Of a DNA stretch of 64,000 nucleotides, positions 1 through 64,000 are shown in pieces (positions within the stretch are counted from its first letter, which is position 1; each line of letters starts with the position of its first letter). This DNA is from Macrostomum lignano. Lineage: Eukaryota. The notes under the pieces were generated by a model, which was not told the origin of the DNA, ran no database searches, and was given only the letters and a program-made list of their open reading frames with translations. A program made the translations under genes and the position numbers. The stretch lies in contig NIVC01000748.1 in the NCBI GenBank assembly GCA_002269645.1, forward strand, positions 1 through 64,000, written 5' to 3'.

Positions 1-2442
1 CAGTCGCACCAGGCGGCAGTCAGTGGGCGTCTCCGATCGTGGTCGTTGAGGAAGCCCAACGGCGACATCAGGATCTGTGCCGACTACAAGATCGGGGTGA
101 ACCCCAAGATCTGTGCTGATTCATATCCGCTGCCCAACATCGAGACGGCGTTCTGCGAGCTTGCGGAATGTCTCACTTCGGCACCATCGACCTGGCGGAC
201 GCGTACAATCAGCTCGAGCTGGACGAGGCTTCAAAGGAAATTCTCACCATCAACACCCCGATTGGACTGCTACGCTGGACAAGGATGCCCTACGGCGTGA
301 AGACGGCGAGCGCACAGTTTCAGGCGGCCATGGAAGCAACGATCGGTGGTCGGTGTCGAACCTGGTCATCTACCAGGACGATGTCTGCGTCGGAGCCAGG
401 TCAGAGGCCGAGCTAGACGAGAAGGTCGAGAAACTGTTGCGCAAGCTCAAGGCGGCCGGAATGCAGATCAACGAGCGTAAGTGCGTCTTCAGAAGCACCG
501 CGATCTCATTCCTCGGGTACAAGATCTCCGCTGATGGTGTTCGGCCCGACTCGAAGCTGGTGGAAAAAGTTCAGCAGACCCGTGCGCCGACGAACCGCAA
601 GGAGCTTGAATCCTTCCTGGGGCTCACGAACTACTACGCGCGGTACGTCCGGGCCTATGCTGAGCGGGTCGAGCCACTCACGAAGCTGAGAAGTAAGCAG
701 ACACCATTCAAGTGGGGCCAGGACCAGCAGAAGGCATTCGACGACCTCAAGAAGGCTCTGGCAGTGTATCCAGTAGTGCGCATCTTTGATGCTTCGAAGC
801 GCACCACACTGACAACAGACGCCAGTGAGAAAGCGATCTCAGCCATCCTGACTCAAGACGAGCACCCGGTGATCTACCTGTCTCGACGGCTCACAGCGGC
901 AGAGCAGAACTACTCCAACATCGAGCGAGAGGCCCTCGCCATCGTGTGGGCGACTCAGCGAGCACGACACTTTCTGCTGGGCGCCAAGTTCACCCTGAAC
1001 TGCGACCATCAGCCGCTGGAGTTCATCTTCAGCCCAGCCAAGGAGATCCCGAAGGTCACGTCTGCGAGAATCACGCGGTGGGCGATCCAACTGGCTGCTT
1101 TCGACTACGAAATCGCGTACGTCCGCGGAAGAAGCATCCCACATGTCGACGCGATGTCGAGACTCGAGTTCGAGGAGAAGTCCGAGCAACCGGAGGTGGT
1201 CGACAGTGTCATCCACTGGACCGAGACTGACGTGCTAAAACTGGAGGACGTTCAGCAGGCTACGGCGACCGACTCAGTGCTGCTGGGCATCAAACGCCGG
1301 ATCCGCGACAACGTCTGGAGCAACTGCTCTGCGGCCGAGCGTCCCTTCAAGAGCGTGCGCCAGCAGCTGTCCGTCGAGGACGGCGTCATCTGCATGGGTG
1401 ACCTGGTGGTGCCGCCAGCCGCGCTGCGACCTCAGCTGCTACAAGCGGCACACGGCGACACCCACTGCGGAGCGCTGGCGACGCGCAACCGGCTCAAGCG
1501 AGAGGCCTGGTGGCCAGGCCACTGCGATGACGTCGAGCGATACGTCAAGCAGTGTGTGAAGTGCGCGGAGATCCGCACACCACCAGCCCGCACGATGCAC
1601 ACCTGGCCAGCGGAGACCACGGCGTGGCAGCGGGTGCACATCGACCACGCGCACGTGCAAGGAGCCGGCTCCCTCCTCATCGTGGTGGACGCCTTCTCTG
1701 GTTGGCCGGAGGCGGTGCTGGTGCCCGACAGGACGGCCAGAACGACGCTGCGGGTTCTGCGGGCGATCTTCTCGAGGCTGGGCGTGCCCCGGACCCTGGT
1801 ATCGGACAACGCGCCAGAATTCTGCGACGGCGAGCTGCAGCAGTGGCTACAGCGCATTGGGTGCAACCTGGTGCACTCGCCGCCGTACCATCCGCAGTCC
1901 AACGGCTGTGCTGAGCGCATGGTCCAGACGGTGAAACACGGGCTCCGAGCATTCGCAGCGCACCGCGGCTCCTTCGAAGCGTACCTGGCCAAGCTGCTGC
2001 TCAATTACCGGTCGACGGCGAGGAGCGACGGCCGGGGCAGCCCGTCGGCGCTGATGGGCCGACAGCTGAGGAGTCCACTGACGATGACCTTCGAGGTCGA
2101 CGCACCAGTTGTTTACCAGCCAAGCTCCAAGGCAACAGCCGAGCCCGCTCGCTTTGTGGTCCAAGCTGGCAGCAACACGGCGGTGATCATTCGCGATCAC
2201 AACGGCCAGTCCTCGCCCATCGAGACCAAATTCGGCCGCTGCCGGTCGACTCGACGGTCACGCCAGGGCAGGGGCAAGCGACCGGGCGCGGACCAGAGAC
2301 AGCGGCTGAGGAGACTCCGGTCGAGCCCGAGACTCCGCGGCTGGGCAGCCCCAACGCCGAAATCGAGGTGCCGGCGGCGCCGAGGCGTAGCGAACGCGGA
2401 AACAAAGGAGTTCCCCCCGAGCGGCTCACTCCTCGGTGGTGA
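1..2442 (+). mobile_element. pol: Ty3/Gypsy LTR retrotransposon pol (RT-RNaseH-integrase), 5'-truncated by the window edge, three 1-bp frameshifts
   Basis: RT motifs KPNGDIRICADY, IDLADAYNQ, MPYG and YQDD; RNase H TDAS..NYSNIEREALA; integrase HHCC (H-GDTH..C..C) and DDE (HIDH, SDNAPEF, NGCAER). RT-RH-IN order is Gypsy. Frame switches near 165, 350 and 2210. The corrected C-terminus AHRDQIRP...RRSERGNKGVPPERLTPRW stops at 2440-2442. Confidence 0.95.
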
Positions 2443-2447
2443 GGGGA

Positions 2448-2762
2448 TGTGGCGCCGCTTGGCGGGGCTCACTAACTATCTCTGACTCGCGTTGCGTATC
2501 TGCGTACTTGATATCTAGTGTACTCATTACCAATGTACTCGTACTTAGTGTGCACGCGCGGCACGTTGCATCTTTCTATTCTATATGCTAAAGCTTGAAG
2601 TTTGATCGCGCTGTACTCCTAATGTAGGCGGCATGTTGCCGTCGGTCAATATTCAATATAATATAAAGGCCGGTTTGGCTACCAGTTGAAGTCTCGTATT
2701 CTACGCTCAGCTAAGAGCTCTCTCAAATAGAAAAGAGTCTTTCTTATTGCTACGACACGACA
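2448..2762 (+). mobile_element. 3' LTR of the Gypsy element (~315 bp)
   Basis: Purine-rich PPT (GAGGGGA, 2441-2447) directly after the pol stop, then TGTGGCG...CACGACA (imperfect TG..CA terminal inverted repeat); TATA-like TATAATATAAA near 2657. The 5' LTR is outside the window, so the end point is inferred. Confidence 0.65.
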
Positions 2763-3029
2763 AAAATCTATATTTCCATATAACAAAGGAATTATCTATT
2801 GATATTTGTTTCTCCAACTTCCATAATATTCGTCTGAATTCTTGAACGAAGTCGCGTACACATTGATTTTATAGTTTCGTCCTATTTCTTCCTAACAATG
2901 TCACTCTGATTGGGGTTTGCCTTGAACCAGCGTGATTGAATTATTGAAGTTAACTGCGTGTTATAACTGGTTTCGGTGAATACTTTTGTAAAAATCGAAC
3001 TCGAACTCCAACATATTTATGCAGCGGTA

Positions 3030-4135
3030 CTCTAAACTTCTCAAACTCGAAGCTTCACAAACTCGAAGCTTCACAAACTCGAAGCTTCACAAACTCGAAG
3101 CTTCACAAACTCGAAGCTTCACAAACTCGAAGCTTCACAAACTCGAAGCTTCACAAACTCGAAGCTTCACAAACTCGAAGCTTCACAAACTATTAACTTC
3201 ACAAACTCTAAACTTCACAAACTCTAAACTGCACAAACTCTAAACTTCACAAACTCTAAACTGCACAAACTCTAAACTTCACAAACTCTAAACTGCACAA
3301 ACTCTAAACTGCACAAACTCTAAACTTCACAAACTCTAAACTGCACAAACTCTAAACTTCACAAACTCTAAACTTCACAAACTCTAAACTGCACAAACTC
3401 TAAACTTCACAAACTCTAAACTGCACAAACTCTAAACTGCACAAACTCTAAACTTCACAAACTCTAAACTTCACAAACTCTAAACTGCACAAACTCTAAA
3501 CTTCACAAACTCTAAACTGCACAAACTCTAAACTGCACAAACTCTAAACTTCACAAACTCTAAACTTCACAAACTCTAAACTGCACAAACTCTAAACTTC
3601 ACAAACTCTAAACTGCACAAACTCTAAACTGCACAAACTCTAAACTTCACAAACTCTAAACTTCACAAACTCTAAACTGCACAAACTCTAAACTTCACAA
3701 ACTCTAAACTGCACAAACTCTAAACTTCACAAACTCTAAACTTCACAAACTCTAAACTTCACAAACTCTAAACTGCACAAACTCTAAACTTCACAAACTC
3801 TAAACTGCACAAACTCTAAACTGCACAAACTCTAAACTGCACAAACTCTAAACTTCACAAACTCTAAACTGCACAAACTCTAAACTTCACAAACTCTAAA
3901 CTTCACAAACTCTAAACTTCACAAACTCTAAACTGCACAAACTCGAAGCTTCACAAACTCTAAACTTCACACACTCTAAACTTCACAAACTCTAAACTGC
4001 ACAAACTCGAAGCTTCACAAACTCTAAACTTCACACACTCTAAACTTCACAAACTCTAAACTTCACAAACACTTAACTTCACAAATTCGAAATTTCACAA
4101 ATTCAAAATTTCACAAACTCTAAACTTCACACACT
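3030..4135. repeat. 16-bp minisatellite AAACTCTAAACT(T/G)CAC, with variant AAACTCGAAGCTTCAC at the left end
   Basis: Direct tandem periodicity. Confidence 0.97.
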
Positions 4136-5002
4136 GAAAATTTCATAAGCTCGAAGCTTTACGAACTTAAAACTTAGCATCACATTACTGAAATTTCGAA
4201 CGCACAAAACACCCCCATTATATTTAAGCCGAATCGAAATTTTACTAGTGACAAATTCAAGAATCACTGTCTGCCTGTCTGCCTTTTAACCAACAATCGC
4301 AGCTGATGCCAAGATTGACAACCCAATCTGCTGCGCTCTCGAGCTCTTCATCGATCCGCTCTTTGCCTCTCTGTCCCAGTCTGTGCCCACTCTCTCTCTC
4401 TCTCTCTCTCTCTGTGTGCCTTTTAGCTCGATAACTAGGCTGATGTGCCTTTCTCCTCGATATGTGGTGTTAAATAATTAAGTGGCAACTGAGGGTTGAA
4501 GGCGGCAGGCAGTTCTGCAAATTTGTGTCTCTCCAGTCACGATTTCTGTTAAAAATGATGCCACAGAAATATGACACACAATATACATCCTGACATGCAG
4601 TCTCTTTCGAGTCCTATTCGAAGCTCAAATATTTGGTCCGAGTGGCTAAAACTTTGAGGCAAAATCTGAAATCCTTAGTCTAACGGCGCGTGTCTACGTT
4701 TTTCATGAAGTAATTATTTTAATTTGAAGAAAATAGTCTCCCGGACATTCGGGTTGGCTCAGGGACTTCCGAAACAAGCTGGCTTATTTCCCCTGCAGAA
4801 GACCTGGACCCCCGCCTCCAACTCTCCTCAGGCTGCAAGATTAAGCAAACTCGTACAAAGGCGCCAATACTGCACGCAGGCCCGCACTCATACACATGCT
4901 CACACAGCTAGGGTGTCAAAATGTCAGAGTTTGAGAAAGTCAGAGAGTCTCAGAGATTTACAGTCAGAAGATTTAGAGGCTCTGGGAAAGTCAGAGAGTG
5001 GT

Positions 5003-5510
5003 GGCAGAGAGTCAGGGTGTCAGAGAGTCAGGGTGTCAGAGAGTCAGAGTGTCAGAGAGTCAGGGTGTCAGAGAGTCAAGGTGTCAAAGAGTCAGGGTGT
5101 CAGAGAGTCAGGGTGTCAGAGAGTCAGGGTGTCAGAGAGTCAGGGTGTCAGAGAGTCAGGGTGTCAGAGAGTCAGGGTGTCAGTGAGTCAAGGTGTCAGT
5201 GAGTCAAGGTGTCAGAGAGTCAGAGTGTCAGAGAGTCAGGGTGTCAGAGAGTCAGGGTGTCAGAGAGTCAGGGTGTCAGAGAGTCAGGGTGTCAGAGAGT
5301 CAGGGTGTCAGAGAGTCAGGGTGACAGAGAGTCAGGGTGTCAGAGAGTCAGAGTGTCAGAGAGTCAGGGTGTCAGAGAGTCAAGGTGTCAGAGAGTCAGG
5401 GTGTCAGAGAGTCAGGGTGTCAGAGAGTCAGGGTGTCAGAGTCAGGGTGTCAGAGAGTCAGGGTGTCAGAGAGTCAGAGTGTCAGAGAGTCAGGGTGTCA
5501 GAGAGTCAGA
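5003..5510. repeat. 16-bp minisatellite GAGTCAGGGTGTCAGA
   Basis: Direct tandem periodicity. Confidence 0.97.
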
Positions 5511-6308
5511 CACAGAGACAGCCAGCACTTTGCAGTGACCCGAGCTCCAATCTGGCAACCATTTATCCGGTTTCCCCTCGCCTCGGAGGGGATAATTGAC
5601 AGAGCGGGGACCAGCGCATCCGGAGGGGAAGGGCAGAAGGCCAGGGGCCGAACTGAGGAAGCTGCAAGCTGATGTTGGCCTTGTTCGGGAAAACATGCAA
5701 GAATTGATCCGACAAAAAAATATCAAAATCAAGCCATTTCAGCCCAGACCCCTAACCCGGAATCCTCTCTGATCCCAACAGATTTTTATCCCTAAGAACA
5801 GGAAGAAAAAAGCGTTGCTGCTAATGGGGCTGATGGCTGGAATTAATAGAAACAGCATGCAAAAAAGTGACAACAATATGAAAAAGAAACTGTTTTTCTG
5901 CTGAACAGTTCCCCATTAGAGTTAAGCAGGAATGGGGAAAAAACTATAACTAGGGTACTATTTTGGGAAGAACTGAATGCTCCCCATCTCAGCGAAAAAG
6001 AGAGGATTTGAAACTCGATCCTACTCAAGCTCTGTCACTTTGCAAAGCTTTCGAGCCAAGCCTTCAACTGCAAATACCAATTCCTTTGGGAAATCTTTAA
6101 TATGCAGTTGCCGATGTGGACCTCAAATTTAATGGCAATTCAGTGCCCAGACAGCGAAACACTCTCTTCTAGAACGTGCTGAAATTGAAAAAAGAACTGC
6201 TACAAGCTGACTAGAGAAAGCAAAAAAACATTTTAAGTCACAGCTGTTAGAGGACTGAGGACTCCCTCAAGCACTCTAGGGGACGTTAGTGAAATTAACT
6301 AATTTACA

Positions 6309-6790
6309 GCCAACCCCCTCACCACCACCCCACAGCCAACCTCCACACCCACCAACCCACAGCCAACCCCTTCACCCATCACCCCACAGCCGACCCCCTC
6401 CACCCACCACCCCACAGCCAACCCCTCAGCCACCACCCCACAGCCAACCCCGTCACCCACCACCTACAGCCAACCCCGTCACCCACCACCTACAGCCAAC
6501 CCCATCACCCACCACCCCACAGCCAACACCCTCACCCACCACCCCACAGCCAACCGCCTCACCCACAACCCCACAGCTGACCCCTCACCCGCCACCCCAC
6601 AGCCGACCCCGTCACCCACCACCTACAGCCAACCCCGTCACCCACCACCTACAGCCAACCCCATCACCCACCACCCCACAGCCAACACCCTCACCCACCA
6701 CCCCACAGCCAACCCCCTCACCCACAACCCCACAGCCGACCCCCTCACCCGCCACCCCACAGCCGACCCTCACCCACCACCCACCGCAAA
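6309..6790. repeat. C/A-rich degenerate minisatellite (CCCCACAGCCAACCCC...) just 5' of a Notch acceptor
   Basis: Irregular tandem units. Confidence 0.9.
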
Positions 6791-6830
6791 ACCATCACAA
6801 AATACTCACCCTCGCCAAATTCCTCTGCAG

Positions 6831-9800
6831 GCACCCGCTGCGAAGTCCCACCGCAGTCAGAATCGGTGTCAGATCCCTGCGCCTCGAACCAGCCGTGCCT
6901 TCACGGTGGCCTGTGCAGAAGCTTCGCCGCCACCGGCACATTCGTATGCGACTGCGCGTCCGGCTGGTTGGGCCTTCGCTGCGAGCAGCTGCTGAACCCG
7001 TGCACCGAATCATCGTGTCTTGGCCGAGGCCGCTGCTTGCCGACAGCAGCTGGCGGATTCAACTGCCGTTGTCATGCGGGATTTCGAGGCCGATACTGCG
7101 AGCATTTATCGCAGCCGACCGGCTTGCCGACAGTCCAGCCGGAACCCTGCAATTCCAGCCGGTGGCAGTCCTGGTGTCTGAACGGCGGCCGCTGTTTCCA
7201 GTTGGTTGGCGTCGAACTTCCGGTGTGCCAGTGTCGACGCGGTTTCACCGGCAGTCGCTGCCAGATCGACGTGAACGAATGCGAGCAGTTCGGCGGGGCC
7301 TGTCTGAATGGGGGCGAGTGCGTTGACGAGCCTGGAGGGTTCAGGTGCACCTGCAAACCCGGCTTTCAGGTGAGTGGCTGAGTGAGGATTGGAGACAGGT
7401 GCATTACAGCACATGGAGACTTGAATTTCAGGAAAGATCTGCAACAATTAAAATTTATTTTCAGATACTACACGTCCTCCATGTATATTTTATACACACC
7501 ATTTTTATTTAGCTAATTAATCTGTTTAACTGGTAGAGCCTGAAAAATCCTCCTTAGGATTGATCTTCTAATAGCCCAAGAGTCCTCTTGCCCCTCTTTC
7601 TTACAAAATGGTCATTTTTCACTATCAGCCCCATCCCATCCTCTGCTACCCACCCCATCCTCCGCTACCCACCCCATCCTCCGCTACCCACCCCACATCC
7701 CCCGCCAGCCACCGCATCCTTCGCTACCCACCCCATCCTCCGCTACCCACCTTATCCTCCGCTACCCACCCCATCCTCCGCTATCCACCCCATCCTTCGC
7801 TATTCACCCTATCCTCCGCTACCCACCCCATCCTCCGCTACCCACCCCATCGTCCGCTACCCACCCCATCCTCCGCTACCCACTCCGTCCTCCGCTACCC
7901 ACCCCATTCTCCGCTACCCACCCCATCCTCCGCTACCCACCCCATTCTCCGCTACCCACCCCATCCTCCGCTACCCACCCCATTCTCCGCTACCCACCCC
8001 ATTCTCCGCTACCCACCCCATTCTCCGCTACCCACCACATTCTCCGCTACCCACCCCATCCTCCGCTACCCACCTTATCCTCCGCTACCCACCCCATCCT
8101 CCGTTACCCACCCCATTCTCCGCTACCCACCCCATTCTCAGCTACCCACCCCGTCCTACCAAATACTACAAACGTACCTGACATTGCAATGCACTATTAG
8201 TCACTTAATTCTTATTAGGTAACGGCTCCATTTATAAAGTCCATCCGTTTTCGGGAAATACGCTTCCCCAAGGATCTGAGAGCCAGAGCAAGCACAGTAA
8301 AGACGCACGGGCACAGGCCCATATCTTTTCTTTCTATAAAATGATTTAATAACTTTCCCATCCCTGAAGTTGAGTTGATGCTAATTCAAACAAAAAATGT
8401 TCTGCTACGGAAAAACAGCACGAAGTCCATGGATAATGAGCAGGAGGTTTTTGTAGCATTATTGCGTGATCTTTTTGCCAGAGTCTGCCTGACTTTCGGC
8501 TCTATCAAGTGTACTTTACTATTTTCACTGTTTTACTACTGATCAAATTTTATTATTCACCGCTGCTATTCACATTTTTCAAGTTCACTCTACCTCTTAC
8601 ACTCTTCACACTGCACTCGTAACTCTTCACTTCTCACCCGTTACTCTTCACTCCTCACCCGTCACTCTTCACTCCTCACCCGTCACTCTTCACTCCTCAC
8701 CCGTCACTCTTCACTCCTCACCCGTCAAAGTCTTCACTCCTCATCCGTCACTCTTCACTCCTCATCCGTCACTCTTCACTCCTCACCCGTCACTCTTCAC
8801 TCCTCACCCGTCACTCTTCACTCCTCACCCGTCAAACTCTTCACTCCTCACCCGTCAAACTCTTCACTCCTCACCCGTCAAACTCTTCACTCCTCACCCG
8901 TCACTTGTCACACATTTACTTTGCAGTCTTCAATCCTCACCCGTCACTCTTCACTCCTCATCCGTCACTCTTCACTCTTCACCCGTCACTCTTCACTCTT
9001 CACCCGTCACTCTTCACTCCTCACCCGTCACTCTTCACTCCTCACCCGTCACTCTTCACTCCTCACCCGTCACTCTTCACTCCTCACCCGTCACTCTTCA
9101 CTCCTCACCCGTCAAACTCTTCACTCCTCACCCGTCAAACTCTTCACTCCTCACCCGTCAAACTCTTCACTCCTCACCCGTCACTTGTCACACATTTACT
9201 TTGCAGTCTTCAATCCTCACCCGTCACTCTTCACTCCTCACCCGTCACTCTTCACTCCTCACCCGTCAAACTCTTCACTCCTCACCCGTCAAACTCTTCA
9301 CTCCTCACCCGTCAAACTCTTCACTCCTCACCCGTCACTTGTCACACATTTACTTTGCAGTCTTCAATCCTCACCCGTCACTCTTCACTCCTCATCCGTC
9401 ACTCTTCACTCTTCACCCGTCACTCTTCACTCTTCACCCGTCACTCTTCACTCCTCACCCGTCACTCTTCACTCCTCACCCGTCACTCTTCACTCCTCAC
9501 CCGTCACTCTTCACTCCTCACCCGTCACTCTTCACTCCTCACCCGTCACTCTTCACTCCTCACCCGTCAAACTCTTCACTCCTCACCCGTCAAACTCTTC
9601 ACTCCTCACCCGTCACTTGTCACACATTTACTTTGCAGTCTTCAATCCTCACCCGTCACTCTTCACTCCTCACCCGTCACTCTTCACTCCTCATCCGTCA
9701 CTCTTCACTCCTCACCCGTCACTCTTCACTTCTCACCCGTCACTCTTCACTCCTCACCCGTCACTCTTCACTGCTACCTAGTCAACTGTCACACCTTTAA

Positions 9801-12800
9801 TTTGCAGTCTTCACTTCTCACCGGACGTTGCTCTGTTTTTCACTGTTTTCTGCTCATTCTATTCTCAAGGTTTGACACTTGTCACCCACCCTACATCAGA
9901 AGTTCCCTAAGCCCTAATCCGATCTTTTTGCCGCCTCATCATCCGCTTTAATCAGCCACCTTAGCAACCTGTTTGACCTAAGCTACCTGCCTTTGTGAGA
10001 TCAAAGTTCTAATTATTTTTAGGTTTTTAATGAAAGCAGATGTTTACTTAGATTGGAAGAAACAAGGTGACTAGACTAAATGAAGAGCAGACTCACTTTT
10101 GACCCTCTGGATAGCCAGGTATCTTGTATCAATCCGATTCTATTTCCGGATCGCAAAAGTTTTCTGCACCAATTCCAATAGCTAATTTATTTATTTTTAG
10201 TTAATGGGTTAATCATCTCCTTTGTTTCTCTTCATTTCTATCCTCTGTTCCCAGCTCACAATCGCAATCAATACGCCTTAACTCTGTCATTTATGCTTGC
10301 TCTTCCCGTTCTGCACTGTAGCTCGTACCAAAATTCTCTCTAATTGCCCAACACAGCAGCACCCACCCCATCCTCCGCTACCCACCCCATCCTCCGCTAC
10401 CCACCCCATCCTCCCCTACCCACCACATCCTCCATTACCCACCCCATCCTCCCCTACCCACCACATCCTCCATTACCCACCCCATCCTCCGCTATCCACC
10501 CCATCCTCCGCTACCCACCCCATCCTCCGCTACCCACCCCATCCTCCGCTACCCACCCCATCCTCCGCTACCCACCCCATCCTCCGTTACCCACCCATCC
10601 TCCGCTACTCACCCCATCCTCCGCTACCCACCTCATTCTCCGCTACCCGCTCCATCCCCGCTACCCACCCCATCCTCCGTTACCCACCCCATCCTCCGCT
10701 ACCCACCCCATCCTCCGTTACCCACCCCATCCTCCGCTACCCACCCCATCCCCGCTACTCACCCCATCCTCCGCTACCTACCTCATTCTCCGCTACCCAC
10801 TCCATCCCCCGCTACCCACCCCATCCTCCACTACCCACCCCATCCTCCGCTACCCACCCCATCCTCCGCTACCCACCCCATCCTCCGCTACCCACCCCAT
10901 CCTCCGCCACCCACCCCATCTACGGTTACCCACTTCAGCTTACCTAAACATGATCAAAACTCCTAAATTCAACACCTAAAAACTACGAGGGGCGTACTGA
11001 AAGTTTTGAGATACACCGAAACCACAAATGTCTGAAACAAAATTTCTGTCACAATTTTTCGAAGTAGCTCGTATCTTTGTTTTCTAGTATTGAATATCAT
11101 AAACGACCTTTCCTTGCAGGGCCCGTACTGTCAAGGTGACACGGGTGAATGCGCGAACAGCCTCGGTCCGTGCAGCCCAGCGGGCACCCTTCGCTGCCTC
11201 CGCAGAGGTCCGTCCGACCGTCTGAGCAGCTTCACCTGCACCTGCAAGCCGGGCTTCTCCGGTCCGCTCTGCCATCGACGCGTCGACCCGTGCGACAGCG
11301 TCGTGTGTCTCGGCGGCGGTCGCTGCGTCTTCGACAGCTCGGCTGGTCCCGCCTGCCTCTGCCCGCCCGGTCGCGCCGGTCAGCACTGCCAGTTCATCGG
11401 CTCCGCCTGCGACGAATCGCCGTGCCGCGGCGCCGCCTCAACCTGCCGGCAGGTTCGCCTTGGCGGCGGCTTTCGTTGCCACTGCCAGCCAGGTCTGTGC
11501 GGCCCCACCTGCGCGGAACGGTGCCCGACGTTCGCGGAGGCGCGCAACCGCTGTCGCGAGGCCGGCTGCGACGTCCTCGCAGGCGACGGTCGCTGCGACA
11601 GGCGCTGCAGCGGGCCGGCCTGCGACTGGGACGGAGGCGACTGCGGCGGCCTGGGCGCTCGGCCGTGGGTGAACTGCACCGCTATGAGGCTCGGCTTGGC
11701 CGCCTGCGACTCGGTGTACGCAGACGGCGAGTGCAACACAGTCTGCAACACCGAGGCCTGCCTGTTCGACGGCGGCGACTGTCGAGACGATCGGCTGTCG
11801 GCGAGAGCGAAGCCCGACTCGGACCCGTGTCCCTATCGCTACTGCGCCGATCACTTCGCCGACGGCAGCTGCGACCGAGGCTGCGACAGTCCCGCCTGCC
11901 TGTTGGACGGCGGTGACTGCGCTGAGCCGGCGGCCGCTCCGCCGTCCCAGTCGCCGGAGGCAGCAGCAGCGCCGCAGTCGTCTTCAAAGACATCCGCCGA
12001 CGCGGCTGCTTCGATGTGGCGCGAATCCCAACTCGACAAAACTGCTGCTAGCGAGCTGCTGGAACTGGAGGTGGCGGCGTCTCCAGCCGAAGCGTCCGAG
12101 GCCATCCGTTCGCTGACGCGAAGTCTGTCCCGCAACCTGGGCACGCTGCTGCGACTTGTCCAGCCTCCGGTGGCCGCCACCGTCCCCGGCTCGGCTGACG
12201 CAGCGCTGGTCAGATTCCAGCTGGACGCTTGCTTGGACGCCAAGATTTTTTCCAGCTCGTCGGCCGCTGACGCCAATCAAGACGCGTCGCTGACCGATTT
12301 CTGCTATCGAAGCGCAAACTTCGCAGCCCAGGCGGTGGCTGCCGGGGTCATGTCCAGCCGCCTGCTGCTGCCCCTGCGGCTGCGTCGGGTTACTTCGGTT
12401 GGCAGCGGTGACAGCCAGTTGTCTGCGGCGGGTAGCGGTGGCGGCCGCAACAGGAGCGGCGGCAGCGGCGGCGGCGGGGGCGGCGGCGTGATCGGAGTGA
12501 GTCGCTCTGGCGGAGTCGGCAGCTTCCTGCTGCCAGCCGCAGTGGCAGCCGCCTGCCTGCTGGTGCTGGGCCTGCTGCTCGGTTTCCTTCTCAGCGCCAT
12601 GCGCCGAGGCGGCGTCGTGGCCGAGACGGACGGCAACAATGAAGCAGGAGGATTCCGTGGGTGTCGTCGGCAGGCGCGAGTCACGGCGCCGCTAAGCCTG
12701 ACCGCCTCGCCTGTGGCGGGGACTGGCACGGTGGATTCAGCCTCGATGGCTCCACCGCCAGCTGCCAGCCTGAGCGGCTCTCCGCTGCCGCTGCACCGGC

Positions 12801-12883
12801 TGCAGCCGCATCATTATCAGTCACCGGCGCAGCTTCCAGTTCCTAGGATGGCCTACCGAGCTCAGAGACTCGCTTTGGGTCAG
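6831..12883 (+). CDS. notch-like: Notch-like receptor, internal exons 6831-7369 and 11120-12883 (>=7 EGF, 3 LNR, NOD, NODP, TM, start of cytoplasmic tail)
   Basis: Acceptor ctgcag|GC at 6830, donor CAG|gtgagt at 7369, acceptor ttgcag|GGC at 11119, donor CAG|gtgagt at 12883; the phases join as KPGFQ|GPYCQ. Six-Cys EGF repeats include a Ca-binding IDVNEC. Three LNRs end in DGGDC. LELEVAASP..LSRNLGTLLRL resembles NOD; VRFQLD..CYRSANFAAQAVAA resembles NODP. Hydrophobic TM FLLPAAVAAACLLVLGLLLGFLLSAM then RR. The first exon starts mid-EGF, so 5' exons lie left of the window. Confidence 0.9.
7628..8152. repeat. 19-bp minisatellite CTACCCACCCCATCCTCCG (array 1)
   Basis: Tandem periodicity; Notch intron. 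Confidence 0.97.
8620..9830. repeat. 21/22-bp minisatellite CCCGTCA(A)CTCTTCACTCCTCA with a recurring ~30-bp interruption
   Basis: Interruption CTTGTCACACATTTACTTTGCAGTCTTCAAT at ~8904, 9184, 9338 and 9615, degenerate at ~9785. Confidence 0.97.
10361..10922. repeat. 19-bp minisatellite CTACCCACCCCATCCTCCG (array 2)
   Basis: Same unit and orientation as 7628-8152. Confidence 0.97.
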
Positions 12884-13083
12884 GTGAGTGACTACCGATT
12901 TTGGATTCTGAAAATGCATTATGATTAGCTATTAGTATATGGATTTATGTAATAGTATATTAACATTTATTATATATAACTAACTCAATAATACTTTTTC
13001 CTACAATTAATTATACTTTTAACCAACGCTGACTCATACGAGCGACTACCGACAGAAGGTTTCATCTGCCTAGTTAAGGTTCG

Positions 13084-13165
13084 ATCCAACACCATCAGAC
13101 CCTATCCAACACCATCAGACCCTATCCAACACCATCAGACCCTATCCAACACCATCAGACCCTAT
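13084..13165. repeat. 20-bp tandem ATCCAACACCATCAGACCCT x~4
   Basis: Tandem periodicity. Confidence 0.9.
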
Positions 13166-13625
13166 CCAACTATCCAACTATCCTATCCGAAATCATTAGA
13201 TCAGTCTAAAAGCTTTCGAACTACTCGTAATGAGAAAAAAATGAGAATTTTTGCTTTCCTCTGCTTTCGCACTAACCAGCCTAGCCTTTTACTAGCTCGT
13301 ACCCAACAAGACTCGGTGCAAAGAGACGCTCTGCAGAGTATCCATTGCTCACGCTAATCTAGTTAGCAACTAAAAGAAGCAAAACATGCACAAGATAGCA
13401 AGCAGTCGTCTAGTGTAGACACAAGATTGAGTCTGACAGGCCCAAAAGCAGATTTGGCAGCACCGATGACAGCAGCCGCATTAGATGCCAGGATGCTCCA
13501 TCACTTTTAACGCCTGTCCCATTATCTCGCCAACCCATCTACATCGCTGATTTCGATCAGCTCCAAGCATCGCCAAGCATCAAACAGTTTTTCTTCTTTC
13601 TACAAAAACCATCAAACTTGTCCAG

Positions 13626-14780
13626 ACGGCCTCGTCGCCAGGCAGCTTGAGTCTGCATCCGGCAACTGACTCGGACTTCTTGAGTTGCCAATGTCTGCAG
13701 CAACAACAACAACTGCTGCTACTGCTGCTGCTACGTGTTCAGCAGCTTCGGGACCGGCAACTGCAGGACCGTCAGAACCGTCCCCCAGCGGGCTGGCAGC
13801 AGAGCGGAGCCGCGACGACTGTTGGTGGAAGCCAAGAAAGAGAAGTACGCTTGTGACACTTGTACGCTTGTACAATGACGCTCGACCATCGTGTAAATTT
13901 TGCTGCAAAATGCATTGGCAAGACATATATGATGTTTTCAGCTTTTTAGCGCTGGATTTTAGCACCTCCTAGCCTTCCAAATAATATATATCAATAAATA
14001 TTTGCAACCGGGTTGTTAGCACTACATCTTCCCACAATCAGTACTGACGGCAATTATGCCCATTCCGGTGACCCCTGAGTACACACTAGCGCTCCCATAC
14101 TGTACGCAGGCTTGCACTCGTACACACGATCACACAGGGTGTACAGCGTGTACACACGCTCACCCTTTGACTTTTTAATCACCAATTATTGAACAGTTTT
14201 GTTTTACTAAGCTAGGGGTCACGATAAAATTCAATCTGAAAAAAGCCTCTTAATAGAAAAGAACAAAGAACGAATGAGCTGGGAACTGGGAACTTTCTAT
14301 CTCGAAATGAATTCTTCAGTGAAAATTGTCCAGCAACAAAACTTGCTCGTCTTCTGCTTTAGTTGATAAGAGCAACAGGTATGCGTGTTGCGTGAGTGTC
14401 AGGAGCGTGGTTGATATTTTCAACGATAGCCCTAATTACTGATTCTTTTAGTTATTGACGCTACTGAAAATAATAATTACGTTTCCTTCAGCAGTTTCTT
14501 TTAAAAATAAAATACACATGCCGTCTTACTACTAGTTTAAATAGTAGAATAATAAACATTTATCTGTAGAATTTTGATTGTTATAAACGACTACACAGAA
14601 ATTATCTTTCTAGATCGTCAGCGATGGTTCAACAGTCTTGAGCATCGGCGTTCGATCAGCCTCATCCAGCAGCATCTCCAGCAGCAGCAGCAGCAGCAGC
14701 AGCAATTGCATCTTCAACAACAGCAGCAGTTTTGGCAATGGAAGGAGAATCTGGGCTCGCTGACTGGAAGTGCAGTGTGA
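13626..14780 (+). CDS. Candidate terminal exons of the Notch-like gene (~13626/13685-13844 and 14613-14780, low-complexity/polyQ)
   Basis: GC-rich islands with acceptor-like ccag (13625) and ttctag (14612) and donor-like GAA|gtacgc (13844); CAG/CAA runs. The reading frame cannot be fixed from sequence alone. Confidence 0.35.
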
Positions 14781-15423
14781 CGATAGCTGCTAGGCAACTT
14801 TAATGTGCTATAAATCAAAACGCGTCATAAGATCTCTATTTTAAACTATTCGCTAATCGCAAAGCGAACTATTTCATATCAATCTACTTGAGTTTGAAAA
14901 CAATTTACTTACAAATTTAATGTTCTTTTTTAACATGTCAAAAATGTATAATTTATATTGTAATAATTTTTCTAAGAATCTATTATAATTAACACTGCAT
15001 TTTCTAGGCAAACCATCTATCTGGAAACGCGATTTCTAGTATTTCTAGCCATATTGCATCTAGCAGGCCTAAGGCGTATTGAAGCGAGGTTTAAAATAAA
15101 CGCTCGACAGTCCTGTCGGCTGAGAATGTCTATGGCCAAAATCCATTTGATCCAGTGTGAAACGGCCGCGGTCTGGCTGTCTGTGGTCAATCCTCACTTG
15201 GCGCTATGCTGATAATATTGATTGACTGCTTGGGAAATAACGACCATAATGTATCGATGAGCTCTTTTAAGCACTCGTAACTCGTCAAAATTGTTTTCAA
15301 ATAAAAACGTCTTGTAGAAAATTTTTGTTAAAACCAGTGCATTGTCTAATGAAGCCAGCTATGCAAACAGTGTTTAAACAAGTGTTTTTAATGGCTCTGG
15401 CGCCCCTTGATGCTAAATCATCA

Positions 15424-16035
15424 AACCCAGTTTCCACTGACCGAGCAGGAACTGTTAGACAAACCCAGTTTCCACTGACCGAGCAGGAACTGCTAGACAA
15501 ACCCAGTTTCCACTGACCGAGAAGGAACTGTTAGACAAACCCAGTTTCCACTGACCGAGAAGGAACTGCTAGACAAACCCAGTTTCCACTGACCGAGCAG
15601 GAACTGCTAGACAAACCCAGTTTCCACTGACCGAGAAGGAACTGTTAGACAAACCCAGTTTCCACTGACGAGAAGGAACTGCTAGACAAACCCAGTTTCC
15701 ACTGACCGAGAAGGAACTGCTAGACAAACCCAGTTTCCACTGACCGAGAAGGAACTGCTAGACAAACCCAGTTTCCACTGACCGAGCAGGAACTGCTAGA
15801 CAAACCCAGTTTCCACTGACCGAGAAGGAACTGCTAGACAAACCCAGTTTCCACTGACCGAGCAGGAACTGTTAGACAAACCAAGTTTCCACTGACCGAG
15901 CAGGAACTGCTAGACAAACCCAGTTTCCACTGACCGAGCAGGAACTGCTAGACAAACCCAGTTTCCACTGACCGAGCAGGAACTGTTAGACAAACCCAGT
16001 TTCCACTGACCGAGCAGGAACTGTTAGACAAAGCC
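15424..16035. repeat. 38-bp minisatellite x~16
   Basis: AGACAAACCCAGTTTCCACTGACCGAG(C/A)AGGAACTG(C/T)T head-to-tail, no spacers. Confidence 0.97.
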
Positions 16036-17443
16036 AGCCATTTTCTTTCTCATTCAATAATAATCTCTATTACGTTTTCCGCACGAATCGGGTGGTGGAG
16101 ATGCGAGTTGAGAGGCGCAAACCGGACGTATATAGGCAGCTAACTGCCGACTCTCCCACCATGCAGCGTCAAGCCCTGCTCAAAAGCATTGTTTCATACG
16201 CAGCTAGGCTGCCTAATGCAGTCCCGCACTGCCGGTGAAAAACCATTATCGCATGAATACGAGCTACATCAGCAAATTTAGCTTGAAAAAGTTGATAGCG
16301 ATTCACTGAAGCTTTTTGAATTTAAAACGGAATCTCTGTTTTTGCATGGTGACGCTTCCTGTCGAGGCTTAAAAAATTATACTATAAATTTCCGAACTGA
16401 CTTACTCTTTGTATCGGCCAAAAAATCTGCTTTTTTTCTTATTCTGTAAGCAAAATAAAGTAATGCATAAGAGTAATATTCTCGTAGTGCACTTGTTTTA
16501 TCCACTAGTTTCAGAAAGGAAATTAAATTTGGATCTATTGTCTGGGTTTTCTACCAATGACAATAGATTCAGTAATTCTCCACAGAAAAGCTATGTAATA
16601 TCACGTGCCTATAATCTAAATCCGATGCACTTTCTACAATAATTCCTGAGTAAAGTAGTTTAACTGTCTGTTTTACAGAAAGTCCTTATTCGATATGCTT
16701 TTCATGTCACATGTTGCCTCTATTCGAAATTGTGGTGGCGTGTGAAATGTGTCTGGGTTGTTGGTGCTGGGTTGATTTGTGTGTTTCGTAGGGGTTGCGC
16801 TGCTCTGGCGTTATTTTGTCTTCTCTCTGTACTGCTCTGGCGTTTTAGTCCCTTTCTACGAGTACAATAAATCGTTGTCGAATATATAAGTCGAGTATAC
16901 CAGCCCAACTCTGCATCGCGTGGCGCAATAGCGTCACTCAGAAGTCAATACTGGGCCTAGAATTTACTCCGCACTCTCAAAGCTGGTGACTTTTTAATTT
17001 GTTGAGTATATTTAAAATCTGAAAAGTAGGATACTGAGAATCTTGCGCATGCCTCATCCATGCTTTTCTGTCAGACGAAATTCAAGAAGAAGACTCTCCC
17101 TGGAATCTACTTGGTTCATTCACTATTCGGAAGTCCGAAAGTTTGGACTTCCGTTACCGTCAAAAATTAAAATTACGATCTTTTTTCTGCAAAAAACCGG
17201 CCGCATATTTCGAAATCTATAAGCTTGAGTAGCATCTTTTGATTTTGCTAATTACAGGATTGTACTTCACGAGAAAAAACTTTATTCAGTGCAAAACAAT
17301 GAATGAAAAATAGGCACGCCTAAGTTCTTCATATTGTTCTATTGAATATCCAAACTCTGTTGAAAATTCATTCTTTGCAACAGGATATTGAGGAGGCCAT
17401 CAACACATAGGGGATGCTTATTTTTCATTTTCACTGTCTCTTT

Positions 17444-19640
17444 TTACCACAGACGGCACTCATCGGAGGCGAGCTCGGGCTGGGAAGTCGGACAGCCGAA
17501 CGCTCTGAAGAAGTCGTCATCGCCGGAGATGAGGCTCCGTATGCGCAGTCTGCCTGGCGTGTGGCTCCACGTCTCGCTGCCAGTCTCCATGAAGTGATGT
17601 AGGAACTCTTGGCTACTCTTCGAGCAAAAAGTCCGCAGGCTGGCAATGTAGAGCAGCTGCTGCGGTGAGTAGCGCTCCATGAATCCTGGCAGTTGTTGGT
17701 CGATGCCCGACTCAGCTAGAAGTTCGATAGTCACCGACAGACCGATCCTGTCTGCGAAGTCCTCCTTAACGTTGGTCTTGTTGAAGCCCAGTCGGAGAAG
17801 CAGACTTTGTCTAAGGCAAGCGTGCTTCTCCTGGAGTCGGGCACCAAATGAGGCATTTAATATCCCATCGTCATGTTGATTGAATGAACCAAATACAGCG
17901 TGCGTGAGCTCGTGAGCGAGCACCAGCGCTTGAGTACCGACACTGACTGCCGCTGGCTGGTCTGACAGATAATGCGGATATTCTAAGAAAGCTGGCGTCA
18001 GAATCACTGCCTTCTGATATGCGTTATAATGCGGCGATTCCTGGTCAAAAGTTTCCTCCATCGTTCGAAAGATCAGGTAATGTTGAAGAGCCAACGCTCG
18101 GACTAGAAAGCAAGCCGGGCTAACTAATATTGTGCATCCTCTGGGTGGCATCGAGTCAAACGCTTCGCCAAAATGCTGCACCAGAGCAGTCTCGCTGACT
18201 TGCTCTGTGAAAAAATTCAACTTAGTTTGCTGCAGTCGTCGCTTCAACACGGCCTTGTCGGGCTCAGGAATCCAAGTCTGCGACTCCAATGCCGACGCGT
18301 AGACCGTCTTGATTCGGTGGAAAATATCAAAGATTTCAGCTTCAACTGCGAGACGCTCCTCTTTTAACATCCTGGCGTAGCGACCGTGCAGCAGGGGGCG
18401 AAATGCTCCTTCAAAGTTGACAGTCGAACTCGATGACTCGCTTCTTACTTTTCCGAATAGAACGTCCAAACATTTGGCATTTTTTGGAGTTGAAAAGATT
18501 GCAGCGCCCAGCACGCAGATTTGGTTGAGTATGATCAGTTTAGGCAGCTCTGTGAATCGCCTACCGCATTTTTCTAGAACGCAAACGGTACGCAGAAAAG
18601 ATTTCGTATCTGGCAGCACCAGCGGTGTCAAATCATCAGCAGGCGGATGTCCCGACAACTGAAGGTTCAGCCGCAGAAACTCGTCGAACCCGAAGGTTAA
18701 GTTGGCTCGCCGAAGCTGCCGCTTAGCGTCGCCCACCGTCTGTACAGGTAATTCGTCTGCAACAACCCTTTCTGCGGTTCGGTTGCAGGGATCATTCCAC
18801 AGAAGCAGGTCGGATTGAGCACGTCGTATAAGGCCAAACAGACTGCCGCCGCGTGATCTAAGCTGCAGCAATCGCATCATTCTGTAGGCCTGAAACGGCA
18901 GATTTCTCAACAACGGCCCGACAACCTTGAGACCATGAAAATTATCGTTAGACGTCAGCAAAATTGCCGGTCTGCCAGCCGCATTCGCAACGCCTGGTAT
19001 AACAATCATCGGGCTGATGAAGCTCTTTGCCGACTGTGCCGGCATCAGCTGTTCGAGTCTCAGCTGTTGCCGCATATTCAATCCTTTAATCGCGCGATCT
19101 GCAATTTCGTCCAGAATCTCGGCTCCGTTGGCCAGCAGCATTCCATGGAAGCTCCAGTCTTCAAGGGTTGTTTCTAGCAAGGCGCACTCTCGGAAAGCTT
19201 TCACAGCCAGCTGCTCATAGGCTTGAAGCCTTGTCGAGTTTGGCTGCCCGGGCTGACCGGACCCTGTGCAGTTGGCGTCCCAGCAACCCGTCACTAGCTG
19301 CTCGGTCACTCGCTCGCTGTACGCGGATCCGGTCCGCTGAATGTAGTCTAAATTGACGAATATCCTCTGCACCAGGCTCTGGCCCGTGAACTGCTGTTTA
19401 GAGCGGAATCCGCCGCACAGGAATTCTTCAAAGTCCTGACACGGATCAGACGAAGTGTTCAACGTGCTTTGCAGTTCCATCGACATTTTCCAACAGTTTA
19501 GCGTTCGACAAACTCTTGTTCCATTTCGTAGCAGTTTCGTTGGCAGCTCCAAATGGTGGGAGCAAAGACATCAAGGAAGCGGTCAAGAACACAATGTTGC
19601 CTACCAGTGGCTTCAATGATGTCAGTCGAAGCTCTGCCAT
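17444..19640 (-). CDS. Neprilysin-like M13 zinc metallopeptidase, type II membrane, intronless, ~731 aa, one 1-bp frameshift near 19553
   Basis: N-terminal anchor LVGNIVFLTASLMSLL (ORF 19446-19640) joins ORF 17444-19552: DPCQDFEEFLCGG, HELTH zinc motif, EDFAD third ligand, HTPGRLRI, C-terminal CRLW. Confidence 0.9.
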
Positions 19641-20740
19641 CTTAAAAATTTAAGTCGATTGCTAAGCATAAATAAAGTGCCTGCTGTTTGAACAGAGAAA
19701 ACAGCTGCTACGGCCTTATAATTTATATTCGTTTATTTCGTAGTTCAGAAGCGTTTGAAATATTGTTTATGTTAAATTACTATCTGATATAAAAATCAAA
19801 GAGGTCTGAAGGGTGAGAAGAGGTGCCCCAAGCGATGATGGTGATACGATCCAGCACATGTGGTCTTGAAATTTTTCACGCAGGATTGATGCGGCTAGTC
19901 AGATAAAGGTCTAATTAAGCACCGAACGCAGATAATTTTGGCTTTCTTTCACAGTTCAGCCGCTTGCCCGGCTATTCAGTTGAACCAACGCAAAAGTGCG
20001 CATGGTCAGGGCTAGTTATTTTTCAATGCTTCTTTTTTTCACAAATCGGACCATATTTTCAAAACTCTACTGACTCATCACTTCTATAGGAAAATTTCAA
20101 CGTAGATTTTCGTTAAAATCTTGCATAAACTGATTATTTTTGTAATCAAACTAGCGCGCAGATGCAGTGCAAGTGCACTAGTAGCTGGCCCCACGTATTT
20201 TTATGTAGAGGCACCCTGGCGCACTTTAAGCGACACTGTCACACAGCCGGCGAGAGGCATTACTGCCCATTCCGCCGACTCCCCTAAGCTGGTACGCAGT
20301 CATACGCACAGGCACACACTCACACAGGAGTGCACAGCGGCCTTAACTTTATTTATCGTTAGGTATGTGTGCGCGTTAGACTCTGTGTTTGAGCGTTTTA
20401 TTTTTTGCTATTATTATATTCAATCAAATATAAAGTCAACTAGTTTCAAATTTGCTTTCGAAATTCGAAATTCGAAAGTTCCATATGGTCTAAGCATTAA
20501 GATTTTGTGTTTAATCGCAAGGTTTTGCGTTAATATGCCTCCGTAACTTTTATTGGCCTTTGCAATGCTTAGTTTGTTTATTTCGTTCCGCATACGATTT
20601 TAAAATTTCTCATAATTCTTATTCGTTATTTTCAAATTACACTGTGAACTTATCAGCCAGGCAACATAACCACTTTGCGGTCACAGTCAAGGTGAAGTCG
20701 TCAAGAAACTTCCTCAAAGATTTGTCCTTAAACGGTTGGT

Positions 20741-21565
20741 TTAATCGAACAGAGACAGGCACTCGCAGAGGGCACCTCGCAGGTCCGGATCGTTCTCCCA
20801 GAAGTCAGATATCTTGCTGGTTTTATACTTGCCGAGAGTATTCTCCCTATCCAAATAGTTGCTTGGCTCCTTCTCTGCCCAGTAACTGGCGTTGAACGCG
20901 ATGTTGCAAGCGACCCAGTACCAGCCATCGGCAGCATGCGCACTTCCAGGTGCTTGAAAGCCTCCAACAAAGAAGTAGCCAATGCTGTAATTGTTGTAGA
21001 TGAAGTCCAAATGCTGCAGCTCAGTAGTGCTCGTCATGTCAGCCATGATCGACAGGCTCCTTTGCCCTGCTGCCACGACATTGATGCTGGACTCGAAACG
21101 TAGTTTAGCCTGTACTTCACTCCGCACAGGTCGTCTCCGTAGCCAGAAGGACACAGCGCGCCCGCCTCGAGTCCCGGCTGCTGCTTCACAAACACCCGGC
21201 CTCTCCTGGAGCAGCCGCAGTCCCTCACCGACTTGCTGCACTTGTCGAACACGAACAGCTGGCACGGACCGTCAGCCAGGCTGAACGCCTGACAGTGCCG
21301 GTTGCGGCTGCACATCAGCGAGCAAGAGAGCTCGTCGGTAGCCATGCCGAAGGTCTGCACAAACTCAGGGTTGATACAGAGAAATCCATTGATTGGTTTG
21401 AAAGAAACCTCGTTCGAACAGTCGTCCTGAGCAGTTCCATAGGTAACCAGCAGGTGCAGCAGTGAACAGATCAACGCCACTCTAAAGTGTAGACCTAGTG
21501 AGTTAATTTTTTGAGCGCATGAAATCACAGAAATTTGCCTCAATTTACCGTAGCTTGTAGTCCAT
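20741..21565 (-). pseudogene. PAN/apple + C-type lectin gene copy 1 (frameshifted)
   Basis: Exon1 21549-21565 (MDYKLR), 67-nt GT-AG intron, exon2 20741-21481. Signal peptide, PAN-type C-x3-C-x5-C-x-AF-x6-C-x-L, and CTLD (FVGG, WYW, EPS, LCEC). Frameshift at ~21055. Confidence 0.85.
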
Positions 21566-22314
21566 CGTTTCAATTTTCCGAGGCATGTAAATTAAGTGAC
21601 ATCCGGCCTAGAACTATATACGAGTACCCATCATGCCAATTCGCTTTGATTGGCTGCTACTCGCGCGTATCTATTAATTTTATTTGGAAGTGAATTTTGA
21701 GACTTTAGCTGGAAGTCGCTGACTAAAAGTAATTTTCAAAGTAGTTCGTACATTCATGACTATCTTGCAAAAAGTCGGAACGTACGTCTTGCACATTTTA
21801 GAAACGTCACGGGCAAGGACGCTGATTTACAGTAAATAATCCAGTCACTGCTACTGTTGTCCAGAGTACACAGTCTTGGCAGAAGAGACGAGATGACTAG
21901 AGAACTGCACTCACCGCTGCTCTAAAAAGAACTTCGTAGTCGGAAAGACTCTCAAGCGAAAAAAGCTTGTCAAATTACCGGCGTAACTTTCGACAGAATA
22001 TCTGCAGTTGAAAACATTTGTAGCATTCTTTAGTGCTGAATAGAGTAGTACTGTTCTAAACGATTTCTATTTTAAGACAACTTTCTTTTGCGTGAAAATT
22101 CATCATTAATATTTTAGTCGACAGGTAAATTTTTAAAAACTTAAGGCGCAAAGAAACTTTCAGGTTTTGCGGAAACAAAACTCATTTTAATAATATATGC
22201 ATAGCTAATGCTGCTTTCACATTGAATGTGTACCCTATACACAGTGTATACACAATGCGGATACGAAGTTGGTTTTTCTTCCGGTAAAACTAATATTTCA
22301 TTTAGCTGCGCATG

Positions 22315-23147
22315 TCAGTCGAGGGGAGACCAGCATTCGCACAGGACGGCTCGTGGGGTAGCGGAGAAGTCTCTGAAGTCGGACAGCTTGTCGTGATCGA
22401 ACCACCTTCCGATAGCATTCTCCGGATCCTCGGGCTCTCCGCTGCCCCACAGGCTGGCGTCAACAGAGATGTTGCAGCCGACCCAGTACCAGCCGCCTGC
22501 TGGCTCCGGGCTGCCAGCCGGCTGGAGGCCGCCCAGCCAGAACGAGGTGCCGCCCGCCCGGCTGTCGTAGATCGAGTCCACGTGGCTCATCTCGGAGGCG
22601 TCCACCACGTCGGCCATGATCACCAGACCGCTCTCCGACTCGCACAGGCGTCTGCTCGGCCACCAGAAATCGGCGTTAAAGTGCAGCTTGTACTTCACTC
22701 CGCACAGGTCGTCTCCGTAGCCAGACGGACACAGCGCGCCCGCCTCGAGTCCCGGCTGCTGCTTCACGAACACCCGGCCTCTCCTGGAGCAGCCGCAGTT
22801 CCTCACCGACTTGCTGCACTTGTCGAACACGAACAGCTGACACGGACCGTCAGCCAGGCTGAACGCTTGGCAGCGCCGGTTGCGGCTGCACATCAGCGAG
22901 CAAGAGAGCTCGTCGGTAGCCATGCTGAAGGTCTGCACAAACTCAGGGTTGATACAGAGAAATCCATTAATCGGGTTGAAAGAAACCTCGTTCGAACAGT
23001 CGTCCTGAGCAGTTCCACAGGGAAGCAGCAAGTGCAGCAGTGCACAGAGCAGCGCCACTCTAAAAAGTAGTGAGTCAATTTGTTTTTTTCTGCCGCATGA
23101 TCAAATCGCACAAAAAACTCCTCAATTTACCGTTGCTTGTAGTCCAT
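22315..23147 (-). CDS. PAN/apple + C-type lectin gene copy 2 (intact, 253 aa, secreted)
   Basis: Exon1 23131-23147 (MDYKQR), 71-nt GT-AG intron (cg|gtaaat...tttag|a), exon2 22315-23059. Signal peptide, PAN motif, CPSGY, FWLGG, WYW, WGSGEPE, LCEC; no TM. Confidence 0.9.
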
Positions 23148-25019
23148 AATTATTTTTCTGTTTCCAATACCGAAATGTTTGAAATAGGTACTACATGTGT
23201 GTCGAAAATTTTGACTATAGTTCTGAATTATATAGCTGAAAAATCTCCCCTGTCAGTCTTGGCGTTTCACTACTTTACCAACATCCATTCGGGAGTGAGT
23301 TTTGAAACTTTGATGTGCCTTGCTCCTACTAAGTGTTCAGACCATTAGCAAATTGACTGGCTTGATGCTGCTATTATAAAATGGCGCTCTTCCTAGAATT
23401 TGCTATCCTTTTGTCCTCCTTGGCCCAATATCGGTAGATTCCTGAATATCATCGCTAAAAGCTTTTTGCCATATAACCAATCCATGTTTCTATGGTAACA
23501 ACAGCCTCCCTCCAACGGAGATCGCAGCTGTATTGCTAATGGTGTGCGCATTACCGAATCTGCGAGAATGGGTCGTCACCGAACCTGAGATAATGGTGAT
23601 AATTTGATGTAAAATTTCATGCCTAGTTTTGCGGTCATATTCATGAAACGCTTTATTATAACGACGTATACTAAACGCAACTTATTTTTATTTGGTCGTC
23701 GATTATGCCTTTTGGTTTGTCAAGCCGTGTTTTCAAACTTACGAAATACGACTATTAAGACGTTTTGTTTATGCGATTATTTGATGTAATGAAATGATGT
23801 AATGAAGTTTAAAATGAAATGGCGAATTGAAATGCATGCAGATATGGATATAAAATTGAAAAGCTTCACAAGAAGCAAAATTGATTAAATATAGCGTAAT
23901 AAATTATCTACCATGAACTCATAAGTTCCTGCTTTTTAGATCGGCACTTTTCTTGCCATTTGCAATGCCCCACTAACTATATACAGCGCATAGCCCCTGA
24001 TCTACTTAATGACATCGGAATGCAGAACCTATCAACCCAAAAAAGGGCATGCTATTGTGGTAGTGCGAAGTAAAACGCGAGTGATAGTGGCAAGAGTTAT
24101 AGTGAAAAAAGTAAAAAAAGCCGCAGTTTTAACTAAAATGTTACAGATTTGATTTGTGATCTCGCAATCTGTCCTTCTCAACTTTTAAGGACCCCCAGCT
24201 ATAGCTGGGCAGGCTGGTTGCTCTTTCTGCGTGTGTCGTTCCGATTTCCATCTCGCAGACAATCGTCGGGCCGGGCGAAAACGAAGCCAAAATAGCATTG
24301 AGATTGTGTATCAAGGCGCTGACCGACAAGCTAAGGAACTTTCACGATGTCAGTCGTTCATCTAGTCTGGTGCCCGACGTCCGCGAGGATCTGCAGTGTC
24401 GCCGCGTGCTTGTCTGGACTGTCTTTAATTCTGTGAGGGTGATTCGTGATTCTGCAGTCCAAGAGAGGCAACGGCGACAGACAAGTTCGAACAGCAGGAA
24501 GTTGACTCTTCAAGATCAGCGACGAGCGAGATACCAACACGGCACTGTATTGTGGCGGGGCCTAGCTGGTCCGTCCAAGCGACCTGTTGCGCCCTCGGTG
24601 ACGTCAGCTGGCAGGCCGAGTCGTACTGCCCTCAGCCGGTGCAGGAGGTGCTGCTGCTGACTCTGCAGTCACCCAGCTACCGGCACGTACATTTACTCCG
24701 CCTTTCGTCGACTGGGTTCCAGCTGAGGCCGGTTTGCCAGATCAAAGTTCGGTGGCGAAAATCGCGATAAAAATAATCAAAAGCACGTGACTTTGCAAGA
24801 CTGTTGTCTGGCGTTAAAAATTGGCTCAAAGTAGGGAAAAGGGGCAAAAAACGCAAAGAGCCGCCTGCTAGTAGTCCACACGGCAAGAGCTCAATATGAT
24901 AGTATATTAAAAGTTTTAAAAGAATGAGTCCTCATCAGAAAACTGCAAAATACTTTTTGAGTGGCCCGTGTAAGCATCTGTAATGAATTGGTGTTTGTTG
25001 AAACATCTTGTTCACATTT

Positions 25020-25410
25020 CAACAAGCAAGTTTCTCAGAGGGTGTCACAACTGAATGCAAAACTATTGAGTTGAAAATTGACGCGAATAAAAAGATGGCT
25101 TTCTCTAAGCAGCCTGTCTATCAATTCTATTGTTTACCTGCGAAATTTAGAGTGGCCTCACGTCAACAAAGCAACCCTGGCAGGTTCCTCAGGCATGAGG
25201 ACTACATGCTTCTTTCCAGGTCACTCAGGGTTACAAAAGAAATTGTCAGAATTAGTTGCAGCCATCATTCAACATCAAATGCGAAGAGCTCTTGCTACTC
25301 ACCTGCCCACAGATACTCGAGGCAGATGCATCTAGGAGAACAGAATAAGGAGAAATGCAAAGCCCTGTGGAAAGTATGCAGACCTCTTTTGTGCTATAGT
25401 TGTCGCTGAA
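25020..25410 (+). mobile_element. Possible degraded piggyBac-like transposase C-terminus
   Basis: Across two frames: EGV..., TRIKRW...SINSIVY, QMRRA and RGRC...RRNA...C..C..LCYSC loosely follow the piggyBac GGVD / RKTNRW / INSFIIY / Cys-rich tail order. Stops and frameshifts are present; recognised by eye only. Confidence 0.3.
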
Positions 25411-26089
25411 AAGTAGAAAACAGAGAACAGATACGAAGTTATCCACATTCAGGGACGAAATTCACGAATACCTCAAGGTGATGCGGATGTGAATACCGTG
25501 AGCGGAGGTTGATTTCTCCACCGGAGATTACCCGTGTCAAATGGGTCACTCGAATGACGATTTACTCTTATGCTCTTATGTCATGTACGTCCTCTAGTTT
25601 TAAAAAAGGCAAAACCTTCATCTCAGTCGAGTTTCCATAACAGCCCAGTGCACAATGTTGAATTAATGAACGATACGTCAAAATAGTAAGACTTTTTGGA
25701 ATTGCTAAATAGAAAGAAAAAGCAAACCAGCTGTCACTAGAAGTGAAGAAGCAGACTTCATTTCAATTTATTATGAAAAATATTTTGATTTTATTTGATT
25801 CATTTTGATTTTAGCTCGTAATGGTACTTTAGGTAAATAACAAGGCGCTGCTGAAAACGCTCAAATCCCTTAGTGCTAAAGAAACTCATTACTTTATATT
25901 ACGATAATTAATTGAAAATTTCTCTAAAAGCAAATCGATAGAGATTAAAATTAATAATAAAAATGAGCCAACCTAGACGAGGTCACCTGGAACGTCACGA
26001 ATAAGTCGGTTGTCTACAAACTGCGCAACAAAGTTAAATGGAAAGGTAAAAATTAGCCTGCTTAAATATTGTAAATTTAGCTGGGGATG

Positions 26090-26816
26090 TTAGTCGAAGG
26101 GAGACCAGCATTCGCACAGGACGGCTCGTGGGGTAGCAGAGACCTCTCTGAAGTCGGACAGCTTGTCGTGACCGTTCCACCTTCCGATAGCATTCTCCGG
26201 ATCCTCGGGCTCTCCGCTGCCCCACAGGCTGGCGTCAACGGAGATGTTGCAGCCGACCCAGTACCAGCCGCCTGCTGGCTCCGGGCTGCCAGCCGGCTGG
26301 AGGCCGCCCAGCCAGAACGAGGTGCCGCCCGCCCGGCTGTCGTAGATCGAGTCCACGTGGCTCATCTCGGAGGCGTCACCACGTCGGCCATGATCACCAG
26401 AGCTCTCCAACTCGCACAGGCGTCTGCTCGGCCACCGCAGAAATCGGCGTTAAAGTGCAGCTTGGTACTTCACTCCGCACAGGTCGTCTCCGTAGCCAGA
26501 CGGACACAGCGCGCCCGCTCGAGTCCCGGCTGCTGCTTCAAAACACCTGGCCTCTCCTGGAGCAGCCGCAGTCCCTCACCGACTTGCTGCACTTGTCGAA
26601 CACGAACAGCTGGCACGGACCGTCAGCCAGGCTGAACGCTTGGCAGCGCCGGTTGCGGCTGCACAGAGCGGCACAGCCGATCTCAGAGTGCGAGCCAGGT
26701 GGAGTTTCAATGAAGTCGCTCCTGATGCACAGGTAGCCTTTGATTTGTCTGTAGCTTTGTAGCACTGCACCTGGAAGTCCAAACGCCAAAAGGATGATCA
26801 CCAGCTTTGCTGACAT
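26090..26816 (-). CDS. PAN/apple + C-type lectin gene copy 3 (several 1-2 bp indels; possibly assembly errors near the gap)
   Basis: ATG 26816 with signal peptide MSAKLVIILLAFGLPGAVL. Core and CTLD are near-identical to copy 2 apart from about six small indels between 26380 and 26545. Lies ~300 bp from the N gap. Confidence 0.8.
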
Positions 26817-27128
26817 TTGATTTTTCGTAGCGCGGATATGATCGGTGAGTTAAAAGTCGGTAAAAATTAGTTGAAGCACGAGACGGACGGGTGGTTACTA
26901 AATGGAATGTTTTGTTTTATCCAACGCTCACCGAATTTTAATGCTATGAAAGAAAATCTACCAGAGAACCTCCATGCTTGTTCATATCAAAAAACTTTTC
27001 TGTTGCGAGGTTCGGGGAGTGTGGATTGCAATGGATACCAGCGTGGGCCGGATTGGCTGGGCCACGGAGTTCTAAACAGAGCACCTGAATTGTACAATGA
27101 AGTACAAGAATCAATCACTTAATTAAGT

Positions 27129-27213
27129 NNNNNNNNNNNNNNNNNNNNNNNNNNNNNNNNNNNNNNNNNNNNNNNNNNNNNNNNNNNNNNNNNNNNNNNN
27201 NNNNNNNNNNNNN
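27129..27213. other. Assembly gap (85 N)
   Basis: Run of N. Confidence 1.
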
Positions 27214-28589
27214 ACGAGTGAACGTGAAGGAATTCCATTGTCGGATGATTCATCGTGCAGGAATGCACAAAACCGTGCAGGAATGCATTTCTGCGCCTAA
27301 TGCTTTTTCAGTGAGATTTTACCATAGACATCCATTCCTGCACGCAAAAGAGTGCAAGAATGCCATTCTTGCATGGAAAATCAGCCGACAATGAGTATAT
27401 ATAGTAAAATGCATAGAAATCTTCTTTTTAATGCTGTGCTTTTAATTTTTCGAATCTCAGCAAACAAATTATATTCCCGAACTCAGCGTTTCTAGCTCTT
27501 TCCAGCAATACAAGGCTCTCTTCTGAAAGTGAAAAACTCGAAGCAAAAATAACAATTGAACATTCCTGCTTTAAAGCATTCAAATTCATAAAGGTGTACA
27601 TTCAGCGCCAGTTACAGTGAGAGGCCTGCAAGTTGATCCATTAAAATTAACAACCAAGCCAATGCCCAGGACTAATTGAATAGCGACACCCGCCCTTCAA
27701 TTTCAGTATCTAAAATGTGTTGCGCAACCTTTCAACGCTTGTAGCTCTCCACGCGAGTGTAGAGAACCAATGCTATAGTTGGCACTGAGTTATGATGCAA
27801 TGCAATTCCATCGGCAGTCAGACTGCTTCTCAATCGGAAAGAACTGTTTGAACTTTAAAAAACGGGGTAAAAAATCGAGTTTTTCGAATATTTAAGCCCG
27901 AAAAATAAAGCAATTTCTTAGCAAAATTTTGTGTACCAGCGCACCATCAATACGCATCGAATGCAGAAAACCCCACGAAATTCCGACCATGTAGAGTGAA
28001 GTTAAGCGAAGGTTCCTATAGGTACATAGTTTTGATTTTTAGTATATTGGAGGATTTGTTCCACTAGCAATTCGACACTAACTATTTTCAACGCGAGAAG
28101 CGGATTTTTTCCAGCTGAAACTTTTCCCACACGACCCCAATGTTCGGACGATTTGCCAGCTGGATTAAAGCACAGGTTTAAATCTTTGTCTCATTCAATT
28201 GTCTGCCAATATCATTCAGACAGGAAATCGCTATTAAAATTCATAGATGAGTGACGTAAACTCCTGATCGACTCAACAAGAGAGACGTTCTCCTCATCCA
28301 GCCCAAAACAATCATAACCAACGGCATTCTTCGGTAATAATAAAAAAGAAGTTTGTAGCAGTATTAATTTTCCTTTTAATCAATTTATCGACGGATGCGT
28401 GAATTTATAGAAGCGCATATTACGAGTATTTATTAAGTCTAATTGTCAAGAATTTTATTGTTTTCCTTGAGAATTACCAAGCACTGTTGCATTCGTTACT
28501 CACAAAATGCATTCAATTTAGTACGGGTACTTAAACAGCATAGCAACCGGAGAATATCGAGCTCTAACATAGAATGCCAACTGGCTTTT

Positions 28590-28900
28590 TGACCATAGAC
28601 AATGAGTTAGACCTTTGAGTTTTGACCATAGACAATGGGTTGGACTTCTGACCATAGACGATGGTAAGCCATTGGTAAGTTAGGCTTTTGACCATAGACA
28701 ATGAGTTAAGCATTTGACCATAGACGAGTTCGGCCTTTGACCATAGACAATGAATTAGACCTTTGACCATAGACAATGAGTTAAGCTTTTGACCATAGAC
28801 AAGTTAGGCCTTTGACCATAGACAGTGGGTTAGACTTTTGACCATAGACAATGAGTTAAGCTTTTAAACATAGACAAGTTAGGCCTTTGACCATAGACAA
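28590..28900. repeat. Degenerate ~25-30-bp minisatellite (TTTGACCATAGACAATGAGTT...)
   Basis: Recurrent TTTGACCATAGAC core. Confidence 0.9.
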
Positions 28901-29133
28901 AACTGACTCATTAGTAGCTCATTGGTAAGGCATTATTCTCCCTGGGATGAAAGAATACATGACCATAGACACGTCCTAGATAAATTAGCATTTCATTAGC
29001 TAAATTTTACCCGCGTATTCTTTCATCAACGAGCTATAGCTGCCGTCAATGGGCTTCCTGAGTAAGTCAAGATTGGCATTCTACAAGCATATATGTTGAC
29101 GCTCAATATTCTTGGATAGCAACAAGCAATATT

Positions 29134-32100
29134 TTAAGAACAAGCGCCAACAGTTCCAGACCCAACCAGCTCCATCAGTTGAGTCCGAGTAGCAGCGTCC
29201 AACGATTCGAATAGTCGCTTAGTCGCCTCGTTGCCTAGCGACGAATTCAAAGCTAGCAGCTCCCTGCGCAGATGCTCCTGCACTGAAAGTCGCTGGACAC
29301 AATCGGCCGCGTTAGCCAGCATTTTCGAACCTCGTGACTAGATTTGTCTTCTTCTTGCTGTTGCTGTTGTTGCTGCTGTTGTTGCTGCTGCTGCTGTAGA
29401 CCATCCGAAGCGTTATCAGCAGTGCCGGAGCAGTGAACCAACACGCCGACAACTGCTTCAATTATGTCGGCAAACACAGCGCCAGCTGAGTCAGTCTGAT
29501 TATTATTAACAAGAGCTGCAAAGCCGAAAGCCAGCAGCCCTAATCCGAGCAGTTTCAAATCCCGCAGTTTAGCCGAACGTTTACAAGCTGCAATCCAAGC
29601 GGCCAGGAGAGCCGATGGCAACGCTTGGCTGGACTGCGACGGCAAAGCGGCCAGCAGCAGCAGCGGCTGACTGAGAGCCACCCGGCTCACCAGCTTCCAG
29701 AAGGCCACCCGATTGGCGGCCAGGCAAGAAGAAGCGGAGGCTACGTCCAGGCAAAAGCTGGATAGTAGGCCCGGCAGTAGGGGGACCAGCAGCTGGGCAG
29801 ATGGTTGAGGCGACACCTGCAGAGACAGATAGGCGATTCAATGGGACAGAGTAGCTCCCATCACGACCCCTGGTTCGATTCCGTGCATGCCTGAGATAAT
29901 TTATCGCTCAGGTGTCTATTTATCTTTCTAGATAAGACTCACCTTTAGCAAATCGTTGCACAGCAGCAGAGGCTGCAGGCGGCGCTCGAGCAGCAGCCCG
30001 GCACGGCTAGGCAAGCTTGGCAGGCTGCCAGCAGAGCGGCGCCGTGAGCGGCCAAGTAGCGATCGCAGTCAAGGTAGGCGCACACCTGCAGCAGTCTGCG
30101 CTCCGGAGCTTCCATGCAGGCGCGCTCGGCGATGCGAGAGTGCAGACAGGCCAGGCTCTGAGCGAAGCAGTCCTGGGTTGGCGGGGATGGCGATTATTGC
30201 TTAGAGGTGGACAGTAGTTTAAAAGAGGTGGTTGGTGCCGGTATGTATCGAAATCATTTAAGAGAAAGAAGAGAAAGTGGGACAATGAGGGCGAGGGGGA
30301 GAGGGTGAAAGGGTAGAGAGAGAGAGGAGTGTGAGAGGGGGAGGGGAGAAAGTAAGATGGGAGAGGGCAGATGGTGAGAGGAGAGACGATGATAGGAGGG
30401 AGGGCAGAGGGTGAGAGGGAAGAGATGAAGAGGGTGAGAGGGGAGAGTGAGAAAGGAGAGGGTGAGGGGGGAGAGAGCAGAGGATGAAAGAGAAGAGAGG
30501 AAGAGGGTGAGAGGGAAGAGGGTGAGAGGGAAGAGGGTGAGAGGGAAGAGGGTGAGAGGGAAGAGGGTGAGAGGGAAGAGGGTGAGAGGGAAGAGGGTGA
30601 GAGGGAAGAGGGTGAGAGGAGAGGGGATAGGGAATGGGGTGAGAGGGTGAGAGGTAAGAGGGTGAGAGGTAAGAGGGTGAGAGGGGAGAGGGTGAGTGGA
30701 GAGGGTGAGGTGAGAGGAGAGAAGATGAGAGGGTGACAAAGCCGCACCTGTTCAGGATAGGTGTGCAGATGGCAGAGCAGGTACAGCAGCAGGTGCAGGC
30801 CGCCCTCCCAGAACAGGTCAGGCCCGGTGAGGCAGGCGTGGGCCAGAGGCAGGGCCAGATGGCCCAGGCTGAGATCGCCCAGCTTGGCAAGCTCGCACAG
30901 CACGGACAGCACGGCTAGGCGCGCCTGGTCCCCTCCAGCCGAGTCCCACATGCCCGGCAGGTGCGGCACAAGAGCTGGCAGGCAGGGCCGCAGGTCCGCT
31001 ACTGAATATCTGGAAATGATTTTGCAAAACCATAAATTTGATAATTGTTCAACACATAACAGATCATCACATTCACATAGCATTTAATTGTTTGCATGGG
31101 GCTTTAGGGGAAATGGGCATATCACACAATGTACATTTCCCCATCTACCTCTGTCTCGCCGTCTACCTCTGCCAGTCTCACCTATCTACCTCTCCCAGTC
31201 TCACCTATCTACCTCTCCCAGTCTCACCCTATCTACCTCTCCCAGTCTCACCTATCTACTTCTCCCAGTCTCACCTATCTACCTCTCCCAGTCTCACCCT
31301 ATCTACCTCTCCCAGTCTCACCATATCTACCTCTTCCAGTGTCACCCTATCTACCTCTTCCAGTCTCACCCTATCTATCTCTCCCAGTCTAACCCTATCT
31401 ACCTCTCCCAGTCTCACCCTATCTACCTCTCCCAGTCTCACCTATCTACCTCTCCCACTGTCACCCTATCTACCTCTCCCAGTCTAACCCTATCTACCTC
31501 TCCCACTGTCACCCTATCTACCTCTCCCAGTCTCACCTATCTACCTCTCCCAGTCTCACCCTATCTACCTCTTCCAGTGTCACCCTATCTACCTCTCCCA
31601 GTCTCACCATATTTATCTCTCCCAGTCTCACCATATCTACCTCTCTCAGTCTCACCATATCTGCCTCTTCCAGTCTCACCATATTTACCTCTCCCAGTCT
31701 CACCATATCTGCCTCTCCCAGTCTCACCATATCTGCCTCTTCCAGTCTCACCATATTTACCTCTCCCAGTCTCACCATATCTGCCTCTTCCAGTCTCACC
31801 ATATCTACCTCTCCCAGTCTCACCATATTTACCTCTCCCAGTCTCACCCTATCTACCTCTCCCAGTGTCACCCTATCTACCTCTCCCAGTCTCACCCTAT
31901 CTACCTCTCCCAGTCTCACCCTATCTACCTCTCCCAGTCTCACCCTATCTACCTCTCCCAGTGTCACCCTATCTACCTCTTCCAGTCTCACCCTATCTAT
32001 CTCTCCCAGTCTAACCCTATCTACCTCTCCCACTGTCACCCTATCTACCTCTCCCAGTCTAACCCTATCTACCTCTCCCACTGTCACCCTATCTACCTCT

Positions 32101-35100
32101 CCCAGTCTAACCCTATCTACCTCTCCCACTGTCACCCTATCTACCTCTCCCAGTCTCACCTATCTACCTCTCCCAGTCTCACCCTATCTACCTCTCCCAG
32201 TGTCACCCTATCTACCTCTCCCAGTCTCACCCTATCTACCTCTCCCAGTCTCACCCTATCTACCTCTCCCAGTGTCACCCTATCTACCTCTCCCAGCTTC
32301 AACTTATCTACCTCTCCCAGTCTGTTTCTATCTACCACTCTCATTCCCTCCCTATCTACGAGTCGTACCTCTCTATCTCGCTCTCACCTGAGAAAGCTGG
32401 CCACCACAGTGAGCAGGTGCACCTGGGCCTGATCAGACCTGACCTGGGCCAGCAAACCAGCCAATCCGCTGAAGCAGTCGGCAGCGTGAGGCTGGAAAGC
32501 ATTAGCATCCAAATTCAAGCTGGTCAACAGAGAATGAGCCAGCCTGGCAGCTTGCAGTCTCAACAGCGGATGCCTGCTAGGCGACATCAGACTGGCCGCT
32601 GACTGACAAGCAGCGCCAAACAATTCCGTTGGCAAAGCGTCTGGCACATCGGCCCAAGCTGCTAGCAGCATTACAGCTCGGCGCTTCAATAATAGCGACC
32701 ATTGATGGTTAGATTCGTCGTCTACTTGCAGTAGCATAGGCAGTATATTGCATGCCTGGCATAGGTCAGGAAATCTGACGCATTTGGCCAGATCGTACGG
32801 ACAGGAGGCTAACAGGGTCAGGGTGGCTTCCAGTTCGCGCGGAGACGCGGTTGAGTTGGCTGCCGAGTTCAGCTGCGCCTCAACGATGCGTTGCACCGCA
32901 GCTAGAGCTCGTTGCGGCAGCTCTTGTAGCAGCGACTGGAGCAGGGCCTCGCCGGCGTGCCGGCCGGACAACAGGTGGGCCTGGGGGTGAGGGAGGCATG
33001 GACGGCTTTTGAAGCTATATAGACACCTGGATGGGAAAGCATCTTGTTGTAGTGACAAGCCTGATGTAAAGAACTTGATAGTTTGCAAGAAATACTCATA
33101 TTTAATCTCAACCCCTTAATTGATTGTAGTCATCAATTATAGTCATTAATTGGTTGGTAATCAGATGGTAAGAGCGTACGAGTATGACAGCTTTGGTTGG
33201 CAACCTTAGAGATGGCGCCTCTGGTGATGGCACCTCTGGTGATGGCACCTCTCGTGATGGCGCCTCTGGTGATGGCATCTCTGGTGATTGCATCTCTGGT
33301 GCTGGCACCTCTGGTGATGGCACCTCTGGTGATGGCATCTCTGGTGATTGCATCTCTGGTGCTGGCACCTCTGGTGATGGCGCCTCTGGTGATGGCGTCT
33401 CTGGTAATGGCGTCTCTAGTGCTGGCACCTCTGGTGATGGCATCTCTGGTGATTGCATCTCTGGTGATGGCACTTCAGGTAATGGTGCTTCTGGAGATGG
33501 CGCCTCTCGTGATGGAGCCTCTGGTGATGGCACCTTCGGTGATGGCACCTCTGGTGATGGCATCTCTGGTGATTGCATCTCTGGTGCTGGCACCTCTGGT
33601 GATGGCGCCTCTGGTGATGGCGTCTCTGGTAATGGCGTCTCTAGTGCTGGCACCTCTGGTGATGGCATCTCTGGTGATTGCATCTCTGGTGATGGCACTT
33701 CAGGTAATGGTGCTTCTGGAGATGGCGCCTCTCGTGATGGAGCCTCTGGTGATGGCACCTTCGGTGATGGCACCTCTGGTGATGGCATCTCTGGTGATTG
33801 CATCTCTGGTGCTGGCACCTCTGGTGATGGCGCCTCTGGTGATGGCGTCTCTGGTAATGGCGTCTCTAGTGCTGGCACCTCTGGTGATGGCATCTCTGGT
33901 GATTGCATCTCTGGTGATGGCACTTCAGGTAATGGTGCTTCTGGAGATGGCGCCTCTCGTGATGGAGCCTCTGGTGATGGCACCTTCGGTGATGGCGCCT
34001 CTGATGATGGCACCTCTGGTAATGGCGTCTCTGATAACGCCCTAGAAATCAACCCCCACCTCATTCCAATGAAAGCTGCTGGCTACACTGATGCCGCCAA
34101 GATTTGCTCACTTTTTCCGGAGTCTGAGCGAATACAGCCTCATCAGGTTGAGTCAGAGCTTCGTCTAACTCATCGCTAGTTGAAGCGAGATGACGGCGGA
34201 GCAAGCCGAACACGAGGGCGTCGAGTGCGGCATCCGTTAGCAGCTCGTTGAGAGTCTGACTTGCTTGATGCAGTTGATCGCCAGCGTCTATTGGGGAGGA
34301 GGGGAGGAGCGAGAGTGCCTTAGGATTCACAGAATTCTGAGCACAACACGCAGACATGCACCCTGACTTTCTAATGGTCAGACATGTACACTCACTCAGC
34401 CTTGGGGAGTTGACCATCATCATCGAGCGACGTTAGAGTCGCGTTAAAAAACTAGACAACTCACCTGGGGCAGGGGAACCATAGGACTGCACGCACTGCG
34501 ATATGAGATTGAGGCATTGTACATTGATACGCCTGTCCCTGTACTCGGCGCTACTATCATTGTTTGGCCAATTTGCATCGCTACCAAACGAAATGCCAAC
34601 GGCCAGTTTCACTGCCGGCTCCATCAGCTGGGCGAAGGCTTGCGGCGCGTGAGTTTGACAGCGCAACAATAGGCGGCCCAGAGAAGTCACTAATGGTTCC
34701 AAAGGAGCATCAGGACTGTTCAAGGCCAGGGTTGGCAGGCATTCGATGACGCAGCCTAACAGACTGACTGGCGAGTTGTCGCCAGACGGTGTACTTAGAG
34801 AGGCTAAGCCGTGGCTAATCAGGTTGGTGCAGCACTTGGTGTACAGTACGGTGCACCAGATGTCGCAGGATGGGGCCGCTCCGGTGCTGCAGCTGAGGAT
34901 TTAGGTGACGGTTGGTACAGGTGACGGTTGGTACAGGTGACGGTTGGTACAGGTGACGGTTGGTACAGGTGACGGTTGGTACAGGTGACGGTTGGTACAG
35001 GTGACGGTTGGTACAGGTGAGGGGCGGTACAGGTGACGGTTGGAACAGATGAGGGGCGGTACAGGTGACGGTTGGAACAGATGAGGGGCGGTACAGGTGA

Positions 35101-36044
35101 CGGTTGGTACAGGTGAGTGGCGGTACAGGTGACGGTTGGTACAGGTGACGGTTGGAACAGATGAGGGGCGGTACAGGTGACGGTTGGTACAGATGAGTGG
35201 CGGTACAGGTGACGGTTGGTACAGGTGAGGGGCGGTACAGGTGACGGTTGGTACAGGTGAGTGGCGGTACAGGTGACGGTTGGTACAGGTGAGGGGCGGT
35301 ACAGGTGACGGTTGGTACAGGTGAGGGGCGGTACAGGTGACGGTTGGTACAGGTGAGGGGCGGTACAGGTGACGGTTGGTACAGGTGAGGGGCGGTACAA
35401 TTGACGGTTGGAATAGATGAGTGGCGGTACATATGACGGTTGGAAAAGTGAGGGGCGGTACAGGCGTTCATAGCTGGTATTTACCTAGCCGCTAGCGATT
35501 GCAATCTGGGCACCAATCGGCCAATCAGAAACGGAACCAGATCGCAACTAACCGAACGAAACTGCTGCCTATGCTTTGGCAAAGTTTTCGACATCAACGC
35601 TTTAACAATGTGATGAAGCAATAATAGGCTACGCGATTGCCATTGCTCATTGCCAGCTGTGCTAGGATCGGTCAAGCAGGCGCTCAAACTAGTCATTAGG
35701 TCGGGCCAACGCTCCGGCCAATCAAATCTGGCCACCAAGCCGGCCGTCATGGCCAGTTGAGTGGCCGCCGGCAACTGCTGACTGTGCAGTCGCAGAGCAG
35801 CCTCGCGGATGAGACTTTTATCCTCCGGCGTCACTTTGAATCGCCACCGGAGCCGGACTAGATTTTTAATACAAATCGACGCTAATAGGCGAACTTCGTT
35901 GCTAGGATGCTCGGCGATTATTGGCAATAGTTCGGCTACGAAGTTTGGCGATGACTGCATCGACTCGAGTTCCTCTAGGCGGGGCACGTGACCTTGGTTA
36001 ACGACGCTGCTGCACCAGGCGGCAAGACTGCCGGAGTTTAGCAT
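29134..36044 (-). CDS. IPO11: Importin-11 (karyopherin-beta), 7 exons, ~977 aa after correcting two 1-bp deletions
   Basis: Exons 35485-36044, 34465-34892, 34112-34287, 32388-32980, 30748-31009, 29943-30172 and 29134-29816, all GT-AG with matching phases. IBN_N region ARFDWPERWPDL / LLLLHHIVKALMSKTL parallels IPO11 ARLDCPRQWPEL / LLTFYHVTKTLASKRL. C-terminal LKLLGLGLL and RKML. Frameshifts near 30000 and 29323. Confidence 0.88.
30270..30735. repeat. GA-rich tract with 15-bp unit GAGAGGGAAGAGGGT (IPO11 intron 5)
   Basis: Tandem periodicity. Confidence 0.93.
31140..32335. repeat. 24-bp minisatellite CCCAGTCTCACCCTATCTACCTCT (IPO11 intron 4)
   Basis: Tandem periodicity. Confidence 0.97.
33210..34035. 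repeat. 15-bp minisatellite CTCTGGTGATGGCAC with 225-bp higher-order repeat (IPO11 intron 3)
   Basis: Diagnostic variant CACTTCAGGT ends at 33480, 33705 and 33930. Confidence 0.97.
34905..35465. repeat. 16-bp minisatellite GTACAGGTGACGGTTG / GTACAGGTGAGGGGCG (IPO11 intron 1)
   Basis: Alternating variants. Confidence 0.97.
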
Positions 36045-36249
36045 GCCGGCTTCAGAGCTCTATTTATTATCTAGCAGTTGCCGTTTTGCAATTTCAAGTT
36101 ACGGTAACAGCTGAAAATTTATTAGCTTTAATGTTATAACTATTTAATGCAGCTGAGAGACTGAGAGGCCCTATAGGGATCAGAAGGACTTAAGAACTGG
36201 GATATTCTAAAGAAAATAAGGACCTATGGGATTTATGGATAGACCATAG

Positions 36250-36985
36250 AATGGGGAATTAAGAAACTGGGATATCCCTCACAGTGGGGAATTAAGAAAC
36301 TGGGATATCCCTTACAGTGGGGAATTAAGAAACTGGGATATCCCTCACAGTAGGGAATTAAGAAACTGGGATATCCCTCACAGTAGGGAATTAAGAAACT
36401 AGGATATCCCTCACAGTGGGGAATTAAGAAACTGGGATATCCCTTACAGTGGGGAATTAAGAAACTGGGATATCCCTCACAGTAGGGAATTAAGAAACTG
36501 GGATATCCCTCACAGTGGGGAATGAAGAAACTAGGATATCCCTCACAGTGGGGAATGAAGAAACTGGGATATCCCTCACAGTGGGGAATGAAGAAACTGG
36601 GATATCCCTCACAGTGGGGAATGAAGAAACTGGGTTATCCCTTACAGTGGGGAATTAAGAAACTGGGATATCCCTCACAGTGGGGAATTAAGAAACTGGG
36701 ATATCCCTCACAGTGGGGAATTAAGAAACTGGGATATCCCTCACAGTGGGGAATTAAGAAACTGGGATATCCCTCACAGTGGGGAATTAAGAAACTGGGT
36801 TATCCCTTACAGTGGGGAATTAAGAAACTGGGATATCCCTTACAGTGGGGAATTAAGAAACTGGGTTATCCCTCACAGTGGGGAATTAAGAAACTGGGTT
36901 ATCCCTTACAGTGGGGAATCAAGAAACTGGGATATCCCTTACAGTGGGGAATCAAGAAACTTGGATATCCCTCAAAATGGGGTAA
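36250..36985. repeat. 33-bp minisatellite x~22 between IFT43 and IPO11
   Basis: GGGAATTAAGAAACTGGGATATCCCTCACAGTG. Confidence 0.97.
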
Positions 36986-37311
36986 TTAAGAAAGTGGGAT
37001 ATTTCATGGAAACATAAATTTTTGATAAAATGAATACAAAGGGAATGAAAGACAATAAAAAGCAATGTTTACAAGTATAATTTGCTCACAAACTAAAAAT
37101 TAAAGCAGAGAAATAATTTCAAGGACAGTATTTATTTATATAATTAAAGCAACTTATTTCCAAAAAAGAGAAATTGCAAGCACAGCCTTAAGTTTCAGTT
37201 TGTAAACAGTGTTAACATTTTTGGACGGAATTGAAGCTTATATCTGGTCGTTTAGTCATCAAGTCATTAAAGCGATGAAGCCACGTGTCTGCGCCCGACA
37301 TCTTGAGGCTG

Positions 37312-40300
37312 CTACTTGACCGGAACAGCCGTTGCTGTTGCCTCATCGGAAGCCGAACCGGAAGCAGCAGTCGGTGGTGCAACCGGGCCAACATCTTGGT
37401 CGCCTGTGTCGACTAGAAGGTCACCGGTGACCTCTGCGAACAATCTGTCCCAGTCCCAGTATTCGTCCGGCTCCTGCAAGTCTTGGTCGGCGGCCAAACA
37501 CCGGGTTAGAAGTTTCAAATCGATCTCATTGTCCTGCGGGGTGGATGGCTATTCCATTGATTGCTTGCAATGCGATTTAGGGCGATTCTTAAATTGGTTT
37601 AGGGCGATTCTCAGAAACTTAGAGTGAAGACATTTTTTCAACGGATCGAAGCTGATATTTTGTTAAGACAATAACTCGATTTATATTTGACACAGCTAAA
37701 AGTACAAACCAGAGTTGCAAATGAAGCGTGCCGATTAAGGTCGAAATCTAATTCGCGATAAGTGGCAACACGATTGACGGCGATGCTAAAATGTGTGTAT
37801 AAATTGTAATTAATAAAGCTATAAAAATATGCTCGTATTTAAATGTCTCAAAGTAAAAGCTTGACAAAATACCTCGGCGCCTTTGCCATCTCGGGCGGTT
37901 CGTTTACTGATGACGCAACAGGCGCTTCCTCCTTCAACTCCGGTATAGCGGCAGCGCCTCCAACGTCTGAAAGTTTAGTTTGTACTTTTATATTTTATCA
38001 TATATACAAACTAGCTCTGAGAATAACTGATAAGAGCGCTAGAGACCAACGTTTCGCAACAGACTTCGTGTACATGTGAGCGGGGGGGGGGGAGAAATAC
38101 AGATAACCCTAGTGTGATTGAGGCCCCAAGCACCCCATTCTGTGTGTACATTGGGGGAATGGAAATACAGATAACCCTAGTATGATTGAGGCCCCAAGCA
38201 CCCCATTCTGTGTATACATTGGGGGAAGGAAAATACAGATAACCCTAGTGTGATTGAGGCCCCAAGCACCCCATTCTGTGTGTACATTGGGGGAAGGAAA
38301 TACAGATAACCCTAGTGTGATTGAGGCCCCAAGCACCCCATTCTGTGTGTACATTGGGGGAAGGGAAATACAGATAACCCTATTATGATTGAGGCTCCAT
38401 GCACCTCATTCTGTGTCTACATTAGGGGAAGGGAAATACAGACAGTCTTGGTACGATATAGTCGTATTGGAATTAAGATAATGTTTAAGTTTAGAAAGTG
38501 CACACACACGGCAAAATTTTCAATAATATTACGAATTTCAATCAAAGAGATGAACATTGTTAGGTGATTGTCAAATTTTAGGGAACTTTTGCGAATCTGT
38601 ATCCAAGTGACGCGCTGGGTGGTTTTAAGTAAAAGTGAAAAAATATGTTAATAATATGTAGTTTAAAAGTCTGAAATAATTAAACATGAAGAAATCGTTG
38701 ACAATATTAGAGAAACTACTATTTTAAATGCAATACGAAACACACTGCAATCAAGTTGTAGTTTGTACTACCGGTGAGACGAATAATGAATAAAAAAAGG
38801 TTAATGAAAAGACTCGAACCTCCATCGTCTGAAAAAGTAGTGAACATTTTTTTCATTTTAACCACATTAACTACATTAACGAAGTATATGACTGCTTAAC
38901 CCAATGTCAATAAATGATCAATACAAAACTAATCAAAATTAATTTAAAATCTTACCATCCGAGTCGGAGAATCGTTTCTCCCTGAATTTGTCGCTAAAAT
39001 GAAAAAAGTAAATAGAAATGAATTCACTACATTGTTAATTTTAAAGGTTTTGCAAAAATGCCCACCCCACGGCAATTTAAACAACACTGTCTGTGTCTTG
39101 CGACAGACGATAAACGTATATTTTGAGTACTTTGTTGCTTGCTAATTTGCGTGCTTAATATTAATTAGGGATTAATAATAGTACGTGCTCAATAATTCAT
39201 CCCAAGCAGTGTTACTTGTTTCCGAAATGGCAAAAACAAAATGATGAAGCCAAATACTGAATTATAATATAGCAACTATTCATCCTGCATATAAACAGTA
39301 AAAAATGTAAATTTTCTGGGATTAAAAAGGCAAAAAAATAGGTTAGCGGCCGTGGCTAGCAAATTGACCGACAAAAATCGATTCGAGTCACAGCACCACA
39401 CAGAGCAATAAAGTGGGCCACTAAGGACAGAAAAAAGTACAAATTTAAGCTGGGTTAAGAACCGCTGGGAGGAGGGTGGGTGAAGAAAGCGCGACAAGAG
39501 GGCACAATAGACTTAGGCGGGGTGTACAAGCCCGGCCTGCAAAACGGGTCCCACTACGTGCCCTAAAGCCGGTTTGCACCATCACAAGCTCCAGTGCAAA
39601 CCGAAACAGGAGTGGCTGACTGGCCCATAAAATCGATAAAATTCACACCATTCAAGCCACAGCCGCTCGCAGACAGACTCTCAGAGCAATTAACCGAGGC
39701 CAGTAAGGTTAAGGGAGTGACTGACTGTCTAAACCATAAAATAGATAAAATTCACACCATTTAAGCCACAGCCTTTCGCAGACAGATTCTCAGAGCAATT
39801 AACCGAGGCCAGTAAAGTTAAGGGAGTGACTGATTGTCTAAACCATAAAATCGATAAATTCACACCATTCAAGCCACAGCCGCTCGCAGACAGACTCTCA
39901 GAGCAATTAACCGAGGCCAGTAAAGTTAAGGGAGTGGCTGACTGTCTAAACCATAAAATCGATAAATTCACACCATTCAAGCCACAGCCGCTCGCAGACA
40001 GACTCTCAGAGCAATTAACCGAGGCCAGTAAAGTTAAGGGAGTGGCTGACTGTCTAAACCATAAAATCGATAAATTCACACCATTCAAGCCACAGCCGCT
40101 CGCAGACAGACTCTCAGAGCAATTAACCGAGGCCAGTAAAGTTAAGGGAGTGGCTGACTGTCTAAACCATAAAATCGATAAATTCACACAATTCAAGCCA
40201 CAGCCGCTCGCAGACAGACTCTCAGAGCAATTAACCGAGGCCAGTAAACTTAAGGGAGTGACTGACTGTCTAAACCATAAAATCGATAAATTCACACCAT

Positions 40301-43300
40301 TCAAGCCACAGCCTCTCGCAGACAGACTCTCAGAGCAATTAACCGAGGCCAGTAAACTTAAGGGAGTGACTGACTGTCTAAACCATAAAATCGATAAATT
40401 CACACCATTCAAGCCACAGCCTCTCGCAGACAGATTCTCAGAGCAATTGAGAGTTGGTACATGCAGACAAAAAAATTATAATTTCTGTAAACAAGACATT
40501 GAATTTCTTCAGTAATTATTTGAATGCATATTTTTAAATATATATCTAGAAACAAACAAATAAAAAACAGCAAATTGTAGAGCAAAGCTAGTTGCACCTA
40601 TCAATAAAAGATCATATCACATATCATTGTGCCCGGATATGTATTTCTATCTTCATCGAAAGCAAAGCGAGTGTACCCAAAATAGCATAATAAAATAATG
40701 CATAAATATCTATACAACGAACATAGTAAGCACCACGGCACAAAATGGCATTAACTAAATACGAACTGGGGTTTCATTGAACGCTCCACAGAGTCAATTA
40801 GATGATCAAATCTCCTGCAAATTAGTTACATTTACGCCTATATTTCGATATGAAAAGAAATTTAGCATAAGTTGATTAACAAAAATCAACGGAGTCTGTA
40901 AATCTAATATTTTCAGATTTTTTATTCACCTAATTATTTGCTACATTTCAGACAATTAAGCCAGCAACAGCAACTCACTCTCCAAGTTCGTCGTCGGCAC
41001 GACGACCGCCGCTACCAGCCGTCCTGGGCGGCTCGTCTCCCCAACCGCCGCGTCGCTTTGGCTGTACAAGGTGAGGGGAGTGAGGCAGATTGCGTACCTG
41101 TGGTGTGACTGGCTGCGATTTTAAATGGGGACCGAGGAGAGATTCTTGGAAGGGTTGAGGGGCGATTCTCGTAGAGTTTGAGGCCTTGAGGGTGATTCAT
41201 GACGTCGCAGAGGGCCAATTCTCGGGAAAATTTGAAGGGCAAATCCTGGAGGCTATGGGGCGATATGCTTCGAAGAATAAGGAGATATTGGATCAAAATC
41301 AAATAGGAAAAAATTAAATCAGACTTACAGCAGCTCCGCCATCGGCAGTGGTGCCGCCAGCTGAATCCTCTTCTTCATTGGCACGCCGGCCCATTCTGGC
41401 TTTCTATTAAATGGATTGAAAATGAAATAACTGTCAGTAATGTTAATGGCTAATCATCTCTACCTGTAAAAATCAAAACTCTGTCTGTGTGTGTGTCTGT
41501 GTGTCTGTGTACAAATTTGATCGCTATGGACTCCATTTGTACCGCTCGACCGCCCGACCAACTGACACCAAATTTTGCACCCGAACTAAAATTACTACGG
41601 AGAATGTCTTAGGCTACCTTAAAATTTCCTAAACTCAAGTCTTCCTACCTAAAAGTGCAAAAAACTGCTCAAAATTCGCGATTTTTTTACTAAATTCTCC
41701 ATAGCGCCGCTCCACTTCTACCGATCCTCTTCACATTTAACAAAATTGATCTTCAACTATTTTGACATAATCGTGTAAAATTTCGAGTCGGAAAGTTAAT
41801 CCTGAAAGGCGCTGTGCACTTTTAAAGTTAGGCTGTTTTTTCAGCGAGGCAACCACCCCAACCTCCGCCCGCCTGCCTCTCTTTCCCGATCTGGGCAAAG
41901 GGTGTAAATAGGTTTAAAATGACTAAATTTCGGCTGCCATAAGTTTGCTCCACGTGAAGCGATTGACTTCAAATTTGACACAATTCTCTATTGACTCATT
42001 CTCATCTAAATGTAAAGTCTCAACTCTGTATCTCAATCAGGACGGAAACTGTAAGCATGTAAAGTTTGTCTGCTTTTTCTGTTGTTTGTGCCGCTAAATC
42101 ACTCTCACTCATTCCTCCCGCCCAGACGAAGGATCAGGCGATAGAGCTCAATGTACGAGTACATAGCGAATGTACAGTGTTTTGGAATAACTTTTTAATA
42201 GCCTTCTCTGCACCCCGCGAGTGGAGAGGCGTGAGAGGAGAGACAGTTTCAGCGAGAGATTCAAACCACTGTCCTCTAAATAGACAAACTCTGCATCAGT
42301 TAAACAAGGATGACAATTGGCAAATCAAGGCGATGTGGGATGGTTTGTAAAATAGAGAAAAATTAATGAATAACTGATTACAATGCAATCCTACTAAATT
42401 AGTTACACGGTTACACCATGAAAATTTTAACATTAAGATTCGCATAAGGTACTTTAAAATTTAAATGGCCTCCTAAGAAATGTGTATTTCCTTGGTTGTT
42501 AGACTGCTGCAGACTGTGGTGGAGCTGAAGATACACAAATTCTTTACTGGGCTTGCAAATTGGCAAGAAAGATGACATGATCAAAGCATGAGAACAGCCA
42601 TGAGAGTACTATGTCCCACAAACTGGCTTTCCAAGCAGGAATGGGCAGACTTTTACCTTAAAGGCCAGAAAAGAATCAAGCTTATGGCTGAGGGGGCAGT
42701 TGAGAGTGGAGAGAAGGAATAGACTATTCGAAAAGAGAGGAGAGGTGAGAGAGGGAATAAGAGAAAAGATAAAAGATAATAGGACAGATGAGAGAGTGAG
42801 GACGATGAGAGGAGAGAGTAGAGAGGAGAGAGTAAAAGAGCGAGTAGAGAGGAGAGAGTAGACGAGCGAGTAGAGAGGAGAGAGTAGAGGAGCGAGTAGA
42901 GAAGCGAGTAGAGAGGAGAGAGTAGAAGAGCGAGTAGAGAGGAGAGAGTAGAGAGTAGAGTAGCGAGTGGAGAGGAGAGAGTATAGAGTAGCGAGTGGAG
43001 AGGAGAGAGTAGAGGAGCGAGTAGAGAGGAGAGAGCAGAGAGCTGCAGATAAGAGCAGAGCAGAGAGAAGAGCAGAGAGGAGTTAGTAAAGAGGAGAAAG
43101 GAGAGATGAGAGAGTAAATAGAAGAGAGAAGAGATAAGGTTGTACAGATGAGAGAGGTGTAGGGAGAGATGAGAAATGAGAGATGAGAGATAAAGGAGGA
43201 GAGTGGAGAGAGAAGAGACGAGACAAGAGAGGGAGAGAGTATATAGAAGAGGGAAGAGAAGAGAAGAGAAGAAAGGAGAAAGGAAAGTGAGGAGACAAAA

Positions 43301-46300
43301 GAGATGAAAGAAAAGAGTACAGAGGACAGAATGAGAGAACATATAAGACAGTAAAGATGACAGATGAAAGAGAGGGGATGAGCTGAGCTGAGAGCAGAGA
43401 CGAAAATGAACAGACGAGAGATGGGAGAGTAGAGAGAACAGAGGAGAGATAAGAGATTACAGAGACTAGAGGAGAGACAAAGGGAGAGAGAGAGAAGTGA
43501 GTCAAGAAGAGAGAAAAGAGGAGAATGGAGGGGAGAGAGTAGAGAGGAGAAGAAAGATGGGAGAGGAGAGATAAGAGAGAGAGGGGAAGCAGAGAGAGGG
43601 GGGAAGCAGAGAGAGAGGGGAAGCAGAGAGAGAGAGGGGAGCAGAGAGAGAGGGGGGAATCAGAGAGAAATGAAAAGAGATAAAAGAGAAGAGAGAGAAG
43701 AGAAAGGAGAGATCAGAGAGCAAATACAGACGAGAGAGAAGAGAGGTGAAGGAAAAGACGGGAGAAGAGTGGGAGGAGAGGAAAGAGAAAAGAAGAGAAA
43801 AGAGATGAGATAAGAGAGATGAAAAAGAAGAGAAATGAGGGAAGATACGAGAGAAGAGGGGAGAGAGAGAGGAGAGAGGAAAGAAGAGATGAGAGGAGAG
43901 AGAGAGAGGAAAGAGTAGAGAGGAGAGATGAGAGAGTAGAGGAGAGAGTTAAGAGAAGAGAGAAAAGAATAGAGAGGAGAAGGAAGAGACGAGAGAAGAG
44001 GGGGGAGAGGGGAGAGGAGAGAAAACGAAAAAGTAGAGAGGAGAGAGGAGAGGAGAGAGAAAAGAAGAGACAAGAGATGAGATAAGAGAGATGAAAGAGA
44101 AGAGAGATGAGGGAAGATACGAGATAAGAGGGGAGAGAGGAGAGAGGAGAGAGGAGAGAAGAGGGACGAGAGAGAAGTCGAGAAGAGAGGAAACAAAGAG
44201 ACGATAGAAATTTTAAAGGATCCAAGGGACGTAGGGAGAGTCAGGGAGAGGCCAGAGTTTGCCAATACATGTTTTAGAGTTAGACAGACATTGCCTGACA
44301 TTCTGCACAAGCTAACACCCAGCTAACAGTATCAATGTTTGCCTCAAATCCAAATTTTACATGAATGTGTCCATTTTATGTCTACCTCTATCCTACTAAC
44401 TATTAACAAGTTTTTGTTTGTGTATGGCCTTAGATTTCAGAATACATGCAAAAGTAGTTCTGGGGATTGGAATTCCCTGGGTTCAAAATCTGCGGGTTTC
44501 AACAGCTTGTTATAATTATAAAATAATTAGTACACTTTCCATAAAACCTCAAAATATAATCAATTAAATATATATGCATCAGTTAATTATTCTAATGTAA
44601 GCATGCCATTATTCAACTGAACAATATCACTTATTTTGCACTATTTTCAGTGACAGTGACATAGCTAGGATTTTGAAAAGGGGGATAGCTTTAAGGGCCA
44701 AAATTTTAGACTAATAAAATAGTCTTTTGTATTTTTTTGCTAAAATAAGCATTTAAAATTGCCAATACCATGTTTATTAGGCTAAAAAAACTTTACTTTG
44801 TTCAAATCAGAATAAAGCCAGTAGATGTCTGTCCTGACTAGGACATTCTAGGACCTAGGAATTTGTAGAAATATTGTTTATAACACTTTATTAGTAATTT
44901 ATGAGTGAAATAGGCCAATTTTTGGCAATTTTGCTAAGTCTAAGTCACTTTATTTTGCTTTTTTTCTTCAAAAACCTCATTTTTGTTTTTTATAAATCTT
45001 CAAAATGGGGGGATATATCCCCATATCCCTCTAGTTATGCTACTGACTATTTTACACTTTTTGCTAGCTTATCTAAAGCTGAGTTAGATCTAAACATTTT
45101 ATAGAAATTGATTTTTAGCTACTAAAATAGTAGCTATTATATGCAAGAATTTTTTATTGCTTGATATGTCATGTCATATGAATAAGGTCAGATCATGGAT
45201 AGACCAAGTGGCTGAGAATTGGATATGTGGTATAGTGATTAATGTTAACACTTATAATGATATCTGACATACTAAGAAATCTTGATAGGCTCCTCCTTAT
45301 CACCTATAGTCCAGATTATGGCAAGCTTACGCTGGAATTAAAATTCTAGTTTCTTTAATTCTACAGTGATATAAATTGAAAAAAAATTAAAAGCAAAAAG
45401 TTGCTTTTAATTTTGCTTTGCCTCCCCCATAATAAAATCTATGGCAATGTCCCTGTCTAGTGTTGAGGAATTAGAGTTGCTAATATAACAATTAACAATA
45501 AAAATGAACTCAATTATAGTTTACAATATATACAGAATTTAAGTTATAAATTTATAAATAAAGCAAATTCTTAATTCAAATCAAAGATAATAAAGATAAT
45601 ATTATATCAAAGATAATATTTTATATGATTAAAACTGAAATGGGTAATATCAAGTAATTTTTTATCATAAAATAATATAGCCTAATAATAACAAAGGTGC
45701 AAAGTAACTAGATAGGCTTATATTACTATAGTATAGACAAAAATTTAGCATTGATATAAAAATATAAATATGATAAGCTTGCATGCATGGCAGCTTTCCT
45801 ATATATGCACAACCTTGGGAATCACTCAGCCATTTCTATTGGCAACAAACACATGTAAGTCGCTATTGGCTGAGTGCAGTCACATGACTACTATTCCGCC
45901 CAATAGCAACTTACATGTGTGTGTTGCCAATAGAAACAGCCGGGTGAATCCCTAGGTTGCACCCAAGCATAAGCTTTCCATGTCTACCTAGCGTTTTAAT
46001 TGTGTACATGGCAGCCACATATGTAATAAGTCATATACTATTCAAATTTATTCGCAAATTAACAAAAAATAGCATTAGCAATGAATTGAGACTACATTGG
46101 GCATGCATGGTGTACATGGGATAAAACATGTTAAAACAGTATATATTGTAACAATTTTTAATTAGGTTTAGTTAGTGGCAATGGCAATGAGCAGATTTGA
46201 GGGAAAGGGTCCTATTCACTAGGCCTATATTGTAGCCAACTGCGGGCTGCCATGCATGCAACTAAAGTACTGGGTGGACGGCTGCCGTGCAGGCATGCAC

Positions 46301-46571
46301 GCAAGCTCTCCAATATAAATAATATCAATCAATGCTGGCCCAGTGGCCCTACCTAAATATTAAAAGAAAAAATGAGGACAGATGGTCAGATGGATAGGGG
46401 CACAATACAGGTACTAGGTAGTTTTAATAAATAGCTATCAGCATAGGTTCCAATATATTCATATCATTAGTAGGCCCTTGAACAATGTCATGATTCTTGA
46501 TTATTTCTATTAAACAAAATTGATTGTACCTTCTTTCCTTTAGTTGACTCGAGATTGAATTCCTCATCCAT
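37312..46571 (-). CDS. IFT43: Intraflagellar transport protein 43, 7 coding exons, 205 aa
   Basis: Exons 46530-46571, 41329-41403, 40979-41061, 38956-38981, 37873-37966, 37710-37785 and 37312-37533 splice in frame. Motifs ARMGRRA, RRGGWG, IPELKEE, APSIAVNRVATYRELD, EIDLKLLT and WDWDRLFAEV match IFT43 hallmarks. Confidence 0.92.
38090..38452. repeat. ~68-bp tandem repeat x~5 (IFT43 intron)
   Basis: AAATACAGA anchor at 38095, 38163, 38231, 38298, 38366 and 38434. Confidence 0.95.
39600..40448. repeat. 108-bp tandem repeat x~7-8 (IFT43 intron)
   Basis: AACCATAAAATCGATAAATTCACACC anchor recurs every 108 bp. Confidence 0.97.
41460..41990. mobile_element. Possible non-autonomous DINE-1/Helentron-like element
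   Basis: CTGT/GTGT microsatellite near the end, followed by CCAAATTTTGCAC and CGATTGACTTCAAATTTGACAC-type motifs; resemblance by eye only. Confidence 0.3.
42700..44210. repeat. ~1.5-kb polypurine (GA) low-complexity tract (IFT43 intron 1)
   Basis: Almost only G/A on the + strand, with internal duplications (e.g. ~43802 and ~44075). Confidence 0.95.
44654..45045. mobile_element. Possible MITE with ~17-bp imperfect TIR
   Basis: CAGTGACATAGCTAGG ... CTCTAGTTATGCTACTG; no clear TSD. Confidence 0.35.
45800..45971. mobile_element. Palindromic MITE, hAT-like (172 bp, 8-bp TSD AGCTTTCC)
   Basis: Long imperfect inverted repeat; TSD at 45792-45799 and 45972-45979; paralogue at 61765. Confidence 0.8.
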
Positions 46572-47999
46572 TTATCTGAAGTGTTTCAAGTTATTGTTAT
46601 AAACGTAAAGTTCACCTAGGTCCTAGGCCTACTAATTAGAATCCGAGCAAGTGTAAAATGAACAAACAGCAGCAACAAAGCTAACTATTGCATAAAAAAA
46701 TTGCTTTTATTCACCGAAACTTAGCAACTGAATTTTGAGGGAATTCCTATATTTTTATATTTACACATAGAAACAGCTTTAATTGATACAAAGTATTTTT
46801 AAATCACATTACCTTATTCAAATAAAATACTCTGTAAGAAGATAAAAATTCATTTTGCTATTTAGTATTTGTTTAATCTACCTAAAACAGCGTACGGATT
46901 CTTTTGCCACAAGCACAGTTTTTTATCATTCTGAGCTCTATACGAGAAGTCAATAATTAAATAACTGAAGTAGTTTAAGTGCAGTTTTTCCCTAAAGGGT
47001 CCTGAACCTATTGAAAGTTATAGTCTGCATTTTTCTGTCTTGAGAAACGAGCATTTAGAAACTAGCAAGTTTCAAACTGGCCGTGTGATTGTTGTAGTGC
47101 GCACTGGCGCAAACATGCCACTGCTAAGAAATGCCATTGAATTGCTACTTTCAGTAGTAAAAAAGAACAGTACAATATAGAGCGAATGTCCAGGAGTTTA
47201 TTTACCGATACATATCAAGACTATTATCCCGGATCCGTTCGCGTCTTGATCTGCATGAGTGCTGCAAATTAAGTCACGTAAAATTGAGCTACATTTATAG
47301 ATAAACTTTGCTCGAAGGCATTCCACTCTAGAAGACATTGACTTGTTGATTCTTAAAACCGATCTTATACTTAGGTAAACTTACCAGATCTGCTGGGCAA
47401 CTTGCTACATCGTACAAGATCTTAATCATAGCTTTTATATCTTTTTATAGCTTCGAATCGCATATTTTCTTTTTTGTCCCATTTTATCATAAAATAAAAT
47501 ATAGTTCAGCTAGAACACTTTAGCCAAATGAATAACAAAACAAATGTACGTCCGATTTTAGAAGATCCTGCAAGAACCGAGCAGATTGAGAACATCTGCT
47601 AAGAATGGCACAGAGACAAGATCTGCTAAGTTTGAGAAACAGAATGTCCTCTAGGGATCAGTATACAATGGGGCCTTGCAGCTCCAACGCATGCAAGAAG
47701 TAGCGATCAATTGATTGCCACATGCATGCATGCGATATGTAAACAAAAAGCTTTTTGCATTTATAGCATGCACAGCAGGAAGGCAGATCCACCCAGTCTG
47801 ATCGAGTCCATTAACATGCATGCATTCAGCTACCTGCAGGCTTCGTATTTGTAAAGTCGTGTTCAGGGCAGCGGAATTCACACTTAGTTGCTAAGTAATT
47901 ACAGGGTAAATATGCATTCATTCTGTTCCTCGATCCAAAGATTTTTGTATTAGTATAGGTGCCTGACTCGATTCGGTTGGCCTGGTTGATCGTCATTGT

Positions 48000-48375
48000 T
48001 TCAGCTGCTCCTGGGCGTTGAGAGTGTGCATGTACATGCCTCACGATGAGAAAGTGAGAGCTGCTGTACACACTGTATACGAGCTACAGCAGGGTGTCAG
48101 CTCGGGTGCCGAGTACCTGCCCCCAATTGGGCCAGATGTGCGACCGACAGCTCAGCCGCAGCTATTGCTGCGTACGGCTGTTCGGTCAAGGACTGGGGGG
48201 GGTCGCCACACACCCTCAATTACCCCAGCTAATGCTGGCACCCATTTTACAGCTGGGTGAACTGAAGCAGTGCAGAGTTAAGTGCCTTGCTCAAGGACAC
48301 AAATTGTTCCGAGTGAGTCGGCAATCGAACCCCCAATCTTCAAGTTGTGAGTCCGATGCTCTAATCACCTGCAGG
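48000..48375 (-). mobile_element. tRNA-derived SINE
   Basis: Minus-strand A-box-like TGATTAGAGC and B-box-like GGTTCGATTGCC, followed by TGTGTCCTTGAGCAAGGCACTTAAC and CACCCAGCTGTAAAATGGGT, segments typical of metazoan SINE bodies. The 3' end is uncertain. Confidence 0.6.
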
Positions 48376-48938
48376 CTATTGTCTACAAAACCTACTGATT
48401 AAACTAAATCAATACATAAAGCCAAAGATTGTCAAGCCTTTAGGATTTGACAACTGCATGATTGAAGTTCTGAAGTTTTATTAGGGATAAATATTCAAGG
48501 TTGAGTTAAACTGCAATGAAAAAAAGCAGAAATCGAGTTGATCCTTAAATGTAAAAAGGGAATGGGGATCACAGGTGGGAAACGGTCGAGGTGTCAACCA
48601 TAAGGGCCGACATCACATAACACAGAGAGGCGAAGTAAACTGTTTGTAAATCTTACTGTATAAGAGAAAAACCCCACATTGAACTTGCAGGACCAGACAC
48701 TATTCTAAACCATTCTAAAAGAAGCATTATTAATTTGCGTTTCAGGTAATAAAATTGACAGAAATTAAATCATCAAATAGGATTTGATAGCCACTCATAC
48801 GAGTATTGATTTAAATGACAAAACAGAAAGTAACAGAAGAATTAACGCGACTGACGCCAACTTAATGGCCGACATAACATACTGCTTTTCTGATCACTCC
48901 AGCTTATTGTGATCATTCAGCTTGCCAGATTTACTGGG

Positions 48939-49694
48939 TCAGTTGAATGGCGACACGCATTCGCACAGGACAGCATTGGCGAAGGTGTCGGGAGCATCGT
49001 GGAGTTTATTTGTTTTCGGTAAATGAGCCACCACGTTTTCAATGTGACCATGATCGTTGGGCTGTGCGGCCGCCCACAGGCTGTTGTCCAAAGTGATGCT
49101 GCAGCCGACCCAGTGCCAGCCTCCGGCGGGCTCAGCACTGCCGGCTGGCTGAAACCCTCCGAGATAGAAAGCCTTTCCTGAGCTGCGCAAATCGTGAATC
49201 TCGTCCACGTGGCTCATCTCGGTAGCGTCCACCACATCGGCCATGATCACCAGGCCGCTCTCCGACTCGCACTTCTGTCTGCTCTGCTGCCAGTTTCCAG
49301 TCTCATTGAGCAGCTTGTACTTCACTCCGCACAGGTCGTCTCCGTAGCCAGACGGACACAGCGCGCCCGCCTCGAGTCCCGGCTGCTGCTTCACAAACAC
49401 CCGGCCTCTCCTGGAGCAGCCGCAGTCCCTCACCGACTTGCTGCACTTGTAGAACACGAACAGCTGGCACGGACCGTCAGCCAGGCTGAACGCCTGACAG
49501 CGCCAGTCGCTGCTGCACCAGAAGGCGCAGCCGGCTATCGAGGCAACGTCAGGGAGGCTCCGAACGAACTGGCGTTTGATGCAGAGGCTGCCGTTGATGC
49601 TCGAGTACGAAGCCACGTTAGCTGCCTGCGCAACTTTGAGCAGGAAGAGAAAAACAGAGAACTGCTGGGAGTTGCTCAGCCTTGATGGCGACAT
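48939..49694 (-). CDS. PAN/apple + C-type lectin gene copy 4 (intact, 251 aa, secreted)
   Basis: ATG 49694, preceded by a likely 5'UTR intron (donor gtaagt ~49790, acceptor ~49700). Signal peptide, PAN motif, shared core, FYLGG, WHW, QPN, LCEC. Confidence 0.9.
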   Translation of the reverse strand: MSPSRLSNSQQFSVFLFLLKVAQAANVASYSSINGSLCIKRQFVRSLPDVASIAGCAFWCSSDWRCQAFSLADGPCQLFVFYKCSKSVRDCGCSRRGRVFVKQQPGLEAGALCPSGYGDDLCGVKYKLLNETGNWQQSRQKCESESGLVIMADVVDATEMSHVDEIHDLRSSGKAFYLGGFQPAGSAEPAGGWHWVGCSITLDNSLWAAAQPNDHGHIENVVAHLPKTNKLHDAPDTFANAVLCECVSPFN

Positions 49695-50416
49695 TCTGAA
49701 TAACTGAAAGTGGTAAATATGATGCACTGCATTTTAAGTCTTGCACTAAAAGATGAAATTCGATGGTAAGATACATGTACATCATATACTTACGTTGATT
49801 TCGAACTGTTCAGTAGCAATCAATAAAATTTTTGGACAGAGAAACCGAGACTGATAAAGCAGGCAATTGTTACTGGGGAAAGTTGGTTGCTAGAAGTGCT
49901 TTTTGATGCGCACAATCCTTCATGTTTTATACTCTATTTGCGAGCAGAAAACGTGTTTGCTGTGGAATAAGACACTTGCGCATCAGTTGAGGAGCAGATC
50001 GAAATGATTGGCTGATATTCCTAATGCAAGATTTCTCAGCATTCACCGATGCAGTCAGTCTGTTTGCTCAGAATTTATCTCCCGAGTTTACGAGTAACAG
50101 GCGTTTAAAATGCAAGCTATTTTACCAACTTGCTGGACTAACAGCCAACTCACCTCATCCGGTGTCTTCCATCGTTTTTTGCTTGACAAATGATCGACTT
50201 TTATAAGTGTGCGGCCTCGGCAGACTCTTTGACAATGCTTATAATGCATTTGCGTTTATAAATGTATAACTTCTCTATTCCTACATGTATGTAGTCACTG
50301 GCATTGTTTTTTAAAACTTCAATAATAATTATTAGAAAAACACTGCTGAAATGCAGTAAAAAGCTACAGAATATTACATTAAGCCCGTCGCAAGTACCTC
50401 GCCATTCCTTCACTAG

Positions 50417-51137
50417 GGGAATCTTGGGGAAGATGGGGAATCTTAAGGAAGATGGGGAATCTTAAGGAAGATGGGGAATCTTGGGGAAGATGTGGAATCT
50501 TAAGGAAGATGGGGAATCTTGGGGAAGATGTGGAATCTTGGGGAAGATGGGGAATCTTGGGAAAGATGGGGAATCTTGGGGAAGATGGGGAATCTTAAGG
50601 AAGATGGGGAATCTTGGGGAAGATAGGGAATCTTGGGGAAGATGGGGAATCTTAAGGAAGATGGGGAATCTTGGGGAAGATGGGGAATCTTAAGGAAGAT
50701 GGGGAATCTTGGGGAAGATGTGGAATCTTAAGGAAGATGGGGAATCTTGGGGAAGATGGGGAATCTTGGGGAAGATGGGGAATCTTGGGAAAGATGGGGA
50801 ATCTTGGCGAAGATGGGGAATCTTGGGGAAGATGGGGAATCTTGGGAAAGATGGGGAATCTTGGCGAAGATGGGGAATCTTGGGGAAGATGTGGAATCTT
50901 GGGGAAGATGGGGAATCTTAAGGAAGATGGGGAATCTTCAGGAAGATGGGGAATCTTCAGGAAGATGTGGAATCTTAAGGAAGATGGGGAATCTTGGGGA
51001 AGATGTGGAATCTTGGGGAAGATGGGGAATCTTGGGAAAGATAGGGAATCTTGGGAAAGATAGGGAATCTTGGGGAAGATGGGGAATCTTGGGGAAGATG
51101 GGGAATCTTGGGGAAGATGGGGAATCTTGGGGAAGAT
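50417..51137. repeat. 19-bp G-rich minisatellite GGGGAATCTTGGGGAAGAT x~38
   Basis: Tandem periodicity. Confidence 0.97.
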
Positions 51138-51974
51138 ACGCTGTACACAGTGCTGTACGTATGCGGAATGCAGGTAGGCCGTTGCTTCGAAATTGTCACT
51201 GGCAGTCAAATGTCAAGTCAAGTGTCACTGGGAGTCAATTGTCACTGGCAGTCAATTGTCACTGACAGTCAAAGTCTCACCAATTAAATAACAAAATCTT
51301 TCTGTAAACAAGTACCTTCGATAAATTAGGAGTACACACAGGTATAATTCAGTACTGGCATATATATAAATATTACAATGTATTAATAAACAGAAAGTGA
51401 GCCCAGATTAACTGAACAGATTGGTCAAGCCAAACTTTATCAATGGATATATTATTACAGTATCGTATTCTGTAAGAGAAACTAACATGAAAAGATATAA
51501 AATATTAATAACGCAAAACAAAACAAGACGAAGGAAAATAAGGCAAAAATGATCCAAACCAATCATTTTACAGCGCAGGTTTGTTCGCACAAAAACGCAC
51601 ACACGCGGTTAAACAAATGTCTGGGATGTAAATCTTCATATTTCGGTTGAGCAGACTGGCAGACTAGAACAGAATCAAAACAATCAAAAGAACTCAGCAA
51701 AGGAAGCTCAGTTATAAACTACTAAATTTATTTCAACGTTGGGATTTTTTAGTTCAAAGAATCTTTTTTATACTCGTAAATAAACAGGCACACGCACAGA
51801 TGCAAAGTATTAAATTAAATAATACAAATGTAGTCAATTGAGATAAAATTCTAGTAAACAAAAATGTTTTTTAAAGGAATAACGTTTAACATTCGCGTTG
51901 CAACGAAAAGAACTGTTTGTCCATGGTATTGCAGATCAGATCTCCAAGGCTCACTTGGGCAATGCTGAGATGTC

Positions 51975-52360
51975 AATGCTCAACTAAGGGAATTCTGAGA
52001 CCCCCATGCTCAAAAAGGGGAATTCTGAGATCCCAATGCTCAACTAAGGGAATTCTGAGATTCCAATGCTCAACTAGGGGGGTTCTGAGATCCCAATGTT
52101 CAACTAGGGGAATTCTGAGATCCGTATACTCAAATAAGGGGAATTTAGAGATCCCAATGCTCAAATAGGGGAATTCTGAGACCCCAATACTCAAATAGGG
52201 GAATTCTGAGACCCCAATGCTCAAATAGGGGAATTCTGAGACCCCAATGCTCAAATAGGGGAATTCTGAGACCCCAATGCTCAAATAGGAGAATTCTGAG
52301 ACCCCAATGCTCAAATAGGGGAATTCTGAGACCCCAATACTCAAATAGGGGAATTCTGAG
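51975..52360. repeat. 30-bp minisatellite GGGGAATTCTGAGACCCCAATGCTCAAATA x~12
   Basis: Tandem periodicity just downstream of the RUN-PDZ-PTB stop. Confidence 0.95.
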
Positions 52361-52438
52361 ACAGGACTAAGGGAGAGACGTTGAGACGCCCTGAAAAAAG
52401 TGAGTTCGGCTGCAACGATTTTGTTAATCTGTACCCAA

Positions 52439-55400
52439 TCACAGAGCCCAATGAGTCCGCTCAAAGCCCTGAGCAATGCTGCACAATATCGTACGGGACT
52501 CGTAATCGCTCCTAGCCTCGAATACGTGACAGCGAAAGTCCCTGGCAATGGTGCAGGTTGTCTCGCCGCCCATATAGGCTACGAAACGGACGCAATCGAG
52601 CCTGCGACCACACGAAGCAATCTGAGGATAGGCGTGGCGCACCAGCACTTCTCCAGTCTGACAGTCTATGGCTAAAACTTCTTTCTCGTCTAGTTCTAAT
52701 TGGCAGGGCCTGTAGACGGCGGGATCGGGGAAGGCGGCCAGGACTCGCTCGATGCCCGGCTCGATAGAGGACACGCCGCCATTGCTGCCCATGGACAGGT
52801 TGCCGACGTAGCGGACTGAGTATGTCGGAGCCATGTCGGGATTGGCTGCCGGTATGTCGTCCGACGCGTCCTCGTCTAGACGGGCGTGAATTGGCATCAG
52901 CTGGGATTGCCCAGCGGCGCCGTCCTCCGCCAGCGGATCGTCGAAGTTGACGCCCGGGATGCCGCGGGGAGCCTGCGGACAGTGGGGAGTGAATATTTGA
53001 GTTCATCCTGGTTAAAGTTTCTTACTTAACTAAGTGAGAAACCAGCAATATGAAATTCAAAACCTACAGAATGGATCCCCTACCTACACAACAGTGGATC
53101 CCACACCTACAGATAGGATCCCACACCTAAAGATAGGATCCCACACCTACAGATAGGATCCCACACCTACAGATAGGATCCCACACCTACAGATAAGATC
53201 CCACACCTACAGATAGGATCCCACACCTACAGATAGGATCCTACACCTACAGATAGGATCCCACACCTACAGATAGGATCCCACACCTACAGATAGGATC
53301 CCACACCTACAGATAAGATCCCACACATACAGATAAGATCCCACACATACAGATAAGATCCCACACCTACAGATAAGATCCTACACCTACAGAGAGGATC
53401 CCACACCTACAGATCGGATCCCACACCTACAGATAAGATCCTACACCTACAGAGAGGATCCCACACCTACAGAGAGGATCCCACACCTACAGATAGGATC
53501 CCACACCTACAGATAGGATCCCACACCTACAGATCGGATCCCACACCTACAGATCGGATCCCACACCTACAGATAAGATCCTACACCTACAGAGAGGATC
53601 CCACACCTACAGATCGGATCCCACACCTACAGATCGGATCCCACACCTACAGATCGGATCCCACACCTACAGATAAGATCCTACACCTACAGAGAGGATC
53701 CCACACCTACAGAGAGGATCCCACACCTACAGATCGGATCCCACACCTACACATACATGCGCAACAGTCGGCCGAGTCGGCCGATCCGGCCGACCGATTT
53801 GGCGGCCAACCAAGGAAGTCGCAAAAATGCCCACCCGAAAAAATAATCAGGTAGTAGTACTAAGTAGCTGACGAGGCATATTGGCTTAATAAGACAGTCA
53901 TAGTTACTCCTGCCGTTTACCCAAAGTTGCGTTAATTTTGCTTTAGGGTTTTTTTACATGTAAGTCGCATTTTTGGCCAAAAACTACGTCGCATTTTTGT
54001 TAAAACTAAGTCGCATGGCCGACCGAATTTCAGAGGTTGCGCATGTATGCACCTACAGATCGGATCCCACACCTACAGATAGGATCCCACACCTACAGAT
54101 AAGATCCCACACCTACAGATCGGATCCCACACCTACAGATCGGATCCCACACCTACAGATAAGATCCTACACCTACAGATCGGATCCCACACCTACAGAT
54201 AAGATCCTACACCTACAGATAGGATCCCACACCTACAGATAGGATCCCACAACTACAGATAGCATCCCACACCTACAGATAGGATCCCACACCTACAGAT
54301 AGCATCCCACACCTACAGATAGCATCCCACACCTACAGATAGGATCCCACACCTACAGATAGGATCCCACACCTACAGATCGGATCCCACACCTACAGAT
54401 AAGAGCCCACACATACAGATAGCATCCCACACCTACAGATAGGATCCCACACCTACAGATCGGATCCCACACCTACAGATAGGATCCCACACCTACAGAT
54501 AGGATCCCACACCTACAGATAGGATCCCACACCTACAGATAAGGATCCCACACCTACAGATAAGATCCCACACCTACAGATAGGATCCCACACTTACAGA
54601 TAGGATCCCACACCTACAGATAGGATCCCACACCTACAGATAAGATCCCACACCTACAGATAGCATCCCACACCTACAGATAGCATCCCACACCTACAGA
54701 TAGGATCCCACACCTACAGATAGGATCCCACACCTACAGATAGGATCCCACACCTACAGATAGCATCCCACACCTACAGATAGGATCCCACACCTACAGA
54801 TAGGATCCCACACCTACAGATAGGATCCCACACCTACAGATAGGATCCCACACCTACAGATAAGGATCCCACACCTACAGATAAGATCCCACACCTACAG
54901 ATAGGATCCCACACTTACAGATAGGATCCCACACCTACAGATAGGATCCCACACCTACAGATAAGATCCCACACCTACAGATAGCATCCCACACCTACAG
55001 ATAGCATCCCACACCTACAGATAGCATCCCACACCTACAGATAGGATCCCACACCTACAGATAGGATCCCACACCTACAGATAGGATCCCACACCTACAG
55101 ATAGCATCCCACACCTACAGATAGGATCCCACACCTACAGATAGCATCCCACACCTACAGATAGGATCCCACACCTACAGATAGGATCCCACACCTACAG
55201 ATAGGATCCCACACCTACAGATAGGATCCCACACCTACAGATAGCATCCCACACCTACAGATTAGATCCCACACCTACAGATTAGATCCCACACCTACAG
55301 ATCGGATCCCATACCTACAGATCCCATCCCATACCCACACCTACAGAATAGATCCCACACCTACAGATCGGATTCCATACCTACAGATCCCATCCCATAC

Positions 55401-57236
55401 CCACACCTACAGATAGGATCCCACACCTACAGAATTCACCCCCACGGGAAATTTCTTGAGTAGAATCTGACGCGGAAATCTCGCAGCTACAAAAGACACA
55501 GACAGCTCACCCTGGGCGCGTCCGGGTGCCGCCGGACGTGATTGAGAAGGCCAGCCTGACCGGCAGACTTCAACAGGTGCAGCAGCGGCTGATACAGGCT
55601 GGCATCCGGTAGTCTGGCCTTAATAAACCAAGTGGGCACCGGCCAACCCTGATTGTCCTTAATCATCTTGCGTATCCGGGCCCCGTTGAATTTGATGCAT
55701 TGGCCCAGCAGTTCGTCTAGGATGTCGCCAGGCTCAATTTTGGCGTCTTCGGCGGCTACGGAACCGGGTAGGACGGTTTCAACCACCTGCCGCACGGAGG
55801 GAGGGAGTCCAGTCACAGAGAGTTTGGTTCAGAGAGGTTTCAGGAGAGACTTCAGAGACACTTCAGGAGAGATTTCAGAGACACTTCAGGAGAGATTTCA
55901 GAGACACTTCAGGAGAGACTTCAGAGACACTTCAGGAGAGATTTCAAGGACACTCCAGGAGAGATTTCAGAGACACTTCAGGGAGATTTCAGAGACTTCA
56001 GGGAGATTTCAGAGACACTTCAGGAGAGACTTCAGAGACACTTCAGGGAGATTTCAGAGACACTTCAGGAGAGATTTCAGAGGCACTTCAGGAGAGATTT
56101 CAGAGGCACTTCAGGAGAGATTTCAGAGGCACTTCAGGAGAGATTTCAGAGGCACTTCAGGAGAGATTTCAGAGGCACTTCAGAAGACTCAGGAGTCTAA
56201 TAAAAGGGTGCCTAACCCTACACAGACAAAGCTCAGCAAATCGAGCCTGCCCCTTTCCTACCTGATGTCCCTGCATGCAGACGAGATGCAGGCCCAGCTT
56301 AGAGCAGGGCACGAACTCGTAGTAGCAGTATCTAGGCAGCGACCAGCTGCAGTCAAGGAAGGCGGCATTGCGCAGATTCAGTGCAAATTTCGCTTTGGAC
56401 AGTTCCAGCAGCAGGCTAGCGAGAATCTCGGCCAGGATGTCGTTGCCGACAATCGAGTAGAGATCGTCGTAGAAGTCGGCGGCCTGTCGCAGCACCCGGC
56501 AGAGTGTCAGCACCGGCCAGTGGATGAGGCGGCGCTGTAGAAGGCAGCGCACCAGAAGGCGTCCGCGGCCCAGCGGCTCTCGGACTCGAGGCTCGGATTT
56601 GGCTGCCTGCCAAAATATAATGCCAACAATTGAGATCCAAGCTCAAACCAATCAGAATTGAGATCCCAGCTCGAGCCAATCAGAATTGAGATCTCAGCTC
56701 GAGCCAATCAGAATTGAGATCTCAGCTCGAGCCAATCAGAATTGAGATCTCAGCTCGAGCCAATCAGAATTGAGATCTCAGCTCGACAGCTCAAACCAAT
56801 CAGATTTGAGATCCCAGCTCGACAGCTCAAACCAATCAGATTTGAGATCCTAAACTCAAAAGCCTGCCTGAATGAATAAAAAATGATGAGTCAGCTTTCC
56901 TACCTGAATTGCTGCCTCAACCCCGGGATGCAGGTGCCCGCCGCCCAGACTGTCGGAGCCGCCAGCTCCTGGAACCTGTTGAAAGTCTAACGTGACGCCA
57001 GGAGGTCGCCTTGAGCACAAATCCGGCAAGAGAAACATCCAGTGATAGCAATCTCGATGCCCAGAGAACAGACCAGCTGATTGACGTAAGCCTTTGGCTA
57101 AAATCTCTTCAAGAGTTGAACAGAGCGGCTCCAGACTAGGGTGACTGTCTGGTATGTCCGCCTGCGGCGGGTCGCCAACCCGCAACGATAGTACGTGTTG
57201 CTTCAGCCGTTTTAACAAAGGATCCGAGACTGACAT
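52439..57236 (-). CDS. RUN-PDZ-PTB domain protein (LOC417372-type architecture), 4 exons, 495 aa
   Basis: Exons 56904-57236, 56262-56606, 55511-55786 and 52439-52972, all phase 0 GT-AG. RUN: LCSTLEEILAKGL, GRGRLLVRCLLQ, FY..YSIV. PDZ: KLGLHL, VLPGSVAAE..IEPGDILDE. PTB: YSVRYVG, FVAYMGG, CHVFEA, IAQGF. Confidence 0.85.
53065..55432. repeat. 20-bp minisatellite CCCACACCTACAGATAGGAT, split by a hAT-like insertion
   Basis: Tandem periodicity on both sides of 53752-54049. Confidence 0.97.
53752..54049. mobile_element. Non-autonomous hAT-like element (298 bp) inserted in a 20-bp minisatellite
   Basis: Perfect 14-bp TIR CATACATGCGCAAC...GTTGCGCATGTATG; 8-bp flanking duplication CACCTACA; repeated internal GTCGCA motifs. 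Confidence 0.8.
55835..56185. repeat. 23-bp minisatellite TTCAGGAGAGATTTCAGAG(A/G)CAC
   Basis: Tandem periodicity; RUN-gene intron 2. Confidence 0.95.
56625..56852. repeat. 28-bp minisatellite GCTCGAGCCAATCAGAATTGAGATCTCA
   Basis: Tandem periodicity; RUN-gene intron 1. Confidence 0.93.
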
Positions 57237-57312
57237 TTTTTATCGGAATGCTGTTGCTGTTGGGATCATTCTGTGGATTGTTTAAATATTTTATATTAGC
57301 TAATTAATCTGC

Positions 57313-58820
57313 GTCTAACTGGAGTAGCTCAGGATGAGCAGTTGAGTAGTCTAACTGGAGTAGCTCAGGGTGAGCAGTTGAGTAGTCTAACTGGAGTAGC
57401 TCAGGATGAGCAGTTGAGTAGTCTAACTGGAGTAGCTCAGGATGAGCAGTTGAGTAGTTTAACTGGAGTAGCTCAGAGTGAGCAGTTGAGTAGTTTAACT
57501 GGAGTAGCTCAGAGTGAGCAGTTGAGTAGTCTAACTGGAGTAGCTTAGGGTGAGCAGTTGAGTAGTTTAACTGGAGTAGCTCAGGATGAGCAGTTGAGTA
57601 GTCTAACTGGAGTAGCTCAGAGTGAGCAGTTGAGTAGTCTAACTGGAGTAGCTCAGAGTGAGCAGTTGAGTAGTTTAACTGGAGTAGCTCAGAGTGAGCA
57701 GTTGAGTAGTCTAACTGGAGTAGCTTAGGGTGAGCAGTTGAGTAGTTTAACTGGAGTAGCTCAGGATGAGCAGTTGAGTAGTTTAACTGGAGTAGCTCAG
57801 AGTGAGCAGTTGAGTAGTCTAACTGGAGTAGCTTAGGGTGAGCAGTTGAGTAGTTTAACTGGAGTAGCTCAGGATGAGCAGTTGAGTAGTTTAACTGGAG
57901 TAGCTCAGAGTGAGCAGTTGAGTAGTCTAACTGGAGTAGCTTAGGGTGAGCAGTTGAGTAGTTTAACTGGAGTAGCTTAGGGTGAGCAGTTGAGTAGTCT
58001 AACTGGAGTAGCTCAGGATGAGCAGTTGAGTAGTCTAACTGGAGTAGCTCAGGATGAGCAGTTGAGTAGTTTAACTGGAGTAGCTCAGGATGAGCAGTTG
58101 AGTAGTCTAACTGGAGTAGCTCAGGATGAGCAGTTGAGTAGTCTAACTGGAGTAGCTCAGGATGAGCAGTTGAGTAGTCTAACTGGAGTAGCTCAGGATG
58201 AGCAGTTGAGTAGTTTAACTGGAGTAGCTCAGGATGAGCAGTTGAGTAGTCTAACTGGAGTAGCTTAGGGTGAGCAGTTGAGTAGTCTAACTGGAGTAGC
58301 TCAGGATGAGCAGTTGAGTAGTCTAACTGGAGTAGCTCAGGATGAGCAGTTGAGTAGATTAACTGGAGTAGCTTAGGGTGAGCAGTTGAGTAGTTTAACT
58401 GGAGTAGCTCAGGATGAGCAGTTGAGTAGTTTAACTGGAGTAGCTCAGAGTGAGCAGTTGATTAGTCTAACTGGAGTAGCTTAGGATGAGCAGTTGAGTA
58501 GTTTAACTGGAGTAGCTCAGGATGAGCAGTTGAGTAGTTTAACTGGAGTAGCTCAGGATGAGCAGTTGAGTAGTCTAACTAGAGTAGCTCAGGGTGAGCA
58601 GTTGAGTAGTCTAACTGGAGTAGCTCAGGATGAGCAGTTGAGTAGTCTAAATGGAGTAGCTCAGGATGAGCAGTTGAGTAGTCTAAATGGAGTAGCCCAG
58701 GGTGAGCAGGTGAGTGGATGATCTAGCCTGAGTAGCCCAGGGTGAGCAGGTGGGTGGATGATCTAGCCTGAGTAGCCCAGGGTGAGCAGGTAAGTGGATG
58801 ATCTAGCCTGAGTAGCCCAA
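57313..58820. repeat. 36-bp minisatellite x~38, changing to a ~40-bp variant at the right end
   Basis: GTAGTCTAACTGGAGTAGCTCAGGATGAGCAGTTGA. Confidence 0.97.
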
Positions 58821-59639
58821 TATAGCACAGGTAAAACATTCCTTAGTAAACTAATTTAGTAACAAGCCTACAATTGACAATAAATAAACCAGTTAGAAGG
58901 CCATGCTCGCACTTACAGAATTGAACTAATCAACTTAAAAAAAGTTTATTGAACATGGAACAAAAAAATGTTTAAATAACATATATATTATTGTTTTTAT
59001 TGTTTAGTTTAATTCACAAAAAGCACACAAATTCATTCACAGAAGCAGAACGCACACAACGATAAAAAAGGTAATGAGACAACCCATAGGAAAAAAGACT
59101 TTGTTAAATTGCTTTATTAAAGCTAATATGGATTATGGATTTACTATTTATATTAAGAAAAAATTCTTAAATAGGTATTTTTAAGTAGCTGCAATACTTC
59201 GATACAGAGTGGACACAAGCGTGTAATCAAGTACAATTTAGTAAAATAATTTTACTAATGAAGCTAATTACATACTTTATTAAAAACAGTAGTAACTTTG
59301 TAATATTAAATTTACTAGGGTGAAACAAAAACTTAAAAATGTAAGAAACCATTTCAAGACATAAATGTACTTTAACAATTTTTTTTCAAACTTTATGTAC
59401 AACACACGGGAAAATGTGCAACACTCTACTGAATTAACTAAATGAGTAGCGACACGGAAATATTTTACAAGTATATGCACATGCTATAGAATAAAGTAAT
59501 GATAGATGAAGTATTGAGTTTAGTCAAGGCAAAGTTTATTATCTAGTAAAATCAATTAAATCTGAATTGGTTGTGTTATTAATGTTTATCATAACAGATT
59601 TGCTCTATTCCTACTAAAAGTACAGTAATTACCCGATAA

Positions 59640-59790
59640 AAACTGTACTCAGGCCAAGAAGCGCCCAGAGTTGTTGCAGGTAACACTGGTAAAATTGGAA
59701 AGAATTGACTCCAGACGACTCACGTTTAAATTGGAGTCAATTTGAGGCGTTTTTTATTGTTTGCGACTCTGGGGCCGTAGAGTCTGGTTC
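59640..59790. repeat. Dispersed repeat, uninterrupted copy of the element split by the MITE at 61735-62090
   Basis: Shared GCCAAGAAGCG..CCCAGAGT..TGCAGGTAAC..GGAAAGAATTGACTC..GACGACTC and GACTCTGG.GCCGTAGAGTC blocks. Confidence 0.7.
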
Positions 59791-60881
59791 GAATTTACGA
59801 TTTTATAAAAACCCTATGTAGTCTACTTGGGTTAGTAGAAAGTTATAGGCTAACTCGACTCGAAAGTTATAATAGGCTTTTTCTTGTTTGCAGACTCTTC
59901 AGCGATTCTTGTCACGGTAAGGTTTTCAACAGGTTAAAGCTGATTAATTTATTACATCAGCGTGAATTACAATTAAGTAATTTAAAACACATTTAACCAA
60001 TATTAAAAGCCTGCATATTTCAAGCTTTGCAAGAAGAAAACAGATTATTCCTGGAAATGAATTAAAGCAGAATTACTACCCAAAGAAAGCAAGTTACATG
60101 AGCAAGCACCAAAACAGGATTTAGTAAATTGAATTGATTCAGTTCAAGAAAAGTTTTATTTAAACATTATTTATCAAGCAAATTGGTGTGAACTAATTAG
60201 TACCTGTTTATGAATTCATACTAATTTTATTAAGTATTATAGTATGTATTATAAGATTATAAATCAACAAAATTCGACCACTCAGCGCTGACTGTCATCC
60301 TGTCAATCTATTTGCTTTTGTTTATTAGAGGCATCATTACTGGCATTTAATTTGTTCCATATAGCGGCTCCATACTTCACTTTAAGATTTTCATTCAGAC
60401 GAAAGTGAGGCAAGTGAAGAACGAAAGCAATGCTACATTTGCAAGAATTGCAACTGCCACGGAGAATCAAGATCAGTCCCTGAATTGTGGACCATGCTAA
60501 ATGACGTCACCTCGTGTTGGGTGTAGTGAAATTTGCTAAAAATAAATTGCGGCATTACACAACTGTAACTCATGCTTGGGTTTTATAGCCACTATGGGCC
60601 AGATTGAATGCTGCTGTGCCAGCCTTGCTACCACAGACAAAAGCTCCGTTACTTTGGAGCAGCCGAAGGTACTGTCTATGGTCCAAACCGCTGCGCACCC
60701 AGACGGCTTCAGAAGCCTCCTATCAGGTAGAACACTTAACACAAACCTGACGTTTTAGTGTATCCCTTTTTCTCGTGTAAATAGATATATTTCATGAATT
60801 TTGTTGTGAATAAGACATTGAGTGGCGTATCTTGCTGATATTCAAATTTGATTATATATTTATAGATGTGGTATACAGAGT

Positions 60882-63453
60882 CTACCGACCAATCAGCTGC
60901 CTGTAGTGGGCGGAGCTGGATGCAGAGCCGCCGCCGCCGGCCCCTCCTGGCACTGTTGAGGCCGACGACGAGGCCGCAGCGGCAGCGGCAGCGGCAGCAA
61001 CGGCGGCGGCGGCCGACAAGCTGCTAGGAGTGACTGCGGCTACAGGTGGGACTACAGTAGCCCGGGCTTGAGTACAGGTGGCCATGTGCTGAGGCCAGTG
61101 CTTCTGCTGACAGGCAGTATCGCAGTACGAAGTGTTCCAACAGCAATAAAAGAATGCCTCCTTGCGACAGTAGGCGCACCATTGTTTCTTTTTTGTATCC
61201 TCAATTTTGCGCTTCAATTCGGATTCAAGCGAGTGCAGAGCGTCGCTAAGTACTTTCTGTTTTTCAATGTCAAACGCGGCCCGCTGTTCGCACATGGCTA
61301 GGCGGTGATTGTGCTCCATCTCGTGCACCTGCAGCTGGTGACGGAATACCAGCTTGGCCCGGTCTGCCGCGTGCTGCCGGCTCATTATGAGCAGTTTCTG
61401 TTTAAGGGAGGCCAACTCTTCATCGGCTGGGGTGGATGCTGAGGCAGATTGCTGAGCAGCTGAGACTGGCGGCTGGACAGGATTAGCTCCTGTTGTTTCC
61501 ATGGAAACACCAGATAAACTAGAGGACGAGACTGGTCCGCCACGTGCTAACTGGGCTAGGCTGTGCTCAAGAGCCTGGGCAAATGATTGAACAGCCATAG
61601 CTCGCATCTGCTCAAGCCAAGGATCAGTTGATGAGGAACATGATGAAGCTGTAACAGCAGCCCCGATGGTGCTCAGTGCTGCGGGTATTGAATGAATTTC
61701 TGTTTAAATGCAGAATCAGTACGATACCAATGAAAACGGTACCTATGCCAAGAAGCGTCCCAGACATACATGCGCAACCTTGGGAATCACTCGGCCGTTT
61801 CTACACACATGTAAGTCGCTATTGGCTGAGAGCAGTCACGTGACTACTATTCCGTCCAATAGCGACTTACATGTGTGTGTTGCCAATAGAAACGGCCGGA
61901 TGAATCCCTAGGTTGCGCCCAAGCATGGTCCCAGAGTCATTGCAGGTAACTCAGGTAAAATAGGAAAGAATTGACTCTAGACGACTCTGAAATGACAAAA
62001 TGTCACGGTACAATGTCAATACATTGTCTACAGCTCTGAAGTGACTTTGGGGTGCTTATATAATGACTCTGGAGCCGTAGAGTCGTAGCTGAGGCGTGCT
62101 CTGAAAACTTCGCCTCATCTACTACTGCAAGTAACTTAACATTCAAAAACTGTTTAAAAAAGCCAGAAAACTTCGCACCATTATTGTTAGTTGAAGTCGT
62201 GGCGGTGCTGCTAGCTGCAACAGATGATGCTGCACATGATGAAACGTTAGTTGACTCTTTAATTGTTGAGTTCTGCTGAGCAGTGGCAATATGAGTGGCA
62301 GTATTAGCACTGGCAGATTTCGCACCGGTAGAAGTTAAACCTACGGACGGATATTAAAGCACTTAGGTCAGTTGTGACAAAACAGGATGATTTTTGCTGA
62401 GCTCTGCGCAACAGACGCTTAAATTGGCGCCCTCTAGCTAAAAATGGCGCCTTTTAGCTTAAATTGTGACGTCTTCTAACTAAAAATGGCGGCTTTTTCT
62501 TACTAAAATGGCGCCTTCCAACTAAAAGTGGCGCCTTCTAACTAATAGTGGCGACTTCCAACTAAAATGGCGCCTTCCAACTAAAAGTGGCGCCTTCTAA
62601 CTAAAAGTAGCGACTTCCAACTAAAAGTGGCGCCTTTTAACTAAAAGTGGCGCCTTCTAACTAAAAGTGGCGACTTCTAACTAAAAGTGGCGCCTTCCAA
62701 CTAAAAGTGGCGCCTTCTAACTAATAGTTGCGCCTTTTAACTAAAAGTGGCGCCTTCTAACTAATAGTGGCGACTTCTAACTAAAAGTGGCGCCTTCTAA
62801 CTAATAGTGGCGCCTTCCAACTAAAAGTGGCGACTTCCAACTAAAAGTGGCGCCTTTTAACTAAAAGTGGCGCCTTCTAACTAAAAGTGGCGACTTCTAA
62901 CTAAAAGTGGCGCCTTCCAACTAAAAGTGGCGCCTTCTAACTAATAGTGGGCGCCTTTTAACTAATAGGGGCGCCTTCCAATTAAATGGCGCCTTTTTCT
63001 TAGTAAAAGTGGCGTCTTCTCAATAAAAGGGGCGCCTTCTAACTAAAGTGGCGCTATTTAACTAAAAGTGGTGCTATCTGACTAAAAGTGGCGCCTTTTA
63101 ACTAAAATTTCGCTAGAATCATACCATCTGCTGCACTAGTAACGGTCGCAGCAGCAGCAGCAGCAGCCAGAGATTCTGTAGATTTAGCTTCAACAGCCGG
63201 GGATAGGCAGGACACTGAAGAGCTGCCCCGACTATTAGGCCGAGCAGGATCTGACGGCGCGCCGATAGAAGCTTTAGACGATCGTCTAGGCCGCTTGCCA
63301 GTAGTGCTTGCAGCTGTTGAACTACTATTAGTAGCAGCAAAAGATGACAATGCCGGTATGGTGTGCTTCGGTCGCAAGCTGGTAAATAGTTGGTCGGCTA
63401 GGGATTGGGAATAGGGCGTGTCCGGCGCCGGCAGCTGCAGAGCGTCACCGTAT
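60882..63453 (-). CDS. ZMYND8: ZMYND8/RACK7-like chromatin reader, last three exons (63125-63453, 62179-62340, 60882-61699); gene continues past the right edge
   Basis: Coiled coil followed by the MYND finger TKKKQWCAYCRKEAFFYCCWNTSYCDTACQQKHWPQHMATC, closer to the ZMYND8 than the ZMYND11 pattern as I recall them. Exon phases are consistent. Confidence 0.8.
61765..61927. mobile_element. Palindromic MITE, hAT-like (163 bp, 8-bp TSD GTCCCAGA)
   Basis: Same as 45800-45971 minus 9 bp; starts CATACATGCGCAAC; TSD at 61757-61764 and 61928-61935. Confidence 0.8.
62420..63105. repeat. 20-bp minisatellite CTAAAAGTGGCGCCTTCTAA (ZMYND8-like intron)
   Basis: Tandem periodicity. Confidence 0.95.
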
Positions 63454-63514
63454 CTGATTGGGGAGAATTATTAAACACAATGATGTCAGTAGCATAAATA
63501 TGCTTGCAGGTGGG

Positions 63515-64000
63515 CAGTGGGTGGTCAGTGAGCAGTCAGTGAGTAGTTAATGAGAAGTCAGTAAGCAGTCAGTGAGTAGTTAATGAGAAGTCAGTAAGTA
63601 GTCAATGAGTAGTAAATGAGCAGTCGGTGGGTGGTCAGTGAGCAGTCAGTGAGTAGTCAGTGAGCAGTCAGTGAGTAGTCAGTGAGCAGTCAGTGAGTAG
63701 TCAGTGAGCAGTCAGTGGGTGGTCAGTGAGCAGTTGGTGGGTAGTCAGTGAGCAGTCAGTGAGCAGTCAGTGAGCAGTTGGTGGGTAGTCAGTGAGCAGT
63801 CAGTGAGCAGTCAGTGAGCAGTCAGTGAGTAGTCAGTGAGCAGTCAGTGAGTAGTCAGTGAGCAGTCAGTGGGTGGTCAGTGAGCAGTCAGTGAGTAGTC
63901 AGTGAGCAGTCAGTGGGTGGTCAGTGAGCAGTCAGTGAGCAGTCAGTGAGCAGTCAGTGGGTGGTCAGTGAGCAGTCAGTGAGCAGTCAGTGGGTGGTCA
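63515..64000. repeat. 11-bp minisatellite GAGCAGTCAGT (ZMYND8-like intron)
   Basis: Tandem periodicity to the window edge. Confidence 0.95.

Follow-up and report, generated by a model that had tools for sequence, protein, structure and literature searches.

Analysis of a 64-kb stretch of DNA from Macrostomum lignano, referred to below as the window, revealed a Notch-like gene on the + strand, gene A, which has the extracellular and membrane-spanning architecture of a Notch receptor and, at this locus, neither a RAM motif nor ankyrin (ANK) repeats. Its exons lie at 6831–7369 and 11120–12883, with a possible further exon at 13701–13856, and encode at least seven EGF repeats followed by three Lin-12/Notch repeats (LNRs), a diverged heterodimerisation-like domain (HD), a transmembrane (TM) helix and a 95-aa tail. 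Canonical Notch requires RAM (PhiWPhiP) plus seven ANK repeats to bind CSL/Mastermind, and the gene A product, judged from its sequence, would be a relative of Notch that probably does not signal. The reading that we favour, and hold tentatively, is that gene A represents an old paralogue of Notch in which the ectodomain, NRR and TM segment have been kept and RAM and ANK lost, and that its most likely role would be that of a non-signalling damper that titrates ligand.

The initial annotation began the gene at 11120 and called its EGF-LNRx3-NOD-NODP-TM architecture complete. The large exon extends from 11120 to 12883 exactly as it proposed; the gene itself, however, starts at 6831 or earlier. 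The upstream exon (6831–7369, + strand), which has the acceptor CTGCAG/GC and the donor CAG/GTGAGT, encodes one EGF in part, then three EGFs, and ends within a Ca-binding-type EGF, which the intron splits into halves, the second lying in the exon from 11120. Pfam recognises EGF over 6866–7381 (E=1.2e-23) as well as EGF_CA (E=6e-9), and the UniProt model P0002 is 100% identical to the window over 6833–7369. This model splices 7369 to 11120, reading KPGFQ/GPYCQ, across an intron (7370–11119) filled with tandem repeats (TRF arrays 7630–8157, 8584–9772 and 10361–10920). The EGFs, the three LNRs and the TM segment were all found, but 'complete' is too strong a word since the exon at 6831 opens in the middle of an EGF, in phase 1. 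The window holds no start codon or signal peptide for gene A, and the 5′ end, with any EGF11-12-like ligand-binding site, lies upstream of it. Since the window does not reach the N-terminus, far fewer EGFs are visible in gene A than in canonical Notch.

The large exon, with the acceptor CCTTGCAG/GGC at 11119/11120 and the donor CAG/GTGAGT at 12883/12884, contains an open frame of 588 codons; its GC content is 0.66–0.73, and the value directly past the donor is 0.37. The exon opens by completing the split EGF, and three membrane-proximal EGF-like repeats follow (all within 11120–11518; cysteine patterns and Pfam EGF, E=7.7e-5). Tandem EGF-like repeats are therefore present in the ectodomain, their cysteine patterns defining six strict repeats, one variant assigned by eye and one partial repeat. 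The three LNR modules occupy 11552–11920 (A, 11552–11644; B, 11675–11782; C, 11828–11920) and give three matches to Pfam PF00066 (E=1.7e-22). All of their cysteines (18/18) are kept, and their alignments to the NRR structures solved for human NOTCH3, NOTCH1 and NOTCH2 have E-values ranging from 1e-24, for NOTCH3, to 2.5e-17. The identity of a DSL ligand, suggested by the UniProt name 'Delta-like protein' of P0006, a model of the paralogue described below, is ruled out for gene A by the three LNRs. Neither DSL nor MNNL is found by Pfam in the gene A exons within the window, and EGF_DL_JAG (E=0.0077) falls under its cut-off.

Between the LNRs and the membrane is a diverged heterodimerisation-like domain at 12053–12403. 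The NOD and NODP domains of the initial annotation are assigned here by position and by collinear motifs, with no significant match: NODP scores 19.7 bits against a Pfam cut-off of 25, and NOD is without a match. An NODP-like motif, DFCYRSANFAAQAVAA...PLRLRRV, is located at 12296–12391, and local hhalign and hmmsearch give weak collinear motif matches between this domain and canonical HDs. It is collinear, too, with the HD of an ANK-bearing M. lignano paralogue, B, for which there is likewise no precomputed NOD or NODP match; the divergence of the HD is thus common to both M. lignano paralogues. A low-confidence AF2 model (456-aa query, 7-row alignment, pLDDT 35), too poor for use in a fold search, places the secondary structure elements of the HD in the order strand-helix-strand-strand-helix-strand. 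The TM segment, FLLPAAVAAACLLVLGLLLGFLLSAM (12524–12601), which is followed by RR, comprises 26 hydrophobic residues whose Kyte-Doolittle hydropathy, taken over 19-mers, peaks at 2.75. It corresponds to the helix spanning residues 339–363 of the AF2 query and aligns to the TM segment of paralogue B, giving gene A a single membrane pass after the NRR.

The cytoplasmic tail (12602–12883) was initially described as a low-complexity segment of about 95 aa with no WxP RAM motif, and we agree. It spans 94 aa from RR to the donor, or 95 aa if the last residue of the TM segment, M, is included, and is devoid of ANK sequence. There is no W in the tail as far as the donor at 12883, and a PhiWPhiP RAM motif next to the membrane is thereby excluded. 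The segment RRQARVTAPLSL (12665–12700) aligns to the RAM-like motif of paralogue B, with RQARVTA in gene A where B has RLWCPPGF. The GC3 of the tail is 0.65, against 0.72–0.86 elsewhere, and from this weaker codon bias, relaxed constraint or decay is possible. Past the donor, a possible terminal coding exon (13701–13856) with 51 Q/L-rich codons (QQQQLLLLLLLRVQQLRDRQ...EREVRL) and a TGA is 100% identical to the C-terminus of model P0001 and is followed by AATAAA at 13993. We include this exon with reserve, since spurious terminal exons of a like sort occur in the predicted models of paralogue B.

A full NRR is hard to explain in a passive sink, and this is a point for a different reading in which gene A encodes a working receptor with a new output, either a CSL-independent Q/L-rich tail freed by regulated proteolysis or an EGF-LNR ectodomain shed by a furin-type cut at RLRR (12377–12388). 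The RLRR sequence is at the position of the Notch1 S2 bond, RLRR/V aligning by eye with IEA/V of Notch1, and the juxtamembrane GFLLSAMRR resembles GVLLSRKRR in Notch. The tail, however, is of low complexity and poor codon bias, with no recognisable domain or motif, and the terminal Q/L exon is a gene-model prediction only; we consider a new output of this kind very doubtful. There is a rather improbable variant, in which gene A would be expressed and selectively maintained with its force-gated NRR switch kept, RAM-ANK having been replaced by a new short tail or by shedding at RLRR.

Coding sequence resembling ankyrin repeats was found on neither strand of the 64-kb window as assembled, so that the original statement, that no ankyrin exon lies downstream on the + strand, can be extended to both strands. 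Over the whole window, tblastn with a Notch ICD found no ANK sequence on either strand (best E=1.7), and nor did tblastn with the ANK exons of paralogue B and an ANK consensus (best E>1). A custom ANK HMM run over the six frames of the window also found nothing: its best score was E=0.28, compared with 3e-44 and 1e-18 on the positive-control locus. Pfam searches of + strand ORFs, joined as X-spaced concatenates, from 12992 to ~22300 yielded nothing at E<=1, the remainder of the window being covered by tblastn and the custom HMM. ANK is missing, in addition, from all three of the near-identical M. lignano models, P0001–P0003.

This negative result at locus A is meaningful because the same tools found the ANK exons of paralogue B, which are missing from the public models of that gene. 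Paralogue B belongs to the Mlig029643 family (models P0004–P0006), and its locus, L001 (NIVC01002279.1), was used as the positive control; ANK was detected there at E=7e-20 and 3e-44. The ANK exons of B lie at 27390–27992 and 29703–30419 of L001, 5.7–8.5 kb downstream of the TM exon. The gene looks ANK-less in both its UniProt and its NCBI models, and a protein search with its ANK domain returned nothing from M. lignano.

The case of paralogue B shows that ANK exons are easily lost from M. lignano Notch models, and gene A might, by the same token, be a canonical Notch, its RAM-less appearance real, with ANK exons beyond the 64 kb, in an assembly gap, or on another scaffold if there is a misjoin between 12.9 and 17.4 kb. 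An assembly problem at the locus is possible, given the gap of 85 N at 27129–27213 and the tandem repeats at 13084–13170 and 15422–16037, which lie between the large exon and the next gene. As first reported, that gene converges on gene A at 17444: it is an M13 (neprilysin/ECE-type) peptidase, whose exon, an ORF at 17444–19552 on the − strand, contains HELTH, ends in CRLW and matches Pfam Peptidase_M13 at E=2.4e-15. All genes recognisable between 17.4 kb and the window's end are on the − strand (the M13 peptidase, four lectin-like genes, importin-beta, PID/PDZ and ZMYND). The next 50 kb is thus filled by at least eight antisense genes, and gene A could reach an ANK exon only through an intron that exceeds 51 kb and spans them. 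The gap, moreover, comes after the M13 peptidase and the lectin-like genes; the same 13.7-kb sequence is entered by two models that stem from other copies or assemblies; and the RAM motif is already missing within a well-supported exon. Overall, we regard hidden ANK exons as improbable.

Comparison of genes A and B, which are nearer to each other than to any other match found, helps to define what has been lost. Their LNRs are 56% identical, and overall identity is about 40%; their HD motifs and TM segments are collinear, and the public models of both are without ANK. In contrast to B, gene A has neither RLWCPPGF nor the two ANK exons. A single exon encodes the region from the EGFs to the tail in gene A, whereas the models of B match three separate blocks at their locus in tblastn. 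The exon ends about 95 aa past the TM segment in gene A and about 92 aa past it in B. On this evidence the ancestral intron position has been kept in A, and the missing part is all that once followed it. 'Truncated', the term used initially, is accordingly imprecise.

The LNRs of gene A score as well against canonical Notch (mean 285) as those of B (mean 271). Together with the retention of every LNR cysteine, these scores indicate long-standing constraint on the gene A ectodomain, and we conclude from the equal conservation of the LNRs that gene A is apparently an old, maintained paralogue and not debris. It is, however, conceivable that gene A is a truncated duplicate without present function, the ANK half having been removed by a rearrangement, and that it is unexpressed or becoming a pseudogene. 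The reduced GC3 of the tail would fit such a history, as would the repeat-rich locus, with a Ty3/gypsy element at 1–2485 upstream of gene A, and the several frame disruptions in model P0003. The A-type protein clusters found contain UniProt/MetaClust entries only, with no NCBI model among them, and no transcript-derived protein was found in the protein clusters searched. PMC10468722 describes M. lignano as a hidden polyploid, a further point in line with this reading. Set against these points are the intact 588-codon frame, with all EGF and LNR cysteines kept, and the conservation of the LNRs to the level of an ANK-bearing paralogue despite the low overall identity. Furthermore, the amino-acid differences between the window and P0001/P0002, compared by eye, are all outside the EGF and LNR modules. 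Loss of function is, on this evidence, unlikely.

Gene A shares with canonical Notch (Drosophila Notch, human NOTCH1-4, LIN-12/GLP-1) the tandem EGFs, the three LNRs with all cysteines and an equal domain order, as well as an HD-like segment with the motif C..SA..AA..L..P....V and a single TM segment with a basic stop-transfer sequence. It differs in having no RAM PhiWPhiP, ANK repeats or PEST/TAD, and in an HD that is unrecognised by Pfam. Among other ANK-less LNR membrane proteins, P0127 resembles gene A in its EGFs, three LNRs, TM segment and cytoplasmic tail without ANK, but its LNR region is separated from the TM segment by ~250 aa of extra cysteine-rich repeats; because these repeats intervene, its LNRs guard no juxtamembrane cleavage site. 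It is no nearer to gene A than canonical Notch is. In an exhaustive search of representative proteins, no relative of gene A extending past the LNRs was found outside M. lignano, and the gene A paralogue is so far known only from this species. Planarians have expanded Notch families, with six genes; the literature searched reports this expansion and does not describe a Notch without ANK from any flatworm.

One parallel to the damper that we favour is engineered. Drosophila Notch reduced to its extracellular and TM parts, without the ICD, competes for ligand and thereby suppresses endogenous Notch signalling. Gene A likewise keeps the ectodomain and TM segment in the absence of a signalling ICD; unlike that construct, it is a natural gene with a predicted tail of 95–146 aa. 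Human NOTCH2NL, a lineage-specific truncated Notch paralogue, modulates Notch signalling and does not transduce it. It consists of N-terminal EGFs only, without LNR, HD or TM, whereas gene A has kept the membrane-proximal half; a secreted fragment of the NOTCH2NL type is ruled out for gene A by its LNRs and TM segment. The initial annotation took gene A for a ligand decoy, a dominant negative or a CSL-independent receptor; the structural part of this interpretation is supported within the reach of a 64-kb window, and a decoy or dominant-negative role for the gene A product is plausible. Lacking RAM and all of the ankyrin domain but equipped with the EGFs, LNR/HD region and TM segment, the product, if expressed, would sit in the membrane and probably still meet DSL ligands. 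Any fragment released from it would be unable to assemble a CSL-Mastermind transcription complex, because RAM plus ANK are required for this. By titrating ligands in trans or in cis, it may damp signalling through the canonical paralogue or paralogues.

Domain-based counts of 'ANK-less Notch' proteins in M. lignano are untrustworthy without a check of the DNA, because the public models are truncated and the ANK exons of B are unannotated. The usual means of tuning Notch signalling are ligands, glycosylation and cis-inhibition. If our reading is correct, a receptor paralogue with ectodomain, NRR and TM segment, yet unable to signal, would constitute a genetically encoded Notch damper. Gene A would then be the natural counterpart of the dominant-negative Notch built by experimenters, and would offer a direct handle on Notch dosage in M. 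lignano, which serves as a model of neoblasts and regeneration.

Pfam analysis of the 588-residue translation of the large exon of gene A (11120–12883, + strand), the Notch-like gene of this Macrostomum lignano window, revealed EGF repeats and three LNRs (E=1.7e-22). The EGF cysteine patterns comprise six regular repeats, one variant recognised by eye and one partial repeat. In the LNRs (11552–11920), 18 of 18 cysteines are kept across the three modules, which match the NRR crystal structures of human NOTCH3, NOTCH1 and NOTCH2 with E values of 1e-24 to 2.5e-17. The stretch 12053–12403, with its RSLTRSLSRNLGTLLRL helix motif, ALVRFQLDAC and DFCYRSANFAAQAVAA...LLLPLRLRRV, is collinear with the Notch HD, the matches being statistically weak. 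It is followed by a Gly-rich spacer, a TM segment, FLLPAAVAAACLLVLGLLLGFLLSAM (12524–12601, +; hydropathy maximum 2.75), and a low-complexity cytoplasmic tail of ~95 residues lacking tryptophan. Of the EGF-LNRx3-NOD-NODP-TM architecture proposed in the initial annotation, Pfam upholds the EGFs and LNRs and hydropathy the TM; NOD has no Pfam match, and NODP, at 19.7 bits, falls below the cut-off of 25. Since the ANK-bearing paralogue B likewise has no precomputed NOD/NODP match, a divergent HD is common to both M. lignano paralogues and not peculiar to A. An AF2 model of A was unusable (pLDDT 35). The anatomy is well supported. The residues RLRR at 12377–12388, followed by V, form a furin-type R-X-R-R motif, present also in the three M. 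lignano models of A, P0001–P0003.

The next-closest proteins to A are the M. lignano models P0004–P0006 of paralogue B (about 40% identity, up to 56% in the LNRs), from which ANK is absent. At the P0004 locus (L001, NIVC01002279.1), the TM exon of B encodes ...RREAGRLWCPPGFQPL..., a RAM-type PhiWPhiP motif, and two + strand ORFs 5.7 and 8.0 kb past this exon (27390–27992 and 29703–30419) encode Notch-type ankyrin repeats, matching the ICD of P0007, an unrelated Notch used as the ANK query, with E=7e-20 and 6e-13. These exons are missing from the UniProt and NCBI models, which stop early or in spurious exons (the small exons that close P0006, at 23.0 and 23.9 kb of L001, are spurious), and a database search found the B ANK domain in no M. 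lignano protein. Because the ANK exons lie downstream of its TM exon, B is a canonical Notch with truncated public models, and their recovery means that ANK exons in this genome are within reach of the searches applied. In B, LNR-A and LNR-B are read in one frame and LNR-C, HD and TM in another, the frame shifting by ~1 nt near GCCCCTCC (L001 about 20300–20450), and LNR-C reads CDTAAYLFDGGDC, with Tyr in place of the expected Cys, as in P0005 and P0006; these features reflect an indel in the assembly or genuine damage.

Global alignment from LNR-A to the exon end shows A and B to be collinear across the LNRs, HD motifs and TM. The distance from TM to exon end, about 95 residues in A and about 92 in B, points to the same intron position. 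RQARVTA of A lies opposite RLWCPPGF of B, which confirms the place where the initial annotation expected a RAM motif. Searches of the window for ANK by tblastn gave a best E of 1.7 with the P0007 ICD and above 1 with both B ANK exons and a consensus ANK triple repeat. An Ank HMM search had been suggested as a check; with P0007, B and the consensus as the sources of a repeat HMM, a --max search of every six-frame ORF of 20 or more residues gave a best window E of 0.28 (− strand), against 3e-44 and 1e-18 on L001, a control that is partly circular, the P0007 ICD matches to the B ORFs being independent. Pfam returned no family at E≤1 for + strand ORFs of 30 residues or more, joined with X spacers, from 12992 to about 22300. 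The observation that no ANK exon follows A on the + strand holds for the window as assembled.

Three M. lignano UniProt models, P0001 (895 residues), P0002 (748 residues, named 'Notch receptor 3') and P0003 (777 residues), match the translation at 88–95% identity, and 6833–7369 is 100% identical to P0002. Splice signals delimit exons of A at 6831–7369 (acceptor CTGCAG/GC, donor CAG/GTGAGT) and 11120–12883 (TTGCAG/GGC, CAG/GTGAGT), and a possible terminal exon at 13701–13856 (CTGCAG/CAA ... TGA, then AATAAA at 13993), all on the + strand. Since the B models end in spurious exons, this last exon of P0001 is weak evidence by itself. The exon at 6831 opens within an EGF repeat (phase 1), tblastn with the models found no additional EGF exon upstream of it in the window, and an uninterrupted Ty3/gypsy-type pol ORF of 790 residues (RT, RNase H, integrase zinc finger and core) occupies 1–2485 (+); the 5′ end of A therefore lies beyond the window, and with it the start codon, signal peptide and most EGFs. 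The pol ORF, cut by the window start, has the orientation of A and lies upstream of it or in one of its introns. These introns are filled by large tandem-repeat arrays giving long spurious P/S/T-rich ORFs: 3029–4175 and 5000–5509 (16-nt units), 6306–6782 (27 nt), 7630–8157 (19 nt), 8584–9772 (21 nt) and 10361–10920 (19 nt), the 21-nt array being flanked on either side by arrays of one and the same 19-nt unit.

From 17.4 kb to the window end, every recognisable gene is on the − strand. The gene noted as converging on A at 17444 is indeed there, an M13 peptidase (17444–19552; HELTH ... CRLW-stop). Four lectin-like paralogues (20741–21573, 22315–23058, 26090–26816 and 48939–49727) have in common an N-terminal module rich in cysteine, CQAFSLADGPCQLFVFDKCSKSVR..., and a C-terminal half with weak resemblance to C-type lectins (Lectin_C E=0.003, in one of the four copies only). 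The remainder are an importin-beta family gene with repeat-filled introns at about 29–36 kb (about 29200–36050; IBN_N E=7e-11), a PID + PDZ (Mint/X11-like) gene at about 52–57 kb (about 52400–57250) and a ZMYND8/11-like gene with coiled coil and MYND finger at about 61–63 kb (about 60880–63400). Were the loss of ANK a window-edge artefact, the hidden exon would require an intron of >51 kb across at least eight antisense genes. Assembly error is given room by a run of 85 N (27129–27213; masked sequence or a gap in the scaffold) that separates two of the lectin-like genes from the importin-like gene, and by tandem repeats at 13084–13170, downstream of the large exon, and 15422–16037 (38-nt unit, 16 copies, 96% identity), between A and the M13 gene, but two models that derive from other copies or assemblies continue into the same 13.7-kb sequence.

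A could instead be a truncated duplicate without function. Arguing in favour of a living gene are the uninterrupted 588-codon frame, the fall in GC from 0.66–0.73 within the exon to 0.37 right after the donor, the LNR scores and the placement of the few amino-acid differences noted from P0001/P0002, which lie in linker, HD and tail and not in EGF or LNR modules. A and B are mutual closest LNR relatives (score 374), and against 17 canonical Notch proteins, chosen as the best A matches and so biased slightly toward A, their mean LNR scores are 285 and 271; old as the A/B split is, the LNRs of A score as well as those of B. Arguing against are a GC3 of 0.65 in the tail versus 0.72–0.86 elsewhere, clusters of A made up of UniProt/MetaClust entries only, with NCBI or transcript-derived protein absent, and an exhaustive search of 1.84 billion representatives in which, beyond A's own cluster, no alignment passed the LNRs.

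Apparent ANK-less cases formed three groups among the 155 closest LNR proteins whose sequence continues far enough past the LNRs. P0013 is a truncated canonical Notch and P0144 a Notch with divergent ANK; P0127 differs from A in architecture, with extra cysteine-rich repeats ahead of the TM. According to reviews, the Notch family is expanded to six genes in planarians (PMC10970066), and domains 'seem to be lacking in a few species', perhaps through prediction errors (PMC2770060). No account of a flatworm Notch without ANK turned up in the searchable literature.

A may be a proteolytic receptor or shed-ectodomain variant: it retains the full NRR, and RLRR/V falls at what we take to be the position of the Notch1 S2 bond, IEA/V, when Notch1 and A are aligned by eye. 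CSL binding and Mastermind recruitment require both RAM and ANK, and a product lacking the two is unable to drive canonical transcription. Engineered Notch consisting of ectodomain and TM acts as a dominant negative. A ligand-titrating, non-signalling Notch paralogue is the best-supported reading of A, to which we give a little less than an even chance.

Follow-up and report, generated by a model that had tools for sequence, protein, structure and literature searches.

Partial concerted evolution of a short coding core in four PAN–CTLD paralogs of the flatworm Macrostomum lignano

Four minus-strand paralogs (g1–g4), all in direct orientation, lie in one 64-kb stretch of M. lignano DNA, hereafter the window, and carry a short core whose DNA, down to its synonymous sites, has been homogenised. 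As an instance of mosaic (partial) concerted evolution the locus is clean but ordinary, and it is no new diversity-generating system. Interlocus gene conversion, or non-allelic recombination, in the core probably accounts for it, with g2 made a hybrid by one or two longer exchanges. All comparisons among the four genes rest on one haploid assembly sequence.

Two of the four genes, g2 and g4, are intact in this assembly, and g1 and g3 are frame-broken. Gene g1 (type A-X; 20741–21565) has its exon 1 at 21549–21565, an intron of 67 nt at 21482–21548, and exon 2 from 21481. Two extra nucleotides at 21050–21051 lead to a premature TGA at 21034–21036; past the frameshift, the shifted frame stays open through the CTLD to a TAA at 20741–20743. 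The hybrid gene g2 (type A-Y; 22315–23147) comprises exon 1 (23131–23147), an intron of 71 nt (23060–23130), and exon 2 (22315–23059, including the TGA stop). In both g1 and g2 the intron is of the GT..AG type and follows a 17-nt exon 1. Gene g3 (type B-Y; 26090–26816, with its ATG at 26816) lacks an intron, and its frame is broken by six small indels (−1, −1, +1, +2, −2, −1) between the core and the early CTLD; it contains no in-frame stop after frame correction. Gene g4 (type C-Z; 48939–49694) is a single-exon ORF of 251 aa. These gene coordinates all refer to the minus strand.

The first-pass annotation of this DNA correctly placed four copies of a 185-nt cassette, which lie on the minus strand; the near-invariant block is real but slightly longer, at 196–208 nt and 96–99% identity. 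The core copies occupy 21105–21314 in g1, 22683–22892 in g2, 26457–26665 in g3 (with three 1-nt indels, of which two are deletions and one is an insertion), and 49310–49519 in g4, where near-identity covers 49310–49503 and three differences fall in 49504–49519. In a MAFFT alignment, core identity is 95.6–98.0% in all six pairs. Over the 185 nt, the mismatch counts given earlier are exact (two for g1/g4 and six for g1/g2); g2 and g4 likewise differ at 6/185 nt, and g3 differs from each other copy by four mismatches and three gap columns. The earlier remark that g1 resembles the distant g4 more closely than the adjacent g2 holds as a count (2 vs 6) but is not significant (Fisher P = 0.28). Informative sites in the core are very few, and two of them group (g1,g4)(g2,g3).

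The core encodes the peptide CQAFSLADGPCQLF...LCPSGYGDDLCGVKY, which comprises the second (C-terminal) half of the PAN domain, the linker, and the first, N-terminal CTLD hairpin. It begins halfway through the PAN cysteine core and ends inside the first CTLD β-strand (β1, in the first β-hairpin). The core is not an exon; a single ORF spans the N-module, core, and C-module in g2 (exon 2) and in g4. Exon or domain shuffling was considered and rejected, the core being bounded by neither introns nor domain borders. Its edges are abrupt. At the 5′ edge in g3, 7/8 alignment columns ending at column 263 show a difference; past that edge, g3 equals g2 at every column until column 316. In every pair the 3′ edge lies somewhere in columns 466–474.

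Outside the core, the genes combine differently related halves. The N-modules of g1 and g2 are 93.6% identical, including the intron, and their C-modules 58%; in g2 and g3 it is the C-modules that are 97.3% identical and the N-modules about 42% (self-BLAST and MAFFT). The flanks of g4 are 47–66% identical to those of g1, g2, and g3. With self-BLAST E-values no higher than 1e-90, chance similarity is ruled out. These results bear out the mixed flanks described earlier, with a 5′ part common to g1 and g2 and a 3′ part common to g2 and g3, and the identities show that the segment histories are incongruent. The N-modules of g3 and g4, formerly called unalignable, are so as DNA, but the proteins are homologous (35–43% identity, E from 1e-4 to 1e-8), so all four genes have the same architecture.

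Silent sites show that the core is more than a conserved peptide. By NG86, calculated per segment as had been proposed earlier, dS in the core is 0.024–0.129 among the window copies, with dN of 0.007–0.015. In the discordant flanks dS ranges from 0.78 to saturated (>3), and between the window cores and those of the outside relatives L001 and L002 it is 0.58–0.88. The near-identity of the core extends, then, to synonymous sites. Among codons specifying the same amino acid in the g1/g4 pair, 29/52 differ in the flanks but 1/60 in the core (P = 1.4e-11); window cores differ from outgroup cores at 58/178 such codons (P = 7e-8), and the same test in other discordant pairs gives P of 1e-5 to 1e-6. 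Such low core dS, combined with incongruent segments, requires that ectopic recombination or gene conversion took place, the breakpoints lying where the core begins and ends.

Because core dS lies far under that of flanks and outgroups, protein constraint or codon bias alone is insufficient. The core peptide is indeed the most conserved segment of the family (93–95% identity to P0007 and 85–88% to P0001), whereas family-wide the best N-modules reach at most 49% and the best C-modules at most 58%. Core GC3 is also high, at 0.83 (0.82–0.84 across copies, vs 0.68–0.69 in outgroup cores). An account by purifying selection and/or codon bias without any DNA exchange could draw on both observations, but we find it barely credible: silent divergence in the core is 10–50 times under the flanks and ∼10 times under the outgroup comparison, the C-modules of g2 and g3 are equally GC3-rich yet depart from that of g4 at 38% of codons for the same amino acid, and the sharing of flanks is incongruent. 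The conservation of the core peptide does make purifying selection part of the explanation, in that it preserves homology for conversion. The high core GC3 is compatible with GC-biased conversion, but is a weak indication of it.

Conserved silent sites might also reflect a nucleotide-level function of the core, such as an RNA structure, a regulatory or antisense element, or a small-RNA target, and long antisense ORFs do overlap the genes. This is very improbable. L001 and L002 differ from the window copies at 33% of same-amino-acid core codons, the predicted RNA fold does not surpass that of shuffled sequences (z = +0.54), no Rfam family was matched, and antisense ORFs are an expected by-product of GC3-rich coding sequence.

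Two marks of gene conversion are thus found together at this locus: a tract of low silent-site divergence, seen against an outgroup control, and abrupt boundaries with incongruent segments. We propose that non-reciprocal interlocus (ectopic) gene conversion between the same-strand paralogs homogenises the core. Purifying selection would keep the core alone similar enough for homologous pairing, so that tracts would be confined there, and every conversion would restore the identity that enables the next one. Gene g2 may owe its g1-like 5′ part and its g3-like core and 3′ part to one or two longer exchanges that ended, on one side, in or beside the core. The diverged flanks, chiefly the CTLD long-loop region with its EPN-type motif, would be either too different to convert or kept different by selection. 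On this mechanism, the locus would be a very clean natural case of purifying selection and gene conversion reinforcing each other: protein constraint would leave one similar stretch, which would serve as the sole recombinable stretch and stay near-identical between otherwise saturated paralogs. The coincidence of tract ends with gene ends (the ATG, and the stop plus 30 nt) speaks against it, since textbook conversion, with its two ends, would not be expected to give such tracts between loci that share no other homology.

The order of the genes invites a second reading, in which reciprocal unequal crossing-over in the core of a misaligned g3 × g1 pair yielded g3 (B-Y), g2 (A-Y), and g1 (A-X). 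Hybrid genes of this origin include haemoglobin Lepore and anti-Lepore and those of the red/green opsin arrays. As in these, the window shows a parent–hybrid–parent order (g3, g2, g1) and a switch in a common homologous stretch; read on the minus strand, order and composition are exactly anti-Lepore, the hybrid standing between its two parental types. All copies point the same way, and it is at the 5′ edge of the core that g2 switches. However, crossing-over should have duplicated a spacer. In the intergenic spacers, homology extends no further than ∼10 nt before the ATG and ∼30 nt past the stop, and word-size-7 blastn (E ≤ 0.01) detected none between the g3-to-g2 spacer (2.9 kb) and the g2-to-g1 spacer (0.75 kb). 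As homology stops near the gene ends, patch-like conversion is favoured over a spacer-duplicating crossover. Unlike in the Lepore and opsin hybrids, moreover, the two halves of g2 look unequally old (19/377 vs 14/571 substitutions, P = 0.045), and crossing-over leaves unexplained the identical core of g4, which lies beyond an unrelated gene. We therefore regard crossing-over as unlikely, though not negligibly so.

The intervening gene is importin-11-like (29253–36044, minus strand), with IBN_N and TPR_IPO11 domains and minisatellite-filled introns. Also between the g1–g3 trio and g4 lies an assembly gap (27129–27213). It is intergenic and lies upstream of g3, 313 nt from the ATG; it interrupts no gene and separates the contig with g1–g3 from that with g4, so the linkage of copies described as 28 kb apart rests on a scaffold join. 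No family-related coding sequence was found on either side of the gap, and the gap flanks do not overlap. Its position places g3 near a contig end.

These circumstances raise the question of an assembly artefact: chimeric joins, the collapse or redundancy of paralogs, or homogenising short-read polishing could have produced the mosaics or the core identity, the genome being repeat-rich and hard to assemble. For Macrostomum, Mlig_3_7 and assemblies like it were built from PacBio reads with Canu, Pilon, and SSPACE, and in Mlig_3_7 redundant blocks at ≥95% identity total 180 Mb (PMC5730564). Where a segment has several copies, polishing with short reads can make them look more alike than they are. 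Furthermore, g3 lies ∼0.3–1 kb from the scaffold gap, its six indels cluster in the multi-copy part, and no independent contig with the g2 or g4 product was found. We nevertheless consider an artefact quite unlikely. Gene g2 differs from both putative parents (by 6.4% and 2.7% substitutions) and, identical to neither, is no simple g1/g3 chimera. Every gene has unique flanks. Cross-mapping of reads requires copies that are already ∼90% or more identical, and polishing could remove a few percent of divergence but not create a 97–99% block between 45–65% flanks. This locus is, all the same, prone to errors in short-read polishing, in gene prediction (as in the read-through model P0006), and in orthology calls.

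The first-pass annotation interpreted the core as a homology hub for ectopic recombination or conversion, serving a combinatorial recognition repertoire. Exchange at the core edges is required, as shown above, but a repertoire role is unsupported. In its strongest form, this idea holds that diversification is programmed or rapid and that the core is a dedicated hub creating new N/C combinations in the germline or the soma. Several N and C types do surround a common core, and M. lignano P0007, with 58/61 core-peptide residues identical, adds a further combination. Mosaicism of a similar kind is seen at the protein level in a second M. lignano array, through which P0006 reads, and the specificity-determining EPN position differs between C types. 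Against this, there are four copies in the window with one recombinant combination (g2) and two broken frames (g1 and g3), hardly the combinatorial repertoire formerly suggested. The core is no neutral hinge joining a PAN to a lectin module: its edges fall inside domains and not at their borders. The exchanged units are part-domains and not recognition modules, contrary to the view of the core as a hub swapping PAN and lectin halves. No short tandem or signal-like repeats flank it, the nearest array being 722 nt away, and silent-site divergence of 3–13% points to old, rare events. We judge programmed diversification highly improbable.

The sea urchin Sp185/333 (SpTransformer) genes offer a useful comparison. 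They are mosaics of many ‘elements’, have GA/GAT STR flanks, and differ in all individuals (PMC5103432). The window shares with them clustered small secreted-protein genes, mosaic sequences for which recombination or conversion is invoked, and difficult assembly; unlike Sp185/333, g1–g4 have one core, three or four flank types, and no flanking STRs. Four copies with one recombinant in 64 kb do not amount to a dedicated diversity system of the Sp185/333, FREP, or VLR-like kind. A broader conjecture, which we hold to be a long shot, is that the core is a selected recombination hub across many tandem arrays of the family, re-pairing PAN N-halves with lectin bodies, and that frame-broken genes like g1 and g3 may act as donors, as chicken pseudo-V genes do. 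If true, such a hub would generate strain- or individual-specific secreted recognition repertoires for immunity, mucus, adhesion, or reproduction.

Closer parallels exist for gene conversion, our preferred reading. Interlocus gene conversion with mosaic divergence is familiar from human gamma-globin and RHD/RHCE. In the Arabidopsis halleri HMA4 triplicate, too, it has produced mosaic divergence of tandem paralogs (bioRxiv 10.1101/2025.10.29.685298); the earlier statement that the arrangement does not match a described system does not stand. As in these three cases, the window contains same-orientation neighbours with an internal segment near-identical even at silent sites, a diverged remainder, sharp tract edges, and incongruent segment histories. 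It differs from them in that the tract is very short (∼200 bp) and the flanks are saturated rather than mildly diverged, the core bridges two protein domains, and g4 lies ∼22–28 kb away, beyond the unrelated gene.

The proteins are members of a Macrostomum-restricted (flatworm) family of small secreted proteins with a long-form CTLD. The architecture proposed earlier, a signal peptide followed by a PAN/apple domain and a CTLD, was confirmed at the profile level and, for the CTLD, at the fold level. No description of a family in which one PAN is fused to one CTLD was found in the papers searched. The C-terminal domain belongs to the CTLD superfamily by both sequence and fold. Single window sequences score under the Pfam Lectin_C cutoff of 22.6 bits (g4, 18.8 bits), but Lectin_C matches 16/24 family members (best E = 2.4e-11), the relatives P0011, P0013, and P0015 carry it exactly at the matched stretch, and the family profile matches the solved CRDs 1egg and 2vuv (E = 1e-14) and PLA2R (E = 7.5e-32). 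An AF2 model of g4 is confident (pLDDT 93, pTM 0.87), and in Foldseek searches against the PDB it matches langerin, codakine, and CRD4 of the mannose receptor MMR (TM 0.76–0.85 over ∼138 residues, rmsd 2.2–3.1 Å, probability 1.00).

The N-terminal domain is assigned as a PAN/apple domain on sequence grounds. Single window proteins score weakly and under cutoff (PAN_3, 12.8 bits; PAN_4, 14.3 bits), but PAN_1 matches 10/24 family members (best E = 2.1e-7), and in a search with an N-domain profile 32 of the 33 chains listed to E = 10 are PAN/apple proteins or PAN-core alignments. The best match is 1hky (E = 2.2e-4), and the domain resembles those of Eimeria MIC5, the HGF N domain, Sarcocystis SML-2, Toxoplasma MIC4, and the apple domains of factor XI/prekallikrein. 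It has four invariant cysteines. In the g4 model the N-domain is predicted to follow a β-β-α-β-β-β order (E30–36, E44–47, H53–61, E66–70, E76–80, E96–102); the whole-model Foldseek list is dominated by the CTLD.

The window CTLDs share with those of mannose receptor CRD4, langerin, codakine, and PLA2R a ‘CPxGY...C..Y’ N-terminal hairpin, a WxW, and an EPN-type position. Unlike known long-form CTLDs, they have an altered EPN, a replaced WND asparagine, and an atypical cysteine pattern in the second half of the domain. The family consensus at the EPN position is ‘GEPNN’, whereas g1 has EPS, g2 and g3 EPE, and g4 QPN. The WND equivalent is presumably (K)[LI][SH]D, which we placed by alignment to MBP-A. 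Sugar binding by the window CTLDs is putative. The analysis newly defines this family, which is restricted to flatworms and combines PAN and CTLD in small secreted proteins, and provides a confident structural model for it; as its members vary at the C-type-lectin sugar-specificity position, they are candidates for roles in mucus, adhesion, immune, or reproductive recognition.

Alignment places the core, the near-identical centre of the four PAN-CTLD paralogs g1–g4, on the minus strand at 21105–21314 (g1), 22683–22892 (g2), 26457–26665 (g3) and 49310–49503 (g4). Self-BLAST and a four-way alignment give it a length of ∼196–208 nt and 95.6–98.0% identity in all six pairs, and a tblastn search puts the window total at exactly four copies. 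The first-pass annotation had reported a 185-nt cassette here; its four minus-strand locations hold, as do its mismatch counts of two for g1/g4 and six for g1/g2. Over the same 185 nt, g2 and g4 also differ at six sites, and g3 differs from each other copy by four mismatches and three gap columns. The counts had been read as placing g1 nearer to g4 than to g2; the figures (2/185 versus 6/185) stand, but the difference is not significant (P = 0.28). On the 5′ side, the N-module is 93.6% identical between g1 and g2 and 42–50% identical in every other pair. On the 3′ side, the C-module, which carries the CTLD, is 97.3% identical between g2 and g3, ∼66% between g4 and either of these, and 51–59% between g1 and the rest. 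The segments are incongruent: N flanks group (g1,g2), C flanks group (g2,g3), and the only two parsimony-informative core sites group (g1,g4)(g2,g3). Identity steps at the core edges are abrupt, falling within 8–16 nt. Scanning metagenomes for an invariant 26-nt stretch of the core returned no matches.

Protein-level constraint is a rival account of such a core, and part of it holds. The core peptide is the best-conserved segment of the family, with 93–95% identity to P0007 and 85–88% to P0001 (both M. lignano relatives), against family-wide maxima of 49% for N-modules and 58% for C-modules; purifying selection on it is thus both real and strong. Synonymous sites tell more. Calculated per segment, core dS is low among the window copies (0.024–0.129), and that of the discordant flanks runs from 0.78 to saturated. 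Measured against two outside relatives used as outgroups, core dS is 0.58–0.88 and DNA identity is 74–77%. Where codons specify the same amino acid, g1 and g4 differ at 1/60 core codons compared with 29/52 flank codons (P = 1.4e-11); between core and outgroups, 58/178 differ (P = 7e-8 versus the g1/g4 core). Codon bias does not rescue constraint, since the equally GC3-rich C-modules of g2 and g3 differ from that of g4 at 38% of same-amino-acid codons. The outgroup control rejects the view that core identity stems from codon bias and protein constraint alone. Taken together, the low dS with its outgroup control, the incongruent flanks and the abrupt steps require recombination that broke at the edges of the core, and so support the conversion or recombination first proposed from the sequence. 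Core GC3 (0.82–0.84, versus 0.68–0.69 in the outgroups) is weakly compatible with GC-biased conversion.

The core is not an exon, because a single ORF spans N-module, core and C-module in both g2 (exon 2) and g4. Exon shuffling was rejected, as the core lacks flanking introns. g1 and g2 have in common a 17-nt exon 1 (MDYK..) followed by a GT..AG intron of 67/71 nt; g3 and g4 are intronless. An RNA element was likewise rejected: the core matches no Rfam family and its predicted fold shows no excess structure (z = +0.54). Antisense ORFs of 163–252 aa overlie g2, g3 and g4 (plus strand, 22312–23070, 26087–26635 and 49194–49685, respectively); rather than genes, these most likely arise as a side effect of sense codons rich in GC3.

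How the recombination occurred can be narrowed further. A single unequal crossover of the anti-Lepore type would be expected to leave the order g3 (B-Y), g2 (A-Y), g1 (A-X), lettered by flank type. Such an event would also have duplicated the intergenic spacers, but these have no mutual homology by sensitive BLAST, on which ground a simple unequal crossover was rejected; homology ends ∼10 nt upstream of the ATG in g1/g2 and ∼30 nt after the stop in g2/g3. Moreover, the two halves of g2 are unequally diverged (19/377 substitutions in the g1-like half versus 14/571 in the g3-like half, P = 0.045), and an unrelated importin-11-like gene separates g4 from g1–g3. Because the spacers, the g2 halves and the position of g4 all oppose a crossover, we favour interlocus conversion. 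It would have been non-reciprocal and limited to the sole segment with enough homology, with one or two longer patch-like exchanges in addition.

Assembly error is the main residual risk to the mosaic reading. g2 (22315–23147, minus) and g4 (48939–49694, minus) are intact. g1 carries a frameshift at ∼21050 (21050–21051) with predicted termination at 21034–21036, and its CTLD stays open in the alternate frame for >100 codons past the frameshift. A 29-nt GT..AG ‘mini-intron’ that would restore the g1 frame was rejected: the CTLD would lose its conserved W..C start, and the intron length of the family (67–71 nt) is far greater. g3 has six small indels from the core to the early CTLD (26465–26560) and no stops after frame correction. 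These frame-breaking indels could reflect true, very recent pseudogenisation, or could be long-read errors left unpolished where the sequence is multi-copy, lies close to a contig end and attracts multi-mapping short reads; Macrostomum assemblies were built with PacBio/Canu, Pilon and SSPACE (PMC5730564). The contig end is an assembly gap (N, 27129–27213), which brings g3 to within ∼1 kb of it. The gap is intergenic, 313 nt upstream of the g3 ATG (26816), and no reading frame crosses it; its flanks hold no family-related coding sequence on either side and do not overlap each other. As it separates the g1–g3 trio from g4, the distance and linkage of g4 rest on the scaffold join. No contig turned up in exact-product look-ups for P0001, P0002, P0007, g2 or either of two start variants of g4.

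Similar patterns occur elsewhere in M. lignano at the protein level. P0007 matches the core peptide at 58/61 residues, yet joins it to a further N type and a further C type. Residues ∼400–1430 of P0006 (3072 aa, a public ‘Apple domain-containing protein’) apparently span another tandem array, read through, with at least three PAN-CTLD units and a fragment in a mosaic identity pattern of their own; units C and D are ∼95–100% identical through the centre, and the C-terminus of D is nearer to unit A. On the strength of these two proteins, partial homogenisation of arrays seems common in the PAN-CTLD family. The first-pass annotation saw no described system here; the pattern matches a known phenomenon, in which tandem paralogs diverge as mosaics while interlocus gene conversion acts on them, as in AhHMA4 (bioRxiv 10.1101/2025.10.29.685298). 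The ‘combinatorial repertoire’ of that annotation was not shown. Unlike Sp185/333-type systems (PMC5103432), g1–g4 are few, no STRs flank their cores, and they give no evidence of repertoire variation.

Single window sequences score under the Pfam cutoffs (Lectin_C 18.8 bits, PAN 12.8–14.3 bits). An indexed search returned five relatives only, each either an M. lignano ‘C-type lectin domain-containing’ protein or a Logan contig. An exhaustive profile search returned 1111 proteins at E ≤ 1e-3, among them large multi-CTLD proteins and many of ∼250 aa that are laid out in the same way; no description of a Macrostomum PAN-CTLD family was found in the papers searched. The relatives have bona fide Lectin_C exactly where the window sequences match, and among aligned members Lectin_C is matched in 16/24 and PAN_1 in 10/24. 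Against solved structures, the family profile matches carbohydrate-recognition domains (e.g., mannose-receptor CRD4, E = 1e-14; PLA2R, 7.5e-32), and an N-domain-only profile retrieves almost exclusively PAN/apple structures (MIC5 at E = 2e-4, the HGF N domain, SML-2, MIC4 and factor XI). AF2 on the 24-sequence alignment reached pLDDT 93 and pTM 0.87 (an earlier 7-sequence input reached pLDDT 43), and Foldseek with this model gave TM 0.76–0.85 to langerin, codakine and MMR CRD4. CTLD matches start at an ‘LCPxGY…C..Y’ hairpin encoded by the core 3′ end, and the core 5′ edge cuts the PAN cysteine core. The core (residues 66–126 of g4) therefore comprises the PAN C-terminal half, a linker and the first CTLD hairpin; with both edges inside domains, it is not a hinge between modules. 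The EPN/QPD sugar-specificity position in the CTLD long loop (g4 residues ∼210–215) reads EPS, EPE or QPN by C-module type; the family consensus is EPN, and QPD occurs in P0007 and two further proteins (P0008, P0009). All four proteins begin with a hydrophobic signal-like segment, suggesting that they are secreted.

The surrounding window is extraordinarily dense in minisatellites from 3029 to 63992 (35 TRF rows, periods of 7–225 nt, up to 116 copies, often with a strong strand skew; e.g., 8584–9772, 31162–32359, 53062–55433 and 57313–58819), in agreement with published figures for M. lignano of ∼15% simple and tandem repeats. Many of these arrays fall within introns, both of the importin-11-like gene and of a Notch-like gene (∼6866–12928, plus), whose exons encode EGF repeats, three LNR domains and a NODP region and are separated by proline-rich-looking arrays. 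A Ty3/gypsy-type LTR retrotransposon ORF of 790 aa (113–2485, plus) with RT, RNase H and integrase appears intact within the window. Immediately downstream of g1 is a single 702-aa Peptidase_M13 (neprilysin/ECE-like) ORF (17444–19552, minus); minus-strand exons of a PTB/PID-domain gene (52439–52897) and of a ZMYND8/11-like MYND zinc-finger gene (60882–61607) lie farther along. The window also shares short interspersed repeats of 82–86% identity with M. lignano contig NIVC01001858.1 (20250–20368, 48197–48328, 53752–54012 and 60595–60652), two of which sit just 3′ of g1 and g4 and derive from different source elements.
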